DNA from: Hyphochytrium catenoides
Taxonomy: Eukaryota > Protista > Hyphochytriomycota
Direction of reading: 5' to 3'
Length of the DNA stretch: 64,000 nucleotides
Assembly (NCBI GenBank): GCA_900088475.1
Contig: FLMG01001546.1
Span: 62,001-126,000 of the forward strand
Under the pieces are notes generated by a model. The model searched no databases and was not told the origin of the DNA. It saw nothing but the letters and a program-made list of their open reading frames with translations. The first letter of the stretch is position 1; the number at the start of each line of letters is the position of its first letter. A program made the position numbers and the translations under genes. Below are positions 1 to 64,000 of this stretch, piece by piece.

Positions 1-767
1 TCGTGATGCGTAGGAATAAGGATCACCTTGGCTTCTTCATCAAAGTCTACGTGCTTCTTGACCTTTTTGGAGGTGCTAGGTGTTATAGCAGCTCCATCTC
101 TAGCGCCACCTGACTTGGAGTCTATCCCCATGGAGGCCAAACTCTGACCTGCGTCATCCTTACAGCTCTCGAGATCCTCCAACTCCGCAACCGCATTAGC
201 CTCAGCGGGTCGTTTGTCCCCGGCATGGGAGCCCTCCTGCCGTGCTCGAGTTGTCGTGCTGTCAGGCTCTTCTGTTGCGGGGCTACCTCCATACCATCGT
301 GTGATCCTAGAGAGAAGTCCCACTCCTCCGCGTAATGCATTCGGATGGCGATCTTCTCCACCTTTCACCTTCACCCTGATACCCTCACTGGCAGCTTGCC
401 GACGCGCTGATTCCCTTTGCATTTGCCTCTTGGATTCTTCAATGCCCAGGTTGGCCATGTACTGCTGTCTGATAGCGCGAGGGTCTCGTCTTGCGGTAAT
501 GAGTGGTCGCGGGTTAGGGGCCACAGATCCAACTCCAGCGGACGGAAGCTGAGGAGGAGGAAGCTGGAAACCTCCAACTCTCGGCAAATCCGGGGGTGGT
601 CCGGTATCTTCTTCCGCATCAGGAGGACAGACAGGTAAACTCTTTCGCTTCCGCTCAGGACTCTGATCTATACCAAGTATGGCACTACCGCTTTGGTACA
701 AATCTCTCCCTAAACTCTGTAGCTCATCATTGTTGATGTTTCCGTGTGGGGAAAAGCGGTACGACAT
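1..767 (-). CDS. Uncharacterised low-complexity protein with RVxF-type (PP1-docking-like) motif; 3' end lies outside the window
   Basis: Stop-free frame from ATG at 767 (MSYRFSPHGNINNDELQ...) to the window edge (...TSKKVKKHVDFDEEAKVILIPTHH). The ORF track misses it because no stop lies in the window. Confidence 0.7.
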   Translation of the reverse strand, partial: MSYRFSPHGNINNDELQSLGRDLYQSGSAILGIDQSPERKRKSLPVCPPDAEEDTGPPPDLPRVGGFQLPPPQLPSAGVGSVAPNPRPLITARRDPRAIRQQYMANLGIEESKRQMQRESARRQAASEGIRVKVKGGEDRHPNALRGGVGLLSRITRWYGGSPATEEPDSTTTRARQEGSHAGDKRPAEANAVAELEDLESCKDDAGQSLASMGIDSKSGGARDGAAITPSTSKKVKKHVDFDEEAKVILIPTHH

Positions 768-2050
768 TTTTATCGGAAGATGCGACAACGAAGTCCGCTC
801 ACCTCGATTCTTGCTTCACCTATACGTGGAGCCCACACTACAGATTATAAAAGTCATCCTCCCTAGGGTCAGCAGAAAAGCTGAGCACCTCTCCGGTCTG
901 TTCCTTTCTGAAGCTAGCCAGGAAACAGTGCGATCCAAAAGGAACTCTTCAGCCAATCTTGCAATCATCAGCTGCCTTAGGTACTGAATCTTGTAGCTTT
1001 CTCTGTTCGGGCGTTGACTTTTGAGGGGCTAGGAAATCATGACGACGGCCTCATGAGATGGCTCCAGTGCTGCCTGCGCCCAACTTCGCGACCTGATGCT
1101 CCCCCGTCCGTTTCGTGCCTTTTGAAGAGAAGAATCGCTTTAGTGCGTGAACTCATCAACCAGCGCTGCCCTGCTGATGAGTCCCGGTTGACTGCTGAAG
1201 AGCATTGAGGAAGGTGGAGAACAGGCAGATATAACAGTTCATGTGACCTGGGATGTGGTTGCCCAATGCCTCAAGGCATTTATTCATAATATCCATATTA
1301 TTCAACCGGGATAACCTTTGGGAAGTGTTGTACTATTGACGATAACTGTACATGTTTGTAGTCCTTACTCTTCGTCCTTGGGCTGGCTGCAGATGTGATC
1401 AGTGATTCGTGAAGCTGCTGGCACAGCTATTATCGCTTTCTGTGGGCAGGGCAGACTCCAGTGAGATTGTGCCTGTGAATGTCTGTACTTCTACCAGCGG
1501 CGCGCGATGGACTATGGAGGCGTCAGAGCAGCAGCAGCACTTCCAACCTTGAGCGAGGTGTAGCATCGTATGTAACACTTGCTGTTGCTGCCATAGATGG
1601 GCAGGATACCAACAGTAACGCCTTTCCCAAGCGCCACCACGGCCGTCAACGAGGATGAAGCGATAGCTGTCTGATCCAAGATAGGTTTATCTTATAGGTT
1701 TATCTTATATGGCTTGTTGTGAAGCACAAGGCGGAGCTAAATAAAAGATAATGGTTATATGCTGTCGAGGGACCTCTATCGCCCCGTCAGGAGCGAGATG
1801 GATTAGCTGTAGTTTTAGGCAAGACGCCTCTCTGCTGCCTAATCTTCCGCCGCGGTCTATGTCAGATGCCAGTGTCATACTCAGAAGTGGTAAGTTACAG
1901 GGTGTGAGCCAACCAACATCGGTAATAATCTGTTCTCCTACTCTTCAATCAGGAAGTAAACGGGCCAACGTGGGTCATGATTATTGGTCTTCTTGTCTCC
2001 TGATAGAGGCTGATCCCATCCTGTACTCTTCTTCAGCATTTTGTCGGCCG

Positions 2051-3031
2051 TTAAGAGATGTGACGAAGCGCTATCTTCTTTGTAGGGCGGTCAAACCCCT
2101 CTTCAACAAAGAACCTTTTTCCAAGAAGAGCGTTAGTGGCCCGAATCTCATCCTGGTAAAGTCTCAGGGGATTTGTTAGTCCCAGTTCCTGAAGATCTTT
2201 CTGGTAGAGATTCAAGGCCGTCAGGATGTCAGGCTTGAAGCTTGTGATCCGAAACCCCAGCGCTCCGAGCCGCTCTAAGACATTGACAGCCGTAACTCTG
2301 TCCCAAAAGCGATCGATGTAAACGCAGATTACGTGGTTCTTCTCCCTTGTCAGAGTTGAGACCTTTGAAGCTGAGCTCAAGTCCCCCTTGGCGGTAACTT
2401 CAGCAATCTTAGCCCAAACTAAATCAACCACCTGACTGTCACAGAACAAAAGAAACTTCCCGGAGCCGTAGTTGTACCGCTTTGCCAGTTCAAAGAGCTC
2501 GGCTGCCACCTGAGCCGCCTCAAGGTCCAGAGCTGGACTCTTTAAATTTCTACGGCGATGCTCCACCCGTGCTGAAGGCTGAGCTTTCACTTGATCAATA
2601 GTTGCTCGCGCCAATCGACACTTTTCCCGCCATCTTCCAACAAGTTCTAGGCATTCTTGGATACAGGCTCTTCTGTCTTCCTCCCTTGGAGTAGTTTCCC
2701 TCTCGCAGCCCGAAATGTAGATAAATGGAGACGTTTCAGAGGGTATTTGAGATGGTCTGCATCGTCTGACAAACTCTGCTAGGGTTTCCTTAATCCTTGG
2801 GCACAACCACCCGCCCCTATCGCTTGTCCATCCAGTCGGGGTCGATCCTGGAAGGGAGGAACACCCAGCATCGTTTTGAGGAAAGCCACTCCTCTTCGAG
2901 ACAGGTTGTACCTTTACGCACTTATCATGTCTCTCCGAGGAGGAGGAGGGCTTGTCTGCCTCTACGTCTTCGTCCGAAGAAACGGAAATGTCTATGACTT
3001 CGTGATGTGAGACGATCGGTTTACCAAACAT
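2051..3031 (-). CDS. BLES03/C11orf68 (DUF1917) family protein, eIF4E-like fold
   Basis: Long intronless ORF. Motifs SGKFLLF..D.VW.KIA..T.KGDL..ASKV, HVICVY..F.D...V.VL..L..LG and FKPD..T.LNLY match the recalled DUF1917 pattern. First ATG is at 3031 (the ORF track extends to GTG 3073). Confidence 0.8.
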   Translation of the reverse strand: MFGKPIVSHHEVIDISVSSDEDVEADKPSSSSERHDKCVKVQPVSKRSGFPQNDAGCSSLPGSTPTGWTSDRGGWLCPRIKETLAEFVRRCRPSQIPSETSPFIYISGCERETTPREEDRRACIQECLELVGRWREKCRLARATIDQVKAQPSARVEHRRRNLKSPALDLEAAQVAAELFELAKRYNYGSGKFLLFCDSQVVDLVWAKIAEVTAKGDLSSASKVSTLTREKNHVICVYIDRFWDRVTAVNVLERLGALGFRITSFKPDILTALNLYQKDLQELGLTNPLRLYQDEIRATNALLGKRFFVEEGFDRPTKKIALRHIS

Positions 3032-4601
3032 GACGATAGCCTCGGCGGCTCTAGTGGTCGTCAGGATTGACACCTTGTCCGTCCAGCAAAGGTAGAATAG
3101 TCGGCATCATCTGAGACTCTAGTTCTACTAGGAAGGCCTGAACAGCTACTTTCATCTGTTCCCTCTTCTCCATGTACTGCTGTACTTTCTATAATCTCCT
3201 CCAGATAAGAGTGAGTTCGCGGCAGACGCGAAGATTCGCACACAAGTTTTGGCAATTTCAGAAAATTTTCATACTGTACTTTTATATTTACTTATTACTA
3301 GTCTGTACTGTACAGAGCTGCTGAGCTGCTGGCGGCTGCTTCAAATTCCGAATATCACTCCTTCCACAGCCTCAGTGCCATACTCCCAAGCAAGGGTATA
3401 ATAATGGTGGTACTACTAGGCTTGTTCATAGACGGAAATGTTAGGGTAAAGTAAATAAAAGTCATGGGAGGTCTGGGTCGTGCAGTTTTGACAAAAGGGT
3501 TCCCAGGCCTACGAGTAGGGGTTTCCAGGCCAATAATCTAGCTTGCAGTAGCTAACAAGTTAGGCGGCGGTTCGTACGCTGTCCCAGCACTACTACTAAT
3601 AGAACTTCCTACAATTAGGATGAGCTAGCAGCCCCCTTTCAGGACCTTCTAGTACACAAAAGCGCACTCCAGCGACTATGGCGTTAGTAATAATAACAGA
3701 AGAGCCACGTACTGTCAGCAGCTCTAAGAAATACACTTACACAGTTTCAGGTCCTCTGGAGTAATAATAATAGTCTCTCAGTTCTAGGATCTAGGATTGC
3801 TCCAGTTCCTTTTTTCTAATAACAAGTTCTATCTGTGGTCTTGCCAAGGGTCTTGCTGCTTTTGTATGAAGAGCCAGCCACCATGTCCAGACCAGCTGTC
3901 AAACCATCAGACACGCACAGACGACCTTGAGTCCTTGAGAGTCCAAGCTGCTTCTGTGTTCACAGAGCTGCTGTGTGTCTCTGGGGCTGTTACCAGCTGG
4001 TAGTGCGTCGTAGTGATCAAGGGTGACCTCTCGTTTCTGAATCCACCAGCTGGACAGTGAAACCAACGAACTTTAGAGAAACCCATGCTTCTTCTTGCGT
4101 CCAGCTACGCAGTACGGTAGCTCCTCTTCATGTTACTGAAGCATGTTTATTACATTCCTAGGAATTAGAAAGAACAAATAAGGCCTTATGTGGTCCCGTC
4201 GGTCTGGGTGTCGTGGCACCGCCATACTTTCCGCAAAGCACTCGATGGGACCCTCCCTTCCTTGCTCTTCCTGCGCGAAGTGGTGCTTACTGGGGTGCGC
4301 CTAGGGAGTAACTTTCAGCCGTGATGATGGAGGGGATTACAAGTACTTCTTTGGGCATGCGTCTATAGGGTACTTCTATCAGCATCATTGACCAACCACC
4401 TGGCTTTAAGAAGGATCACGACACATTGTTGGCTACCTATATGCAATCAGGCAGTGACCGGTGACTTGTTCTCCAACATCCGACACTGTTCTGTGTCGGC
4501 GGTCGTCAGGACACGCGTCTCCGTCAGGAACTGCTCTCATTCTGCAGTTTTCCTCCAAGTGATAACGGCCTACTTTAGGCTCTCTTCCCACCATCTGGGT
4601 T

Positions 4602-4693
4602 TGTCTATAACACATATAGGGACATATACGCGCTGTCAAGCTTCTGGTGTCTATAACACATATAGGGACATATACGCGCTGTCAAGCTTCTGG
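4602..4693. repeat. Perfect 46-bp tandem duplication immediately upstream of the YeeE/YedE gene
   Basis: tgtctataacacatatagggacatatacgcgctgtcaagcttctgg at 4602-4647 and again at 4648-4693. Confidence 0.95.
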
Positions 4694-4713
4694 CAACAAC
4701 TCTGTTCTGAACC

Positions 4714-5823
4714 ATGTACGCAGTACTGGCAGGAGGAGACAGCATTGTCCCCTTAAGTGAACTATGGGGCGCCGCTTTCGGAGGGACGCTTATAGCGCTC
4801 AGCAGCAGCTTTTATCTCTATCAAATGGGAAGAATTAGCGGAATCTCGGGAATACTTGAAGGAGGGTTTCTGAACCTGGTAAAGGCAGACTGGAGAGACA
4901 AGGACGCCATCAGATGGAAGCTTACATACAGTGCTGGTTTAATGCTATCAGTTCATATCTACGCACTCTTCGCGACGTTACCTCCGATGTTAGAGGGAAA
5001 GAAGGGATATATGGACTGGACATGGAAGGTTATGCTCGTGGAGGCTATATCAGGCTTCTTGGTTGGACTGGGTAGCCGGCTCAGCAATGGCTGCACCTCG
5101 GGGCACGGCGTTTGCGGCCTCAGTCGCCTGTCGCTGAGGTCTTTTACGGCTGTAATGACCTTTATGTTCACTGCTGTCATCACAGCGTCAATGGTTGTTG
5201 GAGAGAGTGGAACATTCATTGACTCAACTGTCACCGATAAGGGAAGATCCACCGTCTGCACTAATGCAACCAATGGAGAGTGTGAACCGCCAATGATTGT
5301 TCTAGGGCGTGCTTTAACATTTCTCCTTCTGTGCGGCTCCCTGGTGTTGGGGATCGTGAGTGTACCTTCAAAATCAATTATGGAAGAGGCTACCGACTAC
5401 TTGATAACTACCTTCGCCGCCGTAATGTTCGGCCTGGGGTTGCTCTTCAGCAAGATGGCTGCGCGGTGGAAAGTGTTAGCTTTCCTAAACTTGTCCACTT
5501 TGCAGAGATGGGACCCCTCTCTTATGCTGGTTCTCTGTGCGGCTGTTGGCATAAACCTGATCACCTTTAACTACATTATACCCAGGATGAAGAAGCCCTT
5601 AGTTTGCAACACGATGATCGATCGCAATCTTGTGGTCGGTGCCGCTCTCTTTGGCATTGGATGGGGCTTGTCGGGTACCTGTCCAGGACCAATGATGCTG
5701 CTCGTCTCTGCTGGATACCTGCGTCCCACTCTAATCTTTGCTCCAGCCTTACTTCTTGGTATGACAGCAGTACCAAGAGCTAAGAGGTTTCTGGCGCCTC
5801 AGACCTCCAATAAGGCCGCATAG
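4714..5823 (+). CDS. YeeE/YedE family sulfur-compound (thiosulfate-type) transporter; two bacterial half-proteins fused
   Basis: 369-aa intronless hydrophobic ORF. First half has GRISGISGI and GSRLSNGCTSGHGVCGLSRLSLRS. Second half has FGLGL, KVLAFL, WDPSL and GAALFGIGWGLSGTCPGP. Confidence 0.92.
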   Translation: MYAVLAGGDSIVPLSELWGAAFGGTLIALSSSFYLYQMGRISGISGILEGGFLNLVKADWRDKDAIRWKLTYSAGLMLSVHIYALFATLPPMLEGKKGYMDWTWKVMLVEAISGFLVGLGSRLSNGCTSGHGVCGLSRLSLRSFTAVMTFMFTAVITASMVVGESGTFIDSTVTDKGRSTVCTNATNGECEPPMIVLGRALTFLLLCGSLVLGIVSVPSKSIMEEATDYLITTFAAVMFGLGLLFSKMAARWKVLAFLNLSTLQRWDPSLMLVLCAAVGINLITFNYIIPRMKKPLVCNTMIDRNLVVGAALFGIGWGLSGTCPGPMMLLVSAGYLRPTLIFAPALLLGMTAVPRAKRFLAPQTSNKAA

Positions 5824-6632
5824 TCACGCGACATACTAATCGGAAAATCTGTCAACGGAGAAAAGGTTCCCTCCATTTACAGTGAAAGAAAGAGTCAATA
5901 TGGTATTGGGAAACCCTGTCTTGTGCGAGAGAAGAGTGAACAAGAGCACGCTTGGGTTTGCGCCCTCGGAGCTCCAAGCCTACCCACCCACAGCCGGAAT
6001 GAGAAGCGCTCTGTCTTCAATCTGGTTGACCATAAGCTTCACCGACTGCCTTCAAATAGACGATATAGATAAGCCCGGGCCGTCTGAATAGGTCTATTAG
6101 ACAAATATACGGTGATGGAGCTATTGACCCCTTCCATTAAAGCAATATAATAGTGACTTTTTTGTTAGCTACATGTTAGCGACATGTGATGTGGCCACCT
6201 CAGCCGCCCATCTTGGCGCTCAACTAGCAGCAACCCTGATAACTGCTATGGTCGATTGATCATGGCAATGCGTCTTCCGCTCGTGCTGCCCCGCTCCTGA
6301 TGAATGATGACTCTCACCAAGCCAAGTCACGTTCAGTCCTACGTCCCAAATAATACTTCCATCATCATCCATCATAACAGGCAATGATAGGTAGCCGCTA
6401 ACCGCCTTTCTTGCAGGTTATTAGTTTGAGCTCTGTTCTGACGATGATGAAGATTCTGAGCTCTGCGCGTTGAGTTGCACAGCCTGCAAAGGCAAGCCTG
6501 GTGCTGCCGGTCTGCCGTCAAGAGGAGCTGCTAGTTCCAAGTATTGAGCGCCCTCCAGCGGGCAAGATCCATGAGTGCATTAATTTAATGAGTTCGCTCC
6601 ATTCACTTGACCTTAATAATAGAACAGAGAAC

Positions 6633-9600
6633 ATGGAAGAGCTTCGTCTAGAAGGCAACCAGGCCTATTCAAGAGGGGATTATCGTGTCGCCATCGCAAA
6701 GTACTCCGCTGCCCTTGACGTGGAGGAATGTTCTAGCAGCGATGACAGCGCACAAACGAGAGGAATTGTTCTCAGCAATCGTGCAGCGTGCTGGTTGAAG
6801 CTTTCGGAATGGGATAAAGCTCTCTCTGATTGTAATGAGGCGCTAGGTTGTTCCTCTGGCGGCAGAGAGAAAGTCTTGTTCCGTCGCGCACAGGTGACTA
6901 CCCAGAGGCTAAGAATTCAATGAAATGTTCTAACCTAGGGGTTCGTACGTTTGACATGTCGTGCCTTAACCCTTACATCTCGATTCGAAAATTATCTCGA
7001 TAGGCTCTTCACAAGCTAGGAAGAAGTAATGAGGCCTTTAAAGACTATGCGGAGGTGCTGCGCATTAACCCTAAGAACCAACCTGCAGCCGAGGCTGCAC
7101 GGGCACTTAAAGACGACATACTGAAGAAAGCCAGCGGCGTGGAAACTGCGTTAGAGCGTATTGAGGACTCTTCACTTTCCGGTGAGGGTCGAAGGGACAT
7201 TCTCAAGGTGAAACCGCAGCCTTATGAGGGAAAGTCTAGCGCTGCTTACCTTTCTCCGGTCTTTCCGTGCAGGCGCTCATCTCTAGGGCTTCATCTGAGC
7301 CCTCTGTTGCAAGGGAGATTTGTGAGCTGGACGGCATCCGACGGCTCTGGTGCTTTAGGGCTGACTTGGTTGAACTGGTGGTTCTCTACTCAATACTTAC
7401 GGAGAAATCTAGGTGCATCGTGCAGCTCCTGGAGGCAGTGGACTTCGAAGCCTTCGCTAAACTTGAAGGACATCAACTAAATATTATCTCGGCGACCGTC
7501 CATCTGTGCACTGAGGTCTTTCTTGCTGTTACTAGAGCGGAGGAATCGAACTCTGAGATCGAGGCCTTGCCGCAAGAGCTAGCGACTAGACAGCGCAGGA
7601 AGCTAATCACAGTCTTCCTCCATTGGATTCCCTCTCCCTCGCTAGAGACAAAGTGCCTAGTCCTTGATGCTCTGCTAAAAATATGCCAAGCACCTTCTCT
7701 GGCTTCAGAGTTTGCGCTGTATGGCGCTCTAGGTAGAGTTATCTAGTTTCAAATAGCCGTCCAAACAAGTTCTTCCATGGACAGAATCTTCGTTGTCCTT
7801 TTTTGCTTACAACTAGTCCACCTACATCCAGAGTGCTGCTCCACGCTGTGTGTACCCTAGTTTTACTATCAATTTGACTTGCTAACAGTCTTTGTTGCAC
7901 GGAGGTTTCTGACCAGCTACCATCTGTGCTTGCACTCTCTGTCCTGTTGATCTCTGCGGTCGCATTTCCGTGAAGAAATGCTGTACAATGCATGTGCCAC
8001 TTCGTCAAGAAAACTCCAGGGTAGGCTCTCTCTACTCTTCGGACAGATGCTTAGCAGCTACAACGACGACGACGTAGTGCGACGGCGGGTTAATGAACTA
8101 GCGCTCTCGAAGCTTGCAGATGGGATATACACGGATGCTCTCTCTGCTATCAGCTTGGTCAACGGGTTATTTTTGGTTAACAAGGACGTTGGCAAGTGGG
8201 CCATCGCCCAGCCCGGTGCGTGTTTAGCAGGGTGTTACGCGATTAAGAACATTAGGACGCTCAAGCTCCGTCTTATCCTCTAACAACCTAATTATGCTCT
8301 ATCTAATAACTGATCTGATCTCTACCATGCCTACATCAAGGGGTTGTGCTGTGCATCCACCGGCTTGCAGCTAGTCAAGATGCCATCGCGCAGAGCGTCG
8401 CCGTTGAAACCATTTCTTATGCTATGGACTCCGAAGACACACGGTCTTCGGTACAAGAATTGGTTATCTCTCTTATGCCTCAGCTCATGAATAGCCCGGA
8501 TCTATACGTGATGTCTGGAGCCATAGCCGCCACCGTCAAGCTTATGATAGCATCCAAAGCTTTCAAGGCCGGATCGGAGGATGGACGACAGCTCTTGGCC
8601 GGTACTTTGAGGTATGGTGTCGGGCCACAGCATTCATACAAAGTATGAAGTGTGTCAATATGATAGTTGGACTACACTCACGTCAATACCCCAACCCATT
8701 CTTTGGAGTTCTGCGACTATTTCGGTCTTCCCGATCCTGGCTGTGACTTGAGCAGTCATTCGTCTCTCTGATGGCTGGCCCATTTTTACTCCGCACTCCA
8801 TCTAGGCTTCTTCAAGAGGCGGGAAAGGCGGCCAATCTTGAAGACATTTCTGGGCGCAGCTTAGCGGAACGAGTGGTGGAAGCTTGCTCTTACATGATTA
8901 CCGATACAGTTGCAAAAGACAAACTTTGCGCCGATGCATTGGCACTGAAATCCCTCATCAGCTTGGCCGACAAATACTGGGCCCAGTCTCCTACAGTAGC
9001 CTACGGCCTTGCCTACATCTTCAATCACTTATTAGTGCAAGAGTCAGATCTAAAGAGGAAGAAAATGGAGGGGATGGAGGTAAGTTGAACGGCTCTTTGG
9101 AGCATTTCTGGTGAAGGTGAGAGGGGAGCGATAGCGAACAATGGTGCTAGTGTAAAGGCAAGAATCAGGATCAGAGTGAAGCTAGCGACATGAAAGAACC
9201 AAGCTGAGCGTATGGGAAGGAACAGTAGTTCTAGATTAGGGATAGGGCATCAGTAGCTCCCTCACATGACCTGCTGTGCCTTCTCCGAAAAGTTTACACC
9301 CCAGCAGTATGAAGAGTTTATGAAGCTTACTAAGCAGGACAACCTGCTGGCAGACGGTGATAGTGACGATCAGCTCACGGCGCGTATCGGACACTTTGCA
9401 GCTTCGGGCGGTGTGCCTGTCATTATCCGAATGCTCAAGAGCACCAGTGACAAGACTAGTGAATTAGCTGTGGAGGTAACAGGCAGTTTCCTCCACCTTT
9501 TGTCACCCATTAGACGTTCGTAAGGAACCTGGCCCTAACAGTAGCCCTATGGGCCTTCTGCGTCCTACGGCCTAGGCCATTTTGCATGCAGTGACCGTCC

Positions 9601-10537
9601 AAGGACCTGTCCGTGGTGTTTTCGTCCAGCAGGGGGCAATCAAAGCTCTGTTACCCTTCACGACCACCAAGAGTAAGATAGACGGGCGGTACCTCGCCGC
9701 TGGGCAGGCGATCGCTAAGCTTCTGATCACCACAAACCCGAACCTAATCCCCTCTTCAGGTAACAGTTCGCTCTAGAAGTATTTCGTATTGGTATGTCCA
9801 CTCTAAAGCGTCCATGTCTGTTTCACTCCACGATAGAGTTGTTCAGCACCATAGGCCCTCTGCTTCGTCTATTGGATGAGGATAGCAACCTGATCCAGTT
9901 TGAAGCTCTGATGGCCCTGACAAACATCGCAACTGTTGGAGATGACGCCAAGGGTCGTATAGTTGCGAACCGAGGACTAAGGAAGCTGGAGTTTGCCCAG
10001 GTCTGAGTAACTATAGTTGTGAACAGCAAGGGTATCAATATGTTGACACCTTGAATTGCACCTTCACAGTTCTCGGACCATATCCTTGTGCGCAGAGCTG
10101 CTACTGAAGCCATAAGCAACCTCTTCCCAGTGCCCGAGCTCTTCGACTTTATGAAAGACAGTGAGAAAGTGAGATTGTGGATCGCCTTGGCGCGCTCCTA
10201 TGAAGAGGACTTGGCCACTTCTTCTGCTGCCGCTGCTCTGCTGGCGATGATCATTCAGGCTCCAGACTGCGGAAAAAGTTTTCTCGAACACGAAGGAGCT
10301 CAAGCGTTGATTGAGCTCTTAACATCCCCTCATCCAGAGCTGAAGCACCGCAGCCTTGTCGGGGTTCTGCACCTCCTGAAACTAGAAGGAGGTCCCTCAG
10401 CCCTTATAGCAGCTGGAGCAATCCAAGCTCTAGTCACAACCAAGAGCTCAACTTCACTGCCTGAAGAAATCCGCTCAATTGCGGAAGAGGCGCTGAATTT
10501 ACTGCGCATTAGGACTAAACAGCAGGCTGCACCTTGA
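6633..10537 (+). CDS. UNC45: UNC-45 myosin chaperone (TPR + central ARM + UCS domain), multi-exon
   Basis: N-terminal TPRs (LRLEGNQAYSRGDY..AIAKY; SNRAACWLKL; KVLFRRAQ). UCS hallmarks AGQAIAKLLITTNP, LIQFEALMALTNIA, RRAATEAISNL and ELKHRSLV. Exons are joined by GT-AG introns; stop TGA ends at 10537. Confidence 0.9.
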
Positions 10538-10688
10538 GATTTTACGGCTGCTTAAGGCTCTCTCACTGCAATGTGAGCCTGTACCGTCTTCGTAGTTTAC
10601 ACTACTACGCAGTCTATTTATTTGTATGGTAGAAATCTTAAAGATAAGAGGACAGTGCCTTTATTGCTTGTCTCGTCAGTTGCGAGGC

Positions 10689-13615
10689 CTAGTATGGCTC
10701 ATCCCCTGGCTGTTCTTCACGTGGGTTGATCTTGATCAGGTCATCTATTCTCAGGATAGTAATGGCGGCCTCTGTGGCAAACCTCAGACTCTTGATCTTG
10801 CTAATCGCAGGCTCTACTACACCTGCCTTCAGATTATCCCGCACCTGAGCGAAATATGAGGAACCAGAGAGTGAGTGTTATCACCATCAGTGAAACGTCA
10901 ACGTCGCACCCACGCAGAACCTTTGGCTCTCGTTAAGCAGAGCTTCGTGAGAAGGTATGCGGTCACCATTGGACAAGAAGCCCACCCATAGTCCGTTGTA
11001 CATCTACTAGCCTATATCTCTTACCTTTCCTTCAATAAGGTCAAGGCCAGTAAACTTGAGATCTGCCTTGTCTGCTTGTATCTGGCTCTTGTTATGATAG
11101 GCACGCAGCTTGGCCACGAGCTCGGTTGCATCTTTGGCAGCATTTACCGATAGCACCTTTGGGATAACGAGCAAGGCCTCCGCAAACTCTGCAATGGCAA
11201 GCTGCTCTTTTGAGCCCAGGGTGGTAGCAAAATTCTCAAGATAAATTGAGAGAGCAGTTTCTACCGCTCCTCCGCCTGCAACGAGCATATTGCTTTCGAG
11301 CATTCTAGAAGTAGAAGGGAAGTACAAAAGCAAAAGAGCGACCCTTGAGTAAACCTGCATTGGCTCACTCTTTTGCTACGCTTTATCTCGCTTCCAGTTT
11401 GATCCAGCTTCCACTACATTTTACCCGGCGTACTTCCTACACCCTGACCCTCAGTCTAACTTCCAAGCTGAGTCGTGGTCAATCTTTAGGAGTAGTGAGA
11501 CGCATCTACTTCAACGCTTATCCTATTGGCCATGTCAACCAAAATCGCATCATTCAACCAGGCTCCCAGGCTTACCGTTTCACTACCATGAAGGAGTCAT
11601 GAAGTGCCCTGTCCATCTCGTCGAGCATATATTCATTGGCACCGCGCAGCACGACAGTCGTAGCTCCTGAGCCCTTGCCTCCCTTGATGTAGATAAGCTC
11701 ACCGTCGCCTACCCTGTCTTCTGCTACCTCTCGCGCATGGCCAAGGTTCGCCTGGAGATAGGTCAATGTGTGACGTCTTGGTTTCCCATCTCATCCAACA
11801 ACAACGAGCTAAGAAGAATGACATACGTCCCTTTAAGATTGTTATCTCCATCTTGCTGCGCCCCTACTTTACAGTGTTATCCCCGTTTCCCTCAGCGCTA
11901 TTCGTCTTATTTGCGTCTCGTGCGTCTTCTCAAGTACATTAGCTACTTTCATAGTAGTACAACCCACCTTGTCGAAGCTCTCTTCGCCTTCCATATCTGC
12001 CATGTTAAGTACCACAACACCCCCAGTAGCCTTTGCAATCCTCCTAAGGTCCTCCTTCTTGCATCGTCTTACTGCCATTGCCCCAGCTTCGACAAAGTAT
12101 TTAAGGCACAAATCATCAATGCCCTGTCAAATTTGAGTTGGAGGAAGTTATTAGTTCCTTTTATCTGAAGAAATCTCTCTCTCACTCTCAAGCAAGTTTT
12201 CTTTTGTCTCGACTGAAGATAGCCTAACGCACTGACCTTGGTGGTAAGAATTACATTAGCTCCCGAGTCCAGGATCTTCTGAATTCTCTCCTTAGTAATG
12301 TCAGCTTCGCGCTGGCGGATGAGCTCCAGCTCGTGGGGATCAGATACTACGACCTAAATTGCCAAGAGCGTCATCGCGGTCAATTCAGTACCAAGACGAT
12401 AAACAGAGTGGCCCAAAGAGGGAACTGCCTCACGAATGGGTCAAAGGGAAAAGCCTATCCTCAGAAAAACGGAAAGATATTTAATGACGTACCTGAATGC
12501 CCATCTGCATCTTGTGCTTCGTCAAATCAAAATCTAGTAGCGCAATCTTAGCGTCCTTCACTACTTTTGGCATAGCTTGTGATGCCAGAGTGCAATTTAG
12601 AGCAAAGCCGTCCACCAGCTGGCTCTAACGGACGAGGGACGGGACGTGAGACAAGCAGAAAGATGTTAGACTGCTGCCTTTGACGCTAGATTAAGTCTCG
12701 AATATGCAGGGATGGGTGTGGCTAGCCAGCCCAAGGGCTGGACCTACTATTCTTTGCAAGAGAAACCGAATCCTAAAGAGATTGCGATCACATGTTGACT
12801 AACCTCCATAGCGCTCCTTCCGTGGCTCTTGAGCACGTTAATGGCGCTGACTCTGTACTTATCGACTACCTTGCCGTTCACTTCCTTAGGCGCTCTAACC
12901 ATTTGCACAGCGTCCACCGACAGCGCCGCAAAGAATTCGCTCTCTGGACCGAGGATCTTTGACGACAGGGAAGTCTGGACACGGTAATCTTTAGTGCTAG
13001 TTTAGCATGAAACGACTATAATACAAACCTTCGCAGCATTGAGAAGATGTTCCCGAGAAAGGTTTTCAACAGATACTGCCAGGTGTTCTTTTATGTACTT
13101 GATGGCCTCCTTGACGGCCAATCTGTACCCCGCGATGATAGAAGTAGGGTGAATGTGGTTCTTCACAAGCTCATTGGCACGCTAGATTGACAGAAGGGAA
13201 ATGTCAGCAACTTACATGACGAACCTACCATTCGTTCACAACGAGCTGGGTACCTTAAGAAGCTCGGCGGCGATAATTACTACCGATGTGGTACCATCTC
13301 CAACCTCCTGATCCTGAAGTCCTGCAAGCTCGACCAAAACCTTTCCTGCGGGATGCTCTACCTCCAACTGGCTAAGGATGGTTGCACCGTCATTTGTGAT
13401 AGTCACATCTCCGATGTCGTCAACAAGCATCTTGTCGAGTCCAACAGGCCCGAGTGAGCTCTTTACGATATTTGCAATGGCCACGGCAGCCGTTACTGAG
13501 AAGCCAGATTAGATTTCGAATCGTATCATAAAGAACAGCAGCTAAATTCACCATTCTGAGTCCTCACATCCTGGCCGGATGTCCGCTCCCCATCCAAGAT
13601 CATGGATGCTGACAT
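10689..13615 (-). CDS. CCT1: T-complex protein 1 subunit alpha (CCT1), multi-exon
   Basis: [21 protein letters not shown] start; [30 protein letters not shown]; [10 protein letters not shown]; [28 protein letters not shown]; [34 protein letters not shown]. Ends ...[10 protein letters not shown]-stop. Confidence 0.98.
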
Positions 13616-14509
13616 GGCTCCTCGCAAGTTGTGTATGGTAAGTGCCCTCAGGGACCGTTCAACCTACGCGTTTACCTAGAGAATCAAAATGAAGCTTCAG
13701 TTGCAGGGTGAAGATCCTTGGGGGTCGAAGAAATAGTTTGTGTCTCCTCGATTGGCGATAATCTCCGCCAAATCTTGGCCTTCTTGAGACTCCACCACAG
13801 GATTTTCTGCGGTCAAGATTCTTGGCGCTTTATGGCTCCACAGCGTCAATTTGAGCTGGCGCCCTACTAACACGAGTTGCCCTCAGACCTCCCCTACAAA
13901 TTCCCACCAATCAGACCCTTTGCGATATTGCTGGGGCTGGCTCTAGGGGCTAATAGCGGCATTGGGACCTACGAAAAATCCTTGGCTAGGTTGCTCGACA
14001 CGCACATTCCCCCCAGGAGTGTGAAATCGATAGAAGAATCTTTTCTACAACAAACGTGGGTTGACCCAGGCTGCCCATGGGGCAGCATTCCCCATTCCAA
14101 AGTACAGAGTTACCCGCCCAACATGTTCTGGGTATCAGATCCAGGTCGACCGCAACCGCAATCTTACCATGTGTGTGCTTGATGGTTATTGCTGGGTTGC
14201 CATCTCATCTGCCTGCTTTGCTTGAAGATACACTTCAGACTGAGGATGTAGTTCTACTCTACATCTGCCAATCACTTGTTGGCGATAACTCTCATGGAGC
14301 TAAGGCCTCCTCGGTGGTAGACTATCTTCAGGCATCAGACTAACAAAGACAACGTCCTTTGTGGATTGTATCAACCTAGAATCGTCAACCGCTAAGGAGC
14401 AGCAGGAGCGAAGCTGAAGAGAGATTTAGATCGTCAAGGGGAAGGGGCAAGAAACATGATGAAAAGACAGAGAGGCCGAACGCCCAAGACACTGACATTG
14501 TACCGCCAG

Positions 14510-15328
14510 GCCTCTTCATCGGTGCAGGAACCTTCATGTTCCTCCGCTTTATATTAGATCCGGAGGATGAACGTAACGTTGGCTAATCCCTTCGCTCTCT
14601 TCCTGAACATGTACTAAACTTGAATGCTGCAGGGCATGTTCTCGTTCTTCGAGCTTTTTTCGTGGTAGCCCAAGTCTTGCACTTGGGTCTCTTGGCTTTC
14701 ATCTATCTAAGGATCCGGGTGCGTTATGGTAGTCTGTAACTCCATCCGTCTCTAACGTGCTTCTATACATTAGAACAACACGGAAGAAGGGCAAGTTACA
14801 GTGTCATCCCAGGACTATGTTAGTGAAGACTTGAAGTATGAGAAACTCAGTATTGCAGAGTATGACCAGAGGCAGCTGAGGAGCCTACTCGGGAAGGTCA
14901 GTAACCGGGACGGTGAGATCAGGGCCAGGGCTCGCTCGGTCCGTAATTGCTGTCTTTCCTATCTGCAGGTTCTCTTAGGAGTAGCGGTCGTGTCAGTCTT
15001 GCATCTGCGATGGGGTAAGTAATTAAGCAATCTTGCGTCTTACTTTCTCTGGCAACGCCTAACGTGGTAACCCTTAGGATTCATCCCTCCACTCGCGGTG
15101 CATAGCATAATGACTCCTGTTACTACCTATAACCACCCTCTTTTCAAGATCTTCTTGCTTGGGGAGCGCCCCTTTGGGAAACTCAAGCGGCCGTGGGAGG
15201 ATCCAAGCGAGCTGATGTCCCAAAAGCTTACTAACAAACTACTTGGAGTAGGGAAAGTGCCTACTACTATCAAGGGTAGGCCAAAGGGTGCCGAAAGAAA
15301 GAACATCAAGAAGAAGCTCAACGACTAG
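14510..15328 (+). CDS. PHO88: PHO88/SND3 family ER membrane protein, multi-exon; 5' end unresolved (further upstream)
   Basis: Spliced reading: FILDPEDERHVLVLRAFFVVAQVLHLGLLAFIYLRIR / ...LSIAEYDQRQLRSLLGK / VLLGVAVVSVLHLRWG / FIPPLAVHSIMTP...NHPLFKIFLLG...LKRPW. This is the Pho88 pattern (EYD, H...PL, P.F, LKRP). Confidence 0.8.
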
Positions 15329-15618
15329 CTCTTACCATTTGGTTCCGTCGATAATAAAGAAAACGTAAGGCTCTTTCTCTTCCAAGCTTCCTTATATAAT
15401 ACCACTATAGAGTGGACCTCTAAGCGAGTCTTTGACCTTCACACTTCAGAGAGATATCCCTCGGCTGGCTTGGAGGTTACAGACAGCCTTGTAGAGTTTG
15501 GTAATGCCATCCTCCCCCAGACTTCATCTAATGGTCCTTCCAACCCTTTGACTTTCTTTATTTGATATAAAAAGATTGTCTGTCTTATCTGGGGGCCCTT
15601 GCACCCAATGTTAGCCGT

Positions 15619-18600
15619 TTACTCCTCAAAGTGGAGATGATGAGCCACGCCAGAGCCCTAGCAGAGAAGACGGAGTGGCTAAACATTTCCTCGATCACTC
15701 CTATTCTCAGCCCCAAGCAATTTATTGGTGTAAAGAAACCTTATCCAGGCCTTGCAAGAAGCTCTGGATCCTAGTCATTCGTGATGCAACCCTGGAGCGC
15801 GAGGTATTAAGTTTAGAGGCTGCCTCATCATACTGGGAAGTTGATGCCCTTCCAAGCTCCTGTTCGTAATCTTGAAGGGTGGGTTTGGCCTGGCTGACAG
15901 AAAGAGCTCTATCTGTGGGCGCCGCCATCGAAAATTGATCTTGATATGACCTTGCCAGAAGTTTCTGGAAACAGAAGAGATATTTGGCATCAGAGGACCC
16001 ACTGCACAACACTCGGAAGGAAAGGCTTGGGAAAGGAGCTAAAGGCAGAAAATTTATAGGTGAAGCCATGGCAAGCCCCTTGCTAGAAAAATGATCTTCA
16101 GACAGAAAGGTTGCGAGCCAAGCAGCTCTCAGTGTCCTGGATTATAAACGTATCGTACCTGAACTTCTGTAACATAGTCTGGATGCATATCGTCAAACTT
16201 TCCATCTGGGTCCACTTTAGCCCGAGCTGCGGCGTGCACTAGCACGAGCGTGAACTCACCAACATTATCCAGGCGCTCAGGTCGAATGTAGATTGTCTTG
16301 CTTTCTGGGTCAACCCAATATGAATTCTTAAATGCGTCGTAACCCTTAGGACCAGCTGGAAGAGCAGTTGCAGTTTGTAACTGAAAGCCCAGGGCAGAGA
16401 TTCCAAGTTTGTCAATAAGGTCCCGTCCGTATTGGAATCGCAACTTCCTTCGTGGCTCCAGGTTATCTGCAGCAAGGACTTTGAGCTCACCCTCGGGTGG
16501 TCTAGCAGCATCTCTTCCCACACCAGGATGAGCAGCGATAATGGCTCTGGCAACTCTTTCCTTGACTTCTGGTTGGACTTCCGGAGTAACATTGATGGAA
16601 GGCACTGGCGCCGAGACGGACGACAAGGAGCTGGACAAGTGCTTGATGAGGTTTTCCAGGGCTTCAATCCGACTCAGCACAACTTCGTTCCCACCAGGGG
16701 CATCGGCTCCTGCCTTTTTACCAGAACCGCTGCTTTCAGATATGCTCTGTAGCGTGTCCTGTTTCTTGAATCCGCTCTTTGAAAGCACATCTGCCCACTT
16801 CTTTTTGATAGCCACGTCAGTTTGTTTTGCTACCCGAGGCGCGTCAGAGATAGCCTTTTGCATTTGCTGTTCCACTGCACGGATGGATTTCGCCGTCTGT
16901 GCATGATAGCCAAGAAGAGGTCAGCAGAAAGTTACTAATAGGTCTCGAGGAGGCAAAACAGGATACTCAGACAAATGTCTACGAACTATTTTTAAGGGAT
17001 GAGTAAAGGTTCAACAGAGATGATTGTATACCTGCTCTTGCTTCCACGCGAGATCTTTGTCTCGCTTTTCCTGCTGTGAGTTGATTTTAGTTGCTCTCCT
17101 CTTTTCAAGCCGAGCTTTCAATTGACTCTGCTGTCTTTCCCTTTCTTTCTCAAACTCTGTGAGACTTTGCTTGCTGTCGGCCTCAAACTTCTGAAGTAAG
17201 AGCTTCTTTTGGTCTTCACTTATATCGCCCATTGCCGCCAGCTTCAAAGTAAGGTTGAAGTTAGTCCAAGAATGATAGGTTCTTCTCCCTTGATGACATT
17301 CATCTTTATAGAGAAAATAGCTTTTACCTGTTTGTCTGCCTGAAGTTTCTTTTCCAGTATGAGCTTCTCCCTTTGCTCTGCCAGCCTTTGCTCTGCTAGC
17401 CTCTTTTCGTTTTCAAGTTGTGTCACATGCTCCTGCTCGAGTTTGGCGATCTCTTCCTCTGCTTTTTTCTTTACTTCCAGTTCAAAGTCCTCTTTCTGCT
17501 TCTTCAATGCCAGAATGCGCTGCTCTTTTTCTGCGAGAAGATTATCCTATTTGTCCATACGGCAATGTGTGAGCTTTGCGCAGCAAGGGCAGCGAAGCAA
17601 GGAAGGGGCTGTTAACACCCGCAAGAATTAGGTCCAAGGGGCCGTTATGAAGTCTCATAGCGAGTAGTCAGAATCAGAATTGGAAGAATTGCGTCGAGTA
17701 GAGGGGCACAAACCTGAAAAACTCTCAGCTCTTCTTGAGCTTGTTTCGCATTCCGTAGNNNNNNNNNNNNNNNNNNNNNNNNNNNNNNNNNNNNNNNNNN
17801 NNNNNNNNNNNNNNNNNNNNNNNNNNNNNNNNNNATGGACGTTGTCTCCATTTCTAGTGTTAGCTGTCTTTCTTTATACTTGCTCTCCAGCTGGTTTAGA
17901 GCATCCTCTTTATTAGACTCGGAAGCACCCTCTGCTACCAGTCTCGTTAAGAGTTCCGCCCTTTCTTTCCCTTTCTCCTGCAGCAGCCCTCCTAGGGCCT
18001 TTCTCATTGCCGCAGAACGCTCTCCTGCTTGCTTGGCCAACAGCTCCGTTGTCTCTCTTTGGTGTCTCCTTTGCATGACGATTTCAACAGCTTCGTTCAC
18101 CCGATCTCCGTCAATGATGCCACTTTGTATAGTTTCCTGAAATAAGTAACATGAAGTAGGTGGCCATGACCAAGATTAGAAATTAGTGCCAAACGGTGTT
18201 TGCCTCCATCAGTTTTTGAAGATGCGTGCATTCATTATACTAGCGTCAGGAAATAGATAAAATGCACGCATCAAGAGAAGGGAACCCTTCTAAAGCGCGC
18301 ATTTACAGTCCGTGATTGTACGCGGAGAGTATACGATAAGCCGTATTACTCTACTTGATACAGGATCCAAAGATAGAGGATCTAAAGAGAAGAGTGATGA
18401 AAAAAGCGCAAATAGCCAGACACATTAATCACCTGTAGAGCCTTGGCCTCTCTCTCCATATCAATTTGAGTCCTTAGATTTGAGGACTCTATTTGTTGTT
18501 CGGATATCGTCTTGGCTTTCTCCTCCTGTTGTTTCTGTGTGATCTCCTGCTGCTTCATTTTCTTCCGCAATTCGATCCTCTTCCTTAGCTGATCTTGTTT

Positions 18601-21600
18601 CTTATCCTGTGATTCAGTTGCGAGAAGATACAAAATGATCAGGGTCAATGCTCTTGCCCCGAAAGCAACCCATTTCAACGTTGGTTGGCTCTCCTGCTGT
18701 CGCTCGCTCTCTTACTGGACTACTGTCTCCGCCTTGAACGGGAATCACTGACCTTCTCAGCCTCAATGAGCCGTGCATGCTGCGTTAACTGATCGTCGTA
18801 CTGCCGCTTCACGTTCGCTAACTCCTCCGTCGTGGCTGCTTCTTTTAGTAGCTTCTCCTGTAGCTCTTTCTTCTTCTCCTCAATCAGCCGGTTTGCCTCG
18901 TCCTCCTACAGTGCGCACACGCTATGTGAGTGCTGTCTGAGGTGACTTGTCGTCTTTATGCTCTACCTGGCGCTTCAACTCTGCAGCAAGTTCCTGCTGC
19001 AGGGCTGCCATGGCCTCCTTCTCCAGCTTCTCCTTTTCTTCTCGATGCTTCTTTTCGAGATCATCCCGGGCCTGCAGGCATTATCAGAAAAATAAGCAGC
19101 TTCTTCTTCGAAGCACAATCAAGGCTTCAATGTTACCCTTCGTTGCTCGTCTTCCAGGCGGAGTTCCTCATCAGACTTGCCGCTCTCTGCAGCTGTTGAC
19201 TCCACCTTCTCCCGCAAAGCTTTTTCCCAGGTACTTCCTTGGCTTTCCAATTCTTTTGTCTCGTTTTCACTCTTGACGGTAAAGAAGAGGACATTAGCGG
19301 TTAGAGGCCCCTCACCGATCCTGTACTAAAGAGCCTAAACCTACCATCTTCTGCATCATCGCCTTCTTTTTCTCCTCTAGAGCTTTCTTTTTCTGAGCTA
19401 GCCTTTGCTCCAATTTAGAAGACGCCAGTCTTCCAATCGCTTCGCTGTCAGCGTTTCGCTTAGCTTCTTCCTTCTGGTACTCTTGGGCAACCCTCGCGGC
19501 TTCCATTTGTGCTTGATCCGCTTCGGCCTTGGCTAGGGCCTCGGCAGCCGCTTTGGCAGCTGCAGCAGCAATCTTGGCTTTGGAAGCACTCTCAAAAGCG
19601 GCAACCTCCTCCTGGAGTGTCTTCCCCTTTTCAAGCTGCGGCGCAACAAAAGTCAGAGTAATTTTCACGTTCCTGCTTATCTAGCTTTCACTCCTGAGGC
19701 TCGATTATCGAGTTCGATTACTTCGGTACAGATCTATCTCAGCGAACTTTCTAGAGGTCTGTCAAGTGTGTCTGGGTTACAAAAGAGCGTCTTACCTCCA
19801 TCAGTGCGGCCAATTTGCGTTGCTGGTCTTCCAACAGCTTCTTACGCTCCGCTTCCTCCTCGCCTTGAAGTTCCTCTTCAAGCTTCTGCTTTCCGCTTTC
19901 CCCCAAGGCCATGGCCTCCATCTCTTTTTGTCTAAGTGCTCTCCTTTGCCTGTGAGGTTGATGTAAGGGTTCCTGTCGATAGTCTATATTGTGACAAAGG
20001 AGCTACCGCAATCTCTCCTCCAGCTTTTTGCTTTCTCCTTCTTGTTGGGCGGCAAGCTTTGATTCTAAAGTTTCCAGGTGCTGTTGGTGCTCGAGCTTCA
20101 TCCTCTTCAGACTCTGTTCTGCTTTGTCCTTTTCGTTTTCAGCATCCGCTAGATTCTTCTCTGCTCTCTTTTTGGACTCTTCCAGGAGCACTTTGTCCTC
20201 TTCCGCTAACTGTAATGGACAGCCATGTATACAAGTGGAATTTGGACGAACTGGAGCAAAGGACTTACCTGTGATGTTGATTCCTGGTGAGAGCGACTTT
20301 CAGGAAGAGATATGCTGCTAACCTCGTCCTTTCCTTGGTCCCTAGAGCTGAAGATCGACTGCAACGCGTCCAAGTACCGTCCCTTTGTCTTTCCACTTTG
20401 CTCTCTAGCCTCATGTAGTGCTAGCTCCTTCGAGATGGTCCTCAGGGCACTCTGCGCTGCTCCAAGGGCCAGCCGGGCCCGGACGGCTTCTTCGAGGACG
20501 GGCCTCCTTTCTTCGACCAGCTCCTGGCGAAGCTTCTGTATAACATCCCTTCGCTCCTCTGCCATGGTCCTAACCTCTGACGCAATATCAGACTGCCGGT
20601 GCAATGCTTCAGTTAAGCTAAACCCAATAACGATAAGCTCTTGTATTTTCTTACCTCCGTGAAGCCTGGGAGACTGCCTCCTCTTTCAGATGTCCTACCG
20701 TAAGTAGTGAATGGTAAGAAGCCAAGATTGCCCAATTACCCCTGGGCACGACTAGTGGTCACCCCTTACTTCCCATCTGATAAGCTTACTAATCACCCAG
20801 AAAAAGGCGTCTCCTGCTACTTACCCCACTCTAGCCTGCAAATCGCGGAAATGAGCATCTTCTTTTCGCTTCAGCTCGTCTAGCTTGTCCTTGATCTTTC
20901 TTTCTTGGACCTCCCCAAGCAGTACAAGTCTGTCTTCCACATTTTTCCGATGCACTTCGGCATTCACCGCTCTTTCTTGCACATCTTCCTGGAGTCTTGT
21001 TGCGGTCTCTTGCCACTCGCGAGCTACCTTATTCTCCTCCTCCGCTATCATCTCCTGACCTTGGAGCATGATTTGCTGCTGCAGAGCCAGCTCCTGCTTG
21101 GAAACCTCCTCCTCAATCTTCTTTTCTGCCATGGCAATGTCCTCTGCTGACTGATCCTAGTTTAAGAGGCACCACATAGGTGAGTTGGTCAGCTGCAAAG
21201 TCCACCAGTGAAATGGACTTCAGGGAAATCTATCCAGTGGGAATAGTCCAATGCCTCTTCTAACCTTCTTGTCTTTAAGTTTGCCGAGCATCCGCTTTTT
21301 CCTGTTCATCAGCTGCTTCCTCTGCCTTTCAAATTCTTGCTCCAGATTGGCATACAAATCCTTCATATTCTGATCACATTTCTCCTTCATGTTTTGCATG
21401 ACACTTCGCACCTCGAGGGCAGCTTGCCTCTCGGCGGTCTCCTCCACTGCAGTTCTTGCAGCGGTGGCAGCTGTCAAGCCTGCGACCCTTGTCTGGGCCA
21501 GCTTTTCGGTGACAGCAGCCAGTGCAGTCGTCTGGCTATTGTGAAGCTGCTTGAATTCTGTCTCCTTCTGCGCCAAGATAGAGTCTAAAATTTCGTCACG

Positions 21601-24600
21601 AGAAGCCTGCATGAACCACAGCACCTTAGTAATCGTTCTAGTTTCCTATTCGACTCGGATTAGCAGCAAAGGGTTTTGGCACTCTTGTGTTTGGAGTGGA
21701 CTTTCGTCAAATACCTTCAGCTCCTGCTCTACCTCAGCCATTTTATCCGCAATCTCATTTTCGGTTGCTCCAGCTGCCCTTAAGTCCTCTTCAACCTTAT
21801 TTGACAGCTCCCTGAAGATAAAGTTAGCCGTCGCTTGCTACTTAAGGGGCAGCTGGTACCCTGGTACTCACCTTCTAGTGTGTTCAGTGCCTGACAAATG
21901 GATGGTGGCACTTAGTGCCATCTGTTTTTTTAGGAAATCGTACTCCGCAGAAACATCTCCCTGTATAAGGCGGTCTTCTAACTCCACTTCGTAACGAGCA
22001 AGCTCGGCTGAAATGGTTTTTGTCGCTTCTGACTCCTCTAGGCGCCTTTCTTCTTGCTTGCGTGCCTTAAGATGCAGAGCCTAGTTCATCGGACCGATTG
22101 GCCGAAGCGAGGGGTTGCAGTTTAGTGTTGTCTTTTAGACAAACTTAGTACAGCAATACCTTCTTCCTCTGCACTTCTTCGTCTGCCGCCCGGGCTAGAC
22201 GTTCGCTTAATCTCTTGCCCTCCTCTTGATGCTTCTCTGCCAGCTCTCTTTCTACTTGTTCTTTCTCCTCTGAAGTGGCATCCGCATGGGTCAACTCTGC
22301 CAGACGACGATCTTTCTCCTCTTGCTGGGCCTTCCGGAGATTCTGTGTAGCAACTGCTTTGTCCTGCTCCAGCTTCGCTCTAAGTGTGGCCAGCTCGGAT
22401 GCATCCGAGCTTTCTTGGTCCTGCTCCGCAGAAATAGGCCCATTAGAGTAAAATGGTCAGTAACTCGACAGCGAGGATTGTTCAGACAAGGTTTAAAAAG
22501 CCACAATGCATCCATCAGAGAATAAGTAGCCCTCCCGAACTTCATAGCCAGTTTAACACTCTGCGAAAACCCTTGAGGACACATTTGACAATACTTTACC
22601 TTAAATTTGTGATCTACCCTCAGTTTGGCCTCCGCCATGGCTATCTCAACAGCCATAGAACTGGCAAGGCTCGATGCCGCAGCGGCCTTTATTCTTGCCT
22701 CCGCAAGCCTTTCAGTAGACTCCTTTTGCAACTGAGCCCACTGTTCCCTCTCCTTATCTGTGGCATCGCTCCATTCCTTAGCTAGCTTCAGATCAAGGAG
22801 TTCTCGCTCAACCTGTGGAGAGAGATTTGTCAGACCAACGAGTTGAGTCAAGGGTTGGATCAAATGTCGCATATATATCTGAGCACTAGGGCAATAAGGA
22901 AGGTAAGAAGTTGGAAGTCCGGTCCAGAGCCGCCGAAAGGGTTTGTGAGATACCGCTTCCTCCTGTTTTAAGCCGTCGTTTAGCATGATCTTCTCGTCTT
23001 CTGCTTTTGCAGCGGCTAATTGTCCTAGCCTGACATTGCGCTTTTGCCTAATCATGAGAGTCTTAGATATCTCCTAGAATGGCTAACGGAAGCGTTTAGT
23101 TGACCTCAATCGGTCCTCAAGTTTGCCCTTTTCCAGCTCTTTTTGAGCCACAAATGCCTGCTCCCGAAGCTTCAAACTGGCCTCGAGAGTCTCTTGAAGG
23201 AGTCTGAGCTCTTCCGCTGTCCTCAACTTGCTCACCTGTGCCAACAGAAGTCAGCATATAAAATATGAAGCGGTCATCTCGATCCGATCATTCAAGCACT
23301 TACCTCTGCAGCTGCTGCATTGTCCATTGCTGTCTTCTCTGCTTGCTCTGCAAGGACAGTTCTCTCGTCCTGAAGGCGTTGAGCATGTTCATTTAGTGTG
23401 GCTTCTTCATGCTCCTTAAGTTGGTCCTCCAGGTCCTTGCTTTCCTTTAGTTCCTGGTCCAAAAGATCCTGACCTACTGTGTTGTGGGGGACCGAAACCG
23501 AGAATATGGCGTAAATCTAAACGCGACGGCAGAAGGTCAACACATGCTCAACCTACCTCTTGGGAGCTGACCACTTGAGTGCTCCTTAACTCTCCTCTCC
23601 TCAATCCTCTGTCTCAGCTTTATGTGCTGGAGCTCCCGCTCATTGGCAAGTGTAGATTGCAGCTGGAGAAGATCTTCGGCATGCACCTTTGTTCACCGAA
23701 AAGGTCGCAGCAACTACCATTATCTCCAAAGCCCATTTTCACTGCCAAATGCGTTATACATACTTTTTCGACCTGCGCGGTGAGGGCTAGTGCTCTCTCC
23801 CTTCCTTCCTCACCGGCTGCAGCGGTTGACAGTGCAGCTGCCAGGGCTGTAGAGAAGGAGGCCGCTGCCTGTCCTACCGCTAATTGTTCATCATACTCTT
23901 GTCGAACGTCGACGAGCTTCCTTGCGTAGTCTTTTCTAATAGAAGCTTCGACACCCATGAGCTCTAGTTCCATTGACTCCTAAACATCGACAAAGGTAGA
24001 GGTTGGACTCTTGATGATAACACAGATCTAGCTGGTGTGTACTTGTTCAAGGCATGCCTTACCTGCATATTCGTAGATGACGCAGCCCCATCTCTATCAA
24101 TAAGTGTAGGTCAGTGTTAGAGGTGGATTTGTTAACAAGCAATAACAGATGAAGAGGGTACCCCATGCTCAGATCCTTCAGTCGGCTCATCTTAGTTTTC
24201 TCGAAGGTTTCCAGCTGACCTAAGAAGAAGTCTTTGATGGACTTCTCCTTGTTCTGATAAGCTAGCTTGAGCTCCTCGAAATCCGACGACTTGCGCATGG
24301 CCTCCTGGCTGAGGCCCTTGGCAACTCCTTCTACCATTATTTTACTCTCTTGCTTCATCGAAGACTTAAGGGCTGCTTCCTTGTCTTTGAATGTCTTATT
24401 CAGGGACTCCAATTCCCCGAGCCTATCCTTCTTTAGCGTTAACGAAGCTGGCTGCTCCTTGAGTCGTGCTTCCTGCAATCGCTCTGCCCACTTCCTCTCA
24501 ACTGCTATCTCTGAACCTATCCAAGTCTTGGTAAGCTCAATTTCCGCCCTCACTAGGTTGAGGGAGGCTTCAGTTTGGAGGCCTAAAAGTGTGACCGGGG

Positions 24601-27600
24601 CTTCCTCTTGAGCTATAAGAGCCGACAACTCCTTTCCATAAACTGCACGCTGATGCGACAGAACCTCGATTTCATTTTTCGAAAGCTCCAGAGCCTCTCG
24701 CGTCGCGAGGCTCTTGACCCCGTTGTCCCTCACGAGGGCCGTAAGAGCTTTCTGCTTCTCTCCATCCAGCGCCGCTAGGACAGCGTCCCTTCCGTCCTGC
24801 ACTCATGACAGTCTTTAGTAAAAGAGTCCTCAAATGTCAGACTGTAAAGGCCACTCACAGCCAGATTCACTGCATCAGGAACAATGTGTCCTTCGTGCTC
24901 CCTCCACTTTTGCAGAATCTCTTCCCTAGATAGCTCACCTCTGTCGTCAGAAGAAATATTCTGGATTAGTGATCGAGGACTACATGACAGTTGTAGATGG
25001 CGAGGACATAACGGGGCTGAAGTAGGGAGATAATCTAAGGTGCAAACGCGGTGAAGAGAACTTCTTGGTAAATTTCTAAAGCTTCTTACCTCTCCATAGC
25101 CTCGACATCGGCTATCTTCGAACGAACCTCGTTTATGAGTTCTCGGTCTAGCTTTGCTTCCTTGAAATGGTGTTCTAGGGCTAAATCTATTAATAACTCC
25201 TCCTTTTCGAGCTGAGTCTGTCTGAAATAAACTTCGTCGTCTCCGGATCGTAACTTCGAAGTCAGCTTTTCTTTGGCAAGTTCAATTATAGATCTCTTGG
25301 CAATGACCTTTTCCTGTATCGAAGCGAGATCTCTTTCTTTTTGAAGCAAGGCCAGCTCTTTTCGCTCAACTTCTTTGAAGAGTGCTTTAACTCTTCTAAT
25401 ATCAGCATCATCCTCCGTGCCCTGCAGCTCAAGCTTGAGCTTCAGCCGCTCAGTTTGGAGAGAAGCTATCTCGTTCAACAAAGGTGAGGGAGGAGGTCCT
25501 TTTCTCTCACTAGTGTCCACAAGCCTGTCAGTTTCGGGTGGTCCCAGCGACCAGGGCGATAAATATGCGTTAGAGAGTTAAAAGGAAGCAGCAAGTCGTC
25601 TAAAATTTCACGTACTAGGGTAGGCGAACATGCGGATTGCGTGCAAAAAACGAAGTATAGGTAAATGCAAGAGCCTTATACTTCAAGATGGACTCCATAG
25701 GTGAAGAGGCATCCTGCCCCCCTGCGTGGCGACTGTTTACCTGAGGTCCTGACGCAGCTGTAGATGTTGGTCTTCAGCATCTAGTCTTGCCTTTTTGGCA
25801 GCGTTTGCCAAAGCTGCTGTGAGCCTTTCCCTGCAGGTCTCAAGAAGCTTCTCTTCAGCCAAGCCGTTTTCTTTCCTTTGTTTCTGAACCAATTCATAGT
25901 CGTCAAGCTGCACAACAAGTGATGACTCTCAGTCTCTTTTTTCGCTCTGCATTTATATAAAAGGCACTTACATAAGGCCTCGCTGTTGGTACAGACGGTG
26001 CCATTAGGTCTTTACCCGGAGAAAAGGCACTAGGCTTCAATTGCAACAGCTCGCCTACTTCTGCTACTGCAGATTGGTTGATAACGGATACGACCTCAGA
26101 CACTGCGATGGAAATGACCGGGATCATGGGCTCTGTAGAGGAGAGCAATGGGCTAACCAATGGAGGCATCTCCTCTGTAAGAGGTTTAGTGCTTTCTATC
26201 GAAAACTGAGCAGCCTCAATCATCTTGAGCTCCTCTTCAGTTTTGTCTATCTCAGCGGCGAGAGCCTTAGCCTGCTCATGGCCCTTAGACTGAGTAATAA
26301 CTTATCACTGTAAATGCCTACCTCCGAATTTCCCCCTTCCGTGGCGCCAGGATCAGCAGTCGGCCTAGAGCAGAAGTCATCATTTAGGGTAGATCCGGAA
26401 CATACGTTTTAAGTAGGACGCCATACACTGTAAAGCTCTTCCGTCGCAGGTGTATCTGCTCTTCAGTCTTGGCGACGTTCTCAATCACGCGCTCTAAATC
26501 TCTTCTATCTTCTGAAGCCCTTTCTTCTAGTTCCTTCCTTATTTCCGGCGAGATCTCGACACCTGTATCCTCCAGAGCCATTATCTGTGATAGAAGGCGA
26601 CATCGGTTACGGGCATTAGCCAAGCTTAACAAGAATGAATGCTATTCCTCCCGCTATTGCCAGCCTGTATCTATTCATCTTACCATCTCCTGTCCCATGA
26701 CTTCTACACGTTCAGCATCAGATTTAGCTGCTGCTCGTTCCATCTCAAGGTTCTCTGCCAGGAAATCCTCTTGAACTGGGGCACTATGTAGGAGAGAATC
26801 TATTTGCCGTCCCTCCTCAAGAGATTGGACGGAGGATGTCCGCTTCAACATTATTTCCTTTTCGAGGGCTTGTAAAGCTGCCCTGATTGTTTTTTGGACG
26901 TCCAACATCTTCTGGAAGGAGGAACCAGTCTCTTCCTTCACCAGTTGAAGTCTTTCTTTAGCTGCCTCTGTGGAGCTCTTCAGAGAATCAAGGAAACGAG
27001 AGAGCCTAACTGAGAGCTTCCCCACTGGGTTTAGGAAAGTGATACAAAAGAGGATGATCAAGTTAGCTAAAGTCCATTGTCTTGATCGAAGCGGAGTTAT
27101 CCTACCTAATTCCTCTTCCAAATCCAAATTCTGCTTCTCGATGACACTTTGAAGAAGATTCCAGGAGTCTGTCAAAAACTTATTGAGACCCCTTTCAAAG
27201 TTGTTCATGCCTGCTGCAAAGAGATCAAGCCTCTCTACTATTGCCTTAGTATAAATGTTATCAAAGTCCCCTTCTGTCTTCGTCAACATCTCTCGGTGAT
27301 TTAGAAGCTCCAGGACCTTGGAACCCTTCACTCCCTGCGCATTTGCCTCCCAAATGGCTACCGCGGCGGCGCATCTAATCTTTTCGCAACCGCAAAGCGT
27401 CATGATGCCGAGATAAGGGTTGCTTGCAAGATTGACGGGCAGCTCTCTGATACAATGCTTAAACACACGGTCCATCATCTCCTGCAGTCTATTGAAAGTC
27501 GCTGATTGCAGCTCAAGTGATACCCTATGATCCTAGTAGTCGGAGTGCATATTAGGCAGAGGTATGGCGGGACGCCGTCATCACCGTAATGTACCTTCTT

Positions 27601-30600
27601 CGATGCCTCAAGCATCTCAGCAATCACCCTACGACTTAACTGGAGGGTGCCTCCAGAGAGCGTCTCCGCCAACTCAGCCAGGGCATTGTGAAGGTCTTCT
27701 TGAGCCTGATACGCGTGTTATTAAGACCAATTCTTGCTGATGGCGTTTTCGCCGGTTATGGGCCTTACTGACCTCTGTCAGTCCATCCTGGAAAGACTCT
27801 CTGGCGTTAAGTTCTGCGAAGAGCTGGGTGATCATGAATTTTTCGCTTCCTCCAACAAGCTTCGCTCCTTCAGCGAGCATGACCTGTAAAATCTGCTTGA
27901 TCTCATTGGCCTCAAGCTGACAAGGATAACCTCAGTAAGAGGGCATCAATCTCAGCAAGCTGAACAGATACCGGAAATACCTTTAGAAGCTTCTGAGCTT
28001 CTTCTGCAACCTTGTTCTGTGCCTCAAAGCTCTTGCTGTTAGACTCCTGTATTTGTCTGAGTGCTACCATAACTGCTTCATCGACTAGTGTGTCCTCAAC
28101 CGTTAATCCTTGATCTGACATATAATTGATATCAACGAAAGCTCGGAACAACTTGGGTCAGACCACTGAAGCCTTCTACCTTGAGAATCAGGCGATATGG
28201 GGAGATGGCTTGCCATCGTCTTAGCAAGCTCACCCTGCATCTCATCTTTCTGCACTTCTACTTTAGGTTGTTCTTGGAGGCCAGTCAACTCTTGTCTCTC
28301 CTTAGGCTGCACCATGGCGCCCTTCTGGTGGAGTTGGGAAAAATCCTTCTTCTTCGCCTTTTCTTTATAACCTAGGGGGAATAATAGAGGTGGTCAAAAT
28401 TACGCCGCTTGATGCGTCCTCATACTAGACATACCATTGACGGTCAACTCGCTGCCCATCCAGTTGCTCCTGCGAATATAGTATAGGGAAAGAATCACAA
28501 GGAAAATAACCCCAAAAAGTCCGCTCAACAAGCCGGATACCAATCCCCAATCTGGTGTGAGAATAATATTCTTGGATTTGTTGGCACTTAGTTGCAAGAG
28601 GCTGGAGGAGCTGAGCGTCGTGATACTCTTTCTTGGGTCGGGACAGCTCGTCTGGCCATTCATCACAACTATCACAGACTGGGCAGCAGGATTGCTACTC
28701 ATGCTGAACACATATGTTCCTAGAGTAAGAGAGATTAGTAATGGCTTATAGGTCACCGAGACGCGTCCACTAACCCTCTTCCAAGAATGTAAAGCCGAAA
28801 TACTTGACATCGCTGCCTCCTTCTATTTGTCTTTGCAGCTGCCTGAACAGTCCGAAATCAAAGTTTTGATTGGTGTTCAGCATGCTGTCCTTCACGTATA
28901 TAGGATACACTCTACTCGTCTGCCCTGTCGTCGCTGTCAAATCGAAGAAAACACTGTCTCCTTGCTGAAGGCACACCACCGGGTTCGTAACCGACACCTC
29001 CAAGGGTAAGGCGCCCAACCGCCGCCGAGCTGAGGATGATGTGCCATTGGTCGTCGGAACAGTAGAGGAATAGCTACCTGCAAATCAGTGAGGTTAAGGA
29101 ACACAATTAATTGCATCGGGATGCCAAGGAAGAGTAAATACCTCTCATCTCTGTTGGAGAGACCAGGAAGGACACGACATCGCAAGTTGAGCCCGTCATG
29201 CACTCGATTTTGCCGCTGAAGCCTGTGAGTTTTAGGATGTCGAAACTCAAGACCGGCATGGAGTATAGACTGCTCTTTCTTCTTACCTGGAATCTGGGAA
29301 GGCAGGACGGACACCTGCTGATTCGTCAACGGATCAATCACATTCAATCGTCCACTCTCCTTGTCCACAGTTGTCTTTTTTAGCAGGTCGCGGCAATTCG
29401 CATCACACGTCACATCTATGTCGACTTGACTATGGCAGTCGCAGATGCCAAAGCGGGAAACAAACTGACCCCCTGCAGGACACTTGTTATCGCAGGCTTT
29501 ATCTATGTTGACACATTTACCAGTCGAATCCCGCACATAACCTATGGAAAAAGAAGAGTGATGTTAATAAACTACTAGAACGAAGGAAGGTTACATCACC
29601 TACCGTCCTGACAACGGCTATAAACCTTCGGCTGGCAATCGGTATCCCCGTCTCTGTCGCTCTGAAGCTGCCAATTTTCATCATAGAACTCATACCCAGG
29701 ACGGCATATACAGAGCCCATCCGACTTCTGGAAAGTCCTGAACGCCCCCTTGCATCGGCAGACGACACTACCCTCTTCACTCGTTGAGCTGCTAGAGCAC
29801 GGGCGGCAAGAGGCCTGACCGGACTCGGCGCCGAAACTACCAGCTGGACAAGGGCGACAGGCTGTCCGATTTTCAGAACCTGTGTCGGCGTTAAAATGGC
29901 CCGCTGGACAGGGAGTCGCCGCTGCGGAACCAGGCGGACAATAATGGCCAATGGGACAAGGATATCCCCCGTCTCTCCCCGCATGGCTGGGTATTGCTGT
30001 AATAGTCTTTCCAAGGCAGACAAACCCTCCTAGACATCTAGCGCATGTCGAGCTATTAAGCTGGTCATTATATTGCCCCGCAGGGCAGTCTTCACATCCA
30101 TCAAACGTCGAATTTCTCTTGCCAGCAATCCCTGTAATACGTCCTCGCGTTCCCAGAGGACAAGGGACCGGGAAGCCAGTACCAACTGGACAATAGAAGC
30201 CCTGATATAGATTTTAGTAACTTTTGAGGGCTCCTCGTTGTACTTTAGCTTACCCGAGGACATGCCAGGGGATCTCCCGTTCCGGGTGGGCAGTAAACTC
30301 CATCCGCACATGTTATCGGTTCCCGTGACCCGGTCAAGCAAAAGAACCCAGCAGGACACAAGTTACAAGAAGCGGACCCTTCAGTCGCATAAGATCCTCC
30401 TGGGCAAATGTTTGGAAGCGTGCTACCCGACGGGCAAGCAAATCCCGCTGTGATCTCGTCAGCAAGTCAAGAATAAGACTTTCTGGAAAGTCTACTTACC
30501 TGAACAACGAGAGCAGGATGACGCTGAAGTACCACCTAGCTCAGCTCGATAGGTACCAGCCGGACATTTAGTAGCCTCCGTCGCACCTTCAAGGCAAAAG

Positions 30601-33600
30601 GATCCCGATGGGCAAGGATAGTCCGAATAACTCGCTAAGGCAGTCTGGTTGCATAGGAATCCCGAAGGGCAGCTGCGGCAGCTTTGTCTGGTACTCTTTT
30701 GCATCTCTTCATTGTACGTGCCGGCCAAACATGGAATGGGGGCAGATCCTGCAGGACAATAGTGGCCTGAAATAAAAAGCCAAATTAACAGATCCTTACT
30801 TCAGCCCATCAGCAAGCAAAAGACCATGACCTGCGGGACAATCCTGGCCAAGGNNNNNNNNNNNNNNNNNNNNNNNNNNNNNNNNNNNNNNNNNNNNNNN
30901 NNNNNNNNNTGCTGGACATGGACCTCCTCTGTAAAGCTTAAGTATGGTTAGAACAAGCTCTTTCAGCTCAATCGAGGGACATTACCAAGGGGTCTTGTTG
31001 AGAAAGAGGAAACATTTCGGCGTCTACTCCCGCAAGAACTAAATTCAGAGTGAGGGCTGGCTCAGGTGACGACATCCCTGCTATACAGAAATGTCCAGCA
31101 GCACATTGGCCAGAGATGATCCCGTCGCGACAATATGAGCCGCCTGGGCATTCTGAGCAGTTTGATGCAGACGCAAGTCCGACCGTGGCGCCATAAGTTC
31201 CCAGTGGACAGGGAATTGGCTCGATTGTTCCCTCCTGGCAATAGAATCCTTTGGGACAGCTGGAAAGGGCGCTGGAGCCTTTTGGACAGTATGAGCCCCC
31301 AGGACAGGCCGAGCATGAAGTGCTTGCTAAAGTATTCGTCATCAGTATACAAAGGTGCACGGGGTGTATCTTCTGATCTTTTACCTGGATTAGGATTATA
31401 GGTTCCAGCTGGGCAGTCGACTTCCACAGCAGATCCATTGACACAGAATTTCCCTGCTGCGCATGGAAAGCCTGGAGATGATGGAAGAGTTGTAGATTGT
31501 ACGTGGTAGAATACTTCATCGTCAATAGAATACCTGTTCTAAGGTCCCTAGGCGCAGGAATAGATGCACCACCTATGCACGCGTAGCCCCCGAAACAGAG
31601 CCCTCCGCCGATGGCGGTAGGGAATGGTGATTGCGCCCCACCGCTGCAGTAGAATCCTGGTCCACATGGCCCTGTTGGAGCCGTCAGCCCCGTGGCGTTG
31701 CAGAACTGGCCGGCTGGACAGGGACTACATTGAGCAACAGTCTGAAGCGTGGGAGTAAGTTATACAATAACTAAACACAACTACATAAGAAGCAACAAAT
31801 ATTACTTTGAGAGCGGGCGTGGCGCTGAAGGTACCCACTGGACAAGGATACCCTACATAAGAATCAGTTCCGCTGGGACAGAAGTGACCACCTGGACAGG
31901 GAATAGGTGTGGACGCGTTGGCAGGGCAGTACGATCCTTCTGGGCAAGTCAGACATCTCTCTTGTTGAGGATATGGCTGATAGGTTCCGGCCAAGCAGGG
32001 CAACGCGACGGCAGAACCCAGCGGACAGAAAGAACCTACAGGACAAGCCAGCGTGGGCTCCTTTGTCCCAGAAGGGCAGATAAAACCTCCTGGACATGGA
32101 GTAGTAACGTTGAAAGTACCGCTGGTTGGGCAGAAGAAGCCTGCGCTGCACTGCTGACATTGGTATACCGAAGCAAGACTAGTGGCTGAAGAGTAATAAC
32201 CTGCAGGGCAGGGAAGTGGTTCAGGCGTTCCTTCGGGACAGTAACTGCCAGACGGGCAGATATCTCCTTCCGTCACTGGTCCACCACGAGCAAGGGGCAT
32301 TGAGGTGGTGCTTCCAGTCCTGCAGTAGAATCCTTCCCTGCAGCTACCCGAAGGAGAGGTCAAGCCAGCCTCAGCGCAGAACTTCCCCGGTGTGCATGGT
32401 GCACATTGAGAGGCTTGCTTCAAAGAAGTCTGATTACTGAAAGTTCCTTTTGGACAGGGAGTCAGCATGTACGTGGCCGAACCATTAGGGCAGTAATAGG
32501 CTGGGGGGCATGCAATTGGAGCGTCAGATCCCATGGGACAGTAGCTTCCTGCAGGACAGGTCAAGCACTGCCAAGTGCCTACCAGATTCTGATAGGTCCC
32601 ACTGGGACAGGGAACAGGCGCGCCCGAACCCAGAGGGCAATAGTTGCCGATCGGACATGTATGATTGGTGGTGCCAGCTTTTCCTGGACAGTAAAATCCC
32701 TCTGGACAGAGGACGCTGGGGCTTGTCATATTGCTCTCTGGACACAGATAGCCTGCTGGGCACGCGGTACATTGCTCTTCTTCTGCCAGTCCTGTGCTGT
32801 TAGAAAAGAAACCAGGCGGACAAGGTTTGGGAGAGAATGTGCCCTCAGGGCAGTAGAAACCCCGTGGACAGGTGCCGCCCACCAAGCCTGCAGAGTTTCT
32901 CTGGCCCGTTGGGCGAGGATCTGCGGCACCCTGAAGACAGTAGTATCCTGCTGCACACTTGCCCGTTACGGAGGCACTGGATGCTGTATCCGCGCAATAG
33001 TTACCGGGGCTGCAAGACGTAGGGTGCGATGAGCCCTCGGGACAAAATTGGCCCAGTGAACATGGACCCCCTACTGAGGATAGAGTAGACGGAGTTGAGG
33101 TATTAGAGCCACCTACACAGAAGTAGCCCTGCGCGCATCGGCCAGTCACGTTGGTCTGTCCCGAAGAACGCACGTAGTAGCCGGGTGGCGCTGGAAGGCA
33201 TTGGGAGGGGATGGTAAGTCCATAAGAATCGCTATAGGTCCCACTGGAACAGGGATATTCTGTCGAGTACCGTGTTCCACCAGGACAATAGTGTCCAGGT
33301 GGACATGTGTTGGCTGCATAATCAGCGGTTCCGGTTGGACAGAAGAAACCGGCGGGACAGGTATTACAAGTTTCGCTTCCGCCATTAGCCGAATAGGTGC
33401 CTGCTGGACATGAGATCGGTGCCACAGCTCCTGCAGGACAGTATGATCCCGGTGGACACCGATCCCCACCTACTCGAATACCCCCAAGTAACACAACCAC
33501 CCCAGTAATCGGGTTAGGAACCTCGACTCCAGCCCGGCAATAGTAGCCGGCTGCACAATCGCTCGCAGTCGCCGGGCCGCCAGAACAAAACTTTCCTGCC

Positions 33601-36600
33601 GAGCAGAGTGAGCAGGTAGTTACCGAGGTAGCTGCAGTCGCGAGCGAAAATGTTCCAGGTCGACAAGGCTCCGGTGTCAAACTCCCAGCAGGGCAGAAAA
33701 AACCCTGAGGGCAGGCATAACCTGTAACGCCGTCGTTAGGATTCGGAATGCTGCTACCGCCTTTACATATAAAACCAGCGCTGCAGTTCCCCGTTGGGGC
33801 CATAAGACCAAGCGAGCCGCAATATTGACTGGGCGGGCAAGAAATGCAGTCTGTGGCGGCGGTGCTATAAGAATTAGGGTTGTAGGTTCCCAGGGGACAC
33901 TTCAGAGCTAGCGGTGTGCCGAGGGGACAGTACGTTCCAGGAACACAGGCCTCTCCAAAAGTCATGTTAGCAGAAGGGCATTGATACCCTATCGGACATG
34001 GAGTGCAAGTTGCAGCGCCAGGAGACATAGAATAAGTGCCTGGAGGGCAGGGCAAGGGGCTTGATGAACCCTCCAGAGTGTAAAATCCCGGAGGAGTGAT
34101 GTATTGGGTGGCATTCTCGCTCCCTCCATGACAATAATAGCCCGGCGCACATTTACCCGTAGGTGCTGGTTGTGAGCTCCCGCTACAATAATACCCTGGA
34201 GGGCATGGCTGACAGTCTAGCGCCGAGGTTGAGCCCGTATTATTATTAAAAGTACCAGGAGGACAAGGACTTGCTTGATATGAGCCACGCGGACAGAAAC
34301 CACCTGGAGGGCAAGGTCCTCCCGTACCCGGCACCGCTACAGATCCGGGGGACCCAGGAACAGACGACACGGACCCTGAAATGCAGTAGTAACCAGCATC
34401 ACAGAGGTTTGTTGGCGCGGGTAAACCCGCCCCATTGCAGAAATAGCCAGGACTGCACGGGAGACATTCCTCTACTGCTTTCAGACCAGTGTAATTGCCA
34501 AACGTCCCAATAGGACAAGGCTCCGGTTCTACACTCCCAGAGGCACAATAGTGCCCACGAGGGCATGTAATAGGGGACTGAGAAGCTCCAGGACAGAACC
34601 CTCCAGCAAGACAGGTTAGACATTCCGCTAACGACCCCAATCCAGCGTTGGGGCCGTATCGGCCCGGAGGACAACTCTTCTCCTCGGGTCCTGTAGACGA
34701 CCCTGGACAGTAAAAGCCGGGCGAGCAGCGTCCACGAGGGAAAGTTGAATTTGCACTACACCACCATCCCTTTGGGCATTCCAAGCAGTCCAGGGCTGAC
34801 ATGGCATTGGTGAGATTGTTGTAGGTTCCTGGCGGGCATGGTGTAGGCCTTGAAGTTCCTGCAGTGCAAAAGGAGCCTGATGGGCAAGGAGTCAGGGTGG
34901 AGGTGGGAACTACAGCCGTTCCTTGTGCACAGTACATTCCAGGGAAGCACACCCCAGCAAGAGCCGCCGTACTGTTTGAGTAAGCGCCACCTATCAGCAT
35001 TGCAGTTTGTGACGTCCCTTCAGCGGCACAGAAGTACCCAGCAGGACATCTTGAACATTCTGCTAATCCTGCTTGCGAGAAGTAGCCTGCTGGGCAAGGA
35101 ATCGGTTCACTCGCACCTTCCGGGCAAGCGTAACCTTCTGGACAGCGGTTACAGGCTGGCCAATCGCCAGGCCCCGCATCGGTAGATCCCAACCTCGAGG
35201 AATATGTGCCCCCAGGGCATGCAGCAGGAGAAATGGAGGCTGCAACGCAATAGGATCCCTTGGGACAAGCCATGCATTCTCGCTCATCGATGCGTCCAGT
35301 GTTGTTAGAGTATGTTCCTGCAGGACAAGGGTAGTCTGTTGGGGACCCTGTACCCTTAGGACAGTAGTGACCCGTTGGACAGATCCCTGTGATCTCGCTG
35401 GAAGCTCTTGCACAAAAGTGACCTTCTGGACAAATAGTGCACTCTTCTGCAACTCTCAGATCCCTTCGGGCACTATAGGTCCCAGGAGGACAGGGAAACT
35501 GGGTGGCGTAAGAGGTACCTCCGGATCCGCTACTTGGGCAGTAGTATCCTGGAGCACAAGGAAGGGGAGGATTACTGTTACCTCCGGTCCCCTGTTGACA
35601 ATACTGGCCGGCAGGGCAAGGTAAGCAATCGGTCAGGCTAGCGGCAAAAGTTAGATTGTTGATTGTGCCTGCAGGACAAGGGAACTGCGTAGCGGAAGCT
35701 GTGCCTGAAGGGCAATAGTATCCTGGACTGCATGGAAGCGACGCCACCGAGGCTCCAGTTGAGGGACACGCAAAACCCGGAGGACAAGGGAAGCAAGGAC
35801 CCGTCAGGTTCACTGTTGGGTTATATGTACCAATCGGGCAAGGGAGGGGAGATATGCTGCCCCCCGGGCAGTAGCTACCAGAGCTACAACCGTGGCAGTC
35901 GGAAACAGACGTTGCAAGTGTCGCATTGTTATAGGTTCCTGCAGGACAAGGATTGCCTGTGTAAGTGTCGGTACCCGCAGGACAATAGTACCCCGATGGG
36001 CAGGCAATGCCCCCAGAGGAGCCAGAGGGGCAGTAGTAACCTGGAGGGCAAGGAAGGCAGCCAGAGATGGAAGATTTTCCTAATTGTAGATTAAAGGTCC
36101 CTGCTGGACATGACGGTGGGGAAGATCCAGTGCCCAGCGGGCAATAAGATCCACTGGGACATAGGTTAGAGAGCATCGAGATGTAAGTCGACCCCGTAGG
36201 ACAGAAGTAACCCGCTTGGCACGTTTGGCAAGCATGCGAGACGCTTCTCCCTGCCGTTATATTACCAAAAGTGCCTGCAGGGCAGCGGGTAACTGTGCTG
36301 GCGGGAGAACAATAGGAACCTAATGGACAGGCACTGCCCTCTGGGGTGGGGGATACCGAGCCTGCCGGACAGTGATAGCCGTCCTCGCAAGCAGTGCAAG
36401 TTGCTGCGTTACCGCTGGAATAGGTACCAACCGAGCACTGCACTGGAGGCAATTCGGGATCACTGCAAGAAGAGCCCGCAGGGCAATCGGTGCAGGTGAC
36501 AGATCCCCCCAAGGAATACTTGCCTGTGGGACATCGGACAGGGGCAACATCCGTTCTGGCACAGGAATGTCCTGGGCACGTATCTTGGTCAAATTGCCCA

Positions 36601-39600
36601 TATCGAGGGAAAGACAAACATAGCGTTCTTACCTGCTGGACAGGAGGTGCATTTGTTGGCTCCTGCTAGAGAGTACTCCCCTACTGAACAAGGGACTGCT
36701 ACGGCGGAATTGGTGACAGCACAGGCATAACCAGCAGGACACAGAGTACAGGATGACTGGTTACCCATTGAGAACGAACCCACTGGACAGAGTGTTCGGG
36801 AATCACTGTCCGTCAATGGGCAGTAATAACCGGGCGGACAAGGATTGCATTGCTGTTGCCCACCAACACTGTATGTCCCCGGTGCACAAGCTAATTCAAC
36901 GCTCTCATGTGTAAATGGGCAAGCATAACCAGGCGGACAAGATGTGCAACCTGCTGAGCCCACGATAGAATAACTTCCCGGGGAGCAGTTGATGATGCCC
37001 GTCCCGTCTGCATTGGGGCAGGCCTGGCCCGGTGCACAAGGCGTACATGCTGCCTGACGACCAAGAGAGAATGTCCCTTTCGGACAGCTTTGCGATGTGC
37101 TTTGTTCCTTAGACGGACATTGCTTGCCAGCCGGACAAGCCGTGCAAGAGGCTGCACCCCCTGTGGAATATGTCCCATTCTCGCATGCTACCATAATGCT
37201 TGCTGTTGTGGTCGGACACGCAAATCCAGCAGGGCAGCTTGTGCAGCTCGTCTGATTACCGATACTAAAAGTGCCGAGTAGACAGAGTTGGGGAGTCCCA
37301 TTCAGTGTTGGACAGGCAAAGCCCGCCGGGCAATCTTGGCACCTAACTGCTCCCGTTGCGCTATAACTTCCAGAAGGACATACTATAGGAGGCTGAGAAG
37401 TTAACGGACAGTAGGACCCTGCGGGACAGGTTGTGCAGGAAGTGGAGCCTGGGTTAGAGTATGTGCCTGAGCTACAGGTAACTGGTTCCTGGTCCGTCCT
37501 GGAACAAGAGAATCCAGCGGGGCAAGTTGCGCAAGAACCACTGCCGAGTAAAGAGTAGGTTCCAGTAGGACAATTCGTCGGACTTACGCCAGGATTAGTG
37601 CATCCCTTCCCTGCCGGGCACTTTTGGCAGGTGCTGCTGCCTGCGGTGCTGTAGAAGCCAGGTGAGCAGCCTACTGGGTTCTGAGAAGATGACGGACACT
37701 CACTCCCAGCTGGACACTGCGTGCAGGAGACCGAGGCAGCCGTGCTGAATGTCCCAGACGGGCAAGGGGAGCAGGTAGAAGCTCCCAAAGCGCTAATAGT
37801 ACCAGCGGGACAAGGGGTACATGCCCTAGCTCCTCCCCAGCTGAAGGTCCCTGCGGGGCACTGTTGGGGTGAGATTGCGGGATCAGCACAGCTTTGGCCA
37901 GCGGGACAAGAGGTACACGAGGTGGACCCGTTGTTTACGTTGTATGTTCCCTCAATACAGGGTGCGCATCGGGATGACCCACCTAAGGAGAAAGTACCTG
38001 GAGGGCACGGCAGCGGGTGCAGTGCGGGATCTGAACAGGAAGCTCCAGGAGGGCAAGACACGCAGTACGCAGAGTTTAGAAGAGAGTAAGTCCCTGTCGG
38101 ACAAGCAGCAGGAGCCACTTGATTTGGGCCGCAAGAAAAGCCAGCTGGGCAAGGGATACAAGCACTGGCATTGGGCGCTGAAAACGAGCCTTGGCTGCAC
38201 TCCACTGGCGCCAAGTGGGGCTGAGAACAGGAGTACCCAGCAGGACACGGTAAGCATGACGTTTGATTAGACAGTGTATTGTAGGTTCCCGTTTGGCAAG
38301 TGGAGCACACAATGCTTCCTCCTGATGAAAAAGTTCCTGGCGGACAGGAATTTGGCAGAACCGAAGCACTAGGGCATGCATATCCAGGTGGACAAGCAAG
38401 ACAAGAGGTTGATCCCAGCCCTGGGGCGTAGGTGCCCCCTGCGCATGGGACGCAGCTGGCTGAAGATATTCCCCCAGAAGAAGATGAACTTCCGGAGGGA
38501 CAAGGAATGGGCATCGTGCAGTTGCCGTGACAGTAATGACCAGGGGGGCATGTCAGACAGAAGTCTGAGCCATTCACTACGACATTGTACCGTCCTGCTC
38601 CGCAAAATTGAGGGCAGGTGGAAACGACAGGTGCAATCATAAATTTGACTTTGGCACTCTGCGGAACGAAAGATGCGTTGCTACCGTTGTATGCCAGATC
38701 TAAGCTTGCAGCTTGATGCAGCAGGCTCGAGCCGTATGCTGTTGAGTGCGATCCATTACTACCTGATGCTCGGACCGTTACAATGACGGGAACATTCCAA
38801 TTCGCGGGCTCGATCTGCAGGGGCAGGTCAGTTTCTATCTCTAAGTAGTTCATTTCATGGCCGCCCACTCCTTGTTCGATCACATCGATCGTCACTGGTG
38901 CTTTTGGTCTGGAAAGGAGTGACACTGCATACGTCGTAGTCTCACCCTCCACTAAGAAAGTATCCGCTTTCAATAGGCTGATTCCGGTCACATCATTCTC
39001 ATAGATGAGTACAGGCAATGTGAAGTTGCTCATTGCCTCTGTGGAGCCATCTTCCCTTTTGACCGTTACCATGTGAACAATGGACTCCAGACGAACTGGG
39101 TTAAGCAGAGCATCGTCATCGTCGATAACTCTGACCACAATATTTTGAGGGATGGAGTAGTTCGAGGTACTGAAACTTAGTGAAGGAGGGGAGATAGTGA
39201 TCGATCCAGACGCAGGGACCATTGTAACGACCACGGGATCGGTCGGTACCTCAAAAAAGGCAATTGAGTAGCCAGCACTTTCTCCCTCATAAACCTTGAC
39301 TCGACTGACATTAGAAAGAATTTGCGAAGGGCGGGTATCGTCAGCGATTGTCAAACCAGGTATGCTTTCACTCTCATCGATCACGGTAGACACATTCTTG
39401 GTCCTCGCGCGAATTGGTCCTGTTATGCCGGCACGGGGCGGATTCATGACCCCCTCAACTTTTAGGGTCAAGCTTGTCTGAGCTGAGAGTGCCTGGTCGA
39501 TCTGGATTACAAGCTTCATAAAGTTTGCTTGCCTTTCGATCATAATGGATGAGACAGATATGGTGTCAGGACTGACCATTATCAAAGGGTACTTTACTAT

Positions 39601-42358
39601 GGCGAAGCCAGGGGGCATTTCCACCTCCAAATAGGCACCGCTTGGAATAGGGTTTCCAAGAGTAAGGTTCAGAATAAGCCTAGGTAAGCCGTTGGTTGTT
39701 GCATCACCCTCAAGTTCCACTGTAACAGGTGCAAGACGCCCAGGAGTGGTGGTCAATCCGTATCTGGAAAGGCCGGAGTCAATAAGCCTTCTTTGGCTGT
39801 CTCGAGTTTGAACATTTATCGTCATTGGGCCTGTCACGTAAGCAGGATTCCTGATACCAGTGACAGACATGGCCACCCTGGAGCCCGATGGTATGGGCAT
39901 TGCTTCTATCTCGGTCAGTAGCAGCACCCGGTTTGTGTCACTCGTTTCGAGGGAGACATTGTAATGGCGTATCTCAGAGAAGATATCCACGATAATCTCT
40001 TCCGGGGGGGTTGAGAGAGTGAGAGCAGGAGGAAGTTCGATTGTGATGACGCCATTGGACGGGATGGAATTGACGGTTGTGAAAGAGACATTTAGAGCCG
40101 TGTGCGCTCCAGCCGCAGACCCTCCCCCAATGTATGCTACTTCAAGCTCCGTTAGCTCGCCAGGAAGTACGTCAATTACCGTCAAACCATCCGCAGCATC
40201 CACCGAGAAGGGCTGGTCTGCTACGTAGAAGCCCGTTGTAACGCGAAAAGTTCCTAAGGGACCGGCCACTGGAGGGAGCCTCGTCGCGCTAATATTCAGC
40301 TGGAGGAATGTGCCGCTTGGAATATTCGAAAAGTAACGACAATGAATAATGTTGTCCATCTTGCTGCACTGGGACGGTATGATGTCTGGCTCCTCCCCGC
40401 TGATCACTTGTGCACTTGTAAGGTTAATAGAAGGTGGGAAATTGACAGTTAAGCTTCCCTCTGACCGCAGAGTGTTAGTAGTCGTTACAGCTATTGTAAA
40501 CCCGGAAGGTAAGCCCGCCCTTACGAATCCATAGTGCTGAACTCTTGCGAAAGCTAGGTTTCCGGGCAGAATATGGACATTAGGAGAGACTGCGCTGAAC
40601 TGGATTACCTTCCCGTTTCCCTCATACTGGGTACTAACAGCCAGAGCACTCAATGCAGTGCTATAACCTGGAAGCTGGATGCCTAAGAGGAGAAGGCTAA
40701 TTTTGGTGCTAGGAGGCAATGGTGCCAGCAGTGAAATCTTCAATTTCCGACCATCAAGGCTGGAGTAGTGGTCGTGCAGAAGTCCTTCAGGTATCGAAGT
40801 TAGAGTGGTTTCCCGTGAAAAGGATAGGTCGCCCGGTGCCTCTATCTGGATAATGCCTTCCATTGGAACTGGGATGGATGTCGTCAAGGTAATGTTAAGA
40901 CTTCCTAGCGACCCTGCACGCAAGGTGCCTAGCGGTCGCACGGTTATCTCAGAGAAAGGTTGGGGGAGTACTGCGGCGGTGTGAACTTCACCGCCATCGA
41001 TGTGTAACAAATCCTCTGTCATTGTGTGAAGACGGAGAGAAAAGTTGCCTGCGTAACCGGGATTTCTGAGGCCCACAATTCTGAGTGACAGTGTGGAATT
41101 AGCTGCTATTGTTCCGGAAGTTGTATAATCAATCAGTATCAACTTGTTTGCAGCATTGTCACTAAGGCTGCGAATATGAAGACTTCCGAGACCTGAGCTC
41201 TGGTCCACGGCTGCACTATCCGCCTCATAAGCAGAAGGAACTATTAACTCCAGAACACCTGTTGCAGGTAGAGCATTGAAACTTTTGAAGGTTACTGAAA
41301 GAGCACTACCACTTGACGGCTCTGTAGATGAGGTAGTGACCTCCAAAAGGCTGAGGTTTCGTGGGATAAACATGGGGTAGTCAGCCTGGAAAAAGGAATC
41401 GAGAGCCGCACCAAGGGCCGTACTGGTGACCAGACCGACATAGCTTAAATTGCCAGACGTTGGAGGATTCCTGACCCCAATTATGCTTAAGACAATAGCT
41501 GTTCCTTTCGACACAGGAGCCATGCAGCGGAACAATATAGCACCATTTGTGATAGCAGGGGGTGATGGGATCACAGCATTTGGGGTGGAGTAGACAGCAG
41601 CATCCGAGAAATTCATACCAGGGAGAAACACCCGAATTTGGCCATTGACAGGAATGGCAGTCTGAGGGGCAAAGGAGACATTAACCGTGCTCATCGCCCC
41701 GGCTTCTATCGATGAGAACGTGAAGAGTGTCTCTTTCAATGCCGGTGGATACAAAACGTACCCCTGCACGGCGGAAGGTCCAGCTAAGGTGATGCCATCA
41801 GCCGACAGAAGTGTCAGGCCAAACCCTCCCGTAGAACCGGCGAAAGATGGGTTCAAGACATCGCGAAATACAATCTCCAGTTCCGAACTTTTCAACAAAC
41901 TTGACCCTGAATGAGAGAGTGCGATAGAAAAGGTATTTGAGCTAGCCTCAGAGGTAAGCGACGCCAATATATTCTTATTGGCATCGGTAACTGTGACTAC
42001 TGTCGCGCTCAAAGCTGTAAACGAGGAGGGGAAGGTGACGTTAATAAGGCCGTTCACCGGCAGATCTGCCTCCAATGTAATCACAGCCACGATGTTAGCA
42101 ATGCTTCCCGTTATCTGGGAGGTTGGAAGCACAAACCCAACATCGTCCGAAGCTGCCATGTCAGTGTGAGCGCTCATAAGTAACGATACGGGAGCAATCA
42201 CACATCCTAAACTTACCCAGCTTTCTGTGAGTACTTCTAAAGTCGTCTTCGAACTGTTGTGCAATAGATAGAGACTGCAGCACCAGGAGAGTGCAAAATG
42301 CTGCAAGGAGCTGATGCCATCGGAACCCCCTCCACAGTAGGGACTTTGGGGCCATCAT
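15619..42358 (-). CDS. Giant single-pass membrane protein: signal peptide, Ig-like and Calx-beta-like repeats, long GCC2_GCC3/ephrin-receptor-like Cys-rich array, TM helix, very long coiled-coil tail
   Basis: Exon 1 (ATG 42358) encodes a signal peptide and splices in frame through intron 42153-42216 to the 1905-aa ORF. Intron 36572-36632 joins the 1630-aa ORF. Cys-repeat exons continue to ~29400, the TM segment GLLSGLFGVIFLVILSLYYIRR lies at ~28470-28545, and E/K/Q-rich exons run to a probable stop at 15619. Not every junction in the tail was verified. Confidence 0.8.
17759..17834. other. Assembly gap (76 N) inside a coding exon
   Basis: Run of n characters. Confidence 0.99.
29400..38630 (-). 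repeat. Coding tandem array of Cys-rich CPxG[Y/T/F]xC units
   Basis: Continuous CPAGxYCPxGS / CPxGTYS / C..C units through both long ORFs and the following exons. Units are diverged at DNA level. Confidence 0.95.
30854..30909. other. Assembly gap (56 N) within the Cys-rich region
   Basis: Run of n characters. Confidence 0.99.
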
Positions 42359-43457
42359 AACTTTACAATTTCATAGCGAAGGCAGCTATATGCAGTTCGA
42401 TGTAATGTTAAATTAATGCAGCCATAAGAGTTTGGGGCTGCCGGTGTTTTCAATAGCTTAGGTCTGGATCATCCATGGCGTGGAGAGGATGGACATGACC
42501 ATTAGCTATTGCTGGATCTTGAGTGCCAGAGCAAGATATATGAACTTCTTAATGCCTGCGCTCTTCCTTGGAGCAGATGGCGATGACATGAGCCCCTGTG
42601 TAGAGGCAAGCATTGCGTCTCTCGGCTGAAGACAGACTCGAGTCTGATGGTTTGTGGCGAAAGAAGAGGATGACCCTTCGTTTCCATCAACAAGTCTGTC
42701 CATCTCGGTTCAAAATAAGTAGTCTCCTGAATCCAAGTACGCAAACTGATGAGACAGGCCCAGTTCGAAAGTACTGTGCAGTCAGAGATTCACCCCCCTC
42801 TTATTAGGGTACTTATTAGGATGCAAGTTGAGAGGTACTTGTACGCACATGTACTTGCTACTTGAAGATCACCCATGCTGTAAGACTGTGATAAGAGATC
42901 GACCAGGAAACCGATACACTAGTCTCTTATCTCTTACAATTCCCCGTACTTCTTGTACTTGTGGTTAGTTCTAGGAGGTCTACTTGGCATCGTCACAAGC
43001 AGCATGGAGTTGGGGATTGGCAGATGCGTTGATGAAAGATCTTCATACAAGTATGAAGCATCAGAAGATCGTGCCGTTCGTGCGATAGCTGGCTGGTGTA
43101 GAACCACCTATCGCCTCTTTTTCCTTTTGAATGGCTCGGTTGACGCTGTTTTTGATCTGTTCAGGAGCCTCATAGCACGTGCAGTGACACTGTCCTAGCC
43201 GAATAGGTACAGTTGTGAAACTCGGAGATAGACACTCCCTACGCAACATACAGGAGTGGTAAGACTCACGCATCAGGTTTTGGTGAAAAGACCTGCTTCT
43301 GGAGCTGTGGACTTTCATCCTGACGCATCATGTCTTGTCTCAAAAATGAGGATGATATTATCGAGGGGTACTAGTAGAAGCAGAGTTTGTGATGCTTCGT
43401 CACTTATGAGTTACGGTCGCAGCAGGAGCAGATAGGGGCTTGTCAGTGAGGAGGCTG

Positions 43458-45405
43458 ATGCAGCAGTGGAAAAGTAAGAACTGCAAAACCAGGGATCTTG
43501 CAACCCTTCACCCATGGGTTCTTCGCCTCGTGCGAGAAGCGCAACGTCAGGCCGCCTTCCGGGGATTCTATGTCTCTATTCAGCAAGCCCGGTCTGGCTG
43601 TCATTATTCCGAGAATTTTGGAAGCCCCAGCGATAGATTTAACGCTTGTTTGCCGTATGGAGGACTTTACTTAGTCTTCCAAATATCCTTTAACCTTGCC
43701 GAGGCCTATCAGCGACTTAACCCTCCTGGTAAGGTAACTTTAGAGCTCACCTCGATGGCTTCCAAAGGTTCTAAGCTAACGGGCTGCTCTCTAACTAGAT
43801 GTTATCCCTTTGGGAATAAAACAAAGGATTGATCTTGACTTTCCAGCTGGTGGGTACGACTGGGGCAATTTGAACGAATATGAGGTCTTTTCCCTGGAGG
43901 ACATGCATTTGATGCAACCGCGTTACTGGAGGCAGCACGGGGACAAGGCGCTATTCATGCTCTTAGAAGGCCTACGTGACAGGTTCACTATAGCTACCTT
44001 AGAGGTAAGAGGCCTCATTGACTCCAATTCTTGGAAAGTATTATAACCAGTGAAGCCAGAGACTAAAGCAGCGTTTGCGCAAAGAGCTCGATAATGTTAG
44101 TCTGGAATATTTGCAGACAGTGCCAGACTTGGAACTTTTCTTGGAAGGCAAGGGACCTGATGGCGAGGTGTGTCTGGATTTGACACCTAACCCTGATATT
44201 GGCTAACCTCAGGCGCACAGGTTAAAATTACCTTCTCCTTATGGAATATTGAGGACAATGTAATTGAGGAAGATCTGCTCAAACGTGGGACTCCTGCAAT
44301 TCCTTACTTGTTGTCATCACCTCACCACACCTCCTTCTTATTAGGATTCGAGACGGACCCTCAGTTTAGTCGGGAAGTAGTCCTCCGCTTGACTAATTCT
44401 ACGAAAGGGTTGGGGCCCGCTCTCCGCGGATCCATTACTGCCCCAGTATCCCTTCATGGAGAGAGAATCTATTTAGCCTTTAGCGTAGCTGAGTGCAGTG
44501 ACCGTGATGCTAAGGGTACTCTGCAGGCGGTAATCCCTGACGCCTTACCGCTAACTAAAGCTGCCACTAAGTACGCATGGTGCATGTTCTTTCTTGTGAC
44601 TCAGTAATCACCCTCTGATCTTTCGTCCTAGGTATCCTCCGAAGGCGAAGAATATATGTCTCAAGGAGTTTATCATGCTCGTAAGGCGGGTACGCGAAGC
44701 GTTGTGCCACAGTGAGACTCTTCTAGCCCCTTCCGAAAGATCCCAATTCCCTCTTTAACAGGCTGTTCTCAACAATTGGCTTCGTCGGCGACTCTTCTTC
44801 ACAGCTCTCTGCAATGAGCTTGCAGGTAACGCCATACCCCTGAAAGAGTAGGGTCGATTTGCTTGCTGACATAGACGTACTACCTTGGTCCCAGTGCTAG
44901 AGTGCGACACCGTGGACTATGGCGAGGTAAGCACCGCTCCAAGCTAGGCATGACTCCAAAATACTGATCCACCGCTAGGCCTTCGCCCTCTTGACCTTCC
45001 ATAATCCTCAGGCTTTATCTCGCCGTAGCTGGATAGTACGAATCGCGGTCTCTGGCATTCTGACTCGCGAGGGGAGCATTACGGCTGAAGTTAAGGTATA
45101 GCAAGCGGGACCTCCCTGCAGCTGCCGCAGCCACGACCCGTAAGCCATTTTTTTCTTGCACAGGAGGTTGGTAGTGAAATGGAGAGCTTTAGCATGCTAG
45201 TGAAAAGTTTCGACCTGGATGTATGGGCCCCTGCTGACCACATGGCGGCGGCAGTCCACCACCAGGTGATGCAATGGCGATGAGGGTATCTAGAGCCTTT
45301 TGGCCTTACATCTTCTCCCCCCCTCCCTCTCCCCAGACTTTGGATGCCTTAAGAGCACACATTGAGGTCTACTTCCGAGGCCTAGACCTAGAGGTGTCGC
45401 GGTGA
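43458..45405 (+). CDS. Divergent BRE/BRCC45 (BABAM2)-like UEV-domain protein, multi-exon
   Basis: SDRFNACLPYGGLYLVFQISFN...PP resembles the recalled BRE segment DRF.L.IPY.G..L.W.I.FN...PP. RRRLFFTALCNELA/VLECDTVDY resembles RR.YI.A......VEYD. GT-AG introns throughout; final exon after a polypyrimidine tract ends at TGA 45405. Confidence 0.55.
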
Positions 45406-45516
45406 TTGAAGGCTTCCATTCGCATCTTCTGCCCATAAGAGGAGAGAGTGTCAACATCTGGCTTCATACATCTGGCTTCATATGGGCGTTAGGCATTCTA
45501 TTGACTCTACCAGCAT

Positions 45517-47064
45517 CTAGGTAAAGAATACAGCCCATTTCAGGGCGGTTGGAGCAGAGGTCGAGGCACAGAGTCTGAGCACATGGTCGCCACCTTTCTT
45601 CGTGCCGTCAGACACCGTATACCATTCCTTCCAGTTCTGCCAGTACCTAGCGCCAGGATGCTTTGCATCCAAGGTCCAGGAGGCCTTGACAGGCATTGCA
45701 TTGAGTGAGACATCAATTTCTGCTGTTGCTGTCAAGACGTAGACCCGGAGGTCAAAGTCAAGCTCAAAGACCAGAGAGTTGTTCAAAGAGCATGAAGGAA
45801 GCGCAAGTGAAAGTTGTCGGTCATTCCGGAGTGGACTCGCCTTGCCCTGCTGCACTATCAGTGCGTCGTCGAAAGAAGCCTTTTGTTGCCTGGGACAGGA
45901 CTGCCCCATGGGTTGAATGCATACCTTTGTTTTCAGCCGTGGCTCTCCGTGGAGGGGAGGCGCTACAAGGAAGGATGCCGCTGTTAGGGTGTTTGCATCC
46001 AGCAAAGGTTGCTGCTGGTTCCAAGGAAAGATGATCGAGGATGGAGATGCCCAGTCAAAGGAATAAATGTTAGACTCTGCCGCCTCAGAGCCCGTTAGCG
46101 CTTTTGCCATCAGTTTCAGGAGTTTGTAACAAATGAGATCAGCAATGATAAGATGGCTCTGCTCATTGGGGTGATGCATATCAGCAAGTACCATATTCTT
46201 GTCGGCCGCCAAAGTTTCGTTCGCAGCGATGTATTGTCCAAGTGAAACCGAGACATATGAGATGTGCTCACGGTATACCAGATTTGCTTTTTCTTGTATT
46301 ACTTCCACTGAACTTGGTGTTGGCCAGCGGTCATAGTATGGAGGATAATCGTAGAGGTTTACGAAGAGTAGGGCTGGTTGACTGGGTAGCTGCTGGGTCT
46401 TCCGGATCCACAGTTCACGGTTGGCCATTAGTTCGGATGCCCGGTCGACCTCAATGCTTCCAAGTGCATCTGGCGCCCGCTCCATATCGTCGTTGAGAGT
46501 GAACTCAGAGGCGAGGATGTCGGGGTCAATCCCAACGAGGGAGTCCAATAGGAGAGCCGACCACAAGGTGTTGGTAGTGCCGTGAGCGCTGTTCTTCAAG
46601 ATGACCCTTGAGTGCACATGGTTTTCGAGAATTGAATTAAGGAAGTGCACAACGCGGTGTGGGTAGGCAGCTATAACACCCCTCTTGAGTCCTCCGCCAG
46701 CAGTCGAGGAGCCACCGGTGACAGCAAATGTGATATTTTCTTGACGCAGAAGCAGCTTCCTGAAGGCTGCTGTAAACCTTCTATGGTCAGGGCTTGTGCC
46801 ACCCATCTCAAGCAACTCCAACCCATGATGATGGCGCAATGTCTGTAGTGCACCTTCAATATCCAACAGGAGCTTACGATTAAGAGACGCAAGGCTTGAG
46901 CTCTGCAGTTGTGGGGTATCTTTAACTCCATCCGCTGCCCTTAAGAGGCCATTAGGAACCAACCGGAATGTCTGTCCTTGCTGATAGGTGACAAAGAGAA
47001 CACACACCAGCAACCCTGCCAAGGCAAGGGCTATTCGAAAGTGATCAGGTGTACATCGAGCCAT
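45517..47064 (-). CDS. SGNH/GDSL-family esterase or acyl-modifying enzyme with N-terminal membrane anchor (type II)
   Basis: 515-aa intronless ORF with hydrophobic anchor IALALAGLLVCVLFV. SGNH blocks: VTGGSSTAG (Ser), NSAHG (Gly), EFTLND (Asn), DMHHPNEQSH (DxxH). Confidence 0.85.
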   Translation of the reverse strand: MARCTPDHFRIALALAGLLVCVLFVTYQQGQTFRLVPNGLLRAADGVKDTPQLQSSSLASLNRKLLLDIEGALQTLRHHHGLELLEMGGTSPDHRRFTAAFRKLLLRQENITFAVTGGSSTAGGGLKRGVIAAYPHRVVHFLNSILENHVHSRVILKNSAHGTTNTLWSALLLDSLVGIDPDILASEFTLNDDMERAPDALGSIEVDRASELMANRELWIRKTQQLPSQPALLFVNLYDYPPYYDRWPTPSSVEVIQEKANLVYREHISYVSVSLGQYIAANETLAADKNMVLADMHHPNEQSHLIIADLICYKLLKLMAKALTGSEAAESNIYSFDWASPSSIIFPWNQQQPLLDANTLTAASFLVAPPLHGEPRLKTKVCIQPMGQSCPRQQKASFDDALIVQQGKASPLRNDRQLSLALPSCSLNNSLVFELDFDLRVYVLTATAEIDVSLNAMPVKASWTLDAKHPGARYWQNWKEWYTVSDGTKKGGDHVLRLCASTSAPTALKWAVFFT

Positions 47065-47659
47065 TATGAGAGAGTTACACTTGATGACGTGAAGCGTTAG
47101 ATATAGATAGGACTCTAGAAACGGCGATAATCGTTGCAGCTGCAGAAGTCCGCAGGATTTGTTAGGTCAATGCATCTCAATACAAAAGGTTGCCCATTAT
47201 AACGTATGGGGGAGCTTTAGATCTCTCTCTGATGGGTTCATTATTCTTATCGGGTGGCTCTTCCGACGCAACAGATTAGACACAGCAATGACCAGCCGAT
47301 TGATCACGGGACTATGACTGCTGGCAATACTTAGTTCTACAGCGCGATCTATGAAGCTGCAGTTCTGGTGGTGGCAAGCTGATGTGCTGAGTATGCTTGA
47401 CTACTTCTGCCCGCTCAGCTTGCTGTCTTCATTTACAAGGGCAATCGGGGGCAAATTCATCTTGAAGGGAATCAGAGGCAAACACCTTGAAGAGGTCATC
47501 ATCTAAAGAGCCGTCTTGGCGCAAGGGAAGACATGCAAGTTTACGTGTGATGGAGTGATGCGGGAGCGAGTGACAAGAGAAATGAGCTGAATGAGAAATG
47601 CCAGTCCAGATATGTCCACCTATCTAAGTATAGATGGCTCAAGGCGAATGTTCACATCA

Positions 47660-47731
47660 GCATTCGTGGTCTAATGGTTAGGATTCTTCCCTTCCAAGGA
47701 AGCGGTCCGGGTTCGATTCCCGGCGAATGCA
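47660..47731 (+). tRNA. tRNA-Gly (anticodon TCC), copy 1
   Basis: Acceptor stem GCATTCG/CGAATGC plus discriminator A; anticodon stem CTTCC/GGAAG with loop CT-TCC-AA; T arm CCGGG-TTCGATT-CCCGG. TTTTT terminator at 47734. Confidence 0.97.
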
Positions 47732-47819
47732 AATTTTTCCAATTTTGTGAGTGGTGGAATTCTGCAAGGTAAGAGAAAGAGATATATATCAGGAATTGGT
47801 CAGAGCTATCATGGAGTGA

Positions 47820-47891
47820 GCATTCGTGGTCTAATGGTTAGGATTCTTCCCTTCCAAGGAAGCGGTCCGGGTTCGATTCCCGGCGAATGCA
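47820..47891 (+). tRNA. tRNA-Gly (anticodon TCC), copy 2
   Basis: Identical 72-nt sequence; TTTTT at 47896. Confidence 0.97.
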
Positions 47892-47996
47892 GATATTTTT
47901 GCAGGTCAATAGTTGGTACTCGTACGAGTAGCTCTCAAGATTCCGTGAGAGATTCAGGGGTTATATTTTGTTGAAAAGATGCTAATTACACGCAAA

Positions 47997-48068
47997 GCAT
48001 TCGTGGTCTAATGGTTAGGATTCTTCCCTTCCAAGGAAGCGGTCCGGGTTCGATTCCCGGCGAATGCA
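47997..48068 (+). tRNA. tRNA-Gly (anticodon TCC), copy 3
   Basis: Identical 72-nt sequence; TTTTT at 48074. Confidence 0.97.
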
Positions 48069-48428
48069 ATTACTTTTTGCTGCAAGAGGGGGTGGCAATC
48101 TAGGAAGTTTCCAGCTTTACGTACAGTGGAGTGGAGTATTGTACGAAGTAGTAGTTGTACTTTAGGGGTGCTTTTCCTTCCCGCCAAATTTCAGATCACT
48201 AGCGCGCCAACATATGTAGGACCTCGCCAACCTCTCCAACCAAAGCCTTTGGAGTACGCTACCAACAGTACAGATCTCCATGTGCTGAAGACCGCTTCCT
48301 CCCAGGAAGTCTGTTGATGATATGTCCTTGACGGTCTCAGCCATTTTCTTTTCTTCCCAATCCATGCCCTTTGACGGCATGGGAGCTCAACCTTGACACT
48401 CCTCATTGGTTAGCTGACGAACCGAGAC

Positions 48429-51400
48429 ATGATGAAGAGGGGCCCATCTCGATACCAGCAACAGCAGAAGAAAGGGAACTGGTCCAGTTCTGGCCAGGGA
48501 TCCCTCCTCAATAGTAGTGGGCGGCGGCAAACAGAGGCTCGACGTCGGAGCCAGCAGGAAGATGACATCATTGACTCAAAATATGGCTTCGAAAGATTCC
48601 GTGAAGGTAAAACCATTGGTGCTCCTTGGAGGTTTATAGGTCGCTCATGTAGTACCTTTATAGGACCCCCTCGATTAGGATGGCTTCTCAACATGCTTCC
48701 TATGACGCTGGAAGATAGCGATGGTCGAGAGGTTAGCGCTATAGAACTATTTTTTTTGGAGCAGAGCGGTGATACGTTTAAGGCAGCGGTGGCCTACGCT
48801 CCGTACTTCTACGTCCAAGTGCCGGAGCAGTTCGCCAAAGATGCTGCCACTCTTTTTCTGCGCCGGTTCATTACCTCCGTTGCCTCTGTTACCGTTTGTT
48901 TGAAGGAGGACCTGGACATGTCAAACCACCTCTCCGGGAAGAAAGGAGTTTTTCTAAAATTTTCCTTTTGGACCGTTGCTGATCTCATGGAAGTCAGATC
49001 TGCCATTTTTCCGTCTGTCAAGAAGAACAGGGAGAGGCTTGCCGCAAATGAAGCCTACCATGGAGTTACTACGACGGAGTTGCCAGACGACATCCTCGAT
49101 CTCATCCAGGATATCAGAGAGTATGACGTTCCTTATTATGTTCGAGTCTCAATCGATCTCGACATTCGAGTCGGGGCATGGTATGAGGTCACGGCAGTGG
49201 CAGGCAAAGTCAAGGTCGAAAGGCAGGTGGACATGGTAGAAAAGGCAGAACCACGTGTCCTTGCTTGGGATATTGAATGTACCAAAGCCCCACTAAAGTT
49301 TCCCGATGCATCGGTAGACCAGATCTTCATGATTTCCTATATGTGCGACGGCCAGGGGTACCTCATTATCAATCGTGAGATTGTATCTGAGGACATTGAG
49401 GACTTTGAGTACACTCCAAAGCCAGATTACCCCGGACCGTTCACTATCTTCAACGAAGCTGATGAATATCACCTCTTGCGGCGATTCTACGAGCACATAC
49501 TGGAAATCAAGCCACACATATTTGTCACCTATAACGGTGACTACTTTGACTGGCCCTTCGTGGAGACCCGTTCCAAAGTTCATGGTATAAACATGCAGAA
49601 GGAGCTTGGCGTACGGGCTGAGACATCCAACGGTTCCGTGGAATACCGCGGCAGGTCCTGTGTTCATCTAGATTGCTTTTATTGGGTCAAGCGAGACAGC
49701 TATTTACCGCAAGGATCACAAGGTCTGAAAGCGGTGACAAAGTACAAACTCGGTTATGATCCTGTGGAAGTTGACCCGGAAGACATGGTAAAACTGGCTG
49801 TAGAGAATCCTACTCATATGGCTTCATACTCAGTGTCAGACGCTGTGGCCACCTACTACCTCTACGAGAAGTATGTGAACTTATTCGTTTTCTCACTGTG
49901 CACCATTATTCCCATGGGATCTGAAGATGTCTTGCGAAAGGGCTCAGGCACCCTATGTGAGGCTCTCTTGATGGTAGAAGCCTTCAAGGGCAATATCATT
50001 TGCCCTAACAAGAAGCAGTCCGAGCAAGTCAAGTTTCATGATGGACACTTGTTGGATTCCGAAACATACATTGGGGGGCATGTCGAATGTCTTGAGACAG
50101 GGGTCTATCGATCAGATATTCCCGAGAAGTTCAAGCTAGTACCGGCTGCCTTTGACCAGTTAATTCGCAACATCGATGGTGACCTATCTTTCGCCATTGA
50201 GGTGGAAGCAGGGATCGACAGATCCACTATTACAAATTATGACGAGGTGCGCGCGCAAATCATCGAGAAGTTGGAGCTTCTTCGAGATACCCCGAATCGT
50301 GAAGAGCACCCTGTGATCTACCATCTGGATGTGGGCGCAATGTACCCTAATATTATTCTGACAAACCGGCTTCAGCCGTGCTCTATTGTCAACGAGACGA
50401 TCTGTGCCTCGTGCGACCACAATAAGCCAGATAACAGGTGAGGTCTACAGCATTGGTACTGCAATGTCTGTTCGCCGGGTCCCCTAGCTAATCACTCCTA
50501 ATCCGCGTTACAGGTGTCAGAGACAAATGGAATGGGTTTGGCGTGGAGATTTTGCCCCAGCGACTTTCGCAGAGTACAAGTCTGTTAGGGCTCAACTTGA
50601 AGGAGAGAGCATTGACGGTGTTCCTTTTCTTCAGCTTCCGTCAGCTGACCAAGCGAAGGAAGTGAAGAAGCGGTTGAAGGTCTGTTTCATCAATCTAAGC
50701 CCTCGTCAATCGTGCTTACCTCGTCCTTTCTTGTCTTTAGACGTACTGCACCAAAGTCTACAAGAAGGTGAAGGTTACCGAGGAAAAGAAGAGAGTGGAT
50801 ACCATCTGTATGAGAGAGAATCCTTTCTACGTCAATACGGTTCGAGCCTTTCGTGATCGAAGATATGACTACAAAATATTGACCAAAAAATGGGCGAAAC
50901 AAAAGGCGGCAGCCGAGAAAGCTGGAGACCCCCTCAGCGTTGTAGACGCGCGAGACAAGATGCTAGTCTATGACTCTCTGCAGCTTGCGCACAAATGCAT
51001 TCTAAACTCCTTCTATGGCTACGTGATGCGGAAAGGTGCTCGATGGCACTCTATGGAAATGGCTGGTATTGTTACAAACACCGGAGCAGAGCTGATCATG
51101 GGAGCCAGACAGGTAGTGATTGCAATCGACCTCGTTGCGTTCATCGCACTGGCCAGCTAATCTCCTGACCAATGCAATTGTCTAGCTGGTAGAACAGATT
51201 GGCCGGCCGCTAGAGCTGGACACGGATGGTATATGGTGCATATTGCCTGCCAGCTTTCCTGAAAATTTCTCTTTCACAACTCTAGATGGCAGTAAGGTCA
51301 ACATATCATATCCGTGTGTGATGCTGAATGCGGCAGTGCATGAGAACTATTCAAATCACCAGTACCAGGTACTCTGCCACCAGCGAAGCGCCAGTGTTTA

Positions 51401-54400
51401 CGACAACTCTGTCTACCTATTAGGTGAGCTAAGCTTCCCGGTATGCCTTTCCCTAGGACCTAGTTGACGGCACGTACAAGACAAGAAGCGAGTGCTCCAT
51501 CTTTTTCGAGGTGAGAACTTGGGCCATGCGATGTGCCACGCAAACATCTTATGAAAATAATTGAAAGGTGGACGGCCCATATCGCTGTATGGTTCTCCCA
51601 GCTTCAACCGAAGAGGGGCGGCTGTTGAAGAAGCGCTATGCTGTCTTCAATTTTGATGGATCTCTTGCAGAGCTGAAAGGTTTTGAGCTGAAACGAAGGG
51701 GGGAGCTGCAGCTGATAAAAATCTTCCAGTCCCATGTCTTTGAGCAGTTCCTCAAGGTAAGCACCTCCAAGGCTTGCCATTCCTTCCTCTTGGCACCGTT
51801 GTTCTCATTTCTGTTCATCATATTGGCCAGGGAGACACTCTGCAGGCATGTTATGCCGCCGTGGCTCAGTCCGCCAACCATTGGCTTGATATCCTGGAGA
51901 CGAAAGGAAAGGATCTTAGTGATGAGGAGCTGCTTGATCTTATCTCTGAAAACAGGTTAGTTCGCTTTTTTTACATTCTTGTCGAAAACACGGGTCAGCG
52001 TTCTGAATCTCCCAAGGGTGGTGCAGGACGATGACTCGATCTTTGGACGATTACGGAGAACAGAAGTCTACTTCAATCAAGACGGCGAAAAGGCTGGCAG
52101 AGTTCTTGGGCGATGACATGGTCAAGGATAAGGGTTTGAACTGCAAGCTCGTTATTGCCAACAGGCCGGCTGGTGCCCCAGTGACGGAAAGGGCGATCCC
52201 AACCGCCATCTTTGCTGCGGAAGTTTCTGTCCGCAAACACTATCTCAGAAAGTGGTTAAATGACCCCGGTAGGTTGGTAGTTTGCAAATTAGAGAGTGAA
52301 AGGCCTTAGATCTTCTGACATAGTAACTTCTGCCCAATCCATTTCTCTGTGCATCTTAATACTACGTCGTTGAAGTTTAGCGAGACCTTTCATATTCCTT
52401 GACTTATTTAGCTTGTCCTCGTCCTCCGCTATTACTCTTTGCTGCTGCCAGGAATGAGTGACTTCGATATCCGGGCAATTCTCGACTGGGAATACTATCG
52501 AAACCGCTTAAATAGCTGCATCCAAAAAATCATTACCATCCCGGCTGCTCTTCAGATGGTCGACAACCCTGTGCCGAGAGTGCAACATCCTGACTGGCTC
52601 GCAAGAACCGTCAAGGCAAAATCTTCTTCCTTCAAACAAAAGACCATGCACCAAATGTTTGCTCCCATGACGGCAGATGAGCGTCAGAAGACCCTTAACG
52701 GGATAGCAGGTTCTCTTACTGGATATAACCTCTGCGCAGCCAGTCTGGTCGAGAACAGATGCATCATGGATTTATGTACTCTTCTTTTGTACCTGTTCTG
52801 ATTTACCCTCTTCAGATGCCCTCTGCTTCCCCTTCAATCTCTCTCTTACCATTGCTTTCTCCTTCGTATCCTGCCCACTTCTTACTAGACTCAGGTTATG
52901 CTATAATGCTCCTAGATCTTCTGCGTGAGTTGTATCACATGTGCACTAACGCTGTCTTCATACCATCAGATATGGAGGACTTTGGCACTAGTCACGTAGG
53001 CCGGAAGAAAGTCCCCACTGTCCATCGACAAAGATTCATAGTAAGTGGGAAGGAGAACGATACTGGAGCTGCTAACTTGGAAAAAGAGATGCAGCAAAAT
53101 GGTGACGGCACTCAAGAGTTGGCAGAGAGGCTCCAGTCCACTTTTATTGGTCCCAGGAGGGAGGAAGACTATACCAAGTGGCTTCAGGTTAGAAAGCAGC
53201 AGTGGAAGGAGCAGAGAAACAGAAGGAAAAGGCGCAGACAAGAGCCTCTTAACCCAGATAATACAGGCCATGATGCTGTCCAAAGCCCTAGCAAGGTAAG
53301 GTACTGTTGGCGATCAAGTCGCTCCATGTTACTCGGAGTGGTGTAACCTCCGACATAGCTTGGGCCTCTTAACGTGGCCTAGATCTGGACGGCTTCCGCA
53401 ATGCTTGTGTGACAGAAACGAGTTCTTAGGAGTTTCGACACGGAAGTAATTTACCTCCAAGCATTTTAACATCACGTGCATGCTAGGACATGATGGGCTT
53501 CTTGCAAAACGCCTCCCGTTCTCTAGTGCAGCGATACTGGCAGGTGCTTGAGATCCAACCGCTGGATAATCCTGGGACTTTCCAGCTGTGGGTCTTGACC
53601 GAGCCTGGGAAGCTACAGAGTGTGACCGTGACGGTGCAGCGGACGTTCTACGTAAACAGCATAACGTCTCAGGATAGCTCCTTTGGCAAACCTCTCCGCA
53701 AGCTTTTACCCCGAGGACGACTGCCCATGCATTTGTATGAAATATCAATGAGTGAGACCGCTTTCCAGAAAAATAAGAAGTATTTGTCCGACATCGTAGC
53801 TGATCCCGAAATCGAAGGTGGGTGACCGCAAAGAAGATTGCAGATTTAGAACAGAGGTGGAAGCAACACTGAGCAGCGACGGGGAGGGATGTGCACTTTT
53901 CTTTGGAAAAGGAGAACCTGATCAGGTTTTGCAGGGGGGCTTTGTACTTCATATTGCTTCCAACGTTAACCCGCTTATGTTCGCTGAAGGTGTTTATGAG
54001 CTCCAGACCCCACTCCATTTCCGTGCCGTCGAGAATATTGGCTGTGTGGCAGCTGTCAATGCTGCGAGGAGAAGCAGACCCATCACCTCAAAGGACCCCC
54101 TTCGTATCACTGAACTAGAATACCTCACAGCTGATGAGGGACAATATCAGTATTTAAGCCAGGTACGATTTCAATCTGCCGACAATTTCTATCTCCATGC
54201 CAGAGTCGGGGTTAAGCACTTACACTTGAGAGTGCAAGCCTTCTCCCTCTAAGATTTCTACTCTTTGCAGAATTCTGCTTCTATGCGGCAGATCTTTTTA
54301 TACTTTGCATCCACGGACGATAGGGCCGTCTTTGGCCTCTTTTTCCTGGAAAAGACCAATGGAGAGATAGAAGAGCTTTGGAAAGAGGGCGTGTCAGAAA

Positions 54401-57400
54401 ACAGTTTGGTACCGGTCGAGGCGACAGCCCACGTCTGGGTCGCTGACCCTTATAGGGCAGTCGACCAGATACCCAACCTTAATAGGCTGTTCGAGAAAAC
54501 CGAGAAACCTGAAAAAAGTGCGTGCACTTTCAAGACGACTTCCGTTCCTGGCATTATGGAGGGGTTTAATGCAGTTAGCACTGCGCTGGCGGAGTATCTG
54601 AGTCAAAAGCATGGCCCGACCATGGTTCAGTGTTTCAGGTAACCTCCTCCTAAGAAAGTTTATAGCGGAGGGACTCTTGAAGACCTCGTTGGAGCAACAA
54701 CAAAGTCACAAGTACTCATCATGGCGCTTGCTGTTGTTCCTCCCTGATGGCCCATTTCTTACCCATTGTCTCTCGCTTGACCTATGTGCCGTTTACTGTC
54801 AAGCCCTATGACCAACAAGAATCTACGAAGACTTATCCCAGCCCTTACCGGTTTTCCAGTTGCTACGCTGTATTGGGCCAATGAGGACAATCAGTTCCCT
54901 CCGTTGCAGTGGCAGACCTTTGCGGCCCAACGGATGATCGAGCGCTTCCTTCAATCAGCAGAGTGGTGGATGAATCTCCTCCATTGTGCTCGGTACTCTA
55001 ATATTCCTGTGGGCAACATTGGACAAGATATGGCCATATCGATGGCGGATGTCTTCTTGGCGAGGTTTCTGCACAAGAATAATCATATTGTATGGGCTTC
55101 TCCGTCGACTAAACCCGATCTGGGAGGACATGAAGGAGATGACAACGACGCCTTCGTAGAAGATCATGAGAATGTCAGGTAAGTTCAATAGACGACCTCG
55201 GGCAGATGCACTTAGGGTTGATAGCCATGCCATAGCCAGAAAGCAGAGAGAGAGAGAGAAAGAACTGCTGTCTGAAGCGAGTGTAGAATCCCGGTAATCG
55301 ATACCGTAGATCTGCAGAAATGACGATGCGTTTCCATCCTCAGGAAAAGTTAGGGCTGACACATGATGACTTTGGCAGGGTATGTGAACCGGGCAACTAT
55401 ATGTCCTACTGTGTGGAACTGAACATAGAAAGCCTAGCAGTCAACACTTTGATCAATAGTTCATTTATCCACGAGATTGAAGGTGCCGAGGACTTCGCAG
55501 AACTGGAAGTGGACAATATCCAGGATTGGGAAATGGACAGGGAAGCCACAGGGTCGGCAATACTATCAAAGCTCAGTTCACAGGCAGATGATTCGTCATG
55601 TTCAAGGACATTTCGTTTGCTAAAGAAGCTCGTAGAGCAGTGGTTTAGAGACGTCACCAGAGCCCAAAACCATATTGCGGACCATTTGCTTCAGGTAAAC
55701 TTTTTGATATAAGCTGACAGTAGACAGTAGAGACCTGATGGCCAAAGAGAAATGTTGCTTCATGTGAAGGAAACAGCAAGCAGCAAAAGGAGAGAATGGT
55801 TTGAAAAGGATCGGGACTAGACACTGAGAACGATAATGTCTGATATTGCATATTCTTCCGGTTAGGAGTTAATTGGGCAACGCTCTTAAGAGTTTAGCTA
55901 ACTCTACCGTGTACAGAACTTTTACCGTTGGCTGTACTCATCCACCTCGTTGCTCCACGAGCCAGTATTGCATCGGTTGGTGCATCGATTGATGAAGAAG
56001 GTGTTTATGCAGCTGCTCTCGGAATTCCGACGGCTGGGCGCTTTAATAGTCCAGGGCTCCTTCAGTAGAATCATATTATGTACACAGAAGACTTCCGCCA
56101 CTGCGGCGGCCGATTACATTAGGTAAGACTCAAATTGAGAAGGGCTCGACCTTACCATATCTGGTGGCTCAATTTTGCGACTGGATGCCTCTTGAGGCGT
56201 CCTTTTTGGACGCTGCCTCTACGATCATGACGTCCAATCTCCTTGCTTTTCTGCTTGTTAAGCTCTTCCAATCCAATGCGCCCAGCTTACACGCGCTATC
56301 CCCACCTATCGATACACACTCCCTCAACAACACCCTGTAGGGTGTACTCAGTACTGACATCTCTATCTGTAGCTTCATCTGCAACACCATTACGTCAAGA
56401 CCGCTATTCAGCTGCCTCAAGCTGACTCCAAATGTTATGTGGGAGAATCTCCTCCTCCTCGATGAGGAGAACTTTGGAGGAGTTCCTGTCTCAATCTCTC
56501 CATCGCTGGAGGAGGCTAGCAAAACGCTGGGTCAGCCTGTTGAGATAGTGTCGCATTGGAACGTTGCAGAATATCTCCCTGAGGCAGTTCGAGAGTATTT
56601 CCGCACGACGGTGGCACAGTTTATTAGGGGTAACGTTGAATATAGGTAAGAGAAGCGCCTCGCGTAGGACTACGAAGATGGAGCTGATCCTCATAGGTTC
56701 TAATTCCTTATTACCTCCGTTCTCAGGCGAAGACTCGTGGCTACAGAAGATTCAGCGAAGCAGCGTTGTACGTTAACTCAATTTGGATGCTCATACTCTG
56801 ACCTCTGTCGTCTGGTGATCTTTCCGTGATTTTGCATGCTTTATGTCGACACTGGGTTGAGGCTCGCTCTCTTTGTCCACTTTCATCTTTCTTCTGTTCA
56901 TTTTAAGAGACTAATTACACCTTACTCCTAGCCGAGTTCCTGTCTGAAAAGCAAGCGGAGCATATGCGGAAGCGTATCGAGAACTTCTTCACTAATAAAC
57001 TTCTGGATCTTATTCCCGAGGTCTACAAGCTTGTTCGCTTTGGTGACTGAAAAGTCTAGATCGTGACCGAATATTCCCATTCACTCGTGCCCGTCCCTTG
57101 TTGCGCTTGCCCTACTCGTGACAGCTCGCTATAATCAAGTTGGATGAGGACCATGCACCGGCGGTTGGGAAGAAGCAGAGCTCCAATTGCGGATTGGAGC
57201 TCACGAAGTATCTGTGCAGAGTTTTCAGGCTCGAGCCAGCCATAGAGTTCCAAGTGCTTAAGCTCAAAAAGACTCTTCTCCGACAGCTAAACGTGAAAGA
57301 GTTCTCTGAGGTGGGCGTTCTGTCGGTCATCTAGATTCCATTTCACTCGAATCCGTATGAATGCTTCTAGTGCGCGCTCTTTCGCCTGGTAAATTTACCC

Positions 57401-57958
57401 TTAACCTGTCATTCGCTCATCGAGGTCCTTTCTCATTATTACCTTCCCTTTCATTCAATCTTACATGATGTGCCGTATGCCCCCACTTGCTGTTTGGTGT
57501 TGGCCTAACAGGAGTCCAAGTGGCACAATCCTGCCCAAAGCTTTATTCTTTCCGATGTCATTTGCACATACTGCAATCATTGCAGAGATATCGATCTGTG
57601 CAGGGACCCCGAGCTTATGGAGGCGGCACCCGAGACCGATGGACCTTTAAGCTTCTGGAAGTGTTCCGAGTGCCACTCTGCCTATGACAAGGAGGCGATG
57701 GAATTTCGTCTAGTGGAGATGCTCGAGAGACGGACTGTCAAATTTCAGCTGCAAGACCTGGTCTGCAAAAAGTGTGGACTTCCCCAGGCAGATACCATGA
57801 CAGAATACTGTCAGTGTGCCGGCCGCTTCGACGCAATGATGCAGCCGGATCTTATGTATAAAGCCCTCGACACTCTTAAGGGTATAGCGCAATACCACGA
57901 TTTCAGATTGCTGCTAGAAACTGTAGAGTGGTTTGCGGCGGCAGAAAGCAGCGTCTAA
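48429..57958 (+). CDS. POLE: DNA polymerase epsilon catalytic subunit A, multi-exon
   Basis: RLGWLLNM; [15 protein letters not shown]; Exo[14 protein letters not shown]; [11 protein letters not shown]; [16 protein letters not shown]; [20 protein letters not shown]; [14 protein letters not shown]; [10 protein letters not shown]; LKKRYAVFN; C-terminal CysA (CTYCNHC...CSEC) and CysB (CKKC...CQC). Confidence 0.98.
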
Positions 57959-58274
57959 TGTGTAAATCATGATCCTTTCACCCTCTTCCGCATGCTTAAA
58001 GTAGTTCATCTAGCCTACAGAATGGCAACTGAGAACTAGAACGTCGGGACTGGCAGGGTGGTAAGCAGTACTTAGGGCAAGTCTAGGAATGGGGGTGGGA
58101 GCTACTGGTAAACATGAGTGTTTGGGGTGCGATGGCTGTCTTAAAATCAGGTAGGGGCAAGACAGGCTAGGAGAGCAAAGAAAATCCTCACTTAGGTGAT
58201 TGTTGATCCCTAGAGGAAGCGAAAGAAGTGCCATTACCGGCTCCGACTGGCCTTCTGAAAGGCTCTCTACGACC

Positions 58275-59586
58275 CTAACTCTGGGTGGTTTTCCTCCTCT
58301 TAGCCTCAGGACTGCTAGGAGCGTGAGCCGTCGCAAAGTACTTCTTCGACTTGACAGGATCGGCCACCATTGTCGCCTGGCCAGGTTTCCAGCCAGCTGG
58401 GCAGACCTCCCCATGTTTGTCAACATATTGAAAAGCCTAGAGTGAAGCCGTTAATAGAAGGAACAACGGGTCAGAGATTTGAGGCGTAAGGCATCGGCTC
58501 ACATGGACAGCTGGGAAACACAAGCGGACTCATGAAGGGGGAAGGGAAGGACAGATCCACCAAACGACACAATTCTATACTGCTAGGGGAGATGAAGGGT
58601 GATATACGTCGCGCTGTCAGCAACCAATGTCGTACTTACCTTTACCAATCGGAGTACTTCGTCGACATTACGGCCGACAGGAAGATCATTCACGTACTTA
58701 TGTCTAATGATGCCCTTGTCATCGATAATAAAAAGTCCTCTTCACACAGAAAGAGAGACAATGTCAGAAGCCGGACTAAGCATTTAAGGGGTGCCAGCAG
58801 GCTAATCTCTTTCCACCTCGTACTGTCTGATTCTCTGCATGTTAAGTCTAGCCGCCCACCCATGCACCACATAAAGGGACAAGCAAAGAACGGCAACAAG
58901 ATCAAGGAGATAGAGGACTCATCTCCATCGAGTGAGGACAGCAAGATTCAGGGGTCGCCAATACCTAAGGGCTACACCCACGTCTCCATCCTTCGGATCA
59001 GTGATAAGAACTCCATAATCAGTGGCAATCTTTCTAGATAGGTCACTGACAAGCGGCATCCGGATACCCTTCAGACCTCCAGCACTAAGAATAAGAGAGG
59101 ATTGCTGAGATTATTCTAGGAGCATCCAATCCGTAACAAATGCCCTACTTGCGCGGTGTGGACGCCCAAGCGAGGTGAGAGAACTTGGAGTCTACCGAGA
59201 TGGCGAGTACCTCAGCCTTCACATCGTGGAACTCTGAAAGTCGATCACTGAAAGCGACAATCTCCGTGGGACAAACGAATGTGAAGTCTGGTACAAGGCA
59301 GAGACGAGTGGACGAGAGGTCTCCCTATGTTAAGAATGGCACCAATGAATCCACATAAAGGTTATTCTTACCCAGAGGGTAAAACAGCAGAACGACGTAT
59401 TTGCCGTTGTATTTCTGAAGCTTGATGCGCTCAAACTTTTCATTAACCACAGCATCAGCTGAATCAGAGGTGATGGTCAGCGTTACGTATAGCCACTGTC
59501 TTCGTCAAACCACAGATAAATGATATCTAGTTCTTCTTTGCGGACATACCTTCGAACTGAGGAGCCAAACCTCGAACTCTTGCCAT
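58275..59586 (-). CDS. Typical 2-Cys peroxiredoxin (AhpC/Prx1 subfamily), 6 exons
   Basis: Hand-spliced: [21 protein letters not shown]...[26 protein letters not shown]...[21 protein letters not shown]...DYGVL...[52 protein letters not shown]...SKKYF...stop. Both catalytic Cys are present. Absent from the ORF track because exons are short. Confidence 0.95.
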
Positions 59587-60349
59587 GGTTGCTGACCTTT
59601 GTGGAGCTTAAGGAAGGAATCTGCCGACACTGGAACAGAAGTGTTGAGCAAGGGGAATGAACAAGGGCAGTTCAGCGTTAATAGGAGCAGCTATAGGAGC
59701 ACCCAGTCGTTTCAGCTCAATAAGGATAATGAGCTCTATGGAACTGATCCAAGGGCTTCACCTGCCAGAGATCTTTGGCAAATCTTCAAATAGAAATGCT
59801 CTCTTGGCCCTTGCAAATGAATGAGCAGCGGTGGAGAACAGCGGTGGAGATGATGATTGAAGATCAGCATGAACACTGAAGACAAGAATCGTTCCTTGAG
59901 ATAAATCACTGCTCTCTTGGCGTTAGCGGCTGTTCGTGCTGTAACGCCCATTTAATAGGCCGAACCAACTTCCATCTGCTCCCTCTGCATCAGCATCAAT
60001 CAAAAGCACTCTCTTTTTACTGCGGTGTGCCGTGTGCCAACCATAAGCGAGTGGGCCAAGTCATTGCGCCGCACCAAGTGCATCCTTGGCTTGAGGACAG
60101 AGTCTCTAGTTCTGAGCTTGTGCCTCAAGTGCCTTGGTCCAGGGAACTACTATACAAGCTGGATTCTAACTGGACGGCGCCTTATAACACAGTCCTTTGA
60201 GGGATAATGCTCGAGTACTGGCGTTATTGAGACGTAGCGTTTGCTATGGAAGTCGCCCGACTTAGTCTGATTGCCAGGGACGCCCCACGAGCACTTTCTA
60301 TGCCGAACTATCAAGTAAGCTTTCTCTTGCTGTAGGCTCGAAATAAGCC

Positions 60350-63068
60350 ATGAGTGGTGCCAAATCCCCTGATCAACAGAGGGAGGCTACACTCTCAACC
60401 ACCATCGACCTTCATACGTTGAGCAACCTCGCATTGGCCGACTTTGAAGGCCTTCAATCTGAACCAGTGATAGATTCTAAGACTGAAGTCGAGACCTTAT
60501 CAAAGGGCTTAAGAGTGGAGACGGAAAGCAAGCTGCCTGGGGGAAACAGCACGACTTACTCAGATGTTGTAAGCTCTCAACTGCTCTTCGAATTGGCCGC
60601 AGGGCCTCTAGAGCCGTATGCACCTTCTAGCGGCTTTGCAACCGCTCCATTCAGTAGCACAGTGGTCTCAAAGGATGTGCAAAGCAACCAAGAGTTAGGC
60701 ATCGAGTGCAGCACGGATCAACCTTGTGACGTCAATGGCGTACATGAGCAGAAAACACTTACCTCAGCCCAAGGAAGTGATACAGATAATGCTGCCCTTT
60801 CTGGCTTAACCTTTTCAGAGGACTCTTCATCGGCGAAAGAGGAAAGCAGATTAGTAACACCCGGCAGCCCTCAGGGTAGTAGAAGCCCTGGGGGAAGTCG
60901 CAGGCGGTCGGACACGTTTGAGAGGTGGAGAATAGTGGAAGAAGAAAAGGAGAAATGGCTAGAACAACAACGACAACAGCTTCTCCAAAGGGAGATAGCT
61001 GACTTGCAGCCCACACCTAGGATTAATAAGGTATGATGAAGGCATTAACATTAGCTTTCTATGGTTGGCTTCTATCGTCCCTAAATCTTAATTATCAATC
61101 TCTAGCGATCGAAAGGTCTGTCTCGGAACGTTGATGATATGCTGCTATGGCACTCGAAGACGCGGCAGAAGCAGGAGCTGCAGCGTCACCTTCAGAAATC
61201 AAGAGAAGAGGCCGCTTGCTCAGGTGCTCCAGTCCTATCCTCAAGATCAATAGAGTTGGCTACCAAACGTCAACATGAAGGTAACGCCTGGCCGAGTTGG
61301 TCTTCATCTGCACAAGGCAACAACTCAAAATCCGACTGACTATCGCCGCTATAAATGATGTTGTTTTGAAGAGGGAAGCAGCTCAGACGTTGGAACTCGA
61401 TTATTTGAAGATTCTGTGGCAAGAGAGAGACGCCTTCAGGACAATCGAAAGGTTCAGGCTAAAGAGTTCTCCTTCAAGCCCAACCTTGCGACGAGCGTCA
61501 CTGTCACTACGAAGTCAAGCGTCACAGAGGTCGTGAGACGACAGAATGAGGAGGATAAAGGAGAGGATGACGGCCTCTTATTTCAACCCGCAATCAATTC
61601 AAAGTCAGCCCGCATGCCCAGAGATGTGCCGATTGAAGATTGGCTGCAGAAGAAGGGCCATGACTATGAGCTGAGGCGCCAACGATGGCTTGAGATCGAG
61701 GAACTGAGGCTTGCCACAAGCAAGGTATGACTAGCGTGCGGGATAGACTACGCTGATCTAGTGCGACCAAAAGCGTTTTGTGCATCACGGAGCTAAGTGA
61801 AGAGACGTCAAAGTTAGGGAATGAAGTTGAGACCATGACTTTGTGGGCCTTTGCGAAGATAGCTGTTATCTGCCTCGCTAAGCAATTCACTTCCTTTCTC
61901 CAGTTTCATGCGAGCACTAGGAACGTCATACTATCGCAAAGAGCTCTTGAAAGAAGAGGACAGGATCATGAGAGCCGTCTTTTTGGCCCCTTGGAGGGGC
62001 ATGTTCCGCCTCCACCGCCCTCTCCGCCACGGATAGTCGTCAAGAGGAACACAGAGTACTATGAGAAGAATCTGAAGTGGAAGATGCAAATAGAAGAGCG
62101 GTTACATAAAGAAAGGAAGGCCCGTGAAGATAAGCTCCAAGAGACTTGCACCTTCACCCCTAAGATATCGGTCAGTCCTAACAAGGGACGACAAGAGGAG
62201 TCTGGTCGCACTCGCATTACTGGAGAGAAGCTGTTTTGGAAGGACTTGGAGTGGCTCAGAAGGAGAGATAGCAAGCTCGCCCAAGAAAGAAAGACACTGG
62301 AGGACAAGGCGATGAAAGAATGTACCTTTCATCCGCAGCTTCAGCCTCCCAAGGGAAGTAGATCACCCAGAACTCGGTCATCAACCTTCTTCCAAGTCAA
62401 CCGGCCGATGGATACCTCCCATTCGGCAGTGGCTCCGTCCGTAAACGCGGCTGTATTGTCGCTTTCGTCACCCCCGACAGCTCATGGAGTAGGTCCAGAG
62501 TCCTTTAAAAGTCTAAGAAGCGAAGCCTCTCCATCATTAGATCAGGTAAGTCACTGGCTGCTGGCCAGAGATAGAGAGCCAATCAACGATTGACCTATGG
62601 CTCTCCCTCGTTTCCATTACTCGTTTCTAGATCCGTCTTTAACGCCTTTCTCGCTCTCATACCCCTGCCATTAAACTGTTGTGTCTTTGTACTCTGTAGT
62701 TCCTCCAAGTCTATCAAACCAAACAGCAAGCTATCGCCTCATCCCAGGGTGTCAAGGCGATTGATCGGGCAGAGAATACCGAGCCTTTTCTCTCTCTTGA
62801 CATTGGGGCCAACAATCCAGGGACTTCTGAGACCAGCGACGTCTCCTCGTTCTCACCAGACAAGCTTTCTCGGCTCTTACCCAAGGGTTGGGACCTTTAT
62901 GTGACTGAGGAGGGGCTTGTCTATTACTGCAAGCAGGAGACGCAGCAGACGCAGTGGGAGTTTCCCTACGACGACGCGCTGATGGAGTTTACAAATGCCC
63001 TTAAACCCCAAGATCTCCCTCAGTCCGCTCAGAAAAATCTCGCTGCAGAGCCCGCTGCTGAGACATAA
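60350..63068 (+). CDS. Uncharacterised protein with repeated [E/T]CTFxP-type motifs, coiled-coil segments and a C-terminal WW domain, multi-exon
   Basis: Repeats DLQPTPRINK, ACSGAPVLS, EFSFKPNL, LLFQPAINSKS, TCTFTPKIS and ECTFHPQL. Last exon LPKGWDLYVTEEGLVYYCKQETQQTQWEFP fits the WW consensus; stop TAA ends at 63068. Confidence 0.75.
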
Positions 63069-63153
63069 CTGTATGCAGCAGATAACGAATACTTATTAAA
63101 TATTAATCGCAGATCAACTTAAGGCTATAAGGGCCCTTCAGAGGAAGAAAGAG

Positions 63154-64000
63154 CTAACTCGGGGCTGCCATACTCTGCGCCATCGCTTCCAAATCCTTAA
63201 TTACCTTGTTGTAGTCACTGCTCTTTACCAGAATTACGCGGAGACCCTTGGTATCTTTTGTGGCAGAGGGAGTTGCGCTCTCAGAGTTCTTGGGTGGATA
63301 GACGGAGTAAGAGACAATCGCGTCCTGTTGGAGCTGTTAGTCCAGACTTTTATACGCAGTTACTGGCCATTACTTCTCGGGACCCGTGTTCTTGTTCGTC
63401 CAAGCTTGATCTCTCTCTTCCAACCTGGCCCAATCAGCCGCTCAAGCTTGCATTCCACCGTCTCTAACTACCAGGCCAGGCTACGTCTACTTGACTACTT
63501 ACCGCTGCGATAAGCTCATCATCAAACCGGTAGTAATACTCAGCCCCGATAGCCTCCTGAGCTGGTTTCGCTTTTTTACTTCCTTTTGCCTTCTTCGTAG
63601 TTTTAGGCTTGAAGACGGAGGCAAGCAGGAGGTAGTGACTGAACTGAAAGTTATCTTTCTCCTCTGGCTGTTGAAGAGTAGGCAAATATTGAGACGTCAG
63701 GCTAATACCATAAATAGTGTGGCAGTATTAAGTAATTGGAAGAAGGATGCTAGAGATGGACCACACTTCAACTAAGAGTTGAAACAGTCTAGGATGCGGA
63801 GGGGAAGATGCCCGGCCAGAACATATAGCAGGTGAGGGAGAGGAATCTAAAGAAGACCCACGACGTTAAGGTGGTAGGAGTGAGAGAACGCTCAACGCCT
63901 AGACAGCATGTTTGATCCTCGAACAACTACGCCAGGACAAAGTCCTGGTGGTGAGAATCTTACGATATTGTCAAGGGTCCACTCTATGTCACTCTTCAAT
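63154..64000 (-). CDS. BCCIP: BCP1/BCCIP family protein, 3' part (continues beyond the window)
   Basis: LKSDIEWTLDN..., EEKDNFQFSHYLLLASVF, lysine-rich loop, YYYRFDDELIA and final ...LRVILVKSSDYNKVIKDL resemble the recalled BCP1 C-terminal half. Confidence 0.7.

What the first reader, a model, noticed from the sequence alone, without database searches (positions are those of the whole stretch)
15619..42358. Giant (~7,000 aa) single-pass receptor/tether with a rod-like ectodomain and an equally long cytoplasmic coiled coil
Seen: the scattered minus-strand ORFs over 26.7 kb splice into what appears to be one gene. It encodes signal peptide, ~1,170 aa of beta-sandwich repeats, ~3,000 aa of Cys-rich repeats, a compact non-repetitive module, one TM helix, ~3,000 aa of E/K/Q/R heptad-rich sequence and a globular C-terminal domain. 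Known: GCC2_GCC3-type Cys arrays occur in protist surface proteins, including apicomplexan and ciliate CRMPs needed for triggered secretion, but CRMPs are multi-pass. Inference: a long extracellular filament coupled to a long intracellular rod, with no kinase or channel, suggests a mechanical tether or sensor (flagellar surface, extrusome docking, adhesion). I recall similar unannotated architectures in oomycetes, ciliates and aquatic animals, so it may be an ancient uncharacterised family.
Basis: partly seen in the sequence, partly recalled or inferred. Interest (0 to 1): 0.75.

Follow-up and report, generated by a model that had tools for sequence, protein, structure and literature searches.

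The report
Giant ancient membrane-spanning tether protein
This protist gene really does encode one protein of about 7,200 residues, with a long cysteine-rich stalk outside the cell and a long helical rod inside. It belongs to an unnamed family found in many distant groups of single-celled eukaryotes, and its function is unknown.

Summary
The minus-strand ORFs from 42358 to 15722 join into one gene. My best model has 54 exons and about 7,183 aa.

- **Layout:** signal peptide; seven ~130-aa repeats; about 2,770 aa of Ephrin_rec_like (GCC2_GCC3) cysteine repeats; a membrane-proximal module; one TM helix; about 2,845 aa of proline-poor, E/K/Q/R-rich helix; a C-terminal domain.
- **One gene:** a profile built from 31 relatives maps colinearly from the outer module to the C-terminus. 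A Fabomonas transcript carries every block in one ORF. In Aphanomyces, the TM helix and the segment that forms the window's next exon lie in one open frame.
- **Assembly gaps:** both lie inside coding exons. Both keep the reading frame at their nominal length.
- **New details:** the membrane-proximal module is a copper-less cupredoxin-like sandwich, preceded by a conserved RRRL loop that may be a cleavage site. There is a conserved mid-cytoplasmic domain. The C-terminal domain has a zincin-like fold, and the catalytic Glu is absent in all 128 motif instances.
- **Family:** none of these three domains has a Pfam model, and every named relative is called "hypothetical". Relatives occur in stramenopiles, dinoflagellates, euglenozoans, Diphylleia and Fabomonas.
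- **Function:** the tether or sensor idea is inference only.

The scan has already noted this same stretch once (s1-345912).

The parts
42217..42358 (-). Exon 1: start codon and signal peptide (MMAPKSLLWRGFRWHQLLAAFCTLLVLQSLSIAQQ)
   Evidence: First ATG after an in-frame stop. Donor GTAAGT, 64-nt intron with a CTGAC branch-point-like site, acceptor CAG.
39346..42152 (-). First part of exon 2: seven tandem repeats of about 130 aa (aa 49-983). This is a lineage-specific head, with shared motif P..L...V...G...T...P..G.h.h.hP ... L.h.G(V/I)(R)NP...G
   Evidence: Alignment of the seven units. In a leave-one-out test, each unit is found by the HMM of the other six at E 2e-10 to 8e-24. No Pfam family; DUF2808 only at its threshold. 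Not found in the relatives held.
38617..39345 (-). Exon 2, about 240 aa of non-Cys modules between the repeats and the Cys array
   Evidence: Read from the translation. No Pfam match. The fold was not tested.
36633..38616 (-). Exon 2, start of the Ephrin_rec_like (GCC2_GCC3) cysteine-repeat array
   Evidence: PF07699 at E 1.4e-27. Same ORF as the repeats above.
31806..36571 (-). Exon 3: about 1,590 aa of cysteine repeats in one open frame
   Evidence: ORF of 1,646 codons. PF07699. 61-nt GTAAG...CAG intron before it.
29604..31741 (-). Seven small exons that finish the cysteine array (31741-31534, 31471-31385, 31326-31074, 30928-30831, 30766-30500, 30447-30254, 30201-29604). Assembly gap 30854-30909 lies inside the fourth.
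   Evidence: Splicing restores the C..CP.G periodicity. Exon 30201-29604 aligns without a break to relatives at 38-45% identity over about 200 aa. Gap flanks GGPCPA / LGQDCPAG are in one frame at the nominal length. The donor at 31074 is weak; a stronger GTAATG donor lies at 30986.
28775..29541 (-). Three exons of the membrane-proximal outer module (29541-29287, 29222-29142, 29077-28775): small Cys knots, a conserved ARRRL loop (RRRL at 29027-29016), then most of a cupredoxin-like beta-sandwich (YPIYVKDSMLNTNQNFDFGLFR at 28907-28842)
   Evidence: Colinear tblastn and profile matches. Consensus and invariant residues. AF2 model of relative P0157, with Foldseek matches to plastocyanin (prob 1.0, TM 0.59) and laccases. 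RR.?L present in 34 of 46 relatives against 3.8% background.
28435..28719 (-). Exon with the last strands of the sandwich, a CP...PDW linker, the single TM helix (28546-28478) and the stop-transfer YYIRRSNW
   Evidence: The only strong hydropathy window. Matches 69 relatives. Profile match at iE 1.4e-29.
17032..28371 (-). About 38 exons of the cytoplasmic helical rod (aa ~4354-6850). The first exon begins YKEKAKKKDFSQLHQKGAMV. Exon borders in this part are approximate.
   Evidence: Composition. No Pfam family. Weak but colinear profile matches. The junction with the TM exon is backed by an Aphanomyces ORF holding the TM helix plus YKNKARGFNLTNLTSKGSVV in one frame. AF2 of the relative shows helices 50-87 residues long.
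17714..18136 (-). Exon with the conserved mid-cytoplasmic domain (ETIQSGIIDGDRVNEAVEIVMQRRHQRETTELL...), interrupted by assembly gap 17759-17834
   Evidence: Matches in 155 of 167 proteins held at that point. Profile match at iE 4.3e-26. Both gap flanks align to the same domain. Its spacing to the C-terminal domain is conserved, median about 460 aa.
16159..16896 (-). Exon with the C-terminal domain. The zincin-like core is about 16479-16159. The motif LVLVHAAARAKV lies at 16248-16213.
   Evidence: 186 library proteins at E<=1e-3. AF2 model with pLDDT 83 overall and 89-98 in the core. Zincin-fold matches by Foldseek and VIA. Motif statistics.
15722..15964 (-). Last exon (KLLARSYQDQF...RIQSFLQGLDKVSLHQ) and stop codon
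   Evidence: The splice 16159>15964 reproduces the relatives' spacing exactly: TEFYRLLGRCYQ against TEVQ|KLLARSYQ. The tail motif aligns to relatives. No further coding found downstream.

Best explanation
SHOWN. One gene encodes a type I membrane protein of about 7,200 aa. It belongs to an unnamed family spread across distant eukaryotic groups.
- Outside the cell: a lineage-specific head of seven ~130-aa repeats, then about 2,770 aa of disulfide-rich Ephrin_rec_like repeats, which probably form a stiff stalk.
- Next to the membrane: a conserved module that ends in a copper-less cupredoxin-like sandwich. Just before it lies a disordered loop with a conserved RRRL motif.
- Inside the cell: about 2,200 aa of variable helical rod, then a conserved C-terminal cassette of about 650 aa. 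The cassette holds a mid-domain, a helical spacer of conserved overall spacing, a zincin-like domain without the catalytic Glu, and a short tail.

INFERRED. The protein is a transmembrane tether or force-bearing link. The variable head and stalk would bind or project into the surroundings. The RRRL loop would be cut by a convertase-type protease in the secretory pathway, giving a two-chain receptor held together at the cupredoxin-like stub. The rod, probably dimeric, would span hundreds of nanometres. Its dead-protease end domain would dock onto a conserved internal partner, most likely cytoskeletal. Only the outer parts vary between lineages, so the conserved job lies in the membrane-proximal and cytoplasmic parts.
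For: One gene:
- Long ORFs and canonical short introns.
- Colinear mapping of the 31-relative profile from 29841 to 16165, and of single relatives.
- The Fabomonas Trinity ORF P0036 (7,499 aa, marked complete) carries Cys repeats at 57-4433, the outer module at 4576-4663, the TM region at 4663-4754, the mid-domain at 6661-6726 and the C-terminal domain at 7145-7261.
- Aphanomyces ORF L002:3941-4297 holds the TM helix and the next cytoplasmic segment in one frame.

Family and breadth: 186 library hits with the same architecture. Sources include Fabomonas, Diphylleia, Diplonema, Rhabdomonas, Hondaea, Achlya, Saprolegnia, Aphanomyces, Ochromonas, Triparma, Discosporangium, Durusdinium and Symbiodinium.

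Folds:
- Cupredoxin-like.
- Zincin-like: jannalysin Z 7.6, abylysin 7.1, Wss1 6.8, selecase 6.8, Spartan 6.4.

Dead active site: among 128 motif instances the residue after the first His is never Glu (105 Ala), while the second His is kept in 125.

RRRL: present in 34 of 46 relatives against 3.8% background, and it falls within the model's low-confidence stretch 142-155.

Conserved cassette: mid-domain to C-terminal-domain spacing has an IQR of 439-492 aa, whereas TM to mid-domain ranges from 416 to 3,139 aa.

Rod: helices of 50-87 residues in the model of the relative; the window's cytoplasmic part is 1.3% Pro and 39% EKQR.
Against: - There is no transcript evidence from this organism.
- Most relatives are computed gene models, which could share the same fusion error. 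The Trinity ORFs and the Aphanomyces open frame speak against that.
- Many exon borders in the rod are uncertain. Two automatic introns had to be removed after comparison with relatives.
- Two assembly gaps fall in coding sequence.
- There are no data on localisation, partner or cleavage. RRRL could be a conserved structural or sorting motif.
- The fold matches are moderate (Z below 8, Foldseek E about 0.01-0.04).
- The window's own copy reads HAAAR and so lacks the second His.
- Coiled-coil pairing was not predicted with a dedicated tool. My crude heptad score marks only about 27% of the cytoplasmic residues.
- The ectodomain could face the lumen of an organelle rather than the outside.
Confidence: 0.45

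Rival explanations
1. Precursor of a secreted filament. Cleavage at RRRL releases the giant Cys-rich chain as a coat, hair, cyst-wall or adhesive component. The stub and the cytoplasmic rod serve only to sort, position or dock the secretory vesicle that carries it.
For: A conserved dibasic-type motif sits in a low-confidence loop just outside the last folded outer domain. The head and stalk length vary between lineages, while the stub and cytoplasmic parts are conserved. The model has 61 N-glycosylation sequons in the ectodomain.
Against: Cleavage is not shown. A rod of about 2,800 aa with a conserved end cassette seems excessive for sorting alone. 12 of 46 relatives lack RR.?L in the scanned stretch.
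Confidence: 0.2
2. Internal membrane spacer or membrane skeleton element. The Cys-rich part faces the lumen of an organelle (ER, vacuole, secretory vesicle), and the rod organises that organelle or lies beneath the membrane as a skeleton.
For: The topology (signal peptide plus one TM helix) does not distinguish the cell surface from a lumen. Long-helix membrane proteins on internal membranes are well known, such as kinectin and golgins (from general knowledge). The family occurs in walled osmotrophs as well as naked flagellates.
Against: Disulfide-rich Ephrin_rec_like arrays with many sequons are typical of surface proteins (general knowledge). A lineage-specific outer head suggests contact with a changing environment.
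Confidence: 0.15
3. Two neighbouring genes wrongly joined: a surface protein that ends about 25 residues after the TM helix (the open frame stops at 28402-28400 if the intron is retained), and a separate coiled-coil protein that starts at an internal Met.
For: Without splicing, the TM exon's frame ends 33 nt after the proposed donor. The next exon contains a Met (GAMVQPK). The 2014 paper raised the same doubt for giant animal proteins.
Against: In Aphanomyces the TM helix and the homologous cytoplasmic segment lie in one open frame. In the Fabomonas transcript they lie in one ORF. At least 39 relatives carry the TM region, the mid-domain and the C-terminal domain together. The 63-nt interval has a good donor (GTATGT) and acceptor.
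Confidence: 0.04
4. Assembly chimera or decaying pseudogene: the two N-gaps join unrelated pieces, or the gene is no longer intact.
For: Two scaffold gaps fall within the gene. The window's C-terminal motif has lost the second His.
Against: The flanks of both gaps are coding, in frame, and of the same kind of sequence. The flanks of the second gap align to one domain of the relatives in the correct order. Open frames of 1,921 and 1,646 codons and intact conserved domains argue against decay. The gene is single-copy in the 61-Mb assembly.
Confidence: 0.02

Closest known systems
Cysteine-repeat modular proteins (CRMPs) of apicomplexans and ciliates
   Same: Large secretory-pathway proteins of protists with GCC2_GCC3 / Ephrin_rec_like arrays (PF07699).
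   Different: This protein has one TM helix and a cytoplasmic rod of about 2,800 aa with its own conserved domains. No sequence link beyond the Cys repeats was seen.
Minigluzincins (selecase, abylysin, jannalysin) and Wss1/SprT-type zincin metalloproteases
   Same: The C-terminal domain has the same small sheet-plus-active-site-helix fold: VIA Z 7.6-6.4 with rmsd 2.2-3.4 A over 79-89 residues, and Foldseek probability up to 1.0. It has two His four residues apart on the helix after the sheet. In 77 of 128 instances a Glu follows about 20 residues later.
   Different: The catalytic Glu of HExxH is absent in all 128 instances and is mostly Ala. There is no sequence-level match to any solved structure. 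The domain sits at the end of a giant membrane protein. The window's copy has also lost the second His.
Cupredoxins (plastocyanin, laccase domains) and other copper-less cupredoxin-like binding domains such as the ephrin ectodomain
   Same: Greek-key sandwich of about 100 residues (plastocyanin TM 0.51-0.59, probability 0.99-1.0).
   Different: By inspection of the aligned motif (YVFSMSS in place of a Cys/His/Met site), no copper ligands are present. The comparison was made on a relative (P0157), not on the window's own spliced sequence. The E-values are weak (0.02-0.04).
Long coiled-coil membrane tethers (kinectin, giantin and other golgins, nesprins/KASH proteins)
   Same: A membrane anchor joined to a helical rod hundreds of nanometres long, ending in a docking domain. 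This is a functional analogy from general knowledge.
   Different: Those proteins are tail-anchored or type II and have small luminal parts. This one is type I with a 4,300-aa outer part. No homology was detected.
Two-chain surface receptors cut near the membrane (Notch S1 site, adhesion GPCR GAIN domain, SEA-domain mucins)
   Same: A conserved basic motif lies in a flexible loop just outside the last folded domain before the membrane. This is an analogy only.
   Different: Cleavage was not shown. No GAIN, SEA or LNR domain was found by Pfam.
Giant animal "exclusive proteins" with GCC2_GCC3 repeats and a helical C-terminal part (Grishaeva & Bogdanov 2014, PMC4132317)
   Same: 3,906-7,710 aa, with GCC2_GCC3 repeats and a helical C-terminal region, in Placozoa, Mollusca, Hemichordata and Tunicata.
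   Different: Those authors met them as spurious look-alikes of synaptonemal-complex proteins and suspected fused gene models. Whether they carry this family's outer module, mid-domain or C-terminal domain was not tested here.

Membership tests
Ephrin_rec_like / GCC2_GCC3 repeat proteins (PF07699) | Pfam PF07699 above its gathering score | tested here: met
   95.6 bits in exon 2, 31.3 in exon 3 and 41.6 in exon 30201-29604, against a cut-off of 23.1. The array has 130 CP.G motifs and 303 Cys in 2,767 aa.
CRMP (cysteine-repeat modular proteins) | Several transmembrane helices after the Cys-rich ectodomain | tested here: not met
   Only one hydrophobic window passes threshold in the whole model, at aa 4316-4334. 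Relatives likewise show one TM helix.
The unnamed family defined here (relatives P0036, P0021, P0065, P0152, P0128 and others) | Membrane-proximal outer module with the YP.Y.KDS..NTNP.FD.G.FR core, directly before the TM helix | tested here: met
   Window 29084-28773 matches 65 relatives. Profile match at iE 1.1e-33.
The unnamed family defined here | Mid-cytoplasmic domain (RH..E...LL...Y.ER...L) about 460 aa before the C-terminal domain | tested here: met
   Window 18148-17837, profile iE 4.3e-26. Alignment with relatives. Spacing statistics. The distal third is hidden by the assembly gap.
The unnamed family defined here | C-terminal domain (SLP...NAF.NS..YD....L.(I/V)(R/H)..RL...G(D/E)F.LV..HA..H(I/V)K) followed by EF(Y/H)..L | tested here: met
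   186 library hits. Alignment with relatives. The splice-spanning TEVQ|KLLARSYQ matches TEFYRLLGRCYQ. The window reads HAAAR instead of HA..H.
Active zincin metalloproteases (minigluzincin / Wss1 / SprT) | Zincin fold | tested here: met
   All of the top 21 VIA rows are zincin-type folds, with best Z 7.6. Foldseek finds selecase at probability 1.0. The scores are moderate.
Active zincin metalloproteases (minigluzincin / Wss1 / SprT) | HExxH with the catalytic Glu | tested here: not met
   No Glu in 128 instances: Ala 105, Cys 11, Ser 4, Thr 4. The window reads H-A-A-A-R.
Blue-copper cupredoxins | Cupredoxin fold with His/Cys/His/Met copper ligands | tested here: inconclusive
   The fold was matched on relative P0157. 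The ligands appear absent from the family consensus by inspection. No residue-by-residue structural superposition was available.
Coiled-coil proteins | Heptad periodicity over long stretches; paired helices | tested here: inconclusive
   The relative's model shows helices of 50-87 residues. Proline content is low and charge is high. My crude heptad score marks 27% of cytoplasmic residues against 0% of the ectodomain. No dedicated predictor or multimer model was available.

The most novel reading that the evidence does not exclude
The family is a very old eukaryotic transmembrane linkage, possibly present in the last common ancestor. A convertase-cut extracellular filament would be held by a cupredoxin-like stub and coupled, through a rod hundreds of nanometres long, to a dead-protease docking domain that grips a conserved cytoskeletal structure. 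That would make it a new class of force-bearing surface-to-cytoskeleton connector, comparable in role to integrin or LINC-type links, that has escaped notice because animal, fungal and plant model organisms lack it or annotate it badly.
Probability: 0.2. Interest if true: 0.85.

Novelty: new variant of a known kind. Interest (0 to 1): 0.66.

Why it matters
- A protein this large is costly to make. It is kept with the same domain order in stramenopiles, dinoflagellates, euglenozoans, CRuMs and ancyromonads, so it must do something important. Yet none of its three conserved non-repeat domains has a Pfam model, and no relative whose source gave a name (about 20 were read) has an informative one.
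- This report defines the family by testable signatures, which makes it searchable and allows phylogenetic profiling. The signatures are a copper-less cupredoxin-like stub with an RRRL loop, a mid-cytoplasmic domain, and a zincin-like end domain that never has the catalytic Glu.
- The report also gives concrete experiments in tractable relatives (Diplonema, thraustochytrids).
- It answers a doubt raised in 2014, that giant proteins combining GCC2_GCC3 repeats with a helical tail might be fused gene models. At least in protists, the fusion is real.

Tried and rejected
- **Self-training exon finder.** It drifted into dozens of tiny false exons. Codon bias is too weak (GC3 about 0.5), so I used fixed splice matrices, zone-specific composition and relative-supported exons instead. 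I then removed three false in-frame introns after comparison with relatives.
- **Word-indexed protein search with the Fabomonas protein.** Restricting it to the C-terminal region and to the membrane-proximal region found only the query itself and one further protein. These blanks say nothing about giant relatives or animals.
- **ESM Atlas with the C-terminal exon.** No usable lead; best score 0.79.
- **Profile search of PDB sequences with the C-terminal alignment.** Only low-complexity noise, such as the HSP90 charged linker.
- **Pfam.** No family on any cytoplasmic exon or on three relatives. Nothing on the N-terminal repeats beyond a borderline DUF2808.
- **BLASTP of the N-terminal 1,250 aa against itself.** No repeats found. 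They appeared only with an HMM.
- **Extra coding downstream of 15722.** The ~130-aa coiled-coil tail seen in some relatives was not found there.
- **Literature searches for the architecture.** No paper describes the family.
- **Joined model.** No search or fold was run on the joined (spliced) protein. Every database search and fold used a single exon by reference or a relative's protein id. The joined model existed only inside local scripts, for length, hydropathy, composition and coordinate mapping.

Full report
**Observation**

The window is eukaryotic, with short GT...AG introns and about 50% GC.

- On the minus strand, two open frames of 1,921 and 1,646 codons (42354-36592 and 36665-31728) are far beyond chance. 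They are joined by a 61-nt GTAAG...CAG intron.
- A 142-nt first exon starts at the first ATG after a stop. It encodes a typical signal peptide and is joined by a 64-nt GTAAGT...CAG intron.
- Pfam finds Ephrin_rec_like (PF07699, formerly GCC2_GCC3) in both large exons and in the small exons down to 29604.
- Confident introns share GTAAGT-like donors, a CTRAY branch-point-like site and YAG acceptors, and most are 40-100 nt.

**Gene model**

Codon bias is too weak for a composition-only gene finder, and a self-training finder failed. I therefore combined open-frame constraints, fixed splice matrices and relative-supported exons. I then corrected three false in-frame introns by comparison with relatives.

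The result has 54 exons and 7,183 aa, 45 of them X at the gaps:

| Part | Position (aa) |
|---|---|
| Signal peptide | 1 to about 35 |
| Seven ~130-aa repeats | 49-983 |
| Two further non-Cys modules | about 984-1226 |
| Cysteine array | 1227 to about 3993 |
| Membrane-proximal module | about 3993-4315 |
| TM helix | 4316-4338 |
| Cytoplasmic part (2,845 aa) | 4339-7183 |

The stop codon is at 15724-15722. Borders of many rod exons remain approximate, so the length is about 7,100-7,200 aa plus whatever the gaps hide.

No search or fold was run on the joined protein. All searches used single exons by reference or relatives' protein ids. The joined model was used only in local scripts for length, hydropathy and composition.

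**Assembly gaps**

- Gap 30854-30909 lies inside a Cys-repeat exon (…GGPCPA[gap]LGQDCPAG, then donor GTCATG). Both flanks share a frame at the nominal 56 N.
- Gap 17759-17834 lies inside the conserved mid-cytoplasmic domain. The flanks LEMETTS and QAQEELRVFQ share a frame at the nominal length.
- The flanks of the second gap align to consecutive parts of the same domain in the relatives. About 56 profile positions lie between the flanking matches, so roughly 40 residues are probably missing, against the nominal 26.
- Continuity across both gaps is therefore supported, but the true lengths are unknown.

**One gene or two**

The critical point is the TM exon. If its intron were retained, the frame would stop 33 nt later, giving a short tail. 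Four results speak for one gene.

1. An exhaustive HMMER search with the C-terminal exon found 186 proteins. Many are giant and have the same layout: Cys-rich part, one TM helix, charged helical part, and the domain near the C-terminus.
2. Single relatives, and a profile of 31 relatives, map colinearly on the window from 29841 to 16165.
3. A Trinity transcript ORF from Fabomonas tropica (7,499 aa, marked complete) carries every block in the same order.
4. In an Aphanomyces euteiches genomic locus, one open frame holds the TM helix followed by YKNKARGFNLTNLTSKGSVV. That segment is the counterpart of the window's next exon, YKEKAKKKDFSQLHQKGAMV. The spacing between the conserved Trp and this motif also matches Achlya.

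The splice 16159>15964 reproduces the relatives' spacing exactly. The gene is single-copy in its 61-Mb assembly.

**What the parts are**

- **Head repeats.** The seven units recognise each other in a leave-one-out HMM test at E 2e-10 to 8e-24. They have no Pfam family and were not found in the relatives held. The head is therefore lineage-specific.
- **Membrane-proximal module.** It is conserved across supergroups, with invariant Pro, Tyr, Asp, Asn, Asp, Phe and Gly.
  - An AlphaFold model of a close relative (P0157, aligned with 30 others) gives small Cys knots, a confident sandwich (pLDDT 80-90), the TM helix, and then helices 50-87 residues long.
  - Foldseek matches the sandwich to plastocyanin and laccase domains, that is, a cupredoxin-like fold. 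The family consensus lacks copper ligands by inspection.
  - Roughly 20-30 residues before the sandwich's conserved YP.Y.KDS core lies RR.?L, mostly RRRL. It is present in 34 of 46 distinct relatives, against 3.8% of random upstream windows.
  - The motif falls within a low-confidence stretch of the model, residues 142-155. It is a candidate convertase or S1P-type cleavage site.
- **Cytoplasmic part.** No Pfam family was found. A mid-domain of about 190 aa is present in 155 of 167 proteins held at that point. It sits a conserved distance of about 460 aa (IQR 439-492) before the C-terminal domain. The TM-to-mid-domain distance varies from 416 to 3,139 aa.
- **C-terminal domain.**
  - The model has pLDDT 83 overall and 89-98 in its core. 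It matches minigluzincins, Wss1, Spartan, YbeY and aminopeptidase catalytic domains.
  - All of the top 21 VIA rows are zincin-type folds, with best Z 7.6. Foldseek finds selecase at probability 1.0.
  - The helix after the sheet carries H-x-x-x-H. In 128 distinct instances the residue after the first His is never Glu (Ala in 105), and the second His is kept in 125.
  - The domain is therefore a catalytically dead zincin, probably still metal-binding in most species. The window's copy reads HAAAR and has lost the second His.

**Distribution and prior knowledge**

- Named sources are Fabomonas (ancyromonad), Diphylleia (CRuMs), Diplonema and Rhabdomonas (Euglenozoa), Durusdinium and Symbiodinium (dinoflagellates), and among stramenopiles Hondaea, Achlya, Saprolegnia, Aphanomyces, Ochromonas, Triparma and Discosporangium.
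- All carry "hypothetical" or misleading automatic names.
- No peronosporalean, ciliate, apicomplexan or animal member appeared among the names I could read. That is a lead, not a result.
- Literature searches found no description of the family.
- A 2014 survey met giant animal proteins with GCC2_GCC3 repeats and a helical C-terminal part. It suspected they were fused gene models (PMC4132317). Their membership in this family is untested.
- The genome is probably Hyphochytrium catenoides: 4,759 records here against the published 4,758 scaffolds plus the mitochondrion. RNA-seq exists for that species.

**Mechanism**

Shown: the architecture, the family, the folds, the dead active site and the conserved cassette.

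Inferred: a transmembrane tether or force-bearing link.
- A variable head and stiff stalk sit outside the cell.
- A possible cut at RRRL makes a two-chain receptor.
- A long, probably dimeric rod runs inside the cell.
- A dead-protease domain docks the rod on a conserved internal partner.

Rivals are a secreted-filament precursor, an internal organelle spacer, two genes, and an assembly artefact. The last two are largely excluded.

**Surroundings**

The neighbouring genes are ordinary: a family B DNA polymerase, Bles03 and a sulphur-transport protein.

Noticed in passing
window 16213-16248 (-): The window's own C-terminal domain reads LVLVHAAARAKV. The second His of the family's H-A-x-x-H pair is Arg here, which was seen in only 1 of 128 instances among the relatives held. 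The putative metal site may be lost in this organism, or this may be a sequencing error.
   Followed up: partly
L002:1-3038 (+), Aphanomyces euteiches CAVMIN010001380.1: The deposited gene model P0192 (3,927 aa) starts just before the membrane-proximal module. Open frames full of Cys repeats continue upstream on the same strand, so the public model is cut short at its N-terminus.
   Followed up: partly
protein P0062 (4,087 aa, JGI metagenome): This relative has two copies of the membrane-proximal sandwich motif, at 361-428 and 2360-2442. It may be a tandem pair of genes fused in the model, or a true internal duplication.
   Followed up: no
window 48429-50441 (+) and ORFs to about 55700: A family B DNA polymerase gene (exonuclease domain PF03104, E 3e-55) lies upstream of the giant gene on the other strand.
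   Followed up: no
window 2051-3073 (-) and 4714-5823 (+): A Bles03-family gene (PF08939) and a sulphur-transport-type membrane protein (PF04143 plus DUF6691). These are ordinary neighbours.
   Followed up: no
window 15722-42358, introns: The introns of this gene are short (median about 68 nt, many 52-65). They have GTAAGT-like donors and a visible CTRAY (often CTGAC or CTAAC) site within about 35 nt of the YAG acceptor. This is useful for modelling genes in this genome.
   Followed up: partly
whole assembly G000: 61.0 Mb in 4,759 records matches the published Hyphochytrium catenoides assembly (4,758 scaffolds plus the mitochondrial genome; PMC5795050). Its Platanus scaffolding would also explain the N-gaps of estimated length.
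   Followed up: partly
window 45517-47064 (-): An ORF of 515 aa with no Pfam family at E<=0.001. Not examined further.
   Followed up: no
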